A stretch of 64,000 nt of DNA. It comes from an uncultured bacterium. Its GTDB lineage: Bacteria > Vulcanimicrobiota > CADAWZ01. The translations under genes and the position numbers were made by a program. The notes below the pieces were generated by a model that saw nothing but the letters and a program-made list of their open reading frames with translations, was not told where the DNA came from and searched no databases. Location: contig CASEKF010000019.1 in the NCBI GenBank assembly GCA_949288455.1, positions 5,940-69,939 on the forward strand, given 5' to 3'. Shown here in pieces: positions 1 through 64,000 of the stretch. The first letter of the stretch is position 1. Each line of letters opens with the position of its first letter.

Positions 1-504
1 CTGCAGAGACTCCATCATAGATTTATATTCGCTAGGCGTTAAAAACGAAGAATAAGGATCCCCCGTTCCTTTTAAAAGTCCGCATATACACGCATATTTC
101 AACAAATTGCGGGGAACATCCGAATCTAAACTTAAAACGGCGCCGAAAGCTTCCGAAGGAGAGGCAAAAGCTTTGCCTGCAAGAGGATTTATCTTGCCTG
201 AAGCTTCAAAGAGAGCATTTATCTCTCTAAGAATAGAATCAGTCAAATCCTTATCCGAAGGAGAACCGTAAAAATAACCTTTAATTATTCTTTCAATCCT
301 AAAAAAAACTTCCTCTTGAGGATCAAAACCTACGTTTCCTTGTTCCGCCAACAATTTTTTATAATCGGGATGACTTGCCGCAGCTTCCTTCAGCTTTTGA
401 TAATTATCGCTCTGATTCCGCTCTTCGTTAGATATAGCGGGCATAGAAAAAACAGCGAAAATTAACGTCAAACAATATATATATAGAAAAAATTTCTTGT
501 TCAC
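1..504 (-). CDS. S41 family carboxyl-terminal protease (CtpA/Prc-like), N-terminal part; runs off the window edge
   Basis: Not in the ORF track; translated by hand from GTG at 504 (GTGA overlap with the stop of the upstream gene): MNKKFFLYIYCLTLIFAVFSMPAIS (signal peptide) ... GLLKGTGDPYSSFLTPSEYKSMMESLQ. The DPYSxFL motif precedes the PDZ domain in S41 proteases. Confidence 0.75.
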   Translation of the reverse strand, partial: MNKKFFLYIYCLTLIFAVFSMPAISNEERNQSDNYQKLKEAAASHPDYKKLLAEQGNVGFDPQEEVFFRIERIIKGYFYGSPSDKDLTDSILREINALFEASGKINPLAGKAFASPSEAFGAVLSLDSDVPRNLLKYACICGLLKGTGDPYSSFLTPSEYKSMMESLQ

Positions 505-725
505 TTAATTCTCCGATTTATCTTTTTTGCCGTTAAAACAGGGCCGACCATAGCTATACCCATCATATTCTTATTTTCAAATCCTTCTATAACGACGGTC
601 TCTTCCGCAGGACAAGAAGAACTATCGATCCCGTCCAACTGAAAAACTCTGCCGTCTTCAGTTTTAAAAAGCCTGCAGCCGCCTTCCAGATCGCTATCTA
701 TAATTTTTCCTTTATATTTTTTCAA
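501..725 (-). CDS. small hypothetical protein (about 74 aa), possibly OB-fold/DUF5818-like
   Basis: ORF 501..791; likely start TTG at 725 after GGAGG (734-738). Sequence GKIIDSDLEGGCRLFKTEDGRVFQLDG. Lies between two protease genes. Confidence 0.55.
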   Translation of the reverse strand: MKKYKGKIIDSDLEGGCRLFKTEDGRVFQLDGIDSSSCPAEETVVIEGFENKNMMGIAMVGPVLTAKKINRRIK

Positions 726-834
726 AATTAAATCCTCCGTATATAAGAAATATTTTCTAAGCTCCCGGTAAGAATAAATATCAGATTTCAACGTTTAAAC
801 GGATACTTCTTAAATATCTGATCAAACTTCAAAC

Positions 835-2661
835 TTACTTTTTATCAGAAAAAAATCGAATATATAAAAACGAAATAACAAAGCAAATTAACGCGTTTAT
901 CGCCAGCCATATAAGCTTTATAAGAGCTAAACCGCCCAAGATCGAGACGGCAGATAACCCCCAATAAAACGAAAGAGCCAAAGCGGAAGCCGTTCCCAGG
1001 GAAACTCCGGCGGAAAACTTCCGTAAAGCCGCAAAAGGCATAGATAAAAACAAAAGCGAAAACGGCAATATAGCGCAGTTAAAAATAAAACCAAGAAAAA
1101 GGTTGTCTCCGAACAAAGGAATATACCATTCATATAAGCCTCTTGAAACCAAAGACAGCAGCGGAATACGCGAGATTAACGATTCAGGCAAGAAAAACAA
1201 ACCGCAAGCGCCGAATATTATGCCTAACGCAAACGGAACGGATGCGGTAAACGCGTTTATATACGGCTGTTTTTCCAGTCTTTTTCTAAAAAAAGCCACG
1301 CCCAGAAAAGCGACTAACAAAATTAAGCATTCCTGAACCGCGCTTTTCCTTTTGACATTCAAAAAAGAGAAACCTTGACATTGATCCATATCAAGAATTT
1401 TGGCCGTTTTTAACGCCTTCTCAACGTCAAGAATCCCGGCTCCGTAACCTTCGTCCAAATTTAATCCCTTAGAATAAGCCGTCTTTTTCAATATTTCTAC
1501 GACTTTATCAGGTTTTTTCACTCCGACAGACTTGAGAAGAGCAGCCGCGCCCGCTACATGAGGAGAAGCCATGGAAGTGCCCTGATACAATGCGTATTCT
1601 TCTTCTGAAGGATTAGCTTTCTTAATGGTATTTTGCAAAATACCGTCGGGATAACCGTCTTTATCCTGATCAACGGTCATATCTCCTCCCGGAGCGGCAA
1701 TATCGATAGAAGATCCCCTAGACGAATAAGGCGCGAGCAAATTATCATATCTAACGGCAGAAACGGAAATACAATATTTGTAACCCGCCGGATAATTGGG
1801 AAAATTTCCTCCATCGTTACCGGCGGCGCAAACTATAACGCACCCTTTCTTTTTAGCATACTTACAGGCTCCTTCAAGTATTCTGCTTCCCGTTCTTCCT
1901 CCTAAGCTCAAATTTATCACGTCCGCTCCGTTGTCGGCGGCATATTTCACCGCTTCGGCTATATCTGAAATAGATCCGGTCCCCATTGAATTCAATACCT
2001 TTAACGGCATAATAGAAGCCGAAAAAGCTATGCCCGCGACGCCTTTCCCATTATTTGTAGACTGCGCTATAGTTCCGGCGACATGAGAACCATGACCGTT
2101 ATCGTCGTTAGCATGCGAAGTGTCGTTTACAAAATTGTAAGGAGAAACGAACGAAGTTTTATCAAAATCCTCAATTTTCTTAAATTTACCGTAATTCTCG
2201 TAAGCTACCCCGGTGTCTATAACGGCTACCGTGACGTTTTTACCGGTAGCTAAATTCCATGCCGCTTCCATCTTGATTTTTTTTAAATTCCATTGACGAT
2301 TAAACATAGGATCGTTCGGTTTGCCAAAAGCGCGATATATATAATTAGGCTCGGCATATTTAACCGCGGGATTATTTTTCAATTTGACAAGCGCATCCGC
2401 AATACCGTCGTCTTCAACTTCCGCTAACATTATGCCGGAAGATTCAGAAAAAGCGCTGTTTTTTCGTAAAATTACTCCGTCTTTTTTTAAGCTACAGCTT
2501 AAAGAGTTAAAAGAAGATAAAGAAGGATCCTTTAATTCGACGGCTATTTCTCCGTCTACGCGTAAGGCGGATAAAGGCGCAAGTTCTTCCGCGGAATAAA
2601 CTAAAGCGAAAGAACAAAAAAATACGACAAAAGACACTAAATTATAAGCAAAAAATTTCAC
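835..2661 (-). CDS. S8 subtilisin-like serine peptidase with propeptide and C-terminal multi-pass membrane domain
   Basis: Catalytic motifs VAVIDTG, HGSHVAG and GTSMASPHVAG; signal-like N-terminus from GTG 2661 (RBS AGGAGG 2667-2672); about 5 hydrophobic helices at the C-terminus. Confidence 0.92.
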   Translation of the reverse strand: MKFFAYNLVSFVVFFCSFALVYSAEELAPLSALRVDGEIAVELKDPSLSSFNSLSCSLKKDGVILRKNSAFSESSGIMLAEVEDDGIADALVKLKNNPAVKYAEPNYIYRAFGKPNDPMFNRQWNLKKIKMEAAWNLATGKNVTVAVIDTGVAYENYGKFKKIEDFDKTSFVSPYNFVNDTSHANDDNGHGSHVAGTIAQSTNNGKGVAGIAFSASIMPLKVLNSMGTGSISDIAEAVKYAADNGADVINLSLGGRTGSRILEGACKYAKKKGCVIVCAAGNDGGNFPNYPAGYKYCISVSAVRYDNLLAPYSSRGSSIDIAAPGGDMTVDQDKDGYPDGILQNTIKKANPSEEEYALYQGTSMASPHVAGAAALLKSVGVKKPDKVVEILKKTAYSKGLNLDEGYGAGILDVEKALKTAKILDMDQCQGFSFLNVKRKSAVQECLILLVAFLGVAFFRKRLEKQPYINAFTASVPFALGIIFGACGLFFLPESLISRIPLLSLVSRGLYEWYIPLFGDNLFLGFIFNCAILPFSLLFLSMPFAALRKFSAGVSLGTASALALSFYWGLSAVSILGGLALIKLIWLAINALICFVISFLYIRFFSDKK

Positions 2662-2906
2662 CGAGACCTCCTTCTGCGACGTATAAGAGAAACGAGCTTG
2701 CAAACTCAGCTTATAAAAACGCGAATAACGCAATTTTAGTATATTTCGTATTATTATAACATAGAAATTTAACGATAACAACTTAAAAACATAGACAAAA
2801 AACTTAAAACAAAATTAAAATATATACCGATTTTCAACATCTAAATCAGACGGCGGGAAGCGTATTGCTAAAACTTAAGAGAGCGTACGATAAATTGCAA
2901 AATAAT

Positions 2907-2954
2907 AAAAAAATATGTTCGAAAATCCATACCGACTCTCAAACATATTTTTTT
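2907..2954 (-). terminator. intrinsic terminator of the 2989-3915 gene
   Basis: Minus-strand stem AAAAAATATGTTTGAGAGTC / GATTTTCGAACATATTTTTT ending in a T run, about 35 nt after the stop. Confidence 0.65.
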
Positions 2955-2988
2955 ACTAAAAAGTAATCGAAAGAAAATAATTCGCAGA

Positions 2989-3915
2989 TTAAGAAGCGGC
3001 TCCGGCTATCTGATTATATATTTTGGTAACTCCTACGTGCCAATTCTGATCAGTGGCCCATCCGGCTTTATTTACGGCGCTTGTCTGTTCCGCGACCGAA
3101 GCTGAAGGGGAACATCCCGCTTTATCTCTCAATTTTGCGAAAGTTTGAGCTCCTTTCTTAATCTGGTTCTCAACTCCGCTAAACGTAGGATTTCTAGTAG
3201 CGTTATTAGGATCGCTGTCATAAGCTCCTACTCCAAGCATACCGTTAACTCCTATTCCGGTCTTTCCCCATTGAGTTTCTTGACCGGCAATAGCTAAAAG
3301 AATGAATGGATCTACGTTGTATTCCTTTCCATATTTAACCATCATAGCTCCCGCACCCTGTCCTGCCGCAGGAGAACCCTTCTGACCTAAATACTCGTCT
3401 ATAAACTGGGCTTTGGCTTGATCGTCTCCGGTAAGAGGAGCCGAAGAAGCGGCTCCGGTTCCCGAGCTCTCCGAAACCGGCGAAGAACCGCCTGATCCGC
3501 TTATGGGCGAAGAACCGCCGGGAACGCCATAAGAACCCGCGCTTCCCGTTCCAGTATTAGAAGCCATAACCTGCTGCAGCATTTTAAACATTTCTACGAG
3601 AAGCTGCATCATCTGCTGCATGTTTTCGTCTGAAACCTGACCGCCGAACTGGCTCGCAGGATTAGCGAAAAGAGTATTAAAACCGGGAACGTTTCCTAAA
3701 CCAAGAGAAGAAAGATCTCCCCCTTTAGAAGATAAAAGATTGGAAGCCTGAGCGTAAGGATCTTTTATATCTCCGGAGAAAAGCGAAGAATCTAAACCAA
3801 AGCTAAAATTAGAAGAAATATTGCCTATAGCTCCGGAGCCAGGCAAAGAAATATTTTGAGAAAATCCAACGGATATTCCGGCGGAAATTTGGGGCGTATT
3901 ATTGCCGATCTTCAT
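2989..3915 (-). CDS. Gly/Ser-rich N-terminal module plus C-terminal lysozyme-fold glucosaminidase (GH73-like) peptidoglycan hydrolase
   Basis: C-terminal YNVDPFILLAIAGQETQWG (catalytic Glu helix) and WATDQNW (YATD-like motif). No Sec signal peptide. RBS AGGAGG. Confidence 0.75.
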   Translation of the reverse strand: MKIGNNTPQISAGISVGFSQNISLPGSGAIGNISSNFSFGLDSSLFSGDIKDPYAQASNLLSSKGGDLSSLGLGNVPGFNTLFANPASQFGGQVSDENMQQMMQLLVEMFKMLQQVMASNTGTGSAGSYGVPGGSSPISGSGGSSPVSESSGTGAASSAPLTGDDQAKAQFIDEYLGQKGSPAAGQGAGAMMVKYGKEYNVDPFILLAIAGQETQWGKTGIGVNGMLGVGAYDSDPNNATRNPTFSGVENQIKKGAQTFAKLRDKAGCSPSASVAEQTSAVNKAGWATDQNWHVGVTKIYNQIAGAAS

Positions 3916-4063
3916 TAATAAAATTCCTCCTAAATTTTTGTCTCGTCTTTTATTTTGCTTATACTCCCAAACAAAAGACCCTAAATTTTTACGTTAAGAT
4001 CCCATATACAATAAATAAACGTTTAAGTGAGACAATAGCTAAATATTAAATTTATCTCACATT

Positions 4064-4129
4064 TATATTATATATGCGATAAAGATAAATAAACAAAAAC
4101 TATTTGTAAATTTTTTTAATTTTTTGTAA
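4064..4129 (-). promoter_or_regulatory. putative promoter with direct-repeat activator box TTACA-N15-TTACA and -10 TATAAT
   Basis: Plus-strand TGTAA at 4105-4109 and 4125-4129, ATTATA at 4067-4072. The same architecture occurs upstream of the paralog (37385-37451). Confidence 0.55.
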
Positions 4130-4155
4130 AAAACTTTACAAACAATCTCAAACCT

Positions 4156-5988
4156 CTACATTTTAGCGGTATACTTTTCAAGAAGTTTTATAGAGTTCTT
4201 AACGTAAGTTTCGGTTCTCAAAGCAGATAAAGATCTCTGACTCATTAAAGCCAAATCGTAAATTTCCCAAATTACCAGATTTATATCTTCGACAGGCTCC
4301 GAAAGTCCCGAAAGAGATTTCTTTAAATTTTGAATTACGGAACTGGACGCATTTATAACCAGAGTATGCTCGTTTAACGTTCCAAGAGCGTCATTTTTCC
4401 CAAACATGGCAAACATGTCGCTCATTCTCCTGGATTGCTCGTTTAAAAGAACTACGGCCGGAACGTCCCCCGCATTTAAATATTTCACTTCAATATTTAA
4501 ACCGGGAATATCCAATACTTTTTTAAATAAATCTTGAATAGTTTCCGAAAAGGTCTTGTTAGTTTTCGGATCGACTATTCCCGATTCTCCGTTTTCATTT
4601 ATCGAGGAGTCGGTAAGTTCAGAATCGACTCTCAAAAATTTAATTTCTTTGTACTTGCTCTCCAAGAAAGGAATAAAATGAACGTCTATCCAGGAATCGG
4701 CCAGTAAAACTTCGATTGATTGTTCCTTCAAAATATTGATATAAAAAGACTGAGTCTTATCATCCGAAGCGTAGTAAACTTTTTCCTTGCCTTTTACGAA
4801 GTCTTCGAAAACTACAAAATTTCCGGAGAAAAGCTTAAAAACAAGAGAAGATTTCATCGCTTCAAAAAACTTATCGTCTTCCATCATGCCGACTTTTATA
4901 AAAGGATTAATATCGTCCCAATAATCTTCATATTTTTTTCTGTCCGATTTAAACAAGCCCGAAAGCTCGTCTGAAACTTTCCTGGTTATATGAGCCGTAA
5001 GCTTTTTCATAATAGGATCCTGCTGAAGATAACTTCTGGAAACGTTCAGCGGCATATCCGGACAATCTATTACGCCTCTTAAATTCATTAAAAAAGGAGG
5101 AATTAAATCTTTTAAATTATCGCTGACGTAAACCGAATTATAATAAAATTTGATCTTACCTTTAGACGGATCTAATTCATGCGTCAATTTTGGAAAATAT
5201 AAAATGCCTTTTGCTCTAATAGGATAATCGGAATTTATATGTATCCAAAAAATAGGTTCTTGTTCAAACGGATATAAATATCTATAAAAATCAATATAAT
5301 CTTCGTCTTTAATCTCGTTAGGACGTTCCATCCACAAAGGTTTACGTTCGTTCACTCTTCTGGAATTCAGAAAAATAGGAACAGGAATAAAAGCGCAGTA
5401 AGTTTCAAGAATCCTACTTATCTTATATTCGTCCAAATATTCCGATTCGTTATCGGATACGCGCAATATAACGTCCGTTCCGCGCTTTGACCGACTTCCC
5501 TCCGATAATTCATAATCCGGAGAACCTCCGCATTTCCAATGAGCCGCCTTAGCTCCGTCCAAATAAGACAAAGAATCTATTTCCACATAATCAGAAATAA
5601 TAAACGAACTGTAAAAGCCCAATCCAAAATGGCCTATTATCTGACTGCTTTCGTCGTCGCTTTTATATTTGCTAAGAAAATCGTTAGCTCCGGAAAACGC
5701 TACCTCGCTTATATATTTTTTTATCTCTTCGGCAGTCATTCCAATGCCGTTATCAGAGAAAGTAAGAGTCTTCTTTTCCCTATCTATAGCGACATGAATT
5801 TCATATTGTTCTTCCTCTTCGGTTTTAAACTCTCCCAAACTTTTCAAACGCTTAATTTTATTTATCGCGTCAAGTCCGTTAGTTATAAGTTCTCTTACAA
5901 AAATATCCTTTTCGGAATAAAGCCATTTTTTTATTAAAGGAAATAAATTTTCCATTTGTACCGATACGGCGCCTTTTTCCACTGCCAT
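4156..5988 (-). CDS. htpG: molecular chaperone HtpG (Hsp90)
   Basis: LYSEKDIFVRELITN, DNGIGMT, IGHFGLGFYS, PLNVSRSYLQ; ATG at 5988 after AGGAGG. Confidence 0.97.
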   Translation of the reverse strand: MAVEKGAVSVQMENLFPLIKKWLYSEKDIFVRELITNGLDAINKIKRLKSLGEFKTEEEEQYEIHVAIDREKKTLTFSDNGIGMTAEEIKKYISEVAFSGANDFLSKYKSDDESSQIIGHFGLGFYSSFIISDYVEIDSLSYLDGAKAAHWKCGGSPDYELSEGSRSKRGTDVILRVSDNESEYLDEYKISRILETYCAFIPVPIFLNSRRVNERKPLWMERPNEIKDEDYIDFYRYLYPFEQEPIFWIHINSDYPIRAKGILYFPKLTHELDPSKGKIKFYYNSVYVSDNLKDLIPPFLMNLRGVIDCPDMPLNVSRSYLQQDPIMKKLTAHITRKVSDELSGLFKSDRKKYEDYWDDINPFIKVGMMEDDKFFEAMKSSLVFKLFSGNFVVFEDFVKGKEKVYYASDDKTQSFYINILKEQSIEVLLADSWIDVHFIPFLESKYKEIKFLRVDSELTDSSINENGESGIVDPKTNKTFSETIQDLFKKVLDIPGLNIEVKYLNAGDVPAVVLLNEQSRRMSDMFAMFGKNDALGTLNEHTLVINASSSVIQNLKKSLSGLSEPVEDINLVIWEIYDLALMSQRSLSALRTETYVKNSIKLLEKYTAKM

Positions 5989-6108
5989 TTCAGCCTCCTT
6001 TATCAATAAGCGATATGTTTAGACGGCAGTATTATAATAAAAAAGCCCGAAATTATCAAGATAAAACGAAATAAAGACACTTAAGCAAAATATTTACGGA
6101 CAAATTCA

Positions 6109-6138
6109 TTGTCATCTGGATATGTAATATGCTATAAT
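6109..6138 (+). promoter_or_regulatory. sigma70-type promoter
   Basis: TTGTCA (6109-6114)-N18-TATAAT (6133-6138) with extended TG, upstream of the 6288 gene. Confidence 0.55.
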
Positions 6139-6287
6139 AAAAACGTATATATAATTCGCAAGAAATATGAACATAGCGACAAAATCTAAGTTTGAAATTA
6201 AAATATTCTACGACTTTAAACGCAACGCCTAACAATTACGCGTTTTGCTAACGGACAACAATAAAAATATTGAGGAGTTACACGCTA

Positions 6288-7169
6288 ATGAACGCAATAT
6301 CAAACGTACCTCAGGCATATATTCCCACAAATACGGCAAACATCGGGCAAACTCCGGAAACAAGCGTAAAAATTGGAAAAACGGAAGAAGCCCCTTCCGT
6401 CGTATCCGAAGATAAACTTGACGGCATAGATTTCTCGTCTCAGCCTTCCAAAAGCAAAGAAACTCGCGAAACTGCGCAGACTTCGTCAATTCAGAACTCT
6501 GATCAAATATCCGGCCAAACGAAAAAACTCTCTTGCGATTCCTTATCCACAGCCGGAAAAGCGGCGGCATCCTGTATAACCGGAACGGCCGGAGCCGTAG
6601 TCGGAGAAGCTATGGAATCTCTGAAAGACTATCAGGAAGAAATTGAAAAAGGATATCATCTGCCGGAAAAATTTATATGCGGTTATTATGACAGAAGAAT
6701 ATTCCCATATCTTGACAGACCTAATTACTCAAAATCCGACGAATATATGTATAGAGGAATGTACATAACGGTAGACGAGCTCGCCAATATTTTGAGAAAC
6801 GGATTCGAAACAAAATTCAATACTTGGTCTGCCGTAGGAGGCAAAGGCATATATTTAACTTCGAGCATACATGAAGCCGACGATTATATATTCCAATCCG
6901 TAGACTTTAAAAAGAAAAACGCTCTTGGCGTAGTGTTCAAATTACATCCCGGAGATTACGCTAAATTAGTCGAAGATCCTAAATATAATTCGACTAATAC
7001 AATATATAAATCAGACGCCGATGTGCCTCCGGACAAAATAGCGGACATTTATCTTAGAGGAGAATACGGTCTTGAAAGCCTAGGCTCAATTATAGAAAAA
7101 GCGAAAAACGGAGAAATCAAAGACAATTCTAAATGGACAAGTCAGTTTGACTCGTACATGATGAGATAA
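6288..7169 (+). CDS. putative ADP-ribosyltransferase-fold protein with disordered N-terminus
   Basis: YMYRGM (Arg strand), GKGIYLTSSIHEADDY (aromatic-x-T/S-S motif), GVVFKL and VPPDKI in the order typical of ART folds; N-terminal ~110 aa rich in S/T/Q. ATG 6288 after GAGGAG. Confidence 0.55.
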   Translation: MNAISNVPQAYIPTNTANIGQTPETSVKIGKTEEAPSVVSEDKLDGIDFSSQPSKSKETRETAQTSSIQNSDQISGQTKKLSCDSLSTAGKAAASCITGTAGAVVGEAMESLKDYQEEIEKGYHLPEKFICGYYDRRIFPYLDRPNYSKSDEYMYRGMYITVDELANILRNGFETKFNTWSAVGGKGIYLTSSIHEADDYIFQSVDFKKKNALGVVFKLHPGDYAKLVEDPKYNSTNTIYKSDADVPPDKIADIYLRGEYGLESLGSIIEKAKNGEIKDNSKWTSQFDSYMMR

Positions 7170-7228
7170 CGTAAAATTATTAATACTTGTTAACGCTTGA
7201 GAGTCGCTTCTTAATTTGGCAAACCGCT

Positions 7229-7291
7229 AGACTCATTATAAATCGAACTCGCTCCTAAAAAAACGGAGCGAGTTCGATTTATAATGAGTCT
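7229..7291. terminator. perfect 27-bp inverted repeat between convergent genes (probable bidirectional terminator)
   Basis: AGACTCATTATAAATCGAACTCGCTCC (7229-7255), 9-nt loop, exact reverse complement at 7265-7291. Confidence 0.7.
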
Positions 7292-7335
7292 GAATGACCT
7301 AAATTCATAAATAGTTAAATACGGCATCAAAAAAA

Positions 7336-7596
7336 TTAAGAAAATTTACGTCCTAAAAAGAAACCTCCGATAGCTCCTATGGCAGTTCCCAAATTAAAAT
7401 TAAAACAAAATCCTATCGTCAGCGAAAAAAAATACAAATCTATAACGGCGGGAGGATTGAGACCTATATTAAGCTTTGCGGCGATCAACGGGAAAAAAGA
7501 TCCCAAAGATTCCGCAATTAGAGAACCGGCCAAAGTTCCGGTAACTATGAACATTGCCATAATAAACGCGCCTGCGTTATTTGAATCTTTTGCCAT
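7336..7596 (-). CDS. DUF4321-like small membrane protein
   Basis: 86 aa, hydrophobic; IDLYFFSLTIGFCFNFNLGTAIG pattern matches DUF4321. Confidence 0.7.
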   Translation of the reverse strand: MAKDSNNAGAFIMAMFIVTGTLAGSLIAESLGSFFPLIAAKLNIGLNPPAVIDLYFFSLTIGFCFNFNLGTAIGAIGGFFLGRKFS

Positions 7597-7708
7597 TTAC
7601 GTATTGACCCACCTTACATAAATTTAAAAACGAACAAATCGCTGAGCTTAAGACGACTAAAAAAAACAAAAGCCAAACGTTTAATCAAAAACGTTATCAT
7701 AATCAAAT

Positions 7709-9586
7709 TTAATAACCCATCTTTCTTATGTCTTCCAAAAAATAACCGGTCTGCCTCAAAACCTGCATATCGCCGTCTATGTCTCTCCCGGACGACAGCT
7801 TATCAAGAATATCGTTCAAAGTAAACTCAAGCCGTTTAATTCCGGATTCAAAATTAGCCGCGCGTTCCCGAATGTCAGGAGAATTTAACAATGTCCCTGC
7901 CTTAGACTTATAGTCGCGTTTAACCTGCAGTATTAAATCTCTGTATTTTTTAAATTCCGCGATAAGATCGTTGCGAGCCAGGCTGCCTAACGTATATTGA
8001 GAAAAAGCGTTAAACAGCAATTCGAGTCTTGCGGGCAACGGATCTTGAGATAAAAACTCTTCATGCTCGGAGTTATAAGAAAGAGTCTTGGGTATAACGG
8101 CTCCGCACGAAGGACAAAGCCGCTCTCCCGTAGGACATATCTGTCCGCATCCGGGACATATAGAACGAGAAGACTTTGTAAGAGGAGAAATTCCCAAGTA
8201 AATTTCAATAAGCCTGGGAAGAGAAGCTTCTATGTCTCTCATACCAACGATAAGATGAGATTTATCGGAATCTTCCAAAAACGACATCAAATGATCTACT
8301 CCGGTCTTTTGAAGCTCAAGAAGCTCATAAGCCTCCATAGAAAGATGATTTCTCCCTGCCTTATCTCTAAATTGATAAAGAAGCTCCTGATGCCTTAAAG
8401 CAAAATCTTCAAGCTTGGTAGAGAAATATTCAAGCACGACCGAACCGGATAAATACCGGCCTATAACGTCCTTCAATTCCTCAATATACGGAGTCTTTGC
8501 GACTTTATTAAATTCGTCGGAAAACGCTTTTGAAAGTTTCGTTACGGACTCGTTAGCTTTCTCGAATTCAGAACATAAACGCTTGACGTCGACGTCGGAT
8601 AAGGCTGCTATTTGTTTGTAATCCCCTTTATAAATATTTTTCCAATATTTTTTAAAGTTCTCGACGTCTTCATATACTTCTAAAAAAGTATCTCTGACAA
8701 AAGGCAAATAATGGCTCTTTGAAACATAGTCGACTAAATTTCCGTAAGTTTTAACAAGAGCATCCAGTTTGTCGGACTCCGACTTTAAAGCGTTAGCCGA
8801 CAAAACTCCCTTTTTAGATGCCGCGAGCAATCTGCAATATTCGTCGACTAAAGGTATTTTAGAATATTCGCAATTTTTCGCCGAAAAAGCGTCCATAAGC
8901 CTTAAAACGGCATAAAAAGCCGGAGAAGCAAATTTCAAAAACCTAATGCCGTCTACCAAAGAAACATAATCATTTTCAGATAAAAACACATATAAAGCTC
9001 CAACGCCTTTTTTTAAATCTGAAAGCAATTTTTCCGCGGTTTTAATAATTTTGACCTGTTTTGGATAAAGAGCTCGAAAACCGGAAATATTTTTCCCCGA
9101 TAATTCTACGAACGAAGCTAAAGCCGGGACTAATACGGCAAAACTGGAAATTTCAATTTTACGCTTCGCGACTTTATAAGACGCCTTAATGATATAATTT
9201 ATTATTGGAACCGGAGATTCTATTCTTTCAGAACGCTTATATAACTCGCTTACCGACTCGGAAAGACGCATTATATATTTTTCGATAGAATAAATCACAG
9301 GATTTACTTCTACAAATCTACTTCTATTAATAACGCTCTCAAGATCCGAAAAAGCGCACTTTAAATCCTTGAAATCCTGGGAGATAAATCGTATTAAAGC
9401 TTCTATTTTTTCGTCGTCGTCAAAAAATACGGAAAGAGCCTTAAAAGTTTTCTCAAAATCAGAAATATAACTCCGGCTTTCGTCGATAAGCTTTTTCAAC
9501 TCGTCGACGCTATCTAGATCTCCCATCGCTACAGATTTGCCAAGATCTACCAAAGCTGCTATCTTAGGGGAAAAAATACCTGCCAT
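7709..9586 (-). CDS. hypothetical all-helical repeat protein with a zinc ribbon
   Basis: 625 aa, amphipathic helical repeats of about 115 aa; CPGCGQICPTGERLCPSCG zinc ribbon near residue 480. Confidence 0.7.
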   Translation of the reverse strand: MAGIFSPKIAALVDLGKSVAMGDLDSVDELKKLIDESRSYISDFEKTFKALSVFFDDDEKIEALIRFISQDFKDLKCAFSDLESVINRSRFVEVNPVIYSIEKYIMRLSESVSELYKRSERIESPVPIINYIIKASYKVAKRKIEISSFAVLVPALASFVELSGKNISGFRALYPKQVKIIKTAEKLLSDLKKGVGALYVFLSENDYVSLVDGIRFLKFASPAFYAVLRLMDAFSAKNCEYSKIPLVDEYCRLLAASKKGVLSANALKSESDKLDALVKTYGNLVDYVSKSHYLPFVRDTFLEVYEDVENFKKYWKNIYKGDYKQIAALSDVDVKRLCSEFEKANESVTKLSKAFSDEFNKVAKTPYIEELKDVIGRYLSGSVVLEYFSTKLEDFALRHQELLYQFRDKAGRNHLSMEAYELLELQKTGVDHLMSFLEDSDKSHLIVGMRDIEASLPRLIEIYLGISPLTKSSRSICPGCGQICPTGERLCPSCGAVIPKTLSYNSEHEEFLSQDPLPARLELLFNAFSQYTLGSLARNDLIAEFKKYRDLILQVKRDYKSKAGTLLNSPDIRERAANFESGIKRLEFTLNDILDKLSSGRDIDGDMQVLRQTGYFLEDIRKMGY

Positions 9587-9733
9587 AAAAACTCCTTAAA
9601 AATAGCGATAATCAAATATCAAAAACCCGCGATATTCTATTTTTTATATCAGCGGCAATACTCAACGTTATCTGCCAAAACTCTTGCGACAGCGCATGCC
9701 AAAATTTTCAAATAATATTCTCTTCTAAAGGAT

Positions 9734-9771
9734 GCGCCGTATATTCCTAGATTCAATAGGAATTACGGCGC
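9734..9771. terminator. stem-loop downstream of the 9866 gene
   Basis: GCGCCGTA-T-ATTCCTA / TAGGAAT-TACGGCGC hairpin; no clear U-tract. Confidence 0.45.
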
Positions 9772-9865
9772 CTAATCATAAATCTAAATATTCTAAACGC
9801 ATATAACCAATATATTTCAAAAAGATAGGCAAAGCGTTATGTTTTAGTCTAAAATTATCAATGCC

Positions 9866-11104
9866 TTAAAAAGCGTAACCGTACATTATTTTAGAAATAA
9901 GTTTTTCAGGATGAAGAGCCGAATCCTGCGAAGACGGATTAACGTTTATCGAAATTGCCGAGGAATATGGAGAGGAATTAATAACTCCCAACATATCTTC
10001 AGATAAAAATGAATTATATCCGACTTCTTTGTTATCTCTCTCCAAAATGCCTAAAGTCTCGGGTTCCCGAGTAGAATCCAGAGCTAATATATCTAAATTC
10101 AAAGGCGATTTTCCATCGAAACCGGCTAAGCCTAAAGCTGAACCGGAAGAATTATAAGAAGCGAGAGTCTCGCTGATACCGTTCCAGGCCGTCTCATATT
10201 TTTTCTCGCTGCCTTCGATAACGGGAACAGACGCCATACGAGTCATATCGAAGGAATCATCCCTAGCGGCTATAGCCTTAGCCGACAAAGCGTCGGGCAA
10301 TTCCATGGCAAGAGCCGAAGAAGGAGCCGCGGAAGCGGCGTCCCAAGCGGCGAGAGTCTCTAAGGGCAAATTTGAAAAGGCTACGCCGTTTTCAGCGGAA
10401 GTTTCATTAGAAGGAATTTCTACCGCGGCTATGGCTCTTTGCCTGGAAAGATCTAAAGTTTCGCCGGGAACAAGACCTAAAGCGGCTTCGGTTACGTTAG
10501 AAGCTACGGCAAAATCGCCAAGAAGCTCAGAAGGCAAAGTCTCCGCTATCTCAAGCCCCATAGGAGGCAAAGATACGGCTACGGTTTCTTTTGAATCCTG
10601 ATTAGGAATTACGGGATTTAAAGCTATGCCTTCAGCTAACTCAGGCATATCGATTTTAGGAATCTGAATAGTATTTAAAGCTAAGCCTTCTTCCCTTTCA
10701 GGGAAAGGTATATGGGGAATCTGAATAGTATTTACCGCCGCCAGTTGAGAAGAGTTTAATTCTTCGGCCTTAGGAATCTGAATTACGTTAAAACCTATAG
10801 CGGCAGACTCAGGCCGCGCGGCAAGAATCTGAGAACCTGCCAGGCCGGAATCTAAAGAAGCGATAGCCTCGCTTCCCAATCCCAAATATCCGCCAAGACT
10901 TCCCGACATAATGACGTCAAGCGATAAATTCTGTCCCGGCATATTGACTTCGGGCTGAGCGGCAGGGGCTCCTAAAGCCTTATCCAACATAAGATTTAAC
11001 GAAGCGGTTCCGGCTGCGGAAGATTGGCGTTCAATCTGAGAAACATGCCCAATTGAAGGCGAAGAAGAAGAATAATTTATGCCTAAATTACGGATTTCAT
11101 TCAT
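9866..11104 (-). CDS. hypothetical acidic low-complexity protein with short internal repeats
   Basis: 412 aa, Ala/Ser/Leu/Glu-rich; repeated N[TV]IQIP units; RBS GGGAGG; no recognisable domain. Confidence 0.7.
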   Translation of the reverse strand: MNEIRNLGINYSSSSPSIGHVSQIERQSSAAGTASLNLMLDKALGAPAAQPEVNMPGQNLSLDVIMSGSLGGYLGLGSEAIASLDSGLAGSQILAARPESAAIGFNVIQIPKAEELNSSQLAAVNTIQIPHIPFPEREEGLALNTIQIPKIDMPELAEGIALNPVIPNQDSKETVAVSLPPMGLEIAETLPSELLGDFAVASNVTEAALGLVPGETLDLSRQRAIAAVEIPSNETSAENGVAFSNLPLETLAAWDAASAAPSSALAMELPDALSAKAIAARDDSFDMTRMASVPVIEGSEKKYETAWNGISETLASYNSSGSALGLAGFDGKSPLNLDILALDSTREPETLGILERDNKEVGYNSFLSEDMLGVINSSPYSSAISINVNPSSQDSALHPEKLISKIMYGYAF

Positions 11105-11238
11105 AGCAAAATCCTCCCGTATATATTTTCTTATTTATAATTTTATCATAAAACAAATTCAAGAATATTTCAAATTTGTTAAATTTTAAAAAAAAATATC
11201 AATATATAAAAACCGAAAACGCTGACTTTTATAATAAA

Positions 11239-11589
11239 TTACGATATAAAATCCGCAGCCTGCGAATTAGATTTAAAAAATAAAAGCCGTTTAGATGCGT
11301 CGGCTGCTTGAATAGTTTTTAAGACCCGTTCGTTCTTTACGTTTGACAAAAGGAAAAACAAATCCAAACGCCGCTGATAATCATACAACTCAAGTAAAAA
11401 ACCAACCCCGGTAAAATCGATATATTCAAGCTGCGAACAATCTGCGACAACGCTTCCGGGATGTTCCGCAAGGTATGCGAAAACAGGAAAACGCATATGA
11501 ATAATATCAGGATAAGCCAGCTTTTTGTCAAGGGCAAAAATCAATACGGAATCAGAAAAAGATTTAAAAGAAAATTTTTCAGGAGGCAT
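11239..11589 (-). CDS. STAS domain protein (anti-sigma-factor antagonist-like)
   Basis: VVADCSQLEYIDFTGVGFL matches the STAS D-x-S-x-L-x-Y-I-D-x-x-G pattern; 116 aa. Confidence 0.8.
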   Translation of the reverse strand: MPPEKFSFKSFSDSVLIFALDKKLAYPDIIHMRFPVFAYLAEHPGSVVADCSQLEYIDFTGVGFLLELYDYQRRLDLFFLLSNVKNERVLKTIQAADASKRLLFFKSNSQAADFIS

Positions 11590-11595
11590 TATTTC

Positions 11596-11829
11596 TTATT
11601 CTGAAATCTGTTTTTTTGCGTCGGCAAGACCTTCGAGAATTTCGTCTATCATATCTATGGGAAACCTTACGCCCTTCTTAGTAGGCAAAGATTCTTCGGA
11701 ATCCTCGTTTGAATAATACTCCCTGACATCAATATAAGCGTTGTCCTTCCAATAAGCTATTTTAATCTTTATAGTTTTGCCATATCCCCTGTCTATAGAT
11801 TTTACTTCAATATCCTCAGGCATCGTCAA
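11596..11829 (-). CDS. PC4/p15 (YdbC-like) ssDNA-binding protein
   Basis: YIDVREYY and PTKKGVRF are PC4-family hallmarks; 77 aa. Confidence 0.85.
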   Translation of the reverse strand: MTMPEDIEVKSIDRGYGKTIKIKIAYWKDNAYIDVREYYSNEDSEESLPTKKGVRFPIDMIDEILEGLADAKKQISE

Positions 11830-11909
11830 ATCTCCTTAAACTCAAAATATATCGCAAAGATTAAGTATAATACCCAATTGAGAGACAAAAATATCTTTAA
11901 AACAATACG

Positions 11910-12389
11910 TCATTCGTTGATATAAAAATTAACGACTCCGTCAATAAGATAACCGGGATCGAAAACTATTCTCGAAGGAACGGACTCCTCCGGAACGGCA
12001 AATACAAGAAAACCGTTGGATATCATTCCGGGCTTCAAAATTTTTCCTTCAAGCTTAGGTTCTTTAGTGGAAATACACCACTGATATTCTTCTTCCTCTG
12101 AATCAATAAACGTAAATTGATAAGGACTGTATTCGTAATCGTCTCTTGACGAATTTAAAATCAAAACTTCGGCGCAGAAAAACTTCATAGCTCGACCGTT
12201 ATTTTGATCTTTTATATGATCTCTAATCAAGCTGTTTTTTTCTTTATATGGAGACACGGATAAAACGCCTACCGACACAGCGCCTATATCTACCCTATCG
12301 CCTATTTTAGAATCGACGTCTCCTTCGGCAAAAGCTCCGGACGCGAATAAGAAAACGATCAAAAAAAACAATACGACGCTTCTTTTCAT
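11910..12389 (-). CDS. DUF4352-like exported protein
   Basis: Signal peptide (AFA), YSPYQFTFIDS, LKPGMISNGFLVFAVP. Confidence 0.7.
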   Translation of the reverse strand: MKRSVVLFFLIVFLFASGAFAEGDVDSKIGDRVDIGAVSVGVLSVSPYKEKNSLIRDHIKDQNNGRAMKFFCAEVLILNSSRDDYEYSPYQFTFIDSEEEEYQWCISTKEPKLEGKILKPGMISNGFLVFAVPEESVPSRIVFDPGYLIDGVVNFYINE

Positions 12390-12505
12390 AATTTTAAAAA
12401 CCTTAGAAATTATTTTATTTTTTCTTTCCTCACAGATATGCTTTTTCCTGCAAAATAAATCGACTAATAAAACATATGACTTCGCGCAACTAACCTCAAA
12501 CTCCG

Positions 12506-14956
12506 TTATTTTTTCACGACAATATTTACCAGCTTATTCTTAACGGTAATAATTTTTAAAACGTCCTCTCTACGCATTCCCAATTTTTCAATAGCTAAAG
12601 AACTCATCTCCGATTCCGAAAGGCCTGAAGATATATCCATTTTTCCCCTGAGTTTGCCGTTTATCTGTATAATCATAGTTACGGAAGAGGAATTTAAAGC
12701 GTCTTCATTATACGAAGGCCATTCGGATTTAAATATCGATTCGTCCGCTCCCGTCATACTCCACAGTTCTTCGGCCATATGAGGAGCTAAAGGAGCGATT
12801 AATTTTACGGCTTTCGCAAGACAGGATAAAAGTAAATCTTCGTTTCCCTTATATTTTTCAGCCGCGGCGGTAAATTCCATCAAAGCCGAAATAGCGGTGT
12901 TGAACTGAAAACGCTCCAAATCTTCGGAGACTCGCTTAACCGTTTTTTCAGTCAGCGCAAAGAATTGCCTCTCTTCTTGAGAAAGATTTTCCAAAGCGGG
13001 AGATTTAAACTCGAAACCGCGCTTAGCAAAATTAGAAGCCGCAAGAGAATAAAATTTTCCGATAAACCTTTTTACGCCTACTACGAAAGCGTCGCTCCAT
13101 AAAACTTCTTTTTCTGAAGGAGCGGCGAAAAACATGGCCAATCTTGCGGCGTCAACTCCATGGGATTTCATCAGACTAATGGGAGAAACTACGTTGCCTT
13201 TAGACTTAGACATAATCTCGCCCTTCTCGTCCAGCACCATACCATGATTAAACAGCCTTAAAGCCGGTTCTTCCGAGCTGAGATATCCTCTGTCCTTTAA
13301 AAATTTATGAGCGAATCTAAAATAAATAAGATGCATACAGGCATGTTCGCTTCCTCCTATATACAAATCCACAGGAGTCCATTTATCGACTTTTATTTTA
13401 TTAAAAGGCTCTTCGCTATTTTTAGGATCGGTATATCTTAAGTAATACCAGGAAGAACACACAAACGTATCCAAAGTATCGGCGTCTCTCTTAGCGGGCT
13501 GACCGCATTTAGGACAGGCGACGTTAATAAAATTCTCGCAATCGGCAAGGGGAGAACGCCCCTTAGGAATAAAATCAATGTTGCCTTTAGGAAGAAGAAC
13601 CGGAAGTTCCTTCTCGTCTACGGGAACAAGACCGCATTCGGGACAATGAATTATAGGCACGGGAGCTCCCCAATATCTCTGCCTGGAAACAAGCCAGTCT
13701 CTAAGTTTATAATTGACGGTTCTACGTCCGACTCCGGCTTCTTCTACGGCTTCGGATATCTTAGTTATACCGTCGGAAGAAAATAGTCCGTTGAAAATAC
13801 CGGAATTCGCCATAACTCCTTCTTCAACATAAGCGTCAGTCATAGTCTCGGGAGATAATTCGGAACCTTTAGGCTCTATTACGATTTTCATAGGGATTCC
13901 ATACTTTTTAGCAAAAGCAAAATCTCTGGAATCATGAGCGGGAACTCCCATTACCACTCCGGTTCCGTATGAAGCTAATACGTAATCTCCTATCCACAAT
14001 TGAGCTTTTTCTCCGGAAAGAGGATTTATAACGTATCTTCCGGTAAAAACTCCGTCCTTTTCTCTTACCGTAGAAGTTCTGTCTATATCTGTCTTAAGCT
14101 GACTAGCCTTTATATAAGCTAAAACGCTTTCTTCATATGCGGTTCCCTTGACAAGCTCTTTAGATAAAGGGTGCTCGGGAGCCATAGCCATAAAAGTTAC
14201 TCCGAAAAGAGTATCGGCTCTTGTGGTAAACACTCTCACGCTGCCCGGATAATCTTCTATTTTGAATTCTATTTCTAATCCCTCGCTGCGGCCTATCCAA
14301 TTTCTTTGCATGGTTTTTATGCTTTCAGGCCATCCGTCAAGCATGTCCAAACCGTCCAGAAGACGCTGAGAGTAATCGGTAATCCTGATAAACCATTGAC
14401 GCATTTCCTTTTTTTCAACTTGCGTATGACAACGCCAGCATTCTCCGGAATTAACCTGCTCGTTAGCGAGAACTGTCTTACACGAAGGGCACCAATTTGC
14501 GAGAGCCGTTTTTCTGTAAGCTAAACCGGCTTTGTAAAGTTCAAGGAAAAGCCATTGAGTCCATTTATAATAATCCGGAACGCAAGTTTTAACTTCGCGT
14601 TCCCAATCGAAAGCGATGCCAAGCTTCTTTAAAGTCGAAGCGGAAGTTTCAATATTACCCATAGTCCAATGTTCCGGATCAACTCCGGCTTTTATAGCGG
14701 CTCCTTCGGCAGGCAAACCGAAAGCGTCCCAGCCAAACGGAAATAAAAGATCGAAACCCTCCATCATTTTCTTTCTGGCATATACGTCTGCGACAGAATA
14801 ATTTCTAAAATGTCCCATATGTATATCTCCGGAAGGATATGCGAACATTACTAAAAGATAAAATTTCTTTAAAGCTTCTTCCTTAGTCCGGAAAAGTTTC
14901 GTTTCATTCCAATATTTCTGCCATTTTTCTTCTATTTCCGAAAAATTATACTCCAT
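12506..14956 (-). CDS. leuS: leucine--tRNA ligase
   Basis: HMGH (HIGH), GWDAFGLPAE, IMSKSKGN (KMSKS); real start MEYNFSEIEEKWQ at 14956. Confidence 0.97.
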   Translation of the reverse strand: MEYNFSEIEEKWQKYWNETKLFRTKEEALKKFYLLVMFAYPSGDIHMGHFRNYSVADVYARKKMMEGFDLLFPFGWDAFGLPAEGAAIKAGVDPEHWTMGNIETSASTLKKLGIAFDWEREVKTCVPDYYKWTQWLFLELYKAGLAYRKTALANWCPSCKTVLANEQVNSGECWRCHTQVEKKEMRQWFIRITDYSQRLLDGLDMLDGWPESIKTMQRNWIGRSEGLEIEFKIEDYPGSVRVFTTRADTLFGVTFMAMAPEHPLSKELVKGTAYEESVLAYIKASQLKTDIDRTSTVREKDGVFTGRYVINPLSGEKAQLWIGDYVLASYGTGVVMGVPAHDSRDFAFAKKYGIPMKIVIEPKGSELSPETMTDAYVEEGVMANSGIFNGLFSSDGITKISEAVEEAGVGRRTVNYKLRDWLVSRQRYWGAPVPIIHCPECGLVPVDEKELPVLLPKGNIDFIPKGRSPLADCENFINVACPKCGQPAKRDADTLDTFVCSSWYYLRYTDPKNSEEPFNKIKVDKWTPVDLYIGGSEHACMHLIYFRFAHKFLKDRGYLSSEEPALRLFNHGMVLDEKGEIMSKSKGNVVSPISLMKSHGVDAARLAMFFAAPSEKEVLWSDAFVVGVKRFIGKFYSLAASNFAKRGFEFKSPALENLSQEERQFFALTEKTVKRVSEDLERFQFNTAISALMEFTAAAEKYKGNEDLLLSCLAKAVKLIAPLAPHMAEELWSMTGADESIFKSEWPSYNEDALNSSSVTMIIQINGKLRGKMDISSGLSESEMSSLAIEKLGMRREDVLKIITVKNKLVNIVVKK

Positions 14957-15023
14957 AACTGCAATTTCCTTAAAAGTTACTAATAAAATATTTAATCTGA
15001 ATTTAATTTTTATTCTCTGAGGT

Positions 15024-15132
15024 AAAAAAAAATCCTGCGCTCCTCGTTTTGACCAGGAGCGAATCCGGCTTACGGGATATTGAAACAAAAGGACGAGCGT
15101 CTTAGAAGACTCTCGTCCTGAAACGTCAATAT
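15024..15132 (-). terminator. two tandem terminator-like hairpins between the YHS gene and leuS
   Basis: Minus strand GGACGAG...CTCGTCC-TTTTGTTT and CGCTCCT...AGGAGCG-CAGGA-T9. Confidence 0.55.
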
Positions 15133-15136
15133 GGCG

Positions 15137-15907
15137 TCAATACAAAGGAATTTCCTCAATAACCATATCGTTAGGGCGCTTATCGGAAGGAGCTTGAGAT
15201 GGAGCTTGAGATGGAGCCTCGTCCGGAACGTCAAGCTTAAGTTCTTCCGCTTCTCCTCCGGAAGATCCGGAAGGCGAAGGCGGAGACGCGGGAGAACCCC
15301 CATGTTCCAAATTAATCTCCTCAACGTCGTTCGAAGACCCGCCTGAAGGCGGAGACGAAGGTTGAACTTTAAGCGGAATTTCGTCCGGCATAGGAATATT
15401 GTCAATTATATCCGAAGATCCCGAATCATTTGCGGGAGGAGGAGAAGATGCCGAACCTGAAGAGGAATCAGGCGTTTCCGAATAATCGGAATTCGAAGAG
15501 GAAGACGCGCTGCGCTCTTCTCCGGTATTTTGATCGTCAACCGGAATCTCGCGATAATTTTGAGCTTCATTTTCTGAAGGAAGCACTTGAATATCAATTT
15601 TAACCTTTAAGTCCTTAAGATATATCGAAGGATCATCTAAAAAAGATTTTTTACATATATTTCCACAACAATTAAATCTTTTGCCGGCTATTTCGACATA
15701 GAAATCGCCGGCAGGATTCACGGGCTTATGACACACCGGACATCTTTCGACGTTTTCAGGAGTCTGCCTTTCCTGAGCATACAATTCGGGAACGTCTTTT
15801 GGAGTAAGCTTTTCTTTAAGAAAAGCGAAAGCTCCAAATACGGCGCACATACCTATAATTATGCCTATTAAAACATAGTGAACGGTATTAAGCTTAAATT
15901 TTTCCAT
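15137..15907 (-). CDS. membrane-anchored YHS/TRASH-domain protein with acidic Pro/Ser-rich tail
   Basis: N-terminal TM helix; CPVCHKPV...YVEIAGKRFNCCGNICKKSFLDDPSIYL YHS motif; low-complexity C-terminus. Confidence 0.75.
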   Translation of the reverse strand: MEKFKLNTVHYVLIGIIIGMCAVFGAFAFLKEKLTPKDVPELYAQERQTPENVERCPVCHKPVNPAGDFYVEIAGKRFNCCGNICKKSFLDDPSIYLKDLKVKIDIQVLPSENEAQNYREIPVDDQNTGEERSASSSSNSDYSETPDSSSGSASSPPPANDSGSSDIIDNIPMPDEIPLKVQPSSPPSGGSSNDVEEINLEHGGSPASPPSPSGSSGGEAEELKLDVPDEAPSQAPSQAPSDKRPNDMVIEEIPLY

Positions 15908-15937
15908 AAAACTAGTCCTCTCGTCTGACGCAGTCGT

Positions 15938-16570
15938 CTATTCCGCGATCATATATTTTCGACAAGCCTCAACGATATTCTTTCTAATTCCGGGAATATT
16001 TTCAAGTTCGTCCATACTATATATGCCGCCCTTTTCCCGTATATAAGAAAAAATTTTCTCGGCGTTTTTTTCGCCTATTCCGGGTATATTGTCAAGATCT
16101 TTTTCCGTAGCGCCGTTAATATTAATTTTAGCCTCGCAGTCCGATAAAAAAGCTTCTTCAAATTTCTTATCGGATACTCTCTCGTTTTTCTTTTCGGCGT
16201 TCGAAAAAACAGGGATTTCAATACGTTCTCCGTCTCTCAATTTTCTGGCTAAATTAAGCCTATTAGCGTCTCCGCCGTCAACTACGCCTCCGGCGGCTTC
16301 GATTAAGTCTATGGCGAGAGAATCTTTAGGTATTTTATAAACTCCGGGATTTTTAACTTTTCCGCATATATGCACGTTTATAAATTCTAAATTTTCCGTC
16401 GATCGACTGTTATTATCCGCGGATTTAATATTATTATCCGCGGTCGCAACGACGACAAAATTCTCCTTGTCGTCTCCGTACGCCGCCATTTTCATACTTA
16501 ACGCTACGAGCGTTAAAAGAGCTATGCCTCCCAATAAAGCCGTGATCGCGTTAGTAAGTTTATTATGCAT
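15938..16570 (-). CDS. comEA: competence protein ComEA (SLBB plus helix-hairpin-helix)
   Basis: VHICGKVKNPGVY (SLBB), LNLARKLRDGERIEIP, KININGATEKDLDNIPGIG (HhH), N-terminal TM. Confidence 0.92.
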   Translation of the reverse strand: MHNKLTNAITALLGGIALLTLVALSMKMAAYGDDKENFVVVATADNNIKSADNNSRSTENLEFINVHICGKVKNPGVYKIPKDSLAIDLIEAAGGVVDGGDANRLNLARKLRDGERIEIPVFSNAEKKNERVSDKKFEEAFLSDCEAKININGATEKDLDNIPGIGEKNAEKIFSYIREKGGIYSMDELENIPGIRKNIVEACRKYMIAE

Positions 16571-16759
16571 AATTTCGCCTCGATTCTTCTAAAACATAAA
16601 CGTACGGAAAGTTCCCCGGCATATCTTTTAATATATAAAAAATTATGTCCAAGCATCTTTCTTGCCTTAAAGTATAAACGCGGAATATTTTGTTTTATAT
16701 TGAGAATATGTTAAAATTTAAACTTTAAATGTGAAATTTTTGTTAACCTAATAATATAA

Positions 16760-16805
16760 CGGCGCCTTCAAACCTCAATAAAATTAACAAGGTCTGAAGA
16801 CGCCG
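16760..16805 (-). terminator. stem-loop downstream of the permease gene
   Basis: CGGCGCCTTCAAACCT / AGGTCTGAAGACGCCG imperfect inverted repeat (mismatches become G-U pairs on the minus strand). Confidence 0.5.
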
Positions 16806-16877
16806 CCTCATATCGCAGACAATTCGTTTAAAGCGAAACTAATTAACGAAAATAAAAACTGAAATCCTGCGAAAAAC

Positions 16878-18497
16878 TCATTCCAAATCCGAATCGCTCA
16901 TCGGTTCTTTCGCTTCTTTCGTAAAAGAAAGGCCAAATACGATTAAAGCGAACGCAAAATAACCTGCGGTTATTTGATAAGTCAAAGTTTGAGCTATAGG
17001 CTGAAGAGTCCAAGGAAGATACATACTTCCGTTTATATCGGCAGAATGAATAATTCCAAAAAATGACAGAAGAGCCATTATAAGGAGATAAACAGAAACT
17101 TTTTTCAAATTTCTATCGATAGTTTCGGCAAGCATACCTCCCCAAAGCATAGCGGTAACGATAAAACCGTTTCCCAACGCGAACGTCGTAAGCATCTCCG
17201 GAACCTTAGATCCCGAAGTCGTTACAGACGCGTTAAGCGTATCGACCGGAACTATGGTAGGAATCCCATATTTAATAGCCAACAGACGAGCGATAGTCGG
17301 GAAAAGAGCCAAAGCGACTGCGGGAGCATGACGTTTCGGACAAGTAACGAACGCCTGCGCAATAATGTCCAGAGCGACAAAAAGAAGAATAGGAGCAAGA
17401 ACGGCCATCGGAATCAAAGATACGAAGAACGAAACGTAGCCTATTATTCCTCCAAGACCTATAAATAAACCGGTAGCTATAGAATAACCTACTCCGGCTC
17501 CCATTTTCTTATAAGCGGGCTGACCGATATAAGGAGTCGTCTGGGCTACTCCTCCGCAAATTCCCGCGATAAGAGTAGCGAAGGCTTCGGTTAATATAAT
17601 ATGGCCGGTATCGTAATCGTCTCCCGCAACTTTTGCGCTTTCAGTCGTGTTTATGCCTCCTATAACGGTCAGAATAGCGAAAGGAATAGAGACCGGCAGG
17701 TAATGCAAAGCTTCTCCGAATCCCTTAACAAAGTCTAAGCTGGGTATAGGAAGAGTTCCAAACTGAAGGTGCATATCTACGGGAACATACTTAATAACGT
17801 GCAGCCCAAATCCGAAACACAGGCCGTTTAAATGATAAAGGATCGTGCCGAAGACAATAGCCGCTAATAACCCCGGAATCTTTCTCGGAAGATCGATTTT
17901 CGCCACCAAATTATATAAAACCAGACCAAGAGCGATTATCCCTATAACAGGCAATGAGTAAATTTCAAGCAGAGGGCCGAATCCCAGCAAGCCTATCCCT
18001 ATTCCCGCAAGAGATCCCAGAAGTCCCGCCTGCGGAACTATACGCCTCACCTTTTCGCTGCAAAAGGAAACGGCAAGCTTAAATATGCCGGTTAGCGCCA
18101 TTGTGGCCATTCCCACGTACCAAGCCATATAAGCCGCGTCGTTAACGCTCATTCCTCTGCTTTGGCAGTTTATGAAAACCGGTCCCAAAACTACCAGAGC
18201 TATGCCTATACTAGACGGGGTATCAAGTCCGAGGGGCATAGCGGTAACATTTGCGTTCCCCGTTTTTTTATATAGCTTATATGCCATCCATGCATATACA
18301 AAATCTCCAAATAAAACGCCTATAGCAGTTCCCGGAAACATCTTTAAAAAAATGATTTCCGCCGGGAAACCAAAACCCGCCACGAGAGTGCCGGACAAAA
18401 AGGCAAGAACGGCCATATTATCGATCATTAAAGCGAAAAAACCGTTTAAATCTCCCTGTTTAAACCATTTGAATTCCTGTTCGGTGGACGCCGTCAT
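16878..18497 (-). CDS. NCS2-like nucleobase (purine) permease
   Basis: 12 or more TM helices; GDLNGFFALMIDN, TAMPLGLDTPS, TESAKVAGDDY, PYIGQPAYK motifs of the AzgA-like/NCS2-related permeases. Confidence 0.8.
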   Translation of the reverse strand: MTASTEQEFKWFKQGDLNGFFALMIDNMAVLAFLSGTLVAGFGFPAEIIFLKMFPGTAIGVLFGDFVYAWMAYKLYKKTGNANVTAMPLGLDTPSSIGIALVVLGPVFINCQSRGMSVNDAAYMAWYVGMATMALTGIFKLAVSFCSEKVRRIVPQAGLLGSLAGIGIGLLGFGPLLEIYSLPVIGIIALGLVLYNLVAKIDLPRKIPGLLAAIVFGTILYHLNGLCFGFGLHVIKYVPVDMHLQFGTLPIPSLDFVKGFGEALHYLPVSIPFAILTVIGGINTTESAKVAGDDYDTGHIILTEAFATLIAGICGGVAQTTPYIGQPAYKKMGAGVGYSIATGLFIGLGGIIGYVSFFVSLIPMAVLAPILLFVALDIIAQAFVTCPKRHAPAVALALFPTIARLLAIKYGIPTIVPVDTLNASVTTSGSKVPEMLTTFALGNGFIVTAMLWGGMLAETIDRNLKKVSVYLLIMALLSFFGIIHSADINGSMYLPWTLQPIAQTLTYQITAGYFAFALIVFGLSFTKEAKEPMSDSDLE

Positions 18498-18698
18498 ATT
18501 TAAACTCCTCTTAGAAAAAAAAATTTATTTTCAAGTCTTCGACAATTTTTTTTTCTATCCTTTGGTATACCTTAGAAAATTGTCCGTCTTCAATTGCTTA
18601 CGCGAATTCGACGGACGCGCCTGATATCCCCAGACCTGAAGGACGGGGTTTTACGGCGCTTTTCGATATTTTGGTGAAGTTCACAACAATTTGCTGCC

Positions 18699-18873
18699 TT
18701 CCGCGCGTTCTTTTGATCTTGACACTCCCCACGGCTAAAGCCGGGGGATTCTCCTCCGAACTCAGCTTAGGGATTCCTTATTCATCGATTACTGCGTCCT
18801 GACCGTAGCCAAAGCGACTTACGCAATCTCCAAAGGCTTAAATTCCCGTGTGCCCCACGGTATGTTATTTTTC
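18699..18873 (-). ncRNA. putative TnpB omega/reRNA (right-end scaffold plus flank-derived guide)
   Basis: Structured region between the tnpB stop and the TCAA right end. By the established TnpB mechanism the guide is the flanking GATCAAAAGAACGCGCGGAA. The 5' boundary is uncertain and may extend into tnpB. Confidence 0.65.
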
Positions 18874-19986
18874 TTATGCTACAGAGTTATGCTCCAATGC
18901 TTTTGCCAAGATATTTCTTGCGGCGTTTACGTCCCTGTCATGACGCATGCCGCATTCCGGGCAGGTCCACTTGCGAACCGAAAGGTTTTTTATTATCTTG
19001 TTTTGATACCCGCATACATGACAGGTCTGACTTGACGGATAGAAGGTATCTACCTTTAGAACCTCGCCGCCATACGACTTGGCCTTATATTCCAGCATAC
19101 GAAAGAATTCGCTCCACGATACGTCCGAGATAGCTTTCGCCAATTTATGATTGCGCATCATGTTTTTTACCCGCAAGCGCTCGACGGCTATCGTTTGGTT
19201 TTCGCGAACAAGCCGTGTGGACAGCTGATGCAAGAAGTCTTTGCGAATGTCGGCTATACGTTCATGCACACGGGCCACGCGGACTCGCTGGAGTTCGCGA
19301 TTCTTCGAACTCGGCATTTTGCAAGCAAGCTTGCGCTGTTCGCGAGCCAGCTTCCTTGACAGGCGGCGCAGGATGCGCGGATTGGCTACGGAGTTGCCGT
19401 TGCTGTCCGTATAGAACTCCTTGAGTCCTACGTCGATGCCTATCAGCCTGCCTCCATTGGGCAACGCATTGATTTTTTCTTCTACGCACAGCGAGACATA
19501 GTATTTCCCCGAAGCCGTGCGCGATATCGTAGCATTCAGTATCCTGCCATCAAATTCACGGCTAAGCTTGGCTTTCACTAAGCCGATTTTCGGCAGTTTG
19601 ATACGATTCCCGACAATGCGTATGCCGTTGCGCTGATTTCGGGTGCGATAGGATTGAAAATGGTTACGCTTCGACTTGTAGCGCGGGTATTTTGCTCTTC
19701 GCTGGAAAAAATTTTGAAATGACGCGTCAAGATTTCGAAGGGCTTCCTGCAGAGCCATACTGTCGACCTCTTTGAGCCACGAGTATTCGTCATAGCGTTT
19801 GAGAAGCGTCAGTCGGCCGGCTGTCTGGTTATAGGTTATAGACGTATGCTCAATGTTCCACGAATCTCTCCGCTCCGTCAGGAAGTAGTTATATACGAAT
19901 CGGCAGGAGCCAAGCGTTCTGTTGATGAGATCCGTCTGCGTTTTGTTCGGATAGATGCGGAACTTGTATCCCTTTGTCGATTCCAT
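18874..19986 (-). CDS. tnpB: RNA-guided endonuclease TnpB
   Basis: YKFRIYPNKTQ (HTH_OrfB), RuvC motifs GIDVG, AVERL and DRDVNAA, zinc finger CHVC/CPEC; start ATG 19986. Confidence 0.95.
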   Translation of the reverse strand: MESTKGYKFRIYPNKTQTDLINRTLGSCRFVYNYFLTERRDSWNIEHTSITYNQTAGRLTLLKRYDEYSWLKEVDSMALQEALRNLDASFQNFFQRRAKYPRYKSKRNHFQSYRTRNQRNGIRIVGNRIKLPKIGLVKAKLSREFDGRILNATISRTASGKYYVSLCVEEKINALPNGGRLIGIDVGLKEFYTDSNGNSVANPRILRRLSRKLAREQRKLACKMPSSKNRELQRVRVARVHERIADIRKDFLHQLSTRLVRENQTIAVERLRVKNMMRNHKLAKAISDVSWSEFFRMLEYKAKSYGGEVLKVDTFYPSSQTCHVCGYQNKIIKNLSVRKWTCPECGMRHDRDVNAARNILAKALEHNSVA

Positions 19987-19990
19987 GATG

Positions 19991-20401
19991 TCACTTCCTT
20001 TGCGATGTCTTTTGGGTTTCGACGTACCGCTTGGCAACGGCGAGCGGCGCGCCTACAACGGTAGAACAAAAATAGGAGTTTGTCCGGAGCGTCGGTAGTT
20101 TTGTCGTCAGTTGTTTGAATTCCTGCCGAAGGATTCTTGACGTTTTGCCCTTGACGCGTTTTACCGCTTGACGAATGCCAAATTGCGGATCTACCTCAAG
20201 AAGCAAACGTACATGATCCGGCATTATTTCCATTTCGATGAGGCCGATCCGATTTTCAAGACACGCTTCCTTTACGAGTTCCTTCAACCGCGCGTCAAAG
20301 CCGTCAACCAGCGTCTTGGTCTATATTTAGGGCAAAACGCAATATGGTATTTTGCAGGAATATACGACATTTTTGTTTGAATGGTATTTTATATTTTCCA
20401 T
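19991..20401 (-). pseudogene. tnpA: IS200-type Y1 transposase TnpA, inactivated
   Basis: MENIKYHSNKNVVYSCK, then a +1 shift (TGCAAAATAC) giving an early TAA; YHIAFCPKYR is in another frame, and a -1 shift restores KTLVDGFDARLKEL. HUH reads HVR and LWTNSYF reads LRTNSYF. Confidence 0.85.
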
Positions 20402-20480
20402 GTTTGTATCATATCATACAAATACATCTAATACAAATGGTTTACCCAAGTTAAATTTAAGGGCCAAGAAAGGATCGTAC

Positions 20481-21338
20481 ATGAATTTATTTAGCGTTAA
20501 CGAAAATTATTTCGTTAAAAGAACGAAAGAAGAAGCTAAAGCTAACAATATACCTCTAACCGTTATCAACCCTATGGAAGTCGCTATCTTTCCGGAAGGA
20601 ATAAAACTCGACGGAAAATATATAGACGCCTCTAAAACCAATTATTTTAGAGGCAGCGTAGAACCCTTTAAAAGAGAAAAAATAACGGCCGTAAAAACCT
20701 TTCTGGAAAAACGGGGACATAAAATTATAAACAGCGCCAAAGGATGCGAAACAGCTTCTAATAAATGGAAAACCAGACAAGTTTTAGAGGCTTCGGGCAT
20801 TTCTATGCCAAAAGCATGCCTGGCCGGAAATAAAGAAGACCTTTCGGCAATTTCCGAAACGTTAAAAGGATTTCCTCTGGTCGCTAAATCTTTCTACGGA
20901 TGTCGAGGCTCCGGAGTCATTTTTATACCGGACATAACGGTTATGAAATGCGTTTTCGATTTTTACGCGGCCTTAAAAACGCCGTTTTATTTCGAGGAAT
21001 ACATAAAAGGGGAAAAAAATTTTACGACTCGCATAATATGCATAGGAGGCAAAGCGGCGGCCACTCTCGCGATGGAACCGGATAAAGACGATTTTAGAAG
21101 CAACTCGCTAAAAGGGGGGAAAAACTTCAAATACGAAGCCGGAACAGAAGCGATAAGAGCGGCCGAAATCTCGGTAAAAGCATGCGAATTGGATTTCGCT
21201 TCGGTAGATATAATAGAAATTTTCAATCAAACCCCTAAAGTTCTAGAAGTAAATTCATCCCCGGGAATAGAGCTGGCCGAACAGTCCTCCAATAAAAACA
21301 TAGCGGCTATATTTTTAAATTATTGTCTAACCGAATAA
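20481..21338 (+). CDS. RimK-family ATP-grasp alpha-L-glutamate ligase
   Basis: ASNKWKT, FPLVAKSFYGCRGSGV, DFRSNSLKGG, VLEVNSSPG; start ATG 20481 after AAGGA. Confidence 0.88.
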   Translation: MNLFSVNENYFVKRTKEEAKANNIPLTVINPMEVAIFPEGIKLDGKYIDASKTNYFRGSVEPFKREKITAVKTFLEKRGHKIINSAKGCETASNKWKTRQVLEASGISMPKACLAGNKEDLSAISETLKGFPLVAKSFYGCRGSGVIFIPDITVMKCVFDFYAALKTPFYFEEYIKGEKNFTTRIICIGGKAAATLAMEPDKDDFRSNSLKGGKNFKYEAGTEAIRAAEISVKACELDFASVDIIEIFNQTPKVLEVNSSPGIELAEQSSNKNIAAIFLNYCLTE

Positions 21339-21422
21339 AAAATAAAATCGCTCCGCCCCAACCGAGAAAGCCATATTCCTCGGAAAGCGCAAAGCGACTT
21401 TACAAACAAACCTATAAAAGCT

Positions 21423-22622
21423 CTATGATAAAACTTGCTTTATGATGTCGATCGCCAAAAGAAGCTCTTCTTTCGTGATAACGAGAGGAGGAGCGAAGCG
21501 TATAACTTGACTGTGAGTTTCCTTGGCCAAAAGACCTTTTTCGAAAAGTTTTTCGCAGAACGGTCTGGCCGTGCCGGAGCTTTCCTTGATTTCGACTCCT
21601 ATCATTAAGCCTTTTCCTCGTATTTCTTTTACATGAGGCGAATCTATTTTAAGAAGTTCGGACTTAAACCATTCCCCTAACTCAGCCGAACGTTCCGGAA
21701 GCTTTTCTTCTTCGATAACCTCCAAAGCCGCTATTCCAACGGCGCAGGCAAGAGGATTTCCTCCAAAAGTAGAGCCGTGATCCCCGGGACGAAATACTCC
21801 CAGAATTTCTCTCGACGAAACTACCGCCGATATAGGATACACTCCGCCGCCAAGAGCTTTTCCGACTATATACATATCCGGTTTTACGCCTTCGTAATCA
21901 CAACAGAATAATCTTCCCGTTCTACCGAAGCCGGTCTGAATCTCATCAGCTATAAATAACGAGCCGTTCGCCTTGCAAAGCTCCGCAGCCTCCTTCAAAA
22001 AACCTTCCGGAGGAATATTGATGCCGGCTTCTCCCTGCACCGGCTCTATAATAAACGCGGCCGTATCGGGAGTTAAAGTTCTTTTTAAAGCGTCTATATC
22101 GCCGAAGGGGACTATATCGAACCCGGGAGTAAACGGACCGAAGCCGTCTTTATACTGTTCTTCAGTCGAAAACCCGACTATAGTCGTAGTGCGACCATGA
22201 AAATTATCTGCGCAAACTATAATCCTGGCTTTATCTTTAGGAGTTCTTTTAATGTTCTGCGCCCATTTGCGAGCCGTCTTTATAGCAGTTTCTACCGCCT
22301 CCGCTCCGCTATTCATCGGAAGAGCCATCTCCATGCCCGTCATAAGACACAATTTTTTCAAAAACGGACCCATCGTTTCATTGTGAAAGCCTCTTGAAGT
22401 AATAGTAATCTTATCGGCCTGTTCATGAAGAGCTTTTATAATCTTAGGATGTCTGTGTCCCTGATTAAGAGCAGAATACGCGCTAAGCATATCAATATAT
22501 TTTTTGCCTTCTATATCCCAGACCCATATTCCCTCGCCTTTTACCAAGACAACCGGAAGAGGATGATAATTATTAGCGCCGTATTTTTCAGCCTCATAAA
22601 TATATTCCTCGGTTTTAGTCAT
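21423..22622 (-). CDS. rocD: ornithine--oxo-acid transaminase
   Basis: [57 protein letters not shown]. Confidence 0.95.
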
Positions 22623-22695
22623 ATAAAACAGCCTCCTAATTTAATATTTGACATATCCGCAAAATCCGTCAATTTTTCATAGCGAATAGGATAAA

Positions 22696-22796
22696 CCGCC
22701 AAACAAATATATCGACGCGGCTTGACAGCCCGCCGGAGATATTTCCACGGATAACGGCCTTTGCGGCCTAAAAATCGATCCTTATTTGATTTGCGG
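22696..22796 (-). promoter_or_regulatory. candidate structured 5' leader RNA of rocD
   Basis: GC-rich multi-stem segment directly downstream of a putative promoter TTGACT (22839-22834)-N18-TATAAT (22815-22810); see findings. Confidence 0.5.
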
Positions 22797-22933
22797 CAAA
22801 TTTTATATAATTATATAGTGTAAATATAAATAAAGTCAATAGGATAACATAAAAACAATTATAAACTAAAATATACGTTAACGGCTCATTGTATTTGATA
22901 AAACCGGATTTTATCTCTACGTCTCCGCAAAAC

Positions 22934-25900
22934 TTACTTTTTTTTCTCAGGCTTCGAACCGCCGAGAGATCTTACTCCGGCTCCGGAAATTAAGCTTCTT
23001 CCTTCCGAAACTTTAGTTACTTCTATTCTCGCCGACACGCTTTCTTTTAAAGCTTCCACATGGGAAATAAGACCTATCGTTCTTCCTGATTTGGCAAGAG
23101 AAGATAAAAGCTGCAGAGCCTTTGACAAGGCGTTTTCGTCAAGAGTGGCGAAACCTTCGTCAATAAACAGAGAATCGATTTTAATATCATTGGACGAAAT
23201 AGCCGAAAGACCTAACGCCAAAGCCAGACTGGCCATAAAAGTTTCCCCTCCGGACAAATTGCTGACGGGTCTTATTTCTCCGCCCTGCTCGGCGTCTATT
23301 ACAAAGAGCGGCGACTTGTCAAAAGCGGCTTCGTCGAAAAAATCGGCTCCTAAAGTAAGGCGATATCTTCCGTCCATTTTAAGTAAAAAAGCGTTGGCCT
23401 GCTTAAGCAAAGCGCTCAAAGTAACGCGTTGGGCAAATCTTTGATATTTGTCGCCCTTCTCGGAACCAAGCAATTTACTAAGTTTTTCCCAAGGTCTCAA
23501 AACTTCGGCCTGTTTTTCAAGACGCTCGCTGATTAACAAAGAACTCCTTTTATCGGCGTTATTCAGATCCAGCGTATGTCTAAGACGCCCTATCTCTTGA
23601 GATATCGTCTCTAAAGAACTTTCCGACTCTCGAATTTTCTCCTCTATCTCTTTTCTGGAAAAATCAAATTCCATCTCTGATTTCAAAAAATTCAAAGATT
23701 CCGACAATTCTACCTTTTTACTCTCGGCAGAATCCAATTCGCTCGACGCGCTAGAAAATCCAAGGCTGCAATCTAAAACGGATTCGTTAAGCTTATTCCG
23801 TAAGCCTTCTATCCTCTTTTGCTCCAGCGAGACAGAGCCGGCATAACCCGGAACGTCCTCAAACAACGCAAACATAGAGCTTTTTAATTCTTCGATAGCG
23901 TTCAGACAAGAATTCCTTCCGGAAAGAGCTTTTTTTTCGGATTCTTCTAAACGCAACAGTTTATCTTTTAAAATATTGGATTTCTGTTCTAAATCGCCGA
24001 TCGCCAGCGAAGCGTTCCGATATTCTTCCTGAAGTTTCAGACGTTTTAGTTTTCTCGCTTTTAAAATATCTAAGACTTTTTCTAAGCGTCTTACGTCTAA
24101 ATTGTCGATTCCATATAAAGACGCTTCCAATTTAAAAGACTCGATTGAAACGGATATTTTTTCTTGAAGACGCCTCAACGTTTTAGAGTTTTCTAAAAAA
24201 AGAGCTTCCGTTTTTAAAACCTCCTCTTTAACGGAGGCTAAACGAGCTGAATCAGATTCTATAGAAAACAAGAACGACTTTATGTTTTCATCGCAAAAAC
24301 ATGCGTCTCTATAAAGCCGTTCAGTTTTTTTAGCTTCGATTTCCAAAGCTTTTTCGGCGGCTTCAAGAGCTTTAGGATCATAGCAATCCATGTCATATTC
24401 CGAACTTACCGACTTGATCATTTCGTCCAATTCAGTCTTCTTTTTCTGCAATTTTTCCAAAGAATCGCGATTTATCTTTATCTCGGCTCCCAGAGAAGCT
24501 TTGCGAATTTTTAAGGTCTCTAATTCAGACTCGATATCCGAAATAGACTTTTCTAAAGCTCCCAATTCATTCTCGGCGTCTGAAGCGAAAGGAATATTTC
24601 CAAGAGCGTAAGGATGATAAACGGAGCCGCAAAGAGGACAGGGAACATCGTCTTTCAAAGCTTTTCTCTCGTTTGAAAACGATAAAATTTTAGCGATAGT
24701 CCTCAATTCTATTTCAAGCTCTTTTTTTCTTAAATATCGACCGTTTTTTTCAAGCTCAAACTTGGAAACGGATCTTAAGCATAAATCCAACTCGCTCTTA
24801 CGATTAGCCTCGTTATCCGACGTCAGCCTTATTTCTGCCTCGATCTCCGTTCTTTCCTTTAATAAAGCCAGCAAGGACTTAATGCGTTCCAGTTTATCTT
24901 TACAAGCGTCTAAGGAATCTGAAATCTCCCGCGCAGACAGCGACGAGAGTTCTTCCCGGGCCGCTTTGGCAACGCTGAGATTCTTACGATTTTCTCCTTC
25001 ATGCTCCAGCAATTCGCGGGAAGCCCGGCGAAGAACGCTTAGCCGCTTTTCCAAATCTGAGATTTCTATTCCCTTCAAATCGGCCAGTTCGGAGTCTTTA
25101 ATAATTTCTCGACCTTTTAAATCCAAAGCGGAAAAATTTTCAATAAGATCTTGATCTCTCTCAGTATTTTGTAAAGCGTCTTCCAAAACCGCGCTTCTCT
25201 TTTTGAGTTCTTCAAAAGCGGAAACGTTTTTTTCGATTTTACCCGCCGCAACGGCCTTTTCCGTTAAGGCAACTTCGTAATCGGACTCGTAATTTTTTAA
25301 AGATAGTTCCTTCTCCTTTATCACGGCTTCTTTTTCCGAAGCTAAGCGAAGTTTTTCGGAAATACGATCGTAAACTCTCTCGAACTCAATTTGCCTCAAT
25401 TTAAGTTTTTCGAGCTCTTCGGAAAATTTTTTCTTACGCAGCCCGGCTTCTTCGATTTTTACAAGATACGAAGCCAGATCTTTTTCTAAAAAGTCCCTGC
25501 GATTCAAAAGATCTTCGGCCTTTCTCAGACGTTTTAACAACCTGTTTAATTCGAGCGCATACGACTCTTTAGCGTTCTTTTCCTGAACGAGTCCGTTTTC
25601 TTCTTCCGTAGTCAAAAGGCGCAAATTGTTTTTTTCAGTTAAAATATCTCCGTATTTTTTTTTCTCTTCCTCGGTTTTTTTATAAATTTTCACCGAAAGT
25701 TTTCTATAAAAATCAGTTTTGGTAATCTTTTCAAGAATTTCCGTTCTGCCGTTTCTATCCGCTTTCAGAAAATCGGCGAAAGCTCCTTGCGCCAACATAA
25801 CCGATTTGGTAAACTGAGAAAAAGTAACTCCTATTTTCCCGGCTATGGCAAGTTCATATTTCGCCGAACTTTTTTCTTCAAAACACAGCTCTTCCAGACC

Positions 25901-26260
25901 GTCTTCTTTAATTTCATAAAGTTTCAAAAAGACGTTTTGCAAAGCTCCTTCGGGCTTTTTCCTGGCTCTTGACTGTTCAAAGCGACTTTTATAAATTTTG
26001 CCGGAAGACTCGAACTCAACTTCGGAATAACATTCGCCGCACCCTTTAGACATAACTTCGTTTCCCGATTTTTGAACGGACTCCCTGGGAGTTCGTCCAT
26101 ATAAAGCTAAACAAACGGAGTCCAGAATAGTCGTCTTTCCGGAACCCGTAGGACCGGTAATAGCGAAAATACCGGAAGAAAAAACAGGATTAGTAAAATC
26201 TATCTCCCATTCTTTTTGAAGAGAATTTAAGTTTTTAAACTTAATTTTTAATATTTTCAT
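22934..26260 (-). CDS. sbcC: SbcC/Rad50-like ATPase
   Basis: Walker A GPTGSGKT, long coiled coils, zinc hook CPLCG, LSGGE signature, LFIDEGF; start MKILKIKFKNLNSL at 26260. Confidence 0.95.
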   Translation of the reverse strand: MKILKIKFKNLNSLQKEWEIDFTNPVFSSGIFAITGPTGSGKTTILDSVCLALYGRTPRESVQKSGNEVMSKGCGECYSEVEFESSGKIYKSRFEQSRARKKPEGALQNVFLKLYEIKEDGLEELCFEEKSSAKYELAIAGKIGVTFSQFTKSVMLAQGAFADFLKADRNGRTEILEKITKTDFYRKLSVKIYKKTEEEKKKYGDILTEKNNLRLLTTEEENGLVQEKNAKESYALELNRLLKRLRKAEDLLNRRDFLEKDLASYLVKIEEAGLRKKKFSEELEKLKLRQIEFERVYDRISEKLRLASEKEAVIKEKELSLKNYESDYEVALTEKAVAAGKIEKNVSAFEELKKRSAVLEDALQNTERDQDLIENFSALDLKGREIIKDSELADLKGIEISDLEKRLSVLRRASRELLEHEGENRKNLSVAKAAREELSSLSAREISDSLDACKDKLERIKSLLALLKERTEIEAEIRLTSDNEANRKSELDLCLRSVSKFELEKNGRYLRKKELEIELRTIAKILSFSNERKALKDDVPCPLCGSVYHPYALGNIPFASDAENELGALEKSISDIESELETLKIRKASLGAEIKINRDSLEKLQKKKTELDEMIKSVSSEYDMDCYDPKALEAAEKALEIEAKKTERLYRDACFCDENIKSFLFSIESDSARLASVKEEVLKTEALFLENSKTLRRLQEKISVSIESFKLEASLYGIDNLDVRRLEKVLDILKARKLKRLKLQEEYRNASLAIGDLEQKSNILKDKLLRLEESEKKALSGRNSCLNAIEELKSSMFALFEDVPGYAGSVSLEQKRIEGLRNKLNESVLDCSLGFSSASSELDSAESKKVELSESLNFLKSEMEFDFSRKEIEEKIRESESSLETISQEIGRLRHTLDLNNADKRSSLLISERLEKQAEVLRPWEKLSKLLGSEKGDKYQRFAQRVTLSALLKQANAFLLKMDGRYRLTLGADFFDEAAFDKSPLFVIDAEQGGEIRPVSNLSGGETFMASLALALGLSAISSNDIKIDSLFIDEGFATLDENALSKALQLLSSLAKSGRTIGLISHVEALKESVSARIEVTKVSEGRSLISGAGVRSLGGSKPEKKK

Positions 26261-26372
26261 AATAGATCTCCCAATAACGGCAATAGACGAAAAACAGAAA
26301 AAAACCATACGGGCGCGACAAGGCTCCAAACGATTTTAAAACGGCTCCTGTTTTGAGGATAAAAGCGAAAAC

Positions 26373-27623
26373 TTAAATCCCGTCTTCAAGAAGAAGTTCC
26401 AACGCTTCCCGATACGTTCCGCGAAGCTCGTCTTTCTCGTCTTCAGATAAATTTTCTCTATCAAGCCTCATCTCAAAAATTCTGTCCCTATCGTCCGTAA
26501 GCATAGCTATATCCGCGCCTTCGTCCCGTTCGTACGCAGACAAATCGCAAAATTCAGTTTTTAACTTTAATACTTTAAAAAGCGAACCTTCGGAAATTTC
26601 GTCGACAATTCTTCTAAACTCTTCAAAAACGCTTTTGCGACCTGAAAATATAATTTCCAGATAATCGTCCGCGCCTGAAGACTTCAACGCGTTTAAACGG
26701 CAAGATATATCGTCGGGAGAAGAACTTTTCAATCTTGTCATTTTATGAAACTCAGGCGCATGAACGAGTTTTAACTCCGGCTTTTTACCGTTGAAAGTTA
26801 CCAGGCATACAGACTTTTGTCCGGTTTCCCCAAAACTTAATCTAAGAGGAGAGCCGCTATAGCGCCTCATAGGATTTTCGGAACTCAACGTCTGAGGCAT
26901 ATGTATATGCCCTAGGGCAAGATAATCTATTTCCTCAGGGAAACCCGAAGGCTCTACTTTTACGGCGTTACCCCAAAAAGAAATAGTTCTCTCCTCCGTA
27001 TCCTGCCCCTCCCCGCAAAAAACGGATTCGGAACATGGCATATTTGAAGCGAACAAATGTCCTACGGCAATGATCGGAATATCTCTCGCGCCTCTGATTT
27101 TGGACGCCTTAGCCGCTACTTCTTTATAATGAGCCGAAATAGCGGAGGAATAAGCGGCGTTTTGCTCTTCGAAGGTTTCTCCGGCTCTAACCGAAGAGAT
27201 ATCCTTTTCTCTAAGATACGGAACGGCGCATACAAGAGCTTCGAGTTCTCCGTTTTCATCTTTAATCTCGACTATTTCGTCTTCAATTTTTTCAGATAAC
27301 TCTGACGAAACAAATACGCTTAAAGAATCAAGAATACTTTTGGGAGCTCCAAGAAATTCGGCAGAATCATGATTTCCCGAAGTGATTATAACCTTTCTGC
27401 AGGAAGTCTTTAAAAGAGAAGACAGAAAACGGTAATACAATTTTCTTGAAGAGTTCGAAGGGTTAGGAACTTCGAAAATATCTCCGGCGGCGATGAAAAC
27501 GTCTACCTTTTCTTCTTCAACGATTTTGACAAGCCATAAAAAGAGACTGTTAAATTCTTCGTCCCTCGCTTGTTCGTATATCTTTTTGCCAATATGAATA
27601 TCGGAAGTATGCAAAATCTTCAT
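26373..27623 (-). CDS. sbcD: SbcD nuclease
   Basis: LHTSDIHIG, AGDIFE, SGNHDS, YLALGHIH, YSGSP; adjacent to sbcC. Confidence 0.95.
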   Translation of the reverse strand: MKILHTSDIHIGKKIYEQARDEEFNSLFLWLVKIVEEEKVDVFIAAGDIFEVPNPSNSSRKLYYRFLSSLLKTSCRKVIITSGNHDSAEFLGAPKSILDSLSVFVSSELSEKIEDEIVEIKDENGELEALVCAVPYLREKDISSVRAGETFEEQNAAYSSAISAHYKEVAAKASKIRGARDIPIIAVGHLFASNMPCSESVFCGEGQDTEERTISFWGNAVKVEPSGFPEEIDYLALGHIHMPQTLSSENPMRRYSGSPLRLSFGETGQKSVCLVTFNGKKPELKLVHAPEFHKMTRLKSSSPDDISCRLNALKSSGADDYLEIIFSGRKSVFEEFRRIVDEISEGSLFKVLKLKTEFCDLSAYERDEGADIAMLTDDRDRIFEMRLDRENLSEDEKDELRGTYREALELLLEDGI

Positions 27624-27745
27624 TATCAATTCTATTCTCCAAGCTGCGCGATCCAAAATAAAAGAAATTTAAGACAAAATTAATTTAGGCGTATCTTCGG
27701 CGCGCAACGCTTAGACGACGCGACCCGCCGACTACGCAAGAAAAA

Positions 27746-28882
27746 TTATAGAAATTCTTCCGCTATTTCGCTCTGGATCGGAAAATATTTATAAGGGACT
27801 ATAAATCTTTCGCCTCGTCGTTCAATTAAGCCCAGCGACGTTAATTTTTTCAGCGCGACAGAAAAAATTTCAGAAAAACGCCTGCCAAAAATTCCGTAAA
27901 AATACTCGTCGTTGACGCCTTCGTCAGTTCTGAGCGCGAGCATAGCGTATTCGCCCATCTTGCGTTTTAAAGAAAGATTCTCCAAAAATATTCCCGGAGT
28001 TACGTTTTTCTTTAATAAGCCGATATATCTAAAAGGAGACGCGACATTTTTTATTCTGCTTTTAGAAATAAACGAACAAGCCGAAGATCCGAACCCTACG
28101 TATTCCCCATACGACCAGTAATTCATATTATGAAGACAAACTCGACCGTTCAAGGCAAAATTTGATATTTCATAATGACGATAGCCTTTCTCCGATAAAA
28201 AATTATGAGCGAAATTAAACATATCGGCAAGCTCTTCATCCGAAGGACAAAGCAAATCTCCGGAAAGACACGCGTCGCCCATAGAAGTAAACGGCTCGGG
28301 ATAAAACATATAAAGAGAAAGATGTTCCGCCCCAAGCTCTACGGCTTTTAACAGATCCGAAGCCAAAACTTGGAGAGAATGCCCCGGAAAACCAAATATT
28401 AAATCAAGCCCTACGGCATTAAATCCCGCCTCCAATGCGGAACGTATCGATATTTCCAGGTCAAACGACGAATGAAGTCGTCCCAAAACTTTAAGAAGAT
28501 TATCGTCAAACGTCTGACCTCCAATACTGACGCGATTTATACCCGCTTTTCTAAATTCCTTAAAAAGTCCGCTTTTCAAAGAAGAAGGGTTGGCTTCCAA
28601 AGATATTTCAGCCCCGCACGATATATGCGAAAAAGAATTCAGAGCGTCCAGCGTCTTATTTATAGCCTGAGGCGACAGAACGGAAGGGGTGCCTCCGCCG
28701 AAAAAAACCGTGTCAACGCCGGATCGGCTAATTGAAGAGCGTCTTAAACGCATTTCTCTTAAGACCGCTTCCAAATAATCCTCGATAACGCTTTCATTCC
28801 ATTGAGAAACAGGCGCCGAATCGAAAGCGCAGTAAAAACATTTTCGTATGCAAAACGGAATATGAAAATAGACTCCGGTCAT
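27746..28882 (-). CDS. hemW: radical SAM heme chaperone HemW (HemN-like)
   Basis: YFHIPFCIRKCFYCAF, GGGTPS, EANP, HYEISNF, HNMNYW. Confidence 0.88.
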   Translation of the reverse strand: MTGVYFHIPFCIRKCFYCAFDSAPVSQWNESVIEDYLEAVLREMRLRRSSISRSGVDTVFFGGGTPSVLSPQAINKTLDALNSFSHISCGAEISLEANPSSLKSGLFKEFRKAGINRVSIGGQTFDDNLLKVLGRLHSSFDLEISIRSALEAGFNAVGLDLIFGFPGHSLQVLASDLLKAVELGAEHLSLYMFYPEPFTSMGDACLSGDLLCPSDEELADMFNFAHNFLSEKGYRHYEISNFALNGRVCLHNMNYWSYGEYVGFGSSACSFISKSRIKNVASPFRYIGLLKKNVTPGIFLENLSLKRKMGEYAMLALRTDEGVNDEYFYGIFGRRFSEIFSVALKKLTSLGLIERRGERFIVPYKYFPIQSEIAEEFL

Positions 28883-30012
28883 CTTTTCTTCACCGGGGCG
28901 AGAAAATTCATTATAAAAGTCTTTTTAATATCTACGGCCGCATGCGGACAAAGTTCATGACAGCAAAAACATCTGATGCATTTAGAATGATCGCAATTGG
29001 GTTTTCCGTCGTTCATGTTTATAGCTCCCGCAGGACAGATCTTAGCGCAATAGCCGCATGACTTGCATCTGTCCGAAAAATGAACTTTAGGCCTTATTAA
29101 CTTCTCCGCTATATTCGTCCATATACCGCTTACGAATCGAAAATTCATAGACGAAGGAAGTTTGACGTCCGTCAAACGCGATTTCACGGGATCCAAGCCC
29201 ACGCATTCGACTTTGTCTAAGTCTACTAAATTCCTTTTTGCGGCATGAGCTAAAACCGGGATTTTTAAAGGATCTATTCCCAATAGCCTTGCCGCCGCGA
29301 CGTCAAGACAAAAAGCGTTTTCCGAAGCCAAAACGAACCCCATCGGCCTCACTCTTCCGGAAGTGGGCCCGTCTCCATCCATTCCCACTATGCCGTCCAT
29401 AATGGAAAGACCGGGACTTGAAGCCAGAAAGATATCTATAAGAGCGTCGGCAAAATGGCCGTAATCGGGCATTCTGAAATGATATTCCATCTTCTTTAAT
29501 CCCGGAACGGAACCGAACATATTTTTTACGGCTCCCGTAAAAACCATTTGGCAATGAGTCTTCATCTTAGGAAGATTCACGATAAAATCTACGTCTTTAA
29601 GAGGCTTTAATATCTCCGGTTTTTTAAGAAATAAGGCTTTCGGATTGTCCGCCTCTATAGTAGATACGTCGTAATTCAAAGAAACGTTTTCCCGCTCCAG
29701 AGGAAGCAGACCGCAAGTTTTATAAATTCCTTTGAGAACTTCGGGTTTATAAATATTTCCGGGACTATCTATAATCACGACGGACGCTCCGGCTTCAGTC
29801 AACAAATCTGCTACGGCCGCGACGAAAGAAGGATGAGTCGTAGCGGCGGCGTCAGGTTTTTTAGCCATAACCAAATTGACTTTTAAAGCCGCTTTCATAC
29901 CTTTTTTTATAAATTTGCTTAAGCCTCCCAGCAAATTAAGAGCCTCTTCTACGCTCTTTTTTGAATTGTCATAAGAATCGGACCTGACTATGGCCGTTTT
30001 CATATTGTTCAT
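28879..30012 (-). CDS. DUF362 domain protein with C-terminal 2x[4Fe-4S] ferredoxin
   Basis: AATTHP, NLPKMKTH, GAVKNMFG, GMDGDGP; CKSCGYCAKICP and CIRCFCCHELCP. Confidence 0.88.
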   Translation of the reverse strand: MNNMKTAIVRSDSYDNSKKSVEEALNLLGGLSKFIKKGMKAALKVNLVMAKKPDAAATTHPSFVAAVADLLTEAGASVVIIDSPGNIYKPEVLKGIYKTCGLLPLERENVSLNYDVSTIEADNPKALFLKKPEILKPLKDVDFIVNLPKMKTHCQMVFTGAVKNMFGSVPGLKKMEYHFRMPDYGHFADALIDIFLASSPGLSIMDGIVGMDGDGPTSGRVRPMGFVLASENAFCLDVAAARLLGIDPLKIPVLAHAAKRNLVDLDKVECVGLDPVKSRLTDVKLPSSMNFRFVSGIWTNIAEKLIRPKVHFSDRCKSCGYCAKICPAGAINMNDGKPNCDHSKCIRCFCCHELCPHAAVDIKKTFIMNFLAPVKKR

Positions 30013-30082
30013 AGGCTCCTCATACTTAAAAAATATCTTCGAACCGTCAAAATGTTACTATAAAACGCTGCGAATAACGCGC

Positions 30083-31753
30083 TTAAAAAAGACCTGAAAT
30101 CAAGCCGGAGTCGTCTATATCAATATTTTCAGCCGCAGGATTCGCCGATAATCCGGGCATAGTCATAATATTGCCGGCCAAAGCTACTATAAATCCGGCT
30201 CCGGCAGAGACTCTAAGTTCTCTTACGTTAATAAAGAAATCTTTAGGAACGCCATATAGAGAAGGGTTGTCAGAAAAGCTGTACTGCGTTTTCGCGACGC
30301 ATATAGGCAGTTTATCGAACCCGTACCCGCTCAGGCTTTCCATCTGTTTCTTAGCCGCGGGCGTAAATTTAGCTCCGCAGCCGCCGTAAATTTTTACAGC
30401 TATATTATCAAGTTTTTCAGAAATTGAAGAATTAAGATCATATGCGAATTCCAAGCTCGATTCAGTTTCGCAAAGTTCAACAACCGCTTTCGCCAGCTCT
30501 ATTCCTCCGGAAGATCCTTCTTTCCATACGTTCGACAGAGCCGCCCTGATTCCCGTTGATTCGCACTTAGCTAACAACGCTTCAATTTCAGCTTCGGTAT
30601 CTGAAGGGAAAACGTTGATCGCTACGATGCATGGAAGTTTAAAAACCTCGCGTATATTTGACACATGACGCTCTAAATTACAAAAGCCTCTGTCTAAAGC
30701 GTCTAAATTTTCTAAATTCAGCTCGGTTTTCTTGACCCCTCCATGATATTTTAAAGCCCTCGCCGTAGCTACTACTACGGCGCACGAAGGCTTAAGTCCG
30801 GAAGTTCTGCACTTTATGTCGAAAAATTTTTCCGCTCCCAAATCGGCTCCGAAGCCGGCTTCCGTAACAGCGTAATCGGCAATTCTCAAAGCCGTTTCAG
30901 TCGCGGCCAAAGAATTGCAGCCATGAGCTATATTCGCAAAAGGTCCGCCATGGATTAGAACCGGAGTATGTTCTAACGTCTGCGCCAGATTAGGTTTCAA
31001 AGCGTCTTTTAAAAGCGCGGCCATAGCCCCCTGCGCTTTGAGCTCTCCGGCTCTTACCGGTTCGCCGGAATAGGTTCTGGCGGGTATTATGTCAGATAAA
31101 CGCTTTTTCAGTTCTCCGATATCTTTAGACAAGCATAAAATAGCCATTACTTCCGAAGCCACGGTAATATCAAAACCGTCTTCCCTTGGAACTCCGTCAG
31201 TCTTTCCGCCCAAACCCGATACGATATTTCTAAGCTGCCTGTCGTTAATATCAAGACAACGTCTCCAGGATATCTGCCTTGGATCTATGTTCAAAAGATT
31301 GCCATGATATATATGGGCGTCCAACATAGCCGCAAGAAGATTGTTCGCTGCGCCTACCGCGTGTATATCTCCCGTGAAATGAAGATTAATGTCTTCCATC
31401 GGCATAACCTGAGCCATACCTCCGCCGGCAGCTCCTCCCTTTAATCCGAATACCGGACCGAGAGAAGGTTCCCTCAAAGCCGCGGCGGCTTTCGCCCCTA
31501 TCTTTGAGAGAGAATCGGCCAATCCTACGGTGGTAGTAGTTTTGCCTTCTCCCGCAGGCGTCGGAGTTATGGCCGTCACAAGAATTAATTTTCCCCTTTT
31601 AGCGGGCTCGGAGAGAAAAGATAAATTGATCTTAGCTTTATCACGACCGCATATTTCCAAATATTTTGCCGGAATCGAGGCTTTTTCCGCTATTTCAGCA
31701 ATATTTTTAGGACGCGCCGAACGAGCTATTTCTATATCGCTTTTAAATTTCAT
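30083..31753 (-). CDS. fhs: formate--tetrahydrofolate ligase
   Basis: [43 protein letters not shown]. Confidence 0.97.
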
Positions 31754-31826
31754 AAACTTTACTCCTTATTTTATTAAAAAATCGGGTAGGAGACGGAAAT
31801 TTTCTATAGTTAAAAATTCGGACTTT

Positions 31827-31857
31827 AAAAAAGGAGGCGATATTTGTTCGCCTCCTT
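31827..31857 (-). terminator. intrinsic terminator after ygeW
   Basis: Minus strand AAGGAGGCGA-ACAAATA-TCGCCTCCTT followed by further Ts. Confidence 0.75.
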
Positions 31858-31873
31858 CAAGTATTTTTTGAAA

Positions 31874-33073
31874 TTATTTTATTCTAGGCTTAGACTCATT
31901 TAAAAGAGCGCCGAAAGTATCGGCGGGATCCGCTTTCTTGGCTAAGAATATCATAGCCGCTATTATATAAGGCTTAAAGCTGGCTTGTTTATAAAGGGGA
32001 ATCCTATAACGATCAAAGACGGAAGCAGCCACTTCTCCGGCTTTGCAAGAAACTCCGGTTATATCGGCAGGCAGACAGTGAAGATAAAGAGCTTCTCCAT
32101 TTTTAGTCTTTTTCATCATTTCTTCGGTGCATTCCCAATTTTTAAACTTAGCGTTTTGTTCCAGGAGTTCCTTTTCAAGTTTCTTTATGCCTTCTATATC
32201 TGATTCTACGTAAAGCTTGGATCTTTTTTCCATGGCTTTAAACGGAGCCCAGCTTTTAGGATATACTATATCGGCTCCTTCAAACGCTTCTTCCATAGAA
32301 TTAGTTTTAAGGAATTTGCACCCTAAAAGCTCGGCGTTTTTCCTTCCTATCTTCTCGACCTCAGGCATTATCTCGTAACCTTCCGGATGCGCCAAAGTCA
32401 CGTCCATGCCGAATCGGGTCATTAACCCTATTACTCCCTGAGGAACGGACAACGGCTTTCCGTAAGACGGAGAATAAGCCCAGGTCATAGCCACTTTCTT
32501 ACCTCTAAGTTTTTCGACTCCCCCAAAATGATGGATGACATGAAGCATATCCGCCATAATCTGAGTGGGATGGTCTATATCGCACTGCAAATCGACTAAA
32601 ACCGGCCTCTGTTCGAGAACTCCGTCTCTATAACCTTCCTCGACGGATTTAGCCACGCTTCTCATATATTTATTTCCTTCGCCTATATACATATCGTCTC
32701 TTATGCCGATAACGTCGGCCATAAACGATATCATATTAGCCGTCTCTCTTACCGTTTCTCCATGCGCGATCTGAGATCTGCTTTCGTCAAGATCCTGAAC
32801 TTCGATGCCTAACATATTGCAGGCCGACGCAAAACTGAATCTTGTTCTTGTCGAATTGTCGCGGAAAAGAGAAATCCCAAGACCGGAATCAAAAATTCTG
32901 GTCGAAATATTAGCTTCTCTCAAACCTCGCAAGATATCGGCGGCAAGAAACGTCGCCATAATTTCATCGTCTGTCTTATGCCAGGTTTCAAAAAAATCGT
33001 TTAGATACATATTTTTATAATCATAATCCGTAAGACGGCTTATTAATTTGGCGATTTTTACTTTATCCATCAT
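31874..33073 (-). CDS. ygeW: knotted carbamoyltransferase YgeW
   Basis: FRDNSTRTRFSF, LQCDIDHPTQ, WAYSPSYGKPLSVPQG, YLHCLPADI. Confidence 0.93.
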   Translation of the reverse strand: MMDKVKIAKLISRLTDYDYKNMYLNDFFETWHKTDDEIMATFLAADILRGLREANISTRIFDSGLGISLFRDNSTRTRFSFASACNMLGIEVQDLDESRSQIAHGETVRETANMISFMADVIGIRDDMYIGEGNKYMRSVAKSVEEGYRDGVLEQRPVLVDLQCDIDHPTQIMADMLHVIHHFGGVEKLRGKKVAMTWAYSPSYGKPLSVPQGVIGLMTRFGMDVTLAHPEGYEIMPEVEKIGRKNAELLGCKFLKTNSMEEAFEGADIVYPKSWAPFKAMEKRSKLYVESDIEGIKKLEKELLEQNAKFKNWECTEEMMKKTKNGEALYLHCLPADITGVSCKAGEVAASVFDRYRIPLYKQASFKPYIIAAMIFLAKKADPADTFGALLNESKPRIK

Positions 33074-33157
33074 AAAACTCCTAATTGATTTAATAAAAAC
33101 GTCGATTAATTTAAAATTAAAAATAATAGTACGATAAAAGCGTATAAAGGACTTAAA

Positions 33158-34372
33158 CTATTTCTTCAAATTTTTATAATATATTTCCGGCAAAGCCGCA
33201 TATAAAGCGCAACAACGCACCAGATCGGCCTTCCAGGTCTTCTCGTTAGGGGCGTGAGCTTCTTTCTCTTTTCCCGGGCCAAATCCGATAACCGGAATAT
33301 TAAACATACCCATAATAGAAACTCCGTTCGTAGAAAAAGTCCATTTGTCTACGCAAGGATCGGCGTCAAACAGCGAAGAATACGACTCGACGGCAGAACG
33401 ACAAAGGATATGGTCTTCAGGGATAGTCCAAGTCGGGAAATAACAATCCGTAGGATATTGCAATCCGGTCCATGAAGGTCTGTCATATGTATACATAGAC
33501 ACCTCGACTCTATCTCTTATGGCGTTTACGGAAGGAAGTTCCCTTATCTGTCCCAACGCAAGTTCTGCGTCTTCTCCCGCAGTAAGCCTGCGATCGATCG
33601 ATATCGTGCAACCGTCGGCCACCGCGCAGCGGGAAGGCGAAGAATGGAATATCTGAGAAACGGTAAGCGAACCTTTTCCAAGGAAAGGATCCGTTTTCAA
33701 TCTCAAATGAAGATTTTCCAAATCATGCAAAATACGCGCCATATCGAAAATAGCGTTCTGTCCTCTCTCGGGAGCGCTGCCATGAGAAGATACGCCCTTT
33801 ACTTCCACTTTAATCTCCATGCGTCCCCTATGGCCTCTGTAAATTTTGCCGTCAGTAGGCTCGGTTGAAACGACGAAATCAGGCTTTAGCCCATGTTCTT
33901 TAATCAAATACTGCCAACACAGCCCGTCGCAATCCTCTTCCTGAACAGTTCCTACCATAGCCACAGTTATATCGTCGGGAACTAAATTAAGTTCTTTCAT
34001 AATTTTTCCGGCGTAAACCATCGAAGCCATTCCGCCCTTTTGATCCGAAGTTCCTCTTCCTCCTATTTCCGCGTCGGTTTCATATCCTTCGTACGGATCA
34101 AACTCCCAATTTTCTCTTAGACCTATTCCTACGGTATCGATATGAGCGTCAAAAGCTATCAAACGCGCTCCTTTTCCAATATAGCCTATAACGTTACCCA
34201 TTTTGTCAATTTCCACTCTGTCAAAGCCGACTTTTTCCATTTCCCTTTTTATTCTTAAAATAACTTGCTCTTCTTCGCAGCTTTCAGATGGAATTTTAAC
34301 TATATCCCTTAAAAAACAAACCATATCCTTCTCATATTTTTGAGACAGGTCATTAATTCCGCGGAAATCCAT
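33158..34372 (-). CDS. ygeY: YgeY-family M20 metallohydrolase
   Basis: [43 protein letters not shown]; adjacent to ygeW. Confidence 0.92.
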
Positions 34373-34547
34373 CCCGAGGCACCTCCTGAAAAAACGTCGT
34401 TCAAAAATAAAAGCGCCGTAACAACGCCACTCTTCATAGACAATTCTTTAAAGTTTATTTTTATCCTGTTTTATAAAAAAACAAAATACCAAGCCAAAGA
34501 AAAAGGAAAAAATCAAAGTATCAAAAATAACCCAAGAAAGAGCAAAT

Positions 34548-35360
34548 ATGAAAGGGAAACTTATGGACATAAACAAAAAACTGGCTCAATTTTTAGAAAG
34601 CGGAAGAGAATTCGCACTAGCGACGGTAATAGAGGCGACCGGAAGCTCTCCGGCAAGAAGCGGCTTTAAAATGATCGTCTCCAACGAAGAATTCCTAGGA
34701 ACCGTAGGAGGCGGAACTCTAGAATATAAAACGGTAGAAGCGGCTAGAGAAACTTTAAAAAGAAAAAAAAATTCTTTGATTGCATTTGATCTCAAAAATA
34801 TAGGAATGACATGCGGCGGACAAGCTAAAATATTTTTCGAGTATATTCAAGGAGAAAAAAGAATGTACATTTTCGGAGGAGGGCATATATGCCAGGCCTT
34901 TTCGCCGATCGCCGCGTCTTTAGGATTTAAAATCACCGTTCTAGACAACAGATCGGACGTCGCGAATAAAGAAAAACAGCCCTTCGCACACGAAATCGTT
35001 TGCGAAGAATTTGAATCAGGAATAGATAAAATGAAATTTGGAGACAACTCGTTCGCGCTTATAGCGACTAACAAACATGCGTACGACGGAGCGGTGATAA
35101 AAAAGTTATGCGAACAAGAAGAAAAATTTAGATACATAGCCATGATAGGCTCGAAAACAAAAGTGAAAACATGCTTGGAAGAACTTATCGATATGGGAAT
35201 AAAAATCGAAACTCTAAAAAAAATATACTCTCCGGCCGGCTTGAAGATAGGAGGCGATTCTCCGGCTGAAATAGCCGTAGCCATAGCCGCGGAAGTTATA
35301 GCTTTCGAACATGGAAAAGACGTTCCTAATATGAAAACTAATCTCGTCGGAGAAACGTAA
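34548..35360 (+). CDS. XdhC/CoxF-family xanthine dehydrogenase accessory protein
   Basis: ALATVIEATGSSPA, GTVGGG, GMTCGG, IFGGGH, YIAMIGS, SPAEIAVAIAAE; start may be the ATG at 34563. Confidence 0.9.
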   Translation: MKGKLMDINKKLAQFLESGREFALATVIEATGSSPARSGFKMIVSNEEFLGTVGGGTLEYKTVEAARETLKRKKNSLIAFDLKNIGMTCGGQAKIFFEYIQGEKRMYIFGGGHICQAFSPIAASLGFKITVLDNRSDVANKEKQPFAHEIVCEEFESGIDKMKFGDNSFALIATNKHAYDGAVIKKLCEQEEKFRYIAMIGSKTKVKTCLEELIDMGIKIETLKKIYSPAGLKIGGDSPAEIAVAIAAEVIAFEHGKDVPNMKTNLVGET

Positions 35361-35502
35361 AAAACTAACTAACGATATAGAAAGTCCGTTCAGAACGTAA
35401 GTTGATCGAAAATGCAAAAGCCTCGAAAACGGTCTCGCAAATCGATCGCGATCGATCGCGAGCATTAACAGAGGAAAAGGAATAAAGAACGCTCGATCTT
35501 GA

Positions 35503-35575
35503 CTGTAGAGATTGACCGTAAAATTAAACGGGTATAAAATTCATCTCCGTTTAATTTTACGGTCAATCTCTACAG
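35503..35575. terminator. perfect 29-bp inverted repeat between convergent genes
   Basis: CTGTAGAGATTGACCGTAAAATTAAACGG (35503-35531), 15-nt loop, exact reverse complement at 35547-35575. Confidence 0.7.
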
Positions 35576-35603
35576 CCGGCGCAATTTATCGCGCTCAAGA
35601 ATC

Positions 35604-36041
35604 TCAAATAGCGGCCCGAACCTTATTGATTTTATCCGTAACGGTAAGAAATAGACTTACGCACTCTCCCATATTTTCAATATTGGGATCTTTAGAGTAT
35701 GTTTTTACGGACTCCAGCAAAACGGTGACTAAATCTAAAGTAGTAAGAATAATTTTAAGTTTATCGGCGTTTTCCGGAGCAGATTTCAAAGCTTCCCTCA
35801 ATTCGTCTTTTTTCGCGTTATTGCTTTCAGAAAGAGCGGCATAATATTTATCAAGAATTTCCAAAGGCTGAGTTTTATTATGAACGGCCTCCAAAGCTCC
35901 CAGCAGAGAATCAAATCCGGGATTTTCCGGATCGACGGGAGCGCTGGTTAAAGAAACGTCTCCATAAATAGATTTTATAGCTTGTTCCTGCCGAAGTTCT
36001 TTCACGGCCTTTTCTGCCGCTTTATTAAAATCCTCGTTCAT
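35604..36041 (-). CDS. hypothetical helical protein; apparent single-unit homolog of the repeat in 7709-9586
   Basis: 145 aa ORF with AAGGA RBS; gapless by-eye alignment to repeat 2 of the 625-aa protein. Confidence 0.7.
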   Translation of the reverse strand: MNEDFNKAAEKAVKELRQEQAIKSIYGDVSLTSAPVDPENPGFDSLLGALEAVHNKTQPLEILDKYYAALSESNNAKKDELREALKSAPENADKLKIILTTLDLVTVLLESVKTYSKDPNIENMGECVSLFLTVTDKINKVRAAI

Positions 36042-36227
36042 ATGAGCTTATAGTCCTTTCTTAATATAATTACGCCATAAACAATCTTTCAAAATTTCTC
36101 AATCAAAAACGTCTTAATATACGTTAAGGCTACCGGCATATCATAACTTAAACTCCAATGTTAAACGCTTAAGCCAAAAAACGACGTTTTACTAATCTTC
36201 TCTTTTAAAAAATATTTCTCCTTCTAC

Positions 36228-36275
36228 AAAAACTCCGCCGCATTCCGAACCATAGTCGGAATACGACGGAGAAAA
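36228..36275 (-). terminator. intrinsic terminator of the 36310 gene
   Basis: Minus strand CTCCGTCGTATTCCGA-CTATGGT-TCGGAATGCGGCGGAG-TTTTT. Confidence 0.75.
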
Positions 36276-36309
36276 ATAACTTTTACGCTAACGAACGCAT
36301 TAAAACTAA

Positions 36310-37269
36310 TTAATCTTTATGATAGAAGACGCCGCTTCTCGCGCTTCCGGTATCTCTGGTAATTTCCTGAATGCTGTCTCCATTATTGTTGGAACCTATC
36401 AAAGTAGGAGGATTACCGGCTTTTTCGACAATTTCAGTATGACCGCGGCTATCGTTAATCCAAACGTCTCCCGGTTGAGCCTGAGAAGCTGGGACTTGTC
36501 TGAAACCTTCGGCTATCAATCCTTTTTCGAAAGCTTTAACGTTAATATAATGGTTTTTAAGCTTCCCGGTAGATTCCAGAAGCGAACTTACAAAATCGAC
36601 GCAGTTATTGTTTCTACCGCCTGCGGCAGTGAAATGAGGAAGTTCTCCCTTAAGACTGGCGGAATCCCTGCCAAGATATTTCTGAGCAAGAGCTACGGCC
36701 TCATTATTGGAAGTAGAAGGAGAAGTCCCGCTCATAGCCCCGGAGGATCCAACGGGATAACTGCCGCTTCCGCCGCCATATCCGCCGCCGGAAGCTCCGA
36801 TGGGAAGTCCGCCGCCATATCCGCCGCCGGAAGCTCCGATAGGCAATCCTCCGGCCATACCCGTCTCTCCCATCATCTGCTGCTGCATCATCATCTGCAA
36901 CATCATCATCATCTGCATCATCATCATAAGCATCAACATCATCTGATTATTCTGAGCTTGCCCTCCAAACATACTTCCGGCAGGCGAAACCGCTCCGCCA
37001 AATCCCGGAACCATCCCTAACCCCATGGAATTTAAGGGATTCATTCCGGCATTGCCAAACATAGACGAAAGGTTTCCAATAGAACTATAAGGATCGTTTT
37101 TATCAGGAGAAAGATTAGATACGTCTCCGCCTAAATTAATGCTAAAACTTAAATTTATGCCTACGTTAGGAGTCATAGCTCCCATAGACGTCAATCCGCC
37201 AAAAGAATTCAAAGGACTAACCCCGCCGGGAAAACCAAAGGGACTCATTCCGCCAATTCCGAAATTCAT
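36310..37269 (-). CDS. Gly/Ser/Met-rich N-terminal module plus C-terminal NlpC/P60-CHAP-like Cys-His peptidoglycan hydrolase
   Basis: AVALAQKYLG, NCVDFVS (catalytic Cys), AQPGDV, GHTEIV (catalytic His). No Sec signal. Start ATG 37269 or TTG 37275 after AGGAGG. Confidence 0.78.
   Translation of the reverse strand: MNFGIGGMSPFGFPGGVSPLNSFGGLTSMGAMTPNVGINLSFSINLGGDVSNLSPDKNDPYSSIGNLSSMFGNAGMNPLNSMGLGMVPGFGGAVSPAGSMFGGQAQNNQMMLMLMMMMQMMMMLQMMMQQQMMGETGMAGGLPIGASGGGYGGGLPIGASGGGYGGGSGSYPVGSSGAMSGTSPSTSNNEAVALAQKYLGRDSASLKGELPHFTAAGGRNNNCVDFVSSLLESTGKLKNHYINVKAFEKGLIAEGFRQVPASQAQPGDVWINDSRGHTEIVEKAGNPPTLIGSNNNGDSIQEITRDTGSARSGVFYHKD
36769..36840. repeat. 39-bp-period tandem duplication encoding GGLPIGASGGGYG twice
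   Basis: 33 identical bp at 36769-36801 and 36808-36840. Confidence 0.9.
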
Positions 37270-37384
37270 TAACAACTATCCTCCTTAAAAATATTTTAAT
37301 AATTAGTTCAAAATTTATAACAATTTAGTTTAATTTTAAAACGATAAAACTTTAAAATTAATATATGTCAAAAACTTTCTTGTC

Positions 37385-37451
37385 TATATTATATAACTAA
37401 TTGCTAATCAAAATATTTATAATTATTGTAACATATATAAATCTTTTGTAA
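37385..37451 (-). promoter_or_regulatory. putative promoter with direct-repeat activator box TTACA-N15-TTACA and -10 TATAAT
   Basis: Plus-strand TGTAA at 37427-37431 and 37447-37451, ATTATA at 37388-37393; mirrors 4064-4129. Confidence 0.55.
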
Positions 37452-37468
37452 ACTTTTATTAAAAATAT

Positions 37469-38044
37469 TTAATTTCTGACAAATCTTTTTTGAACGGAAT
37501 AACCAAATTTACCTATTTTCTTACCTAATAATCTATACTCTCCATGAGAATAGGCGATAAGAGAAGAATCTTCCAGCTTTAAACGTCCTTTTTTATCCAA
37601 TAAACATTCAGCCGCGTTAACCGCTTCAATAGAAGCCATAAACATATCATGAGATCCTAATTCTATCACTCGAGTAACTTTACATTCCAAATTTACCGGA
37701 GAGTCGGCAAGACAAGGCGAGGATATTTTCGAAGATTTCTGCAGCTTCAAACCCATAGCTTTAATTTTATCAATTTCAGCCCCGGATTTAACTCCGCAAA
37801 AATCGGCGGCTCTACATAACTTTTCCGTAACCAGATTAATCGTAAAACATCCGGAATCAACAATAATTCCATGAGAAAACCGTTCTTTTCTTAAGGATAC
37901 ATACGTCATAGGCGGTTCTGAATTTATAATGCCGGTCCAAGCCGCGGTCATAACGTTAGGCTTTTCAAAAGTACCGCAAGATACCATTATCAGGGGAAGA
38001 GGATAAAGCATTGTTCCGGGTTTCCATACGAGTTTTTTCATCAA
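37469..38044 (-). CDS. flavin reductase family protein
   Basis: LYPLPLIMVSCG, NVMTAAWTG, ADFCGVKSG, SPVNLECKV, LGSHDMF. Confidence 0.9.
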   Translation of the reverse strand: MMKKLVWKPGTMLYPLPLIMVSCGTFEKPNVMTAAWTGIINSEPPMTYVSLRKERFSHGIIVDSGCFTINLVTEKLCRAADFCGVKSGAEIDKIKAMGLKLQKSSKISSPCLADSPVNLECKVTRVIELGSHDMFMASIEAVNAAECLLDKKGRLKLEDSSLIAYSHGEYRLLGKKIGKFGYSVQKRFVRN

Positions 38045-38118
38045 TAAACCTCCGTCTGTAAATAAAAGTCCCGGAACGAAGCTCCAGAGACATCTTTGCC
38101 GATGAATTATTTTATCGT

Positions 38119-39549
38119 CTAGCCATTGTTAGCTATGATATTCACGATATTGTCTTCAAAACCTTTATACACGGACGCGCCGTACTGATGATTGTTTGAA
38201 ATTATGGAAAAAACTACGGTGTCTCCGCTCAAAGTTTCGACATATCCGGATAAAGCCGAAACATTATTTATAGATCCCGTTTTAGCTCTAACTTTTATAT
38301 TGGACATTCTATACTTTAAAGTTCCGTCGACTCCGGACTGCGGCATCGTTTTAATAAAATCGGCGAATTTATCGGAAGAAAACATATAAACAAGCAATTC
38401 GCCTAACTGCTTAGCCGTGGTCTTATTTTCCTCAGACAACCCGCAGCCGTCCGCAAGAACTAAATTCTCAACGCTGACGCCCGCGTCTTCCAACATAGCG
38501 AAAACCGCTTTGGAAGCGTTCTCTCGACTTCCTTTTCCCAATTGCTCGGCTCCTATAGTTTTAAAAATATGCTGCGCTAAAAAATTATCGCTATCCTTCA
38601 TCATAGGTATAAGTATATCTATCATTTTCGGAGACTCATGTCTAGCAAGCTCGACAAATTCAGAATACTTATATCGGGAATTTATTTCGGAAATGAGCTT
38701 CGTTTCGCCGGTATTGTATATACTCTGTTCTCTTAAGGCATTTTCAAATGCGTCAAGAGTAAAAAGCGAAGGGTTATGAATAGGAATCAAAGCGCCTCCC
38801 GATTCATAAGGAGAAAGAGCTCCGGATATAGTCACGTCGTTAGAATCCCGTTTTCTGGTCACTTTGACGGCAGTATAAGGCCTTTCTACGGTCTTGTCTA
38901 TAAGATTTATAATCGAAGTGTTTGGAAAGAAAGACGCGACGCCGTCGGTCATAGTTATTTGAATCAAGTTTGCGTTAAGAGAAAGACCTGCGCATTGAGC
39001 CGCATAAGTGTCCAGCATATAGCGATCCTTCCATCCGAGTCCCAAAAATTCTCTGTCAAAAACGGAATCGTCTCCTATTATATCTCCGGTAAATAATCTT
39101 AATCCCTTACAGGCCAACTCGCTGGCAAATTCTTCAAGAACTTGGGTGGGATTATCCATAAAAGGCTCGCAAAAAGTAGGATCGCCTGACCCCACTAAAT
39201 ACAAAGAACTTTCCATAACCCCGCGAGTCTTATCTATGGGCGTTCCGTAAAGGCAAGTCGTATACTTATAATCCGAGCCTAAATAGTAAAGAGCGGCCGC
39301 AGCCGTAAATATTTTTAAATTTGACGCCGGGCTCAAAGGCATAGTCGAATTATATTGATAAAGAGGAACTCCTCTGGAATCGGCGACATATATGCTTACG
39401 TCCGCGCTATTAGCGGCCTCAGACGCAAGAACATAATTATTTAGCTCCTCGGCGAGAGTTCTGCTTATGGGATATGCGGAGGAAACTAACGATAAAAAGA
39501 AGAAAACAGAAACTAATATAAAAGATAATTTTCTATTTAGCGGCGACAT
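38119..39549 (-). CDS. dacB: D-Ala-D-Ala carboxypeptidase/endopeptidase (S13, PBP4)
   Basis: PASNLK (SxxK), GSGDP, SDN, KTG; signal peptide from ATG 39549. Confidence 0.92.
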   Translation of the reverse strand: MSPLNRKLSFILVSVFFFLSLVSSAYPISRTLAEELNNYVLASEAANSADVSIYVADSRGVPLYQYNSTMPLSPASNLKIFTAAAALYYLGSDYKYTTCLYGTPIDKTRGVMESSLYLVGSGDPTFCEPFMDNPTQVLEEFASELACKGLRLFTGDIIGDDSVFDREFLGLGWKDRYMLDTYAAQCAGLSLNANLIQITMTDGVASFFPNTSIINLIDKTVERPYTAVKVTRKRDSNDVTISGALSPYESGGALIPIHNPSLFTLDAFENALREQSIYNTGETKLISEINSRYKYSEFVELARHESPKMIDILIPMMKDSDNFLAQHIFKTIGAEQLGKGSRENASKAVFAMLEDAGVSVENLVLADGCGLSEENKTTAKQLGELLVYMFSSDKFADFIKTMPQSGVDGTLKYRMSNIKVRAKTGSINNVSALSGYVETLSGDTVVFSIISNNHQYGASVYKGFEDNIVNIIANNG

Positions 39550-39623
39550 TTTCAATACTCCGACAAATACAATTTCAAAAGATTCCAAAATTATTCTATA
39601 GAAATATTTCAAAAATCCTTTCT

Positions 39624-41651
39624 CTATCTATTTTTATTCACAAAAACTTTCGACGTCCATATTAAAATTAATAAAACCAGACTTCCGACAATCCATCCGA
39701 TAACTACGCTGTTGAACACTCTAATTAGCGTAATACGGATAGGAGTATGTATATGCGCGAATGTGTCGGTAAGATCTGCGGCGCCTATAGACGCGGCCGC
39801 GATTAAAATCCAGGAAAATTTTTCCAAACAGAAAAGTCTCAAAGCGCCGAAACACATAACGGCAGGAAAACCGATAAGAAATTCTTTCAATCTAGGTCTT
39901 ATCATAAGACCGCTAAGGAAAGAACGCAAAGTCAACTCTAACTTTGAAACGGCGGCTTCGGAAGCGTTTCCGGTTCTAAGCAGATAATACCCTCCGAGAA
40001 TCCCGATCAAGCCTAAAAAAGCCGCATGCGCAAATTTTACGCTTTCGTCCATAAATTTTTTCAGAGTTCCCGAAATATCCCCCGGATGCGAAATCCAAGC
40101 GAGAACGACTATAATAGGAGGCAAAGCCATAATAATTTTAATGCCTCTAAACATATCGGCATGAATATAAAACTCAGCTCCGGCAAGAAGAGTTCCTATC
40201 ATAACTCCTCCGGCGGAAGCAATACAGGCCATTTTCAATAAAATAAGCGAAGATTCTTTCCACATCCGGAACGGAGTCATTTCGCCAAGCAAACGCCTAA
40301 AAGAATCGAAATTAACGACAAGCGCAAGAATAGGAAAAACTATTCCGGCTACCAGAGCCGAAGCTTTTCTATATAAAGAAACTTGTCCCGATATTATAAA
40401 AAAGATTGAAATCAAAGCCCATAAACATATTGCGAGAAAATCTGTTTTTACATTAAAAACACGATAAAAATTAAAAAACATTAATAATAAAACGAAAGCC
40501 GACAGAGTTCCGAAAGAAAGAATCAAAGCGCGCCAAACAGGATAAGATGACGATTTAAACGGTTCCGCCAATCCCAAGCGAAAACCTTCCGCGTCTATAA
40601 CGCTTTTTATTTTAGAGATATAATTTAAATTTAATTGTTCCAAAGAATCAGTTCCGACAGATACGGTATGCGGTCTTATATATATTATTCTAATATTTCT
40701 TTCCCTTATTCCGAGAGAATATTTCTCGACCATATCGTCAATATTAAGCTTTTTCTGCTGAGTAGGAACTATTGTCATAACTCGAACGGCATTATCGCAG
40801 GCGTTTAAAGAAAGAGACTGGATTCCCTTCTGCATAGCTTTTACGTTGGGGGACTCTATAACTCCGAAGCGTATATGTAAAGCCTTTATAAGAGAAGCCG
40901 TATAAGAAAGATAATTAGGATATCCAAGGACGTCGTTATCTGAACCGGCGAAAATAAACTTATCCGCGGAAAAATCGTTTTTTAAAAGTTCTATATACCG
41001 TTTTATTTTATCTTTAGAGGCGTCCTGCCTATTTTCAGGCCTTAAAATTATTCCCAACCCCAAATCCCGGCAAAATTTAATATCAGCTTTCGAAAACCCC
41101 AAGCCAAACGTTTTTTCCGCCTGTTCAAAGAGTCGGCATTCAAATATTGCCGGATCGGCAAAAGATATGGAATCAGGGCGTCGAACAAGTCTCATATCAG
41201 GATATGACAAAAAAGAAAAAGTTTCAATCTGCTCGACAGTATCTTCCGAATATACGAAAATATAAGTTTTATCAAGTAAAGGCGCGCCTATTTCATTTAA
41301 AAAGCCCCCGAAAACTTCATACCGAAGTTTCGCCCCCTGACAAAAAAACAGTTTGCCTCTATCCGCTAATTTAGAGAGAGTATCCTCGGAAAAAGCGACG
41401 GAAGACAAACCGGAGGACTTGAACTTTATAAGCGTCTCTTTAAAATTTATATTTTGAGATATGGCAAAATTATAAAGAGACGCATATTCTGCGGTAATTT
41501 CTACCGTTTTATTAGAAACTTCCTCCGCATGTCTTTGGAATAAAGCGAAGACCGCAAACAAAACGGCCGCGATCGCCGCGTAATAAAAAAAATTCTTTTT
41601 TAAGAAAGGCTCCGCGGCCTTTTTATCATTTTCATCTGAGTTGTAATTCAT
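39624..41651 (-). CDS. DUF5693-like membrane protein
   Basis: RERNIRIIYIRP, FRGIK, YYLLRTGN, RPRLKEFLIGFP, TFAHIHTP; large extracellular domain plus multi-TM C-terminus. Confidence 0.8.
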   Translation of the reverse strand: MNYNSDENDKKAAEPFLKKNFFYYAAIAAVLFAVFALFQRHAEEVSNKTVEITAEYASLYNFAISQNINFKETLIKFKSSGLSSVAFSEDTLSKLADRGKLFFCQGAKLRYEVFGGFLNEIGAPLLDKTYIFVYSEDTVEQIETFSFLSYPDMRLVRRPDSISFADPAIFECRLFEQAEKTFGLGFSKADIKFCRDLGLGIILRPENRQDASKDKIKRYIELLKNDFSADKFIFAGSDNDVLGYPNYLSYTASLIKALHIRFGVIESPNVKAMQKGIQSLSLNACDNAVRVMTIVPTQQKKLNIDDMVEKYSLGIRERNIRIIYIRPHTVSVGTDSLEQLNLNYISKIKSVIDAEGFRLGLAEPFKSSSYPVWRALILSFGTLSAFVLLLMFFNFYRVFNVKTDFLAICLWALISIFFIISGQVSLYRKASALVAGIVFPILALVVNFDSFRRLLGEMTPFRMWKESSLILLKMACIASAGGVMIGTLLAGAEFYIHADMFRGIKIIMALPPIIVVLAWISHPGDISGTLKKFMDESVKFAHAAFLGLIGILGGYYLLRTGNASEAAVSKLELTLRSFLSGLMIRPRLKEFLIGFPAVMCFGALRLFCLEKFSWILIAAASIGAADLTDTFAHIHTPIRITLIRVFNSVVIGWIVGSLVLLILIWTSKVFVNKNR

Positions 41652-41894
41652 AAATTAATTATCCATACTTTACTTAAATATCAATATTGAAAACATCAAA
41701 AACGACATTATAACTCGCGCTAACGCGGATATTTAAACATATTTATAAGCGTTGCTTTAACTCTATATAGGTAAATGGCAAAAATATATTTTACGTCTTA
41801 CGCGGCCTAAAATACGTATAAAATTACTCGGACGTTCATATTTTTCAAAGCTAAAAACGTTATCTAATTCTTTAAATTTTTAGCGCGGCTTAAA

Positions 41895-42857
41895 TTATTT
41901 TTTCCGACTTTTGAAAGTTTTTGAAAATTTATCTTTAGCAAAATTATAAATTTCTTGCAGCTCCTGAGAGGTTAAAATTTTTCTGTCTCTATAAAATCTC
42001 TTAGCCGCTACTCCGACGGCATAAGTTCCGGAAAAAGCAATCGAAGATTTTATTAACGGGCCTACTACCGGCGCTAATCCCGAAACAAATCTAGACAAAG
42101 CCTTCCAACCGAACGAAGTTGCCAAAATCGGCCATAGCTCCGTCATCCTGGCCAGCAAATCCATTTCTGATCCGTAAATTCCGGCTACCCTCATTCCCAG
42201 CCTAACTTGATTCGCCGTTAAAATAACGGTTTCTCCCGGGACTCCTAAAACTCCGGCTATAGGGCCTATCACGGGCAAATTGGGCGGAATGGAAGAAATT
42301 AGAGCGATACCCGCGTTATCGCGCGACATATTCATTATTATATCGTCGGCAATGTAATCCCTTAACCCCGGATAAAGTCTGGCGGCGGCAAAAGAGCTTT
42401 TCCCCAAATTTCTGATGAAACGCTCTATAAAATCTTTTTCCGATTTGTACCATATGGGTTTTCTAAGGGCCATTTTGTAAAAAAGAGACGTTACGTTTTC
42501 TTTGGTTAAAGAATCGTTTTCAGCGCGTATGCAGCATAATATCTTTTTTCTGGCCACGGGAGGAATTATCTTAAATATAGAGCTTAAACCTTTGATATCG
42601 ATAATCGAATCGTCCAGAAAAAAAAGAGAAAACGAAGACTGTCTTATTCTTTCGCACTCCTGAGGAGTCTTAGGGAAAGAATGAATTTTAATTTCAGCGG
42701 AAGGCATAATGATAGAAGCCGCCGCAAACGCGGTTATTTCATCGCCGAAAAATTCCAATGTTACGGGCGTATTGAATTCGTTTTCCAAATCGTTCATAGA
42801 AAAATGAGTTTTAAATATATTAAGAAGATCGCCCAAATTTATACTCATAATAATCAA
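41895..42857 (-). CDS. hypothetical protein with DUF697/EcsC-like C-terminal domain
   Basis: ILTANQVRLGMRVAGIYG, PVVGPLIKSSIAFSGTYAVG. Confidence 0.65.
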   Translation of the reverse strand: MIIMSINLGDLLNIFKTHFSMNDLENEFNTPVTLEFFGDEITAFAAASIIMPSAEIKIHSFPKTPQECERIRQSSFSLFFLDDSIIDIKGLSSIFKIIPPVARKKILCCIRAENDSLTKENVTSLFYKMALRKPIWYKSEKDFIERFIRNLGKSSFAAARLYPGLRDYIADDIIMNMSRDNAGIALISSIPPNLPVIGPIAGVLGVPGETVILTANQVRLGMRVAGIYGSEMDLLARMTELWPILATSFGWKALSRFVSGLAPVVGPLIKSSIAFSGTYAVGVAAKRFYRDRKILTSQELQEIYNFAKDKFSKTFKSRKK

Positions 42858-43018
42858 CAGCCTCCTTATATAATATTATACGAAACTAAACGTAATATCT
42901 AGCGTAACCGGACCAAATGCGAGCCGCGCTACAAAATAAGAAAAGAACGCGCCTTGATTTTATTCACCAAAACAAAGCGCGTCCCTACTAAGAATTCTTC
43001 TGAAAATGACGACTTTAT

Positions 43019-44935
43019 CTAAATTTTGTCCAATATTTCCGCTTTAATTTTGGAGATAAAGACTTCTAAAGGCATAGTTCCAATATTTCCGGCTTTTCTA
43101 TGTCTTACGGAAACTGTCCCTGACGAAGATTCCTGTTCTCCTACGACTACCATATAAGGTATTTTTTCTAATTGAGCTCTTTTTATCTTAGCGTTGATCT
43201 TCTCGTTTCTGTCGTCAAGTTTAACTCTTGCTCCGCCTGCGGCAAGAGCGTCTCTTACGGAACGAGCATAATCGTTATATTTTTCGGTTATAGGAGTCAC
43301 TACGGCCTGAACGGGACAAAGCCATAACGGAAAAGCTCCGCCGTAATGTTCCGTCAGACATCCCATAAAGCGCTCCATAGATCCAAGAAGAGCTCTATGA
43401 ACCATATAAACTAAATGCTCTTTGCCGTCGGCCCCTTTATACTTGACGTCAAATCTGCCGGGAAGGTTAAAATCGAACTGTACGGTAGGCCCCTGCCAGT
43501 TTCTTCCGAGAGCGTCTTTAATTTTTATATCTATCTTAGGTCCGTAGAACACTGCTCCCCCCTCGTCGAGGACATAAGGCAGACCGGCCGCTTCAAGAGC
43601 TTTCGCAAGCGTAGATTCAGCCCTATCCCAATCCTCGGAAGTTCCGGCATATTTTTCAGGCCTCGTCGCAAGATTGATCTCATACTCCTTGAATCCGAAA
43701 GTTTCCATAAGAAAAATCGCGAAATTGACGCAATTCATCATTTCTTCTTCCAGCTGTTCATGGGAGCAGAAAATATGCGCGTCATCCTGAGTAAAACCTC
43801 TGACTCTCAAAAGCCCATGAAGAGCTCCCGAACGCTCGTATCTATAAACGGTGCCTAATTCGGCAAATCTAACCGGCAGTTCCTTATACGAACGAGGACG
43901 AGAATTATAAATCATAATATGGAACGGGCAATTCATCGGCTTAAGAATATATTGCTGGCCGTCTATGTCGATCGGCCTATACATATTTTCGTTATAAAAA
44001 TCCCAATGACCGGATTTTTTCCACAGATCTATTCTCGCTATATGAGGAGTATAAACAAGCTCATATCCTCTTTTAAGATGCTCGTTCTTCCAGAAATCTT
44101 CTATCGTCTTTCTAATAAAAGCTCCGTTGGGATGCCAATATACAAGTCCGGGGCCTCCGTTTTCATAAAATCCGAAAAGATCCAACTCTTTTCCAAGTTT
44201 TCTGTGATCGCGCTTTTTAGCTTCTTCAAGGCGCGCTATATATTCGTTCAATGACTTTTTATCGTCAAAAGCCGTTCCGTATATGCGCTGTAACATTTCT
44301 CGGTTTTCGTCTCCTCGCCAATAAGCCCCCGCGATAGATAAAAGTTTAAATTCCTTTATGCCTGCGGTAGAAGGGATATGAGGGCCCGCGCAAAGATCTG
44401 AAAAATCGCCGCAGGAATATATGCTTACCTCTTCGGCGTCTATATTTCCGGCTAACTCGGCTTTATATTTTTCGCCTTTCTCTTCAAAAAGCTTTATCGC
44501 TTCTTCCTTTTTGATCATAGTCTTTTTAAAAGGAAAATTCTGAGCGATAATTTTTCTCATTTCACGTTCAATTTTATCTAAATCTTCAGGAACGAAAGCT
44601 TCTTCTTTATCAAAGTCATAATAGAAGCCGTTCTCAATTGAAGGGCCTATCGCTACTTTCACTTCCGGAAAAAGTTTAGTTACCGCCGCGGCCATAACGT
44701 GAGAAGCGCTATGCCTTATTACGGCCAAACCGTCCGGTTCGTCGGCAAAAACCATTTCGACTACGGAATCTTCGCCTGCGGAAGAAGACAAATCTACAAT
44801 ACGCCCGTTAATTCTTGCCGCTACGCATTTTTTCAAACTCTGCCGATCAAAATTTTTAAAACATTCAAAACAAGATATCTCGCAATTTTCAAGTTCTTTA
44901 GATTCTCCGCTTCGCGGATTTACAATTTTTATCAT
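43019..44935 (-). CDS. thrS: threonine--tRNA ligase
   Basis: TGS domain, RHSASH, DLCAGPH, RDHRKLG, KPMNCP, RVRGFTQDDAH, FYGPKID. Confidence 0.98.
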   Translation of the reverse strand: MIKIVNPRSGESKELENCEISCFECFKNFDRQSLKKCVAARINGRIVDLSSSAGEDSVVEMVFADEPDGLAVIRHSASHVMAAAVTKLFPEVKVAIGPSIENGFYYDFDKEEAFVPEDLDKIEREMRKIIAQNFPFKKTMIKKEEAIKLFEEKGEKYKAELAGNIDAEEVSIYSCGDFSDLCAGPHIPSTAGIKEFKLLSIAGAYWRGDENREMLQRIYGTAFDDKKSLNEYIARLEEAKKRDHRKLGKELDLFGFYENGGPGLVYWHPNGAFIRKTIEDFWKNEHLKRGYELVYTPHIARIDLWKKSGHWDFYNENMYRPIDIDGQQYILKPMNCPFHIMIYNSRPRSYKELPVRFAELGTVYRYERSGALHGLLRVRGFTQDDAHIFCSHEQLEEEMMNCVNFAIFLMETFGFKEYEINLATRPEKYAGTSEDWDRAESTLAKALEAAGLPYVLDEGGAVFYGPKIDIKIKDALGRNWQGPTVQFDFNLPGRFDVKYKGADGKEHLVYMVHRALLGSMERFMGCLTEHYGGAFPLWLCPVQAVVTPITEKYNDYARSVRDALAAGGARVKLDDRNEKINAKIKRAQLEKIPYMVVVGEQESSSGTVSVRHRKAGNIGTMPLEVFISKIKAEILDKI

Positions 44936-45061
44936 TATGTAATCCTCTCTAAAGGGTTATATCTATGACTGTCATAAATGGCAGTCTGGTAATATTCTGT
45001 TTAAGTTCCTTAAACCCTTTAAAAGCTATAAAGACTCAAGATAGCTCCGGCTTATTTGAGA

Positions 45062-45089
45062 TTGACAACATTGAACGCTTTGTTATAAT
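45062..45089 (+). promoter_or_regulatory. consensus sigma70 promoter
   Basis: TTGACA (45062-45067)-N16-TATAAT (45084-45089) with extended TG; about 255 nt upstream of the esterase ATG. Confidence 0.65.
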
Positions 45090-45345
45090 TAATAATTATG
45101 CTAAAATATCCAAGTTCTAGCCGAGACTTTCTATAATGAATATCACGTCGAGGACTAACGCCTCCGAAGATACTACGCAAAATTAATACAACCCAATACG
45201 ACACTACGATCTTCTTTAAAGTTTTATTACGGATAAAAATTAAATTTGACATATAGCTGATTGCGGAAAATTGTACCGTTCAATAGTAATATTTTTAGAC
45301 AAAAATTACATAAATTTAAATACGCAAATTTTAAGGAGAAAAAAA

Positions 45346-46059
45346 ATGGCTTCTTCAGTCTATCATAAATCGTTTTATTCGCCGTCTCTTAAATCTGAAA
45401 AAAGATACTGTATATACCTTCCGGACTCATATTTTCACAGAGAAGATTTAAGATATTCGGTTTTATATCTTCTTCCGGGACTTATGGACTACGAGGTTAC
45501 CTGGTTTGAAAAAGGAAGAGTTAAGGAACATATGGATTCTCTTGTTTACGACGGTAAAATCGGAGAATATATCATCGTATCGGCAGATAAAGACGACGCA
45601 GCTTTAGACATAAACAGAAAAAAGGAATTTTCGGAGTATCTCGCAAAAGATTTAAAAGGGCATATAGACTTTGAATATAGAACTATTCCAATGAGAAAAC
45701 ACTGCGGCATCGAAGGTCTGTCTCTAGGAGCAAGCTGGTCAGTTCATATGGGTATCAATTACCCCGAAATATATTCTTCTATAGGAGCGCTAAGCGGAGG
45801 TTACGGAGACGAAATTTACTCTAAAATATGGGAAACCCGGCTAAAACTTCATAATCTAGGCATGAGGTTTAGAGTCGGAGTAGGAACTTGGGAACCTGAA
45901 TTTATTCCGGGCAACGAAAGATTTGTAAATTTTATGAGAGATCTTGGATTTTATTGCGAGCTGGAAAAAACTGAAGGGCCTCATGACTGGCCTTTATGGG
46001 AAAAACAAATATACAACTCTTTACAATTCCATTATTATTCTTTCAATCACCAGGCTTAG
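45346..46059 (+). CDS. alpha/beta-hydrolase esterase (Fes/XynB-like)
   Basis: IYLPDSY, YSVLYLLPG, GLSLG nucleophile elbow, GPHDWPLW; ATG 45346 after AAGGAG. Confidence 0.85.
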   Translation: MASSVYHKSFYSPSLKSEKRYCIYLPDSYFHREDLRYSVLYLLPGLMDYEVTWFEKGRVKEHMDSLVYDGKIGEYIIVSADKDDAALDINRKKEFSEYLAKDLKGHIDFEYRTIPMRKHCGIEGLSLGASWSVHMGINYPEIYSSIGALSGGYGDEIYSKIWETRLKLHNLGMRFRVGVGTWEPEFIPGNERFVNFMRDLGFYCELEKTEGPHDWPLWEKQIYNSLQFHYYSFNHQA

Positions 46060-46161
46060 TCTAACTATATAATTAACGAAATCGCGTTCAAATTAAAATT
46101 CTATATCGGATATATCGTAATCCCTTAATATTAACCTTGTTTAACGTTAGCGGAGGAATAA

Positions 46162-47337
46162 GTGAGATATATAATAATCGGTTGCGGAACAGCCGGAAGT
46201 TCCGCTGCGGAACAAATCAGAAAAAACGACCCGGAAGGAGAGATAAATATCTTTACTAAAGAAAATTATCCTCTCTATTACAGGCCAGGATTAACGGAAA
46301 TCATCGCCGGTAACGCTTCCGCAGATAAAATTATACTTAAAAAGCAAGAATGGTACGAGACAAAAAATATAAATCTTCACAAAGATATTTTTATAAAACG
46401 CGTAGATCCGGTCAAAAAATTAATATTTTCCGAGAACGAAAGTTATTCTTTCGATAAACTCCTACTGGCCTGCGGAGCCGAATGCCGTATTCCTCCTATT
46501 CCTAACTGCGAAGCCGCGGCCGATAAAATTTATACGCTCCGAGAACTAAACGACGCGAACAATATTCTTAACGCCGTTAAAAACAAAGAAAACGTATTAA
46601 TTATGGGAGGCGGCTTGCTAGGAATAGAAACGGCTTACGGTTTAGCGCAAAAAGGCTGTAAAACGTTAATATGCGAATATTCGAAATGCCTTCTTTCACG
46701 ACAATTATCAGAAGACGCAAGCAGAATATTGCAAAATTTAATTTCCGAAAAAGGAATTCAAATCAAAACCGGCTCCGGCTTAAGCAAAATTGAACGAAAC
46801 GGCGATAAATTAACAATAACCCTAACCGACGGAGACTCGTTCGACGCTAAAATAATAATAGTTTCGGCAGGAATAAACCCCAGAAAATTTTTAGCGGAGC
46901 AAGCCGGACTTAAAACTAATAGAGGAATAATCGTCGACTCTTGTATGAGAACTTCGATCGAAGACGTCTACGCGGCCGGCGACGCGGCGGAATATTCAGG
47001 CGAAATTCAGGGATTATGGACTATAGCGTCGGAACAGGGAAAAATTGCCGGAAACAATATGAGCGGCATCGCTAAAAAGTACGTTCCCGTCGTCGCCTCC
47101 CATAAATTGAAAACAGCCGGAATCGAATTAGTATCGATAGGCGGAGCGTCCGAATCATGCGATAGTCAGACAATTTATAAGACTAATACGAAAACTTTTC
47201 TTAAAGCCTTTATAAAAGAAGGCATAATTCAAGGAGCATGCATGATCGGAGAAACGGATAAATACAGAGAAATTGAAAAAGCTATTAAAAATAAAATGTC
47301 TTTTAATTCCGTAAAGGACGTTTTTACTTTAAAGTAA
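46162..47337 (+). CDS. NAD(P)/FAD-dependent oxidoreductase (rubredoxin/nitrite reductase-like)
   Basis: IIGCGTAG, MGGGLLGIE, TSIEDVYAAGD. Confidence 0.9.
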   Translation: MRYIIIGCGTAGSSAAEQIRKNDPEGEINIFTKENYPLYYRPGLTEIIAGNASADKIILKKQEWYETKNINLHKDIFIKRVDPVKKLIFSENESYSFDKLLLACGAECRIPPIPNCEAAADKIYTLRELNDANNILNAVKNKENVLIMGGGLLGIETAYGLAQKGCKTLICEYSKCLLSRQLSEDASRILQNLISEKGIQIKTGSGLSKIERNGDKLTITLTDGDSFDAKIIIVSAGINPRKFLAEQAGLKTNRGIIVDSCMRTSIEDVYAAGDAAEYSGEIQGLWTIASEQGKIAGNNMSGIAKKYVPVVASHKLKTAGIELVSIGGASESCDSQTIYKTNTKTFLKAFIKEGIIQGACMIGETDKYREIEKAIKNKMSFNSVKDVFTLK

Positions 47338-47406
47338 AACGCAGAGTCTTCAATCGCTACGCGAATATAACATACAAGTTTTAAAATAAAAAATAAGGAG
47401 GACGGA

Positions 47407-48774
47407 ATGGCATTAAAAGTCTCATTCCCATTATTCCTTCAAACGCTCGGAGCGAGTCTTATTCTCACATTATTCAAACCGGCGTATGCGTTTACGAAAA
47501 TAGTAAAAACAATACAAACAAACGAAGGTCCGGTAGATAAAATCATTTTCGACGGATTTGATCCCGCTTGGTATCCTTTGGAACTTTTCATAGCGATAAC
47601 GTTGATCGTCGCTTTATATTTCTTTATAAAAGACTTTAATACAATAGTAACGCCGCCTAAAGAGCAAAAGCAAGACTGTTTTTACATTAAAGACTTACAA
47701 GGCGGCAACTTACCGAAAGATACCGGCGAGCCGAAGACTTCAATCTCTAACGGCATGATAAACGTAAGGAATACGGATCCTGATTTTTCGGCTATTCGGC
47801 TGATTAATCAAACCGACAAAATGTATTTGGCAAGCGTAGAATCAAGAACAAACTTGAACTGGAACGGCTTAAAATTTACGATTCCTTATAATCTATGTCT
47901 TAAAATGCAAAAAAGCAAAATTGATCTGTCTCAATCTACTCCCTTAGCTCCGGAACTTATCGATATTCAAAGCTATAATACCGGAGCTGAAAAAGCGGTT
48001 CTAAAATTTAAATCTTTGCTCAATAAAGAAGAGAACATTCAAGAAAACTCCATATACGAAGAAGTTTGGACATTTGAAAGATTCAAAGGAGCAACCTCTA
48101 AACATTCGCATGACATGTCGTCATGCCCTTCCTGCGGAAGTAAGGACGAACCGGATATGGACGGCCTATGTCCAAGCTGTCAAAAAAACGTATTAACCGG
48201 CAAGTTTGGCTGGACGCTTACGCAGATAGACTCTAAATATTCAACTTCAACCGAGGAGTACAAACCGCAATTATTTTTAAAAGCGACGGACACCTTGGAA
48301 AGAACCGTAATGCAAAATAAAATACAGCTTCAAAGAGACGCGCTCATCAAACAAAATCCTGCTTTTAACGAGGAAAAGCTAAAAGAAATCGCCGCTGAAA
48401 GCATCATGGGATATTATAACAACCTTATCGGCGATTCTCCGGTAAACGGCGGCATGGAAAATATATGCGACGAATTCTGTCTTAGAGATTTTTACTTAAG
48501 TCAATCTTTACTTAAAGACGAAAGAGATAAATTTCAAATAGCCGATATCAATATTATAGATATCAAAACGGTCAGGATCCTGCCCGATTCGTCTTTTACC
48601 GTAATAACCTTCAGAGTCATAGGTCAAATTAAATTAACTTCTAAACCCAAAACTTCCTCTAAACAGTCAGATACCAAAACGATTTTTTCGAATTACGTAA
48701 CGTTTGCGTCTCCAACAGGAGCCGAATCTTGGAAAATGTATTCGATCTCGAAAGACAACACATATATTCCGTAA
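47407..48774 (+). CDS. membrane protein with Tim44-like domain(s) and zinc ribbon
   Basis: Signal/TM N-terminus, DPDFS, EEVWTFER (Tim44-like), CPSCG...CPSC, WTLTQI, second NPAFN unit. Confidence 0.65.
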   Translation: MALKVSFPLFLQTLGASLILTLFKPAYAFTKIVKTIQTNEGPVDKIIFDGFDPAWYPLELFIAITLIVALYFFIKDFNTIVTPPKEQKQDCFYIKDLQGGNLPKDTGEPKTSISNGMINVRNTDPDFSAIRLINQTDKMYLASVESRTNLNWNGLKFTIPYNLCLKMQKSKIDLSQSTPLAPELIDIQSYNTGAEKAVLKFKSLLNKEENIQENSIYEEVWTFERFKGATSKHSHDMSSCPSCGSKDEPDMDGLCPSCQKNVLTGKFGWTLTQIDSKYSTSTEEYKPQLFLKATDTLERTVMQNKIQLQRDALIKQNPAFNEEKLKEIAAESIMGYYNNLIGDSPVNGGMENICDEFCLRDFYLSQSLLKDERDKFQIADINIIDIKTVRILPDSSFTVITFRVIGQIKLTSKPKTSSKQSDTKTIFSNYVTFASPTGAESWKMYSISKDNTYIP

Positions 48775-48780
48775 AGGATC

Positions 48781-49296
48781 TTGCGTATGCTTAGAAAATA
48801 TATAACTACCGCCGTGGCGGTCACAGGCTTACTTGCAATAACGTTTTTATTTATGGCAAAAAGTTTAAAAACTTGGCAAGAAAATTCTTGGGCTACAACT
48901 ACGGGACGGATAATAAGCTCCGATATAACTAAATCGATAACTAAATCGACGGTAAGCGAAATGTCCGAACAAAGATATTGCCCTGCGATAACATACTCTT
49001 ACGCAGTTAAAGACAAAACCTATGAAAGCGCCATAATAGACGACACGGAAGAAATAATGACATTTTTAAACAGGCAAGAAGGTCTGAAGTTTGTGCGGCA
49101 ATATCCTATCGGTAAAGAAATTACGGTATACTATAAAAAATATAATCCTCAAATATCGGCCTTAAAAATTACGACTACGGAAAGACCTACGAGAATCGCA
49201 ATTTCAACCGTCTTATTTATTTTAGCCGTTTATATCTCGATAAGCGCCTTGTCTTCGGATAAAACAAAAAACGATTCGGTAAAATCGAAGACTTAA
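48781..49296 (+). CDS. DUF3592 domain membrane protein
   Basis: SWATTTGRIISS, ITYSYAV, YPIGKEITVYY, NPQISAL between two TMs. Confidence 0.85.
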   Translation: MRMLRKYITTAVAVTGLLAITFLFMAKSLKTWQENSWATTTGRIISSDITKSITKSTVSEMSEQRYCPAITYSYAVKDKTYESAIIDDTEEIMTFLNRQEGLKFVRQYPIGKEITVYYKKYNPQISALKITTTERPTRIAISTVLFILAVYISISALSSDKTKNDSVKSKT

Positions 49297-49553
49297 GCGA
49301 TAAAAAATCTGAAGAAATTTTCGCAAATACCGCGTCTCAATTAATTTCTTTGAAATTTCCATATACAAGAAATATACGGATTTAAATTATTAATTTAACT
49401 TCGCGGCGAAATCGACGCTAAACCTTACGACTTATAAAATCTAATTTAAGTCAAGCGCGCCACATAAAAAACGACGATTATAAAAGTTTACGGTTTTATT
49501 CATAAACGCTATCTGCCAAAAGATTAGAAAAAATATCTCGCAAAGCGTTTCTG

Positions 49554-51824
49554 TCATTTTTTATAACTTTTGATATTTATCTCTCCGTTTTTTAAAATAT
49601 CGGCCTCAATCGCTCCATGTTTGTCAGTAATAAAAACTAAAGCTCCAAGTTTTTCAAAAGACTCTACGACCTCCACGGACGCTTTTTCCCTGCCTCTTCC
49701 GGAAGATATTACCGCAACTTTGGGCATAACCGCTCTCAAAAATAATTTTCCGGAGGAAGTCGAACTGCCGTGGTGCGCGACTTTTATAATATCTGCCTTA
49801 ATACTTTTATCGCGGTCAAGAATATCTAACTCAGCTTCTTTTTCAATATCTCCGCAAAATAAAACGCTTGCGTTAAAATATGAAAGTTTTAATACTAGAG
49901 AAAGGTTATTTTTAGACGAATATCTATATGAAGACTCGGGATGGATCGCTTCTAAAGACACGCTCTCGGAAATTTGAATAACTGTTCCGGCGGAAATCGT
50001 CTCAAATTTATGGGCATGAGAAAAATATTCCGATACGAAAACTCTATTGATTTTAATTTTGTCGCTAAGAGATTTAAAACCGCCGATATGATCCTCATGC
50101 TCATGCGTCAAAAAAACATAATCTAACTCGGAAATTCCCGACTTCAAAAGAAAAGAAGCTATAATTTCTTTTCCGGCGTCTATACCTCCGGATTCCCCGG
50201 AAGTTCCGGCGTCTATCAAAATTTTTTTATTTTCAGGAGCGACGACTAAACAAGCGTCCGCAGAACCTACGTCGAAAAAAATAATTTTTAGATTTCCGTC
50301 TGATAAATTTCTTGGAAAAATAAATAATAAAATAAACAATACGGGGGGCGCAAACGGAACGAATATGCCCACGATATCTTTAAATTTTTGAAGCGCCAAA
50401 TATAATACGGCATAATAAGATAATAGAATATGTATAGAAGGAGCGCATACGGGAAAACAGGAAAAAGACAATCCGGCAAGATATTTTAATATTCCAATCA
50501 GGCAAAATGAAAGGAAATCCGTTCCATACCCTATAATAAAAGCGATATCTCGAAACAAGACGGAAAAAAGACTTTCAATCATCCCCAAAGAAAGAATTAA
50601 AACGGCAATAGGAGCGGCGGCTATATTCGATATAGAAGAAACCGCGCTCCATTGACAAAAATAAAAAGCGCATAGCGGAGCCGTCAAAACTTCGACTGAC
50701 ATAGTCGCTAAAAAAGCTTCTAAAAATATACGGCTAAAATTAGGGAACGCCACGATAGCAGGCTGAAAAAACACGCAGTATAAATAAATTCCAACAACTG
50801 CCAAAACGCTCAATTGAAAACCGCAGTCAAGAACTACGGCAGGATCGGCGCAAATCATCACCAAAGCGGCCGCGGAGAGGGACGAAAGAAGATCGTAATC
50901 TTTATTGCAAAAAGAAGCGACTACGGAAACGGAAAACATCAAAGCGGCCCTAACAATACTGGCTGACGCATCGGCAATGAATACGTATAAACATATTAAG
51001 ATTAAAGATACCAAAAAAGACAAAGTTTTTTTTATCTTTAATCTCCCCAGCGCAAAAAAACAAATCGAGGCTATGACCGACACGTTAAAACCCGAAGCGG
51101 CAAGCAGATGCATAGCGCCGGTCTTCTTAAATACTTCAGTAAGCTCGTCTGAAAAAAAAGTTTTGTCGCCAAATAAACAGCCTACGATAACGGCGGCAGA
51201 CCGATCTCCATGCCGAATAAGAAAATATTCTAAAAGTTTAGATTTTATAAAAACGGCACAAGACCTTATCGAATCGATTTTACCTTCAGACGACGATAAA
51301 ATCTCGGGGCGAGTCAATTTGTAATAAAACCCTTTTAAAGCCATATAATCCGAATAAGAAAAAGACTCCGGATTCTTAAAAGAATTTATCTCCTCCAGCC
51401 TGCCTTTAAGCGTTAAAAAAGAATTAACAGATAGTCTTTCTTGTTTTTTTGAAAAATATACGAGGATTTTAAATTTTTTAGCAAAAATCTTATCTCCGCA
51501 GGAAGCCTTTAACGATTCAAATTCTAAGGATTCACCGTAATCGAATTCCGTTTTTTTTAAAACTTTGCCTTGAAAAACGGTATCAGAATAAGAGAAACAG
51601 GACAATTCGCTCTTTAAAGAATTAGCTTCGGAAATATTCGCGAAAGCGTAAAAATAACCCGGAACGGCAAAAATTGAACAAGAAAAAACTATGCGAAAAT
51701 TACGGCTTCGCATAAATAAAAATACGATAAATAAAAGAAAAAAAAGGAAAACCGCAGCGTTTAGAGTAAAGCGATAAACGACGCCGATCGCAAAGGCAAT
51801 TACGCAAGGCGGCAAAAATCTCAT
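49554..51824 (-). CDS. comEC: DNA internalization competence protein ComEC/Rec2
   Basis: HLLAASGFNV, SIVRA, GFQLS, FFDVG, THEHEDHIGG (MBL domain), KVAHHGS. Confidence 0.95.
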   Translation of the reverse strand: MRFLPPCVIAFAIGVVYRFTLNAAVFLFFLLFIVFLFMRSRNFRIVFSCSIFAVPGYFYAFANISEANSLKSELSCFSYSDTVFQGKVLKKTEFDYGESLEFESLKASCGDKIFAKKFKILVYFSKKQERLSVNSFLTLKGRLEEINSFKNPESFSYSDYMALKGFYYKLTRPEILSSSEGKIDSIRSCAVFIKSKLLEYFLIRHGDRSAAVIVGCLFGDKTFFSDELTEVFKKTGAMHLLAASGFNVSVIASICFFALGRLKIKKTLSFLVSLILICLYVFIADASASIVRAALMFSVSVVASFCNKDYDLLSSLSAAALVMICADPAVVLDCGFQLSVLAVVGIYLYCVFFQPAIVAFPNFSRIFLEAFLATMSVEVLTAPLCAFYFCQWSAVSSISNIAAAPIAVLILSLGMIESLFSVLFRDIAFIIGYGTDFLSFCLIGILKYLAGLSFSCFPVCAPSIHILLSYYAVLYLALQKFKDIVGIFVPFAPPVLFILLFIFPRNLSDGNLKIIFFDVGSADACLVVAPENKKILIDAGTSGESGGIDAGKEIIASFLLKSGISELDYVFLTHEHEDHIGGFKSLSDKIKINRVFVSEYFSHAHKFETISAGTVIQISESVSLEAIHPESSYRYSSKNNLSLVLKLSYFNASVLFCGDIEKEAELDILDRDKSIKADIIKVAHHGSSTSSGKLFLRAVMPKVAVISSGRGREKASVEVVESFEKLGALVFITDKHGAIEADILKNGEINIKSYKK

Positions 51825-51946
51825 AACACCTCCCCGAATTAACTCGGGGATATTTTAACTCAAAAAACTAAATATTTTTATTCTTAAATATTTCTAAATT
51901 GTAAAATATAAAATTTTTTTTTCCACAGAATAAGAAAGAAAAAATT

Positions 51947-52699
51947 ATGACAGACGTTTTTTCAAGAACAGAACTTTTGCTTGGGAACGAACTATTTCAA
52001 AAATTACGAAATAAAAAAATAGTTATTTTCGGACTAGGAGGCGTAGGCGGAGCCGTCTGCGAAGGAATCGCGAGATTAGGAATAAGCAACCTGGCTCTAT
52101 TTGATTTTGATATAATTCAACCTAGCAATCTGAACAGACTGATAAGCGCAGATGGGAACGACGTAGGCAAAATGAAAACTCAAGCGGCGAAAGAAAGGAC
52201 GCTTTCTATAAATCCGGACGCAAAAATAGAAATTTTCAACGAATTTATCGACGGAGAAAACTACGAAGACACTATAGCGCAAATATCGCCCGACTTTATA
52301 GTCGACGCAATAGACAGTCTTAACCCAAAAATAAAAACGCTAAAAAAACTGGCTAGGGGCAAAATAAAATTTATCTCGTCTATGGGAGCGGGAGGAAGAA
52401 TGGATCCAAGCCAAGTTAGAATAGGAGCTCTAAGCGACGTAAAAGGCTGCGGACTAGCCTCAAGAATAAAACGAGTTCTTCGCAACGACGGCATAGATAT
52501 ATCCAAAATAAAAACCGCATATTCTGAAGAAACTCCCGTTAAGCCGTTCCCGGCTCAAAAAAACGACTCTCCGCAAAGAGGAAGAACGAGAGGGACTCAA
52601 GCCAGCTGTATTACCGTACCCGTAACTTTCGGTATGTTCATAGCGCACTATATATTAGCTGAACTTATAAAAGACTGCAAAAATACTGCGCAACTATAA
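51947..52699 (+). CDS. tcdA: ThiF-family tRNA threonylcarbamoyladenosine dehydratase
   Basis: FSRTELLLG, GLGGVG, SNLNR, VDAIDS, SSMGAG, YSEE. Confidence 0.88.
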   Translation: MTDVFSRTELLLGNELFQKLRNKKIVIFGLGGVGGAVCEGIARLGISNLALFDFDIIQPSNLNRLISADGNDVGKMKTQAAKERTLSINPDAKIEIFNEFIDGENYEDTIAQISPDFIVDAIDSLNPKIKTLKKLARGKIKFISSMGAGGRMDPSQVRIGALSDVKGCGLASRIKRVLRNDGIDISKIKTAYSEETPVKPFPAQKNDSPQRGRTRGTQASCITVPVTFGMFIAHYILAELIKDCKNTAQL

Positions 52700-52759
52700 C
52701 CGAGACTACCTTGCAATAGAGCTGAAATCTAGAAATGCGCAAATATGCTTAGCGGGAAA

Positions 52760-53419
52760 CTAAATTAATAACTTTTCCAGTTTATCCGTCAGTTCCTTAA
52801 ACGAATCTGCCGAGATATCTGAAGACAATTCCCCGGAAGTTCTATATCCGTATGTGACAAGAACAGTTTTAGCTCCCGCGTTTTTACCGGTTTGAAGATC
52901 GACGCGTCCGTCTCCTATCATAAAAGTTTTTGAAATAGGAATCCCGGAACTCTTGCTCATCCAAATAACAGCCGCAGGATCAGGCTTCATAGGAAAACCT
53001 CCTTCGGCTCCGACAATATAATCAAAATATCGTCTTATATCCAGAATATCTAAAACCTTTTCTGTCAACGCCTGAAGTTTGTTAGTTATAATGCCTGTCG
53101 TAAAACCTAATTCATAAAGCTTTTTCAAGCCGTCGCATACCCCGTCATACAACTTTGTTTTATTAACCGGATGTTCGTAATAATAATCTGCCGCAATTTC
53201 TCCGGCGGCGCGTTCGTCTATATTTTCCGCTCCCGCTTCTTTTAAAGCGGAAGAAGCCGTTTTAAAAATTCCATGACCTATAATCTCGGCGACTCTTTTT
53301 TCAGTTAATTCAGAAAGATTATAAGTTCTAAGCATATGATTCACCGCGGCGGCTATGTCGTTTCTTGAATCGATAAGAGTGCCGTCAAGATCAAAGCATA
53401 AAAGATATCCGTTTTTCAT
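52760..53419 (-). CDS. HAD-family phosphatase (phosphoglycolate phosphatase-like)
   Basis: FDLDGTLIDS, ITNK, KPDP, IGDGRVD; start ATG 53419. Confidence 0.88.
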   Translation of the reverse strand: MKNGYLLCFDLDGTLIDSRNDIAAAVNHMLRTYNLSELTEKRVAEIIGHGIFKTASSALKEAGAENIDERAAGEIAADYYYEHPVNKTKLYDGVCDGLKKLYELGFTTGIITNKLQALTEKVLDILDIRRYFDYIVGAEGGFPMKPDPAAVIWMSKSSGIPISKTFMIGDGRVDLQTGKNAGAKTVLVTYGYRTSGELSSDISADSFKELTDKLEKLLI

Positions 53420-53557
53420 TATATCCCTCAAAATACTAAATAAACGACTTGCAGACCGCCCCATAGAGGCGATCTGCAAAATATTAATTTCAATTTCTTA
53501 ACTTATACGAAAAGATACAAACTTTCGTACCCGTTATTTTTCAGATAAACGGTAAAA

Positions 53558-54379
53558 TTACTCCTCGCGCGGCAGCATAGCTACGATTCGGCACTGAGAA
53601 GACTCAAATTCCATTCCGTTTAACGGGAAACAACCTATCCAACAACGTTTATTGCTCAACTTGTCAATTTCTCCGCCAAGATTCTCCGCATGAACTATTC
53701 CTTTTGGGAAAAGCTTTAAATGCATAACTTGATAAAATTCCTCCGGCGGAAACATTTCATCCCATGATTTACCATAATTGGCCTTAAGTTTAGCTTCCGC
53801 TTCATTAAAGCGTTCAGGATGCCAATTCCTAATAATGGTGTTCATAGGATGATCGGCGCTACCGCATTCTACTCCAATCCACTTAAAATTCATATCTATA
53901 GCCCAATCGGCAAAATCGGGACTGGGACCGGGATGTTTAACAAAATATCTTACTTCGTCGCATTCTTTTTCATTCCAAGCGTAACGATGATATCCGGTAT
54001 TTATAATAATAATATCGCCCTTTCTAATATCCGCTTTTTTCATCAAAAGCTCAGGAGAGTAAAGATCATAATCCCCTACTTCGTCCGAAATATCCACTAC
54101 GACGCCTCGTCCAATCCATTCGTTTATAGGAACCTGGCCAATAGTCCTTCCCGCGCTGTAAAAATGAATCTCGCCGTCCATATGCGTTCCAACATGGTGA
54201 CTCATCGTTATTGTCTGACCGTTCGCTCCTTGCCCCATATGAGCTCCGGCAATCCTTTTAAAATACTGAACGGATAAAGGAATATAACTAGGCCACGGAG
54301 GAGTATGCACGCTCAAAGGCTGCGTCAAATCATAAACGTTGACATTGTCCATAAAATTCAAAAAATCGTTTGTATTCAC
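53558..54379 (-). CDS. cyclase-family metal-dependent hydrolase (kynurenine formamidase-like)
   Basis: YDLTQPL, HVGTHMDG (HxGTHxD), GDIIIINTG, HAENL; GTG start at 54379 after GGAGG. Confidence 0.88.
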   Translation of the reverse strand: MNTNDFLNFMDNVNVYDLTQPLSVHTPPWPSYIPLSVQYFKRIAGAHMGQGANGQTITMSHHVGTHMDGEIHFYSAGRTIGQVPINEWIGRGVVVDISDEVGDYDLYSPELLMKKADIRKGDIIIINTGYHRYAWNEKECDEVRYFVKHPGPSPDFADWAIDMNFKWIGVECGSADHPMNTIIRNWHPERFNEAEAKLKANYGKSWDEMFPPEEFYQVMHLKLFPKGIVHAENLGGEIDKLSNKRCWIGCFPLNGMEFESSQCRIVAMLPREE

Positions 54380-55102
54380 TAAAAACCTCCAGCTTAACAT
54401 AATTTGCCATAAGGAACCGCAAATTACGGAATAATAAAATATAACGACATACAATAAAAATATCTTAATTTCAAATCGATATATTTCATAAATTTTTTCT
54501 ATATTTCTAGAATTAATCCTTTTAGTTATAATCATAATCGTTTTCAATAAATAATAATCAAATAAATCTCTATATTTCAAGGATTAATAGCGACAAGCTC
54601 TCCGGACTAAAGAAGCATAAGCGAGTTATCCCAGCCTCCGCAATATTTCTAAGCTATTATTTTATTTGATTATTTCGATTATTTGAACTTTTTTCATTTC
54701 TGACAATTTTTACCGTTGTCTTGCCGACTTTTTCCGTCTCTCGATAATATATCTAACGCGGTTTGTTCCCGTTGCTTTCTTGGCACGCTTTGCGAAAAGA
54801 TAAATCTGAGTCCGGTGCTTGCGGTTATAAACGCCAAACCCGAATTTCATACTTGAACAGAATGATCGCTTAACGCTTTTCACTTGAAGTTTAAGTTATC
54901 GCCAGCATAAATATTTTGGTCTATGCTTGGATTTGACTTTCAAAAAAAACTGTTTGGGGATTATCGAGGACCTTTCCGTAAATTACTTATATTTCTTTTT
55001 CAGCAATATTGCTGCCGCGGCTTTTATCAGCGTTTATAAATTTACAAATTTCGCCGTTAATATGCGCTATAAGGAATTTTGCTGCCGAAAAATAAAAAAA
55101 TG

Positions 55103-55131
55103 TTGCCATCGGCTAACTAATAAAGTATAAT
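55103..55131 (+). promoter_or_regulatory. sigma70-type promoter
   Basis: TTGCCA (55103-55108)-N17-TATAAT (55126-55131). Confidence 0.6.
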
Positions 55132-55169
55132 ATGAGTATCATATAAGGAGGTATTAAAATTATAAGACT

Positions 55170-55424
55170 ATGAAATTCACAATAATAATAACGTTAATGA
55201 TATCTGTTCTGACTTTTTGCGCTCCAAGCGCTTTTGCTTGCTGCCATAACCATCATTCATATCCCACAAGAACAGAAAGAACTGAAAGAACGACGCAGAA
55301 CGAGTATTGCAGACAGTGCGGAACAGACAAATGCGTTTGTTATAAATACGACATAGACTGCAGAGAATGCTGTTCAAATAAATGCGTTTGCGCTAAAAAC
55401 GGCGTAGACTGCCAAAAACGCTGA
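55170..55424 (+). CDS. small secreted cysteine-rich protein
   Basis: Signal peptide ending AFA; 12 Cys in the ~61-aa mature part; has its own promoter and terminator. Confidence 0.75.
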   Translation: MKFTIIITLMISVLTFCAPSAFACCHNHHSYPTRTERTERTTQNEYCRQCGTDKCVCYKYDIDCRECCSNKCVCAKNGVDCQKR

Positions 55425-55463
55425 CAAATGAGATTATAAAATAAACTAAAAGATATTTATATT

Positions 55464-55515
55464 CATAATTAAAAATCCTGCGGATGCTCAAACATCAACA
55501 GGATTTTTAATTATG
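55464..55515. terminator. bidirectional terminator-like inverted repeat
   Basis: CATAATTAAAAATCCTG / CAGGATTTTTAATTATG 17-bp perfect arms plus an inner GATG/CATC stem, between convergent genes. Confidence 0.75.
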
Positions 55516-55551
55516 CTAAAATTTTATAATGCCTCGCGATTATGATATTTA

Positions 55552-57885
55552 TCAAAATTCGTTAGTTTCGTTTTGCTCATCTTGAGGACTGTCTAAAGAC
55601 GATCCCGATTCGGGAATAAGAAGAGGCTGAGCTCCCTCGGAATCAAGTTTAGGAATTTCTATAGCGTCTACGCGCTTCACGTTTTCCGGAGGTTTAGGTA
55701 TTTGAATAGTTTTAATTTTAGGCGGAGGAGGAACGGTTTCTTCAGGAGGAAGAGGTATATTTTCCGCCGGTCTGGGTTCTCCTTCGGAGCGTCTTGGAGC
55801 TTCTTTCTTAACTTCGGCTTGAATCTCTTCCGCTTTAATCCTCTCTATTTTTCCTGTCTTACTGTTATATTTAACGGGGCCATGTTTATTGCAAAATTTC
55901 TGCGGAACAGTTCCCTTGGCAAACGCCTTTTTAACTATATTTTGACAAGTTCCGTTGGCTCTCAGACCTGTCTCGGCGCAAAAAGCGACGTTTATCTTTC
56001 CGTTTTCATCTTCTCCAAATTCCATTTTCTTTTCTTTCGCCAGAACCTGTTTCATAAAGTCGGCCCATATTGGAGCCGGCAAATCGCCTCCATAAACGTA
56101 ATTCATTCTGGTGTTATTGTCGTTTCCCGTCCATACCACGCAGACCAACTGAGGAACGTATCCGGCAAACCAAGCGTCTCTGAATTCATCGGTAGTGCCG
56201 GTTTTGCCGGCAGCGGGACGGTCTATTTTAGCGGAAGCGCCGGTACCGCTCTCGATTACGGTTCTAAGCATTTCAGACATTGTAAAAGCGGTAGACTCGG
56301 CTATAACTTGCTCGGAAGCAGGCCACCTATGATCCTCAATAATCTGTCCCGAAGAATCGGTTATCAGCTTTACGGCAGTCGGCTCATATTTTACTCCTCC
56401 GGAAGCGAATACCGAATAAACGGAAGCAAGTTCCAAAGGCGTAACTTCTCCGCTTCCTAAGGCGACTGATAAATAAGGTTCCAAAGGCTCCGTAATGCCA
56501 AGTCTGGCGGCATAATCAAGAACAGTGTCGATTCCAAGTTTATCAGCCATCTTAACAGCCGGAACGTTTCTTGACCATTTTAGATTCTCCCTAAGCGACA
56601 TATTACCGCGATAAGTTCTGTCGCTATTCTGAGGAGACCATATGACTCCATCCGCCATTCTATAGGATACAGGCGCGTCTGATATAGGAAAATCGGGAGA
56701 ATAACCTGTGTCTATAGCAGCCGCGTAGATAATAGGTTTAAACGAAGAACCGGGCTGACGCTTTGCCTGCCATGCCCTGTTAAACTGATCGCTTTCCTTA
56801 TATCCGGCTCCTCCGACCAGAGCTTTAATATAGCCGTTTCTGGGATCTATGGCGACTAACGCCCCTTGAGAAGCGTTCATATATTGACTGGAAGCCAGCT
56901 TCATTCCCTTTTTAATAGCGTCCTCTCCGATTTTTTGCATCTTAATGTCGAGAGTCGTATAAATTTTTAAACCGCCCCTATAAAGCAAATCGTCGCTATA
57001 TTTCTGAGATAACTGTTTCAAAACGTAAGAAGTGAAATAAGGAAATTTCAGCATCTGAAGCTCATTCTTTTTTGGAGCGTAAACCAGTTTTTGTTTTAGC
57101 GCTTCTTCTTTTTCCCGCTCGGTAATAAACTCGCATGAAACCATTCTATCAAGAACCATTGCCTGACGTATCAAAGCTGATTCTTCGTCTACGAACGGAG
57201 AATAAACGCTCGGAGCCGGAGGGAGCCCCGCTATCATCGCGCTTTCCGCTAAAGTCAATTTCTTAGCCGGCTTACCAAAGTAAGTCTGAGCCGCCGCTTC
57301 AATGCCATAAGCTCCGGAGCCAAAATAAATTTGATTTAAATAACGTTCAAGAATTTCGTTTTTAGTAAAACGTCTTTCTATTTGCAGGGAAATAATTATC
57401 TCCTGAATTTTCCTGCGTATAGTCTTTTTAGGATGAAGAAAAATTTCCCTCGCCAACTGCATAGTGATGGTGCTTGCTCCCTGAGTCGCAGTTCCTCCTT
57501 TTAAATCGACGATAAGCGAACGGGTTATGGCCTTTAAGTCTATTCCGGGATGAGTGTAAAATCTGGAGTCCTCGATAGCGACTATAGCGTTTTTCATATC
57601 GGCAGGAATCTCTTCCAACGGAACCCAGTACCTGTTTTCCCTAAAAAGAGTGGCTATAACAGTTCCGTCGGAAGCGTATACTATAGATGTCTCCGAAGGC
57701 TCAAATTTAGTGAGTAAATCCACGTTGGGCAAATCTTTCCCGTAGGAATTAATAATAATTATTCCGGCGGCGATCGCGGCTATAAGAAAAAATAAAACTA
57801 AATAACAAAGAACGAGAAGAAATTTTATGAAAAATCTTCCGCCCTTCTTTTTTGTTTTTTTACCGGAATTTTTATTATTCTCCAT
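55552..57885 (-). CDS. class A penicillin-binding protein (PBP1A family)
   Basis: EDSRFYTHPG, GASTITMQL, RKIQE (transglycosylase); SSFK, SRN, KTG (transpeptidase). Start uncertain (57885/57894/57924). Confidence 0.95.
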   Translation of the reverse strand: MENNKNSGKKTKKKGGRFFIKFLLVLCYLVLFFLIAAIAAGIIIINSYGKDLPNVDLLTKFEPSETSIVYASDGTVIATLFRENRYWVPLEEIPADMKNAIVAIEDSRFYTHPGIDLKAITRSLIVDLKGGTATQGASTITMQLAREIFLHPKKTIRRKIQEIIISLQIERRFTKNEILERYLNQIYFGSGAYGIEAAAQTYFGKPAKKLTLAESAMIAGLPPAPSVYSPFVDEESALIRQAMVLDRMVSCEFITEREKEEALKQKLVYAPKKNELQMLKFPYFTSYVLKQLSQKYSDDLLYRGGLKIYTTLDIKMQKIGEDAIKKGMKLASSQYMNASQGALVAIDPRNGYIKALVGGAGYKESDQFNRAWQAKRQPGSSFKPIIYAAAIDTGYSPDFPISDAPVSYRMADGVIWSPQNSDRTYRGNMSLRENLKWSRNVPAVKMADKLGIDTVLDYAARLGITEPLEPYLSVALGSGEVTPLELASVYSVFASGGVKYEPTAVKLITDSSGQIIEDHRWPASEQVIAESTAFTMSEMLRTVIESGTGASAKIDRPAAGKTGTTDEFRDAWFAGYVPQLVCVVWTGNDNNTRMNYVYGGDLPAPIWADFMKQVLAKEKKMEFGEDENGKINVAFCAETGLRANGTCQNIVKKAFAKGTVPQKFCNKHGPVKYNSKTGKIERIKAEEIQAEVKKEAPRRSEGEPRPAENIPLPPEETVPPPPKIKTIQIPKPPENVKRVDAIEIPKLDSEGAQPLLIPESGSSLDSPQDEQNETNEF

Positions 57886-58420
57886 CGTCTGCATCCTCGT
57901 TTTGCTTTCCGGAGAAAGAACCATGTTTGTCAGTCTCCTCTTTATGAATCACGGCAAGAATTCCGTTTATAAACTTTCCCGCGTCGTCGGCACAAAGCAT
58001 TTTAGCTAGAGTAACGGCTTGATCTATGGAAACTATATTTGGAATATTATCCATATACAGCATCTCAAACAACGCAATTTTCAAAATAATCTTTTCAATA
58101 TTGCCAATTCGATCATATTTCCAATTGATCGATTTATTTTTTATTATTTCGTCGAATTGACCGGAATGTCTCATAACGCCGTCAATCTCTAAATCTATAA
58201 ATTTGACGAACTCTTCGTCTTCCAAATATCTCATAATGTTGGCCAGTTCATGCGTTACGATATTTTTATCCTTGACGGAGTCTGAATATACGGCTTCTAA
58301 AAATTCTCTATCGACGCTTGATAACGCGTTCATTTTAGCGTCGATAGGATTTATTCCGCCGAGTTTCATTTGAAAAAGAGCGTTAATAACAATAATCCGA
58401 GCTATAAGACGTTTGTCCAT
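57875..58420 (-). CDS. nusB: transcription antitermination factor NusB
   Basis: AR...ALFQ, WKYDRI, ILKIALFEM, VSIDQAVTLAK, KFINGIL. Confidence 0.9.
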   Translation of the reverse strand: MDKRLIARIIVINALFQMKLGGINPIDAKMNALSSVDREFLEAVYSDSVKDKNIVTHELANIMRYLEDEEFVKFIDLEIDGVMRHSGQFDEIIKNKSINWKYDRIGNIEKIILKIALFEMLYMDNIPNIVSIDQAVTLAKMLCADDAGKFINGILAVIHKEETDKHGSFSGKQNEDADDGE

Positions 58421-58433
58421 AAAATAAAAATCC

Positions 58434-59288
58434 TCACCACTTATTTATGCCTGAAACGACTCGATCCAACCCTGCGATGTCTTTCCAGACCGTAACGTCG
58501 CTAAAACCTGCGCGGCGAAATCTTTCGGTAATCAATCCGGCTTTAGCGGAATGAATTTCCATAAAAAGAGCCCCTCCGGAATTTAAAAAAAAAGGAGACT
58601 TATCGATTATTTCATAAGGTATACGCAAGCCGCCCCAGGGAGAAAACAAAGCCCTGAAAGGTTCGAAATACTTTACCGACGACGGCAAACTTTCTTCAAT
58701 GTCTATATAAGGCGGATTTGAAACTATAACGTCGAATTTTCTGTTTTCAAAAGGCTTGAAAAGATCTCCTTCGACAAATTCTATATAATCAAAAACGCCG
58801 TGGATTTCCGCGTTTTTTTTAGCGACCTCAAGAGCGCTGAGCGATATATCAGACGCAACGACAGATATCCCGGAAGAAAATTTCAGGAGCGAAATAGCAA
58901 TACACCCGCTTCCGGAACCTAAATCCAAAACGCTTAAACGGCTGCTCCCTATAAATTCTAAAGTCTTTTCGACTAAAAGCTCAGTTTCAGGGCGAGGTAT
59001 CAAGCAACGATGATCGACGCGGAATTTAAGAGACATAAATTCTTTTTCTCCCATGATATATGCGACAGGTTCTCCAATAGCCCGCCGCTCTACTAAAGAG
59101 GCATACTTACTCGCGGCTTCGTCTTCGACGCTCATACGCATATTCATTAAAAGCTCTTCCCTGGAACAGGCAAGAACAGCCCGCATAAGCAGAGAAGCGT
59201 CTAGTTCGGGAGAGCGTGAATCGTCTAAAGAACTTTTTAATATATTCTCCGCGCATCGAATCAAAGAATATATTTTAAAATTCGACAT
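58434..59288 (-). CDS. prmC: release factor glutamine methyltransferase
   Basis: GEPVAYI, LIPRPETE, DLGSGSG, SNPPY; downstream of prfA. Confidence 0.95.
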   Translation of the reverse strand: MSNFKIYSLIRCAENILKSSLDDSRSPELDASLLMRAVLACSREELLMNMRMSVEDEAASKYASLVERRAIGEPVAYIMGEKEFMSLKFRVDHRCLIPRPETELLVEKTLEFIGSSRLSVLDLGSGSGCIAISLLKFSSGISVVASDISLSALEVAKKNAEIHGVFDYIEFVEGDLFKPFENRKFDVIVSNPPYIDIEESLPSSVKYFEPFRALFSPWGGLRIPYEIIDKSPFFLNSGGALFMEIHSAKAGLITERFRRAGFSDVTVWKDIAGLDRVVSGINKW

Positions 59289-60355
59289 TAATTTTCGACC
59301 GCCAAGGCCTTCTTCTGGGAATCTAAAGTCAAAGCGTCTATAATAGCGTCAAGCTCTCCCTCCATTACCAACTCTAGATTATGAACGCTAAAACCTATTC
59401 TATGATCGGTTAATCTGCTTTGAGGAAAATTATAAGTTCTAATTTTTTCGCTTCTATCCCCAGATCCAACCTGAAGCTTTCTTTCATTAGCAAGCTCGTT
59501 AGTTTTCTTCGACTGTTCAATCTCCAAAATTTTAGCTCTTAACAGTCTCATAGCTTTTTCTCTATTTTGATGCTGAGAACGTTCGTCCTGACAAGCTACT
59601 ACTATTCCCGTAGGAATATGAGTCAATCTTACCGCCGAATCGGTTTTATTAACATGTTGTCCCCCCGCCCCCGAAGAGCGATAAGTATCGATTTTTAAAT
59701 CGGAAGGATTTATTTCGACGTCTACTGCCTCAGGTTCGACAAGAACGGCTACCGTCACGGTAGAAGTATGAACTCGTCCAGAAGATTCGGTTTCGGGAAC
59801 TCTCTGTACTCTATGAACTCCGCTCTCATACTTCAGTCTAGAATAAACATTTTTGCCGGAGATAGAAAAAACGACCTCCTTAACTCCGCCTAAGCCGGTC
59901 ATATTCGAAGTTATTATATCTGTTTTCCAGCCGTTTTTCTCTGCGTATTTGCAGTACATCCTGAAGATCTCGCCCGCGAATAAAGCGGCTTCGTCTCCTC
60001 CCGCTCCGCCTCTGATCTCCATAATAATATCTTTTTCGTCATAAGGATCCTTAGGCAGAAGCATAATATAAAGTTTTTCCTTCGTCTTTGACTGAACTTT
60101 TAAAAGAGACTCTAACTCCTGATTAATATATTCGCTCAATTCAGGATCTTCTTCATGACGCAACATAGCCTTGGTGTCTTCAATGTCTTTCAAGATTTTT
60201 TTATACTCGCCATACAAAGCGACGGTATCTTCAATCGACGTTCTTTCCTTATTCAACTTTTTAAATTTTTCCGGGTCCGAAGCTACTTCAGGATCCGCAA
60301 GCTGTTTGTTTAATTCGTTAAAACGAGTTTCTATAAGTTCAAGCTTTTTTTCCAT
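59288..60355 (-). CDS. prfA: peptide chain release factor 1
   Basis: [16 protein letters not shown] (PxT), [15 protein letters not shown]. Confidence 0.97.
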
Positions 60356-60641
60356 ACCGTTTGAAAAGTTACAAAAAACCCCTTAAACTTTATCTTTATA
60401 ATCGCTTCCGACTTTTCGGCGTTATCAATATTTTACAAACATTATCTTAATCTCGCTCCGACGAACGTTTATTATATGTTAATAGAGAGCTAAAATTAAC
60501 GCTTTATTGCAGATTCGACTAATCTTCTAAAATATTTCAAAAATTACAAGGGAACGATTGTTTTACAGTAACTGCCTCCATTCGCGTGATATTACTAAAA
60601 GCGGAATAATACCGCATTTCACTTAATAAAATCCTACGGAT

Positions 60642-61271
60642 TTATTGTTCGGCGCCAAAAAAACATAAAGGAAGTTCTTCGGCCGACAAGCATGAACCGG
60701 ATTTATTCGGAAGTTCAAAACAAGCGCGGCACCTCGCTTCATATCCTTCCTTAGAATCGCCTACAAGAATCAAAGGACTGTTGTAGTCGGCGGCTTTTCC
60801 GTTAATAATTCGCTGAGAACGGCAGGCGTCTTGACCGCAAACTACGCATATGGCTCTAAGTTTATCGACTATTTCGGCTTTAGCAAGCAGATCCGGCATA
60901 GGCCCGAAAGGCTCGCCTCTGAAATCGAGATCAAGTCCGGCGGCTATAACCCTTATGCCCTTATCGGCAAGAGCGTCGCACACTTGAATTATTTCTTTTG
61001 AGAAGAACTGAACCTCGTCAATGGCAACTACTTGAACTCCATCTTCAAGACAATCGAAAATATCATATGGATGATCGACGGGCAAAGCGGTAATCTTAAC
61101 GTTATTGTGAGAGACTACATGCTCTATGCCGAACCTATTGTCAATTATAGGTTTAAACACCTGTACTTTAAGCTTGGCTATAATGGCCCTTCTGACTCTT
61201 CTTATCAGCTCTTCGCTCTTCCCGCTGAACATACTTCCGCATATAACTTCCAAACTGCCGTTTCTACTCAT
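60642..61271 (-). CDS. tdk: thymidine kinase
   Basis: [37 protein letters not shown]. Confidence 0.96.
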
Positions 61272-61962
61272 GTGTCAAATCCTCTAACCAAATCTTCTGC
61301 ATTTTTACAAAACATTTCAAATCGCCTTGAGGGCAGCGCTCTAAAGACAGGCATTCCGGACCGGCTTTCTGAAATATCGTAGGAGAAACCTTAACGGATT
61401 CGCGCAGCATCTTCCAAGCTAAATTTCTTATTTCCCACTGAGCTTTTTTACAACACCGCAAAGCGAAAAAATGCAATAATTCTCTAGCGTTCATCGTAAC
61501 TACTATATTAGTGGAACAAGACGAAGGCAGTATATATCTGGCGTCTTCCTGAGAAATTCCTCGGCTCAGAAACTCTTCGTACAGTTTCACGGCGTTTTTT
61601 ACCGCTTCTATATAAAGTCCCTGAAGTCGCTTGTCTTCCTTAATTCTGATCGGAATGACGAACTCGGTCTCAGGATCCATTCTCACGTATCTCTGACTTT
61701 GCTGAGAATATGAAGCTAAGCGATGTCTTACAAGTTGATGACTCGTAATTCTTGATATTCCTTTAATAGAAAAAACGTAAGAAGCATGTTCAAATATGGA
61801 CATATGCCCTTTAGATAAAGCGTCGCCGATTCTTTTTTTTATTTTTTCTTCCGAAATGTCAGAAAATATTTCGTCGGCAGAACGTTCGCCGTAACATACT
61901 CTAGCGGCTGAAGCCACAATACGTTCGGCGTCCGGAGTATATGATAAAAGAGTTACCTTCAT
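61264..61962 (-). CDS. thyX: FAD-dependent thymidylate synthase
   Basis: [35 protein letters not shown]. Confidence 0.96.
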
Positions 61963-62001
61963 TTATTACCTCTTACCGAAGAGAAAATTAAAATAGAATA
62001 T

Positions 62002-62035
62002 AATGAAGAGGAGAGCAAATACTCCCCTCTTCATT
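62002..62035 (-). terminator. stem-loop after rpmE
   Basis: AATGAAGAGGAGAG / CTCCCCTCTTCATT inverted repeat. Confidence 0.6.
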
Positions 62036-62056
62036 CCTCTAGAACGAATATAAAAG

Positions 62057-62269
62057 CTATGCTTCTTTAGTAAGACCGTAACGCTGGCGGAATTTTTCAA
62101 CCTGTCCTTCTTTAGCGCTGAAACTTTTTTGCTTGCCTGTATAAAACGGATGACAAGCCGAACATACTTCAACTTTTAAAGTTTTCTTAGTGGAATAGCT
62201 CTTAAAAGAATTGCCGCAGGAACAAGTAACGGTAACTTCTTCAAAATCAGGATGTATTTTAGCCTTCAT
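62057..62269 (-). CDS. rpmE: 50S ribosomal protein L31 (Zn-binding type)
   Basis: [23 protein letters not shown]. Confidence 0.96.
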
Positions 62270-62535
62270 TATCAATCACCTCAATAACATAAACAATAAA
62301 TTTAAACCTGAAAAATTATATCATAAAAAAAATAACTTGGCAATACGGAAAACTACGTTAAACGCGAATAAATTAACAAGCTAAAAAGAATGACATGCTT
62401 AAAGGCTTATCGCGATAACGTATAGAATTTTAACGAAATTAATATAAACGCCGCTAATTCTATCCGCCCTTTTCGACTTTTTCCTAAAAATCTACGTTCG
62501 GTATATCATAATTCAATAAACCGCATAAAAACGCT

Positions 62536-63108
62536 ATGACTAATATAAACAAAATAAAAACGATTTTTTTCTCAAATCTTTTCATCAGCGCATTTACGTT
62601 TGGAGGAGGATACGTTATCGTTCCTATGATGAAGAAAAGATTTTCGGACGAACTAAAATGGGTAGAAGAAAAAGAAATATCCGAAATGATCGCCTTAGCT
62701 CAATCGGCTCCCGGGCCTATAGCAATAAACTCGGCCATTTTAATCGGCTACAGGATAGCCGGAGTCTCCGGAGCGATATCGGCGATACTGGGAGCCGTTC
62801 TTCCTCCGCTGGCAACTTTATCGATTATCGCTTTTTTTTATGATCAGCTTAAGAACAACGCGACAATATCGGCAATAATGCAAGGTCTTCAAATAAGCGC
62901 GGCGGCGGTAATAATAGGCGCGGTATACGACATCTGCGCCAAATCTTTAAAAGAAGATAAAATTTTCTCAGCGTTTATAATAGTTTCGGCTTTTATAGGC
63001 GCTGTTATCTTTCGCTTAAATATAGTATATATACTAATTACCGCAGGAATATTAGGTTTTCTAAAAATGACATTTTCGACAAACAATAAAAAGGATTATA
63101 CTAAATGA
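62536..63108 (+). CDS. short-chain chromate transporter subunit (ChrA family)
   Basis: FTFGGGY, AQSAPGP. Confidence 0.9.
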   Translation: MTNINKIKTIFFSNLFISAFTFGGGYVIVPMMKKRFSDELKWVEEKEISEMIALAQSAPGPIAINSAILIGYRIAGVSGAISAILGAVLPPLATLSIIAFFYDQLKNNATISAIMQGLQISAAAVIIGAVYDICAKSLKEDKIFSAFIIVSAFIGAVIFRLNIVYILITAGILGFLKMTFSTNNKKDYTK

Positions 63109-63662
63109 TTTATTGGCAGCTTTTCGCAGTCTTTTTTCAAATCGGCCTATTTAGTTTTGGCGGAGGCTACGCATCTCTGCCTCTTATAGAGGAACAAATA
63201 GTCTATAATCATAAATGGATTACCATGAGCGAATATATGGATCTTGTGGCAATTTCCGGTATGACTCCTGGCCCTATAGCCATAAACGCGTCGACTTTCA
63301 TAGGCTCAAAACTGGCCGGCATACCAGGGTCTCTGGCGGCTACGGCAGGATGCGTAGCTCCGTCATGCTTAATAGTAGGCCTTATAGCCGCGGTTTATTA
63401 TAAATACAGAACGCTTAAAACCGCTCAGGGAATCCTTCAGGGCCTTAAACCCGCCTCGGCGGGATTAATAGCATCGGCCGGCCTGTCTCTTACCTTTATG
63501 GCGCTTTTGGACAAAAGCGGCTTTAAAAGCGAACACATGATAGACATAACGGCAATTATATTATTTGCCTTAAGCGTTATAGCCGTACAACTCAAAGCAA
63601 ATCAAATTGCCGTTATGTCTGCATGCGGGATCATATACGCCGTATTAATTAGTTTCAGATGA
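63105..63662 (+). CDS. short-chain chromate transporter subunit (ChrA family)
   Basis: FSFGGGY, MTPGP; 4-bp overlap with its partner. Confidence 0.9.
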   Translation: MIYWQLFAVFFQIGLFSFGGGYASLPLIEEQIVYNHKWITMSEYMDLVAISGMTPGPIAINASTFIGSKLAGIPGSLAATAGCVAPSCLIVGLIAAVYYKYRTLKTAQGILQGLKPASAGLIASAGLSLTFMALLDKSGFKSEHMIDITAIILFALSVIAVQLKANQIAVMSACGIIYAVLISFR

Positions 63663-64000
63663 AGCTTCTTCTTCTTTCTTGTCGTAAAGCTTGAGCGACA
63701 CTCTTGTTATTCTCATATTGTCGGTTTTCTCTACGGACAACTCATATCCGTCCCCTTCCGCTTTTTGTCCCTGTTGAGGCGGCATTTCTACATGAGCGGA
63801 AAGCCATCCGCCTATCGTATCTATATCTTCGTCGTAAAGCGAAAGTCCAAATTGCTCGTTAACGTCTTCCAAAAGCATTCTGCCGTCTATAGAATACGAG
63901 TTGTTATCTAATTTCTCAACGGCCGGACGCTCTTCGTCAAACTCATCCTGAATTTCTCCCACTATTTCTTCCAGTATGTCCTCGGCCGTGACTAGTCCGG
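63645..64000 (-). CDS. hemolysin/TlyC (CBS-CorC) family protein, C-terminal part
   Basis: GLVTAEDILEEIVGEIQDEFD followed by a CorC_HlyC domain (DTIGGW); truncated by the window edge. Confidence 0.9.
   Translation of the reverse strand, partial: GLVTAEDILEEIVGEIQDEFDEERPAVEKLDNNSYSIDGRMLLEDVNEQFGLSLYDEDIDTIGGWLSAHVEMPPQQGQKAEGDGYELSVEKTDNMRITRVSLKLYDKKEEEASSETN

Follow-up and report, generated by a model that had tools for sequence, protein, structure and literature searches.

Genes and Flanking Signals

The window, i.e., the whole 64,000-nucleotide stretch of DNA analyzed here, comes from an uncultured chicken gut bacterium of the class Xenobia, phylum Eremiobacterota. It carries two genes on the reverse strand, termed gene A and gene B, which have an N-terminal module of about 100 residues in common. 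Gene A (2989..3915) encodes 308 amino acids, with an AGGAGG sequence 8 nt upstream of its ATG. The shared module, supported by alignments and by the shuffle test below, comprises residues 1-120 (3556..3915) and includes a Met/Gln-rich segment (residues 99-117, 3565-3621), whose helical nature was deduced solely by aligning it with the predicted gene B helix. A Gly/Ser linker and a GH73-type glucosaminidase domain (residues 191-303, 3007..3345) follow. Behind the gene lies a terminator-like hairpin (2908..2953, same strand) with a 20-pair stem, only 3 G-C pairs and a T-rich tail.

Gene B (36310..37269) encodes 319 amino acids. Judged from the spacing of the ribosome binding site, the ATG at 37269 is most likely its start, in agreement with the first-pass annotation: AGGAGG is found 10 nt upstream, a site from which the TTG at 37275 is separated by only 4 nt. 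The disordered part of the module (residues 1-104, 36958..37269) was recognized by a pLDDT of 35-57 in two models and by its conserved columns. It is followed by a predicted Met/Gln-rich helix (residues 105-133, 36871..36957; pLDDT about 75-80), a Gly-rich linker without secondary structure (residues 134-185, 36715..36870; pLDDT <50) and a domain of the CHAP/NlpC-P60 fold, a cysteine peptidase or amidase (residues 186-319, 36313..36714). A sigma-70-like promoter candidate upstream (37425..37452, reverse strand) is a consensus match only, with 10 of 12 positions and an extended TG. The terminator-like hairpin behind the gene (36233..36271, reverse strand) has 9 G-C pairs in its 16-pair stem and is followed by a T run. 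Contigs from RNA libraries of 3 studies also cover gene B; since these may reflect DNA carry-over, the evidence is weak. Around the Met/Gln helix, the DNA is repetitive (ATG-rich), and positions 36869-36944 were skipped in the read mapping.

Downstream of gene B, on the same strand, an acidic ORF of 145 codons (35604..36041; pI 4.9, single copy) matched no Pfam or NCBIfam family. It shows 48% identity (E 9e-34) to an ORF adjoining the gene B orthologue of another genus (genome G003) and is a candidate chaperone, immunity or accessory protein. The first-pass annotation had described both genes as monocistronic, each with its own terminator. Terminator scans bore this out, but this neighbor of gene B, conserved across genera, had been missed.

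Catalytic C-Termini

The C-terminal domains of the two proteins are unrelated, as had been proposed. The GH73-like assignment of gene A was upheld by the Pfam Glucosaminidase family (PF01832, E 5.1e-8), with 34.1 bits against a cut-off of 30.2; an NCBIfam peptidoglycan hydrolase model matched with E 1e-8, far below its own cut-off. By sequence, gene B stayed under the Pfam CHAP cut-off (21.4 versus 26). Its C-terminal AlphaFold model (pLDDT >90), however, matched CHAP domains first when compared with the PDB by Foldseek, the best matches being 4olk (E 1.4e-4), 4csh and 7cfl. All of 20 relatives share Cys223, His277 and Glu279, in line with the Cys-His peptidase originally suggested.

Homology and Composition of the Shared Module

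The identities first counted by eye between both modules were exact on recount (14/34, 14/28, and 7/19 in the helix). BLASTP with composition adjustment aligned gene A and gene B with 28/69 identities (E 5e-8). After removal of the Met/Gln helix, none of 2000 composition-preserving shuffles (mean 41.6, z 9.6) attained the local alignment score of 113, and all six pairs among the four module copies of the genome beat 500 of 500 shuffles. The similarity thus survives the shuffling named beforehand as its possible refutation. A resemblance caused merely by shared low-complexity composition had to be considered, as the region is strongly biased and one weak match in the genome, the protein on contig C63, aligns only over the Met/Gln stretch. 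Given the shuffle test, the composition-adjusted BLASTP and motifs conserved in register in 24 sequences, this artefact was rejected and has a practically negligible probability. No Pfam or NCBIfam model matched the module, in agreement with its description as no named domain, and the literature search found no published description of such a leader.

The conserved motifs are D-x-S-x-x-S-x-D-x-x-D, G-x-G-M-V-P-G-F and G-S-M-F-G-G; the P and G of M-V-P-G-F are invariant in the 24 aligned sequences. In two AlphaFold runs with gene B, the module was disordered save for one Met/Gln-rich helix. Over the first 25 residues in 24 modules, Lys and Arg together account for 2.1%. No Sec-type signal was seen by eye or by composition, neither a basic n-region nor a hydrophobic core being present. 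The disorder outside the one helix and the near absence of basic residues in the first 25 positions were counted in favor of a threaded leader. Many members carry conserved cysteines inside the module.

The helix itself varies. In gene B and in the copy on contig C28, it consists almost entirely of Met and Leu with little Gln and might be a weakly hydrophobic segment which anchors or translocates the enzyme with no dedicated machine, modeled on a signal-anchor-release endolysin or a holin-like element; membrane insertion had also been raised in the first-pass annotation. In gene A and one G003 subfamily, however, Glu, Lys and many Gln make the same helix non-hydrophobic; therefore, hydrophobicity is not the conserved property. 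Moreover, about 100 residues precede the helix, unlike in signal-anchor sequences, and we regard such self-insertion as very unlikely.

Family Members, Cargo and Distribution

A profile search with tabulation of the C-termini, as the first-pass annotation had proposed, revealed many more members with other wall hydrolases. The genome contains 4 module copies with 3 catalytic families; the two copies outside the window lie on other contigs, one with a CHAP-like domain and one with an M15 peptidase. One of seven peptidoglycan hydrolase Pfam families was found in 26 of 40 database members, and other tails behind the module were glycine-zipper, HExxH and DUF1521-like, the last being a sub-threshold match at the end of one distant member. 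In one relative, the module, a gene A-type and a gene B-type domain are combined within one protein. In all 20 relatives inspected, the module starts within residues 1-55 of the longest ORF. These data support a genuine and portable N-terminal unit, not named so far, with exchanged catalytic tails.

The strict module was detected in 5 of the 41 sampled genomes of the phylum and, in a second count, in 8 of 151; it is essentially confined to the order of the organism. Within the family of the organism, 16 copies were counted in a genome from another genus and none in a 97%-complete one. Many other MAGs of the phylum have, ahead of the same CHAP-like domain, looser Gly/Met/Gln-rich versions in which the strict motifs are missing. 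In MAGs labeled as another phylum, related catalytic domains stand behind lipoprotein-type signal peptides or SH3-like repeats, as judged by eye.

The spread of the looser versions suggests that composition matters as much as sequence. Together with the disorder around a single helix and the extreme composition (25-26 Met per 128-135 residues in two module copies), it speaks for a regulatory or tethering low-complexity domain with no role in delivery. Such a domain might autoinhibit the hydrolase, bind wall or membrane, or self-associate through the Met/Gln helix, with the proteins reaching the wall otherwise or after lysis. It would leave unexplained how at least seven families of wall enzymes without a recognizable signal peptide cross the inner membrane, and motifs kept in register exceed the needs of a purely compositional function. 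We consider this explanation improbable.

Long members consist of the disordered module, a coiled coil of 150-250 residues and a warhead (M15, SLT, CHAP or HExxH domain). This order points to the main rival of export, namely colicin- or pyocin-like bacteriocins released by lysis or some other route. The module would then be an import (translocation) domain whose motifs bind to proteins of the outer membrane and periplasm in related target cells, with the coiled coil as receptor-binding stalk. Compatible with it are the glycine-zipper-rich segments among the non-hydrolase tails, a 69-aa acidic ORF, possibly an immunity gene, 30 nt downstream of the HExxH member, and copy numbers from 0 to 16 among related genomes; confinement of the strict module to one order would be expected if it were fitted to the import machinery of the targets. 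Several observations disagree. Three of the four genome copies have no small neighbor as immunity or lysis gene, and the four copies, on contigs C19, C28 and C36, lie among housekeeping genes with no evident mobile elements. The gene B type and its 145-aa neighbor are kept in two genera and look vertically inherited, and the short forms in the window are devoid of a receptor-binding stalk. Overall, this import function appears rather unlikely.

A Flagellar-Type Export Apparatus and a Possible Delivery Route

The genome was checked for type III export machinery, which is present and of the flagellar type. Genes for FlhA, FlhB, FliF, rod proteins, FliG, FliH and FliK were found, as were a Rod-binding FlgJ (a separate 97-aa protein) and a short FlgE/F/G-like protein. 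Thus, export gate, MS and C rings, ATPase complex, rod, FlgJ-type rod cap and FliK are kept, while Flagellin_N, FlgI and FlgH (flagellin, P ring, L ring) were not found in the genome. Its FlhA belongs to a clade of 20 entries; in 10 genomes, this clade occurs together with a second one of 12 entries, 11 of which stem from flagellin-bearing genomes. The apparatus is a separate paralogue, not a decaying flagellum, and coexists with true flagella in other genomes of the phylum. Neither TssC (T6SS sheath) nor a phage-type sheath was found, and both secretins lie within pilus or T2SS-like clusters, as judged by eye. The genome encodes a FliA-like sigma factor; the regions upstream of the module genes are sigma-70-like, and no shared flagellar-sigma motif was seen there by eye.

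We infer that the module directs export and that the flagellar-type apparatus is the route, the link to the route being circumstantial. The module as a lineage-specific delivery leader in place of a Sec signal, with this apparatus as the likeliest route, is our tentatively favored explanation, possible though short of probable. The leader would comprise about 100 disordered, nearly charge-free Gly/Ser/Asn/Met residues with few conserved linear motifs, followed by an amphipathic Met/Gln-rich helix, a Gly-rich linker and interchangeable cargo acting outside the cytoplasm, usually a peptidoglycan hydrolase. It might be threaded unfolded through the type III export apparatus, and the enzyme would be released at the wall, as for proteobacterial FlgJ and Bacillus subtilis CwlQ. 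The targets may be either the own wall or other bacteria. The use of one module by this lineage for wall-cutting enzymes of many kinds points to a delivery mechanism not described so far.

We are aware of several observations which argue against this route. Module copies and flagellar-type clusters (C5, C16, C44) lie on different contigs with no direct tie, and the sigma-70-like upstream regions provide none either. The apparatus is present in all 41 sampled genomes of the phylum, and in view of the much rarer strict module it does not predict the latter. Without L ring, P ring and a dedicated secretin it has no evident outer-membrane passage, which agrees poorly with use as a weapon on other cells. 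Furthermore, the flagellar cluster encodes its own signal-less lytic transglycosylase, which does not carry this module, and the nearly complete module-free genome of the same family likewise stands against the route.

Comparison With Known Systems

Flagellar export and basal-body genes kept without flagella, with a proposed function in protein export, are described in reports on Buchnera aphidicola basal bodies and Lysobacter enzymogenes OH11 (PMC8109811, PMC7688988). Unlike these, the apparatus here is a distinct paralogue, occurring alongside genuine flagellar genes in 10 of the sampled genomes of the phylum.

Colicin-like bacteriocins with wall-directed warheads include pesticin and colicin M. 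They likewise lack a signal peptide and have a disordered Gly-rich N-terminus with short motifs and a killing domain at the C-terminus, and the long members resemble them in the coiled-coil middle part, whereas the short forms are without a receptor-binding part. In contrast to bacteriocin genes, the module genes are chromosomal and scattered, with no lysis genes and mostly no immunity genes seen.

The trafficking domains of polymorphic toxins (MIX, LXG and similar) also combine a conserved N-terminus with exchangeable C-terminal enzymes, in multiple copies whose number varies between relatives. The polymorphic-effector analogy drawn in the first-pass annotation held for the conserved N-terminus and the swapped tails; it is weakened because three of the four genome copies have no candidate immunity gene beside them. 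The host is diderm, no T6SS sheath was found, most copies have no adjoining immunity gene, and the module is disordered, unlike the folded trafficking domains.

Among the two-domain harpins of plant pathogens, HrpW and HopAK1 carry a pectate lyase. The module had been called harpin-like in the first-pass annotation, but membership was not corroborated: no harpin family matched, and there are the conserved cysteines of many members. By composition, not by alignment, the two share a Gly-rich region and helical Met/Gln/Leu-rich segments fused to a wall-degrading domain, and harpins leave the cell via type III secretion. This bacterium, however, lives in the bird gut and has a flagellar-type apparatus, not a Hrp injectisome. 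[quoted passage not shown]

In FlgJ of beta/gamma-proteobacteria and CwlQ of Bacillus subtilis, an N-terminal non-Sec export/rod-binding part is likewise joined to a C-terminal peptidoglycan hydrolase. FlgJ carries the Pfam Glucosaminidase domain, the family of gene A. CwlQ is reported to have neither a Sec nor a Tat signal; its secretion depends on FliF, and the export information resides in the N-terminal domain. The module shows no similarity to the Rod-binding domain of FlgJ, which is a separate protein here. Unlike FlgJ and CwlQ, the module family is multi-copy and located outside flagellar clusters; no promoter of the flagellar-sigma type was seen by eye, and the tails span at least seven hydrolase families as well as non-hydrolase types.

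An N-terminal module common to two wall-hydrolase genes

The two minus-strand open reading frames proposed in the first-pass annotation were confirmed. Gene A (2989-3915) starts with an ATG, AGGAGG standing 8 nt upstream, and encodes 308 aa. Gene B (36310-37269) encodes 319 aa from an ATG at 37269 with AGGAGG 10 nt upstream; judged from the sequence, this is most likely the true start rather than the TTG at 37275, which lies only 4 nt past AGGAGG. The three gapless blocks counted by eye in that annotation were exact on recount (14/34, 14/28 and, in the helix, 7/19 identities). Using BLASTP with composition adjustment, residues 32-96 of gene A were aligned with residues 41-109 of gene B (28/69 identities, E 5e-8). 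As the module region is compositionally biased, the local alignment was rescored without the Met/Gln-rich helix and set against 2000 shuffles of the two sequences. None of them reached the observed score of 113 (shuffle mean 41.6, sd 7.5), so that the similarity outlived the shuffling that the annotation had named as able to refute it. On these alignments, the similarity is homology rather than composition. No model of the module was found in Pfam or NCBIfam, and the best values of a protein atlas look-up (at most 0.78) were at chance level. The DNA coding the Met-rich helix of gene B (36869-36944) is ATG-rich and so repetitive that read mapping skipped it.

Module copies in the genome G000

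The genome of the window, G000, belongs to the class Xenobia of the phylum Eremiobacterota (WPS-2), and the window DNA was present in sequencing runs of several studies, with bird, chicken or gut metagenome as their labels. Searching all 6,116 ORFs of at least 50 aa of its 2.13-Mb assembly (70 contigs, 98.9% complete, 39.5% G+C) with both modules, two further copies were identified outside the window, giving a total of four. The third (C28:6777-7697, 306 aa) is CHAP-like and a close relative of gene B, while the fourth (C36:45053-46024, 323 aa) matches Peptidase_M15_4 with 26.6 bits (cutoff 25). As the copies carry glucosaminidase, CHAP-like and M15 domains, three catalytic families stand behind one module within a single genome. 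All six pairs among the four modules scored above 500 of 500 shuffles. Each copy has a strong ribosome-binding site and stands singly amid genes that by eye are housekeeping genes (htpG, subtilisin-like, translation-factor-like, large helicase-like). Neighbours, the subtilisin-like gene included, bear ordinary signal peptides by eye, and Sec signals thus seem to be in normal use in this genome.

A 213-aa protein with a Met/Gln stretch and glycine zippers (G000:C63:19067-19708; locus L003:9068-9706) was not counted as a member, its match being confined to the helix (E 0.005 to 7e-4). Besides a Met/Gln run like the module helix it has His-Gly-Pro repeats, and its C-terminus carries glycine zippers. 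The full module is joined to a similar glycine-zipper tail in a 390-aa member from G003, a genome of the same family and another genus.

Distribution of the module and its C-terminal domains

An initial scan of genome-collection contigs with a 4-sequence module alignment confirmed nothing, and a rescan with full-length CHAP-type members gave matches. The four-module profile matched in 5 of 41 related genomes (16 copies in G003, 1 each in G004 and G005, and 3 in G006, which is of the same order) and found 0 copies in 34 genomes from other orders. G002, of the same family and 97% complete, had no copy by profile search. A 24-row profile, run on a sample of 151 genomes from the whole phylum, matched in 8; it gained weak matches in four distant ones (G013, G019, G024, G093) and lost G004, whose single weak match (E 6.8e-7) was obtained with the 4-row profile. 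Among 1.84 billion representative proteins just 20 reached E 1e-3 or better. One of these, P0016, a repeat protein with 8 short matches, was dropped as false. A search of 5.8 billion proteins, covering longer proteins only and with 8,000 candidates scored, yielded 40 proteins with the module. Database names of module proteins were Candidatus Xenobiia, Eremiobacteraeota or Vulcanimicrobiota, and NCBI names gave the catalytic domain or hypothetical only. The gene-B-type catalytic domain itself is widespread in Eremiobacterota behind looser Gly/Met/Pro-rich regions with Met/Gln runs, and in Myxococcota-labelled MAGs a related domain stands, by eye, behind SH3-like repeats or lipoprotein-type signals.

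The profile search and tabulation of C-termini suggested in the first-pass annotation did reveal exchangeable C-terminal domains behind a conserved module. A precomputed peptidoglycan-hydrolase family was assigned to 26 of the 40 proteins: CHAP in 5 (one also NLPC_P60), SLT in 5, NLPC_P60 only in 4, Glucosaminidase in 4, VanY in 4, Peptidase_M15_4 in 3 and Amidase_5 in 1. The 16 C-termini of G003 comprised CHAP/Amidase_6 and NLPC_P60 (3 each), Peptidase_M15_4 (2), VanY and SLT (1 each), 5 tails without a Pfam match and 1 truncated at a contig end. By eye, the five unmatched tails include one 3D/MltA-type-like, one CHAP-like, one rich in glycine zippers, one coiled coil with a small Gly-rich end and one coiled coil with HExxH. 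A 494-aa distant protein carries the module followed by a gene-A-type glucosaminidase and then a gene-B-type CHAP-like domain, with Pfam scores under the cutoffs. Another distant member has a C-terminal DUF1521 match below threshold (21.7 versus 23.6 bits), a domain described from the NopE proteins, which are secreted by type III systems, and from a relative of theirs in Vibrio.

In 20 of 20 relatives the module began no more than 55 residues into the longest ORF. Its core reads D-x-x-x-(F/I/L)-S-x-D-x-x-D, about 20 variable residues, and G-x-G-M-V-P-G-F-G-G-x-C-x-x-x-G-S-M-F-G-G; the Met/Gln helix follows, and the end is often N-G-F-G.

Catalytic domains of genes A and B

The C-terminus of gene A had been called a GH73-like glycosidase, and residues 191-303 indeed match Pfam Glucosaminidase (PF01832) above the curated threshold (34.1 bits, cutoff 30.2). 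Its Glu within A-G-Q-E-T-Q-W-G, also kept in the proteins P0018 and P0023 and in the protein of locus L076, is a candidate catalytic residue by its motif.

For gene B an NlpC/P60-like Cys-His peptidase had been proposed; the predicted papain-like fold and the Cys-His pair bear this out, whereas its CHAP profile match stays below the Pfam cutoff (21.4 versus 26 bits). The gene-B orthologue in G003 passes the cutoffs (CHAP 28.7, Amidase_6 27.7). In a structure prediction from an alignment of 20 relatives, residues 1-104 were disordered (pLDDT 35-57), followed by a helix at 105-133 (pLDDT about 75), a disordered stretch at 134-185 and a confident domain at 186-319 (pLDDT above 90). In a Foldseek comparison with the PDB the top matches were CHAP domains (4olk, 4csh, 7cfl; E 1.4e-4 to 6e-4, probability 1.00), which belong to phage lysins and to an autolysin from a clostridium, with type VI amidase effectors ranking lower. 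Cys223, His277 and Glu279 were invariant across the 20 sequences. A second model, of the module alone from 24 module sequences, showed a helix only, at residues 108-134 of the 135-residue TTG-start query.

The module as a putative delivery leader

Because the cargoes are wall-acting, no Sec-type signal is visible, the module is N-terminal and disordered, and basic residues are nearly absent, we read it as a leader that would stand where a Sec signal would be and serve delivery of the wall-acting cargo. The main rival is that it acts as the import domain of a colicin-like bacteriocin. In long members a coiled coil of 150-250 residues separates module and enzyme, and their order of disordered module, coiled coil and killing-type domain suits a bacteriocin, as do the varying copy number and the tails with glycine zippers or HExxH. 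Against this, three of the four G000 copies have housekeeping neighbours without immunity or lysis genes, gene B and its neighbour are vertically kept, and genes A and B consist of module, linker and enzyme only. Should the module be an import domain after all, a new bacteriocin family of gut Eremiobacterota with ready lytic warheads would result.

Taking the module as a delivery leader, its route would be the flagellar-type type III export apparatus of G000. Type III machines take unfolded N-termini, and FlgJ is one wall hydrolase exported via the flagellar apparatus. CwlQ is described as another; likewise, HopP1 is described as a type III substrate in which a lytic transglycosylase is combined with a helical, Gly-rich region. 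The flagellar-type apparatus is favoured because it is the sole non-Sec machine found in searches that covered type III genes, the T6SS sheath and phage-type sheaths, and because machines of this type accept unfolded N-termini and export known wall hydrolases; it is the most plausible route for the module proteins, the link being circumstantial. Lacking L and P rings and a secretin devoted to it, the apparatus would let its cargo go into the cell's own periplasm, which suits wall remodelling better than warfare.

Several observations speak against this route. The module genes of G000 lie on other contigs than the flagellar clusters, the apparatus is far commoner than the strict module, and the module family is dispensable in close relatives. 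No flagellar-sigma-like promoter was seen by eye in 130-250 nt upstream of 24 family genes, where sigma-70-like boxes and a strong AGGAGG were the only signals; likeness between some G003 upstream regions is due to paralogy. Complex prediction of the module with the FlhA and FlhB cytoplasmic domains gave 0.01 against a mark of 0.32, with no controls folded, and speaks neither for binding nor against it.

The flagellar-type export apparatus

The flagellar core of G000 is nearly complete, with clusters on contigs C5, C16 and C44, none of them in the window. FlhA (G000:C16:34704-36707), FlhB, FliF, three proteins bearing the rod C-terminal domain, FliG, FliH, a FliK-type protein, a 97-aa Rod-binding (FlgJ N-type) protein, a 274-aa FlgE/F/G-like protein and a FliA-like sigma factor were found; FliI, J, M, N, O, P and R were assigned by position and size only. 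Between the FliJ-like and FliK-like genes lies a 201-aa SLT lytic transglycosylase (G000:C44:14692-15297; locus L080:1695-2297), without a signal peptide by eye, whose best NCBIfam model is that of the flagellar-assembly enzyme BB0259, far under cutoff. Flagellin_N, FlgI, FlgH and FlgM were not found in the 98.9% complete assembly, nor was TssC, the sheath protein of the T6SS, or any phage-type sheath. By eye, the two secretins of this genome sit in pilus or T2SS-like clusters. The sole cultured member of the phylum is described as a Gram-negative diderm with thin peptidoglycan and type IV pili, without flagella and without a flagellin gene (PMC9758169).

Of 41 genomes sampled from the phylum, all gave a match to FHIPEP and 14 a match to flagellin; for the Xenobia order the numbers were 7 of 7 and 0 of 7. 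A quick maximum likelihood FlhA tree (LG+G4, midpoint root, no outgroup) was calculated from 41 sequences chosen among the full-length FHIPEP matches, a set that leaves out partial matches and several genomes and contains two rows with very long branches. One clade of 12 rows (support 100) was drawn from flagellin-bearing genomes in 11 of 12 cases, and another of 20 rows (support 85) includes G000. Since 10 genomes hold one FlhA sequence in each of the two clades, the apparatus of G000 is a separate paralogue and not merely a decaying flagellum, and Eremiobacterota appear to hold two paralogous flagellar-type export systems. FlhA cytoplasmic domains also occur alone: the gene of a 468-aa soluble protein of this kind (G000:C30:10452-11435; locus L005:1210-2616) has a SIS-domain gene on one side and RNase PH on the other. 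Most of the genomes sampled from the phylum likewise have FlhA-domain-only matches, more than 10 in those of 7-8 Mb, and some lie within 800-1200-aa proteins.

A wider proposal, which we consider rather unlikely, is that the leader marks substrates of a phylum-wide, hitherto unrecognised secretion machine, a second, flagellin-independent flagellar paralogue represented by the FlhA clade of G000. Eremiobacterota would export wall hydrolases and toxins in general with it, and it would have arisen from the flagellar apparatus independently of the injectisome.

If the leader is an export signal, it would be a portable tag, recognisable in sequence, of a non-Sec route in a phylum with hardly any cultured members, and annotators could recognise secreted wall enzymes now named by catalytic domain or as hypothetical. 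A flagellar-type apparatus kept without flagella would gain a function, and how type III machines acquire non-flagellar cargo would become testable.

Neighbouring genes, expression and novelty

Gene B is followed by a 145-aa acidic ORF (35604-36041, minus strand; pI 4.9) of helical appearance. In another genus, too, the gene-B orthologue is followed by a homologue of this ORF (48% identity). The ORF matched no known family, shows no signal peptide by eye and is a candidate chaperone or immunity protein. RNA-library contigs from three studies cover gene B and this ORF at 99% identity or more, and in one run contig ends coincide with gene ends, a hint that both are transcribed, bearing in mind that RNA libraries may contain DNA; stretches of the gene-B region that no such contig covers are uninformative. 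In G003, a 69-aa very acidic ORF (locus L025:5031-5240) starts 30 nt past the 675-aa HExxH-tailed member, the sole arrangement that looks like a toxin-immunity pair. Next to htpG lies a 299-aa ORF (6270-7169, plus strand) with a Ser/Thr/Gln-rich, probably disordered N-terminus, no signal peptide and, by eye only, ADP-ribosyltransferase-like motifs in its C-terminal half. It had no Pfam match, and jackhmmer with its first 80 residues found no N-terminal paralogue in G000.

A full-text literature search, with most subscription journals and supplements outside its reach, returned no paper on the module or on a flagellin-independent flagellar-type system in the phylum. We regard four things as new: the strict form that the module takes in Xenobia, together with the census of its cargoes; the single chain that unites the catalytic domain types of genes A and B behind one module; the conserved ORF next to gene B; and the sequence-based indications that the apparatus is a separate paralogue.

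Comparison with known systems

The analogy to polymorphic effectors drawn in the first-pass annotation holds for the conserved N-terminus and the exchangeable C-termini and fails for cognate immunity genes, which are not present at each copy; the one conserved small neighbour in G000, at gene B, lacks a signal peptide. The likeness to harpins was not borne out, as no harpin family in Pfam or NCBIfam matched up to E 1. Harpins are glycine-rich, as are the modules (12-23 Gly each), and cysteine-free; genes A and B conform to this, but in the family as a whole the Cys in G-F-G-G-S-C-N is consensus. Harpins are secreted by a type III system and elicit a plant hypersensitive response; the host context here is the bird gut. 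Compared with FlgJ- and CwlQ-type substrates, the module genes lie outside the flagellar clusters, but the apparatus itself is present in G000.
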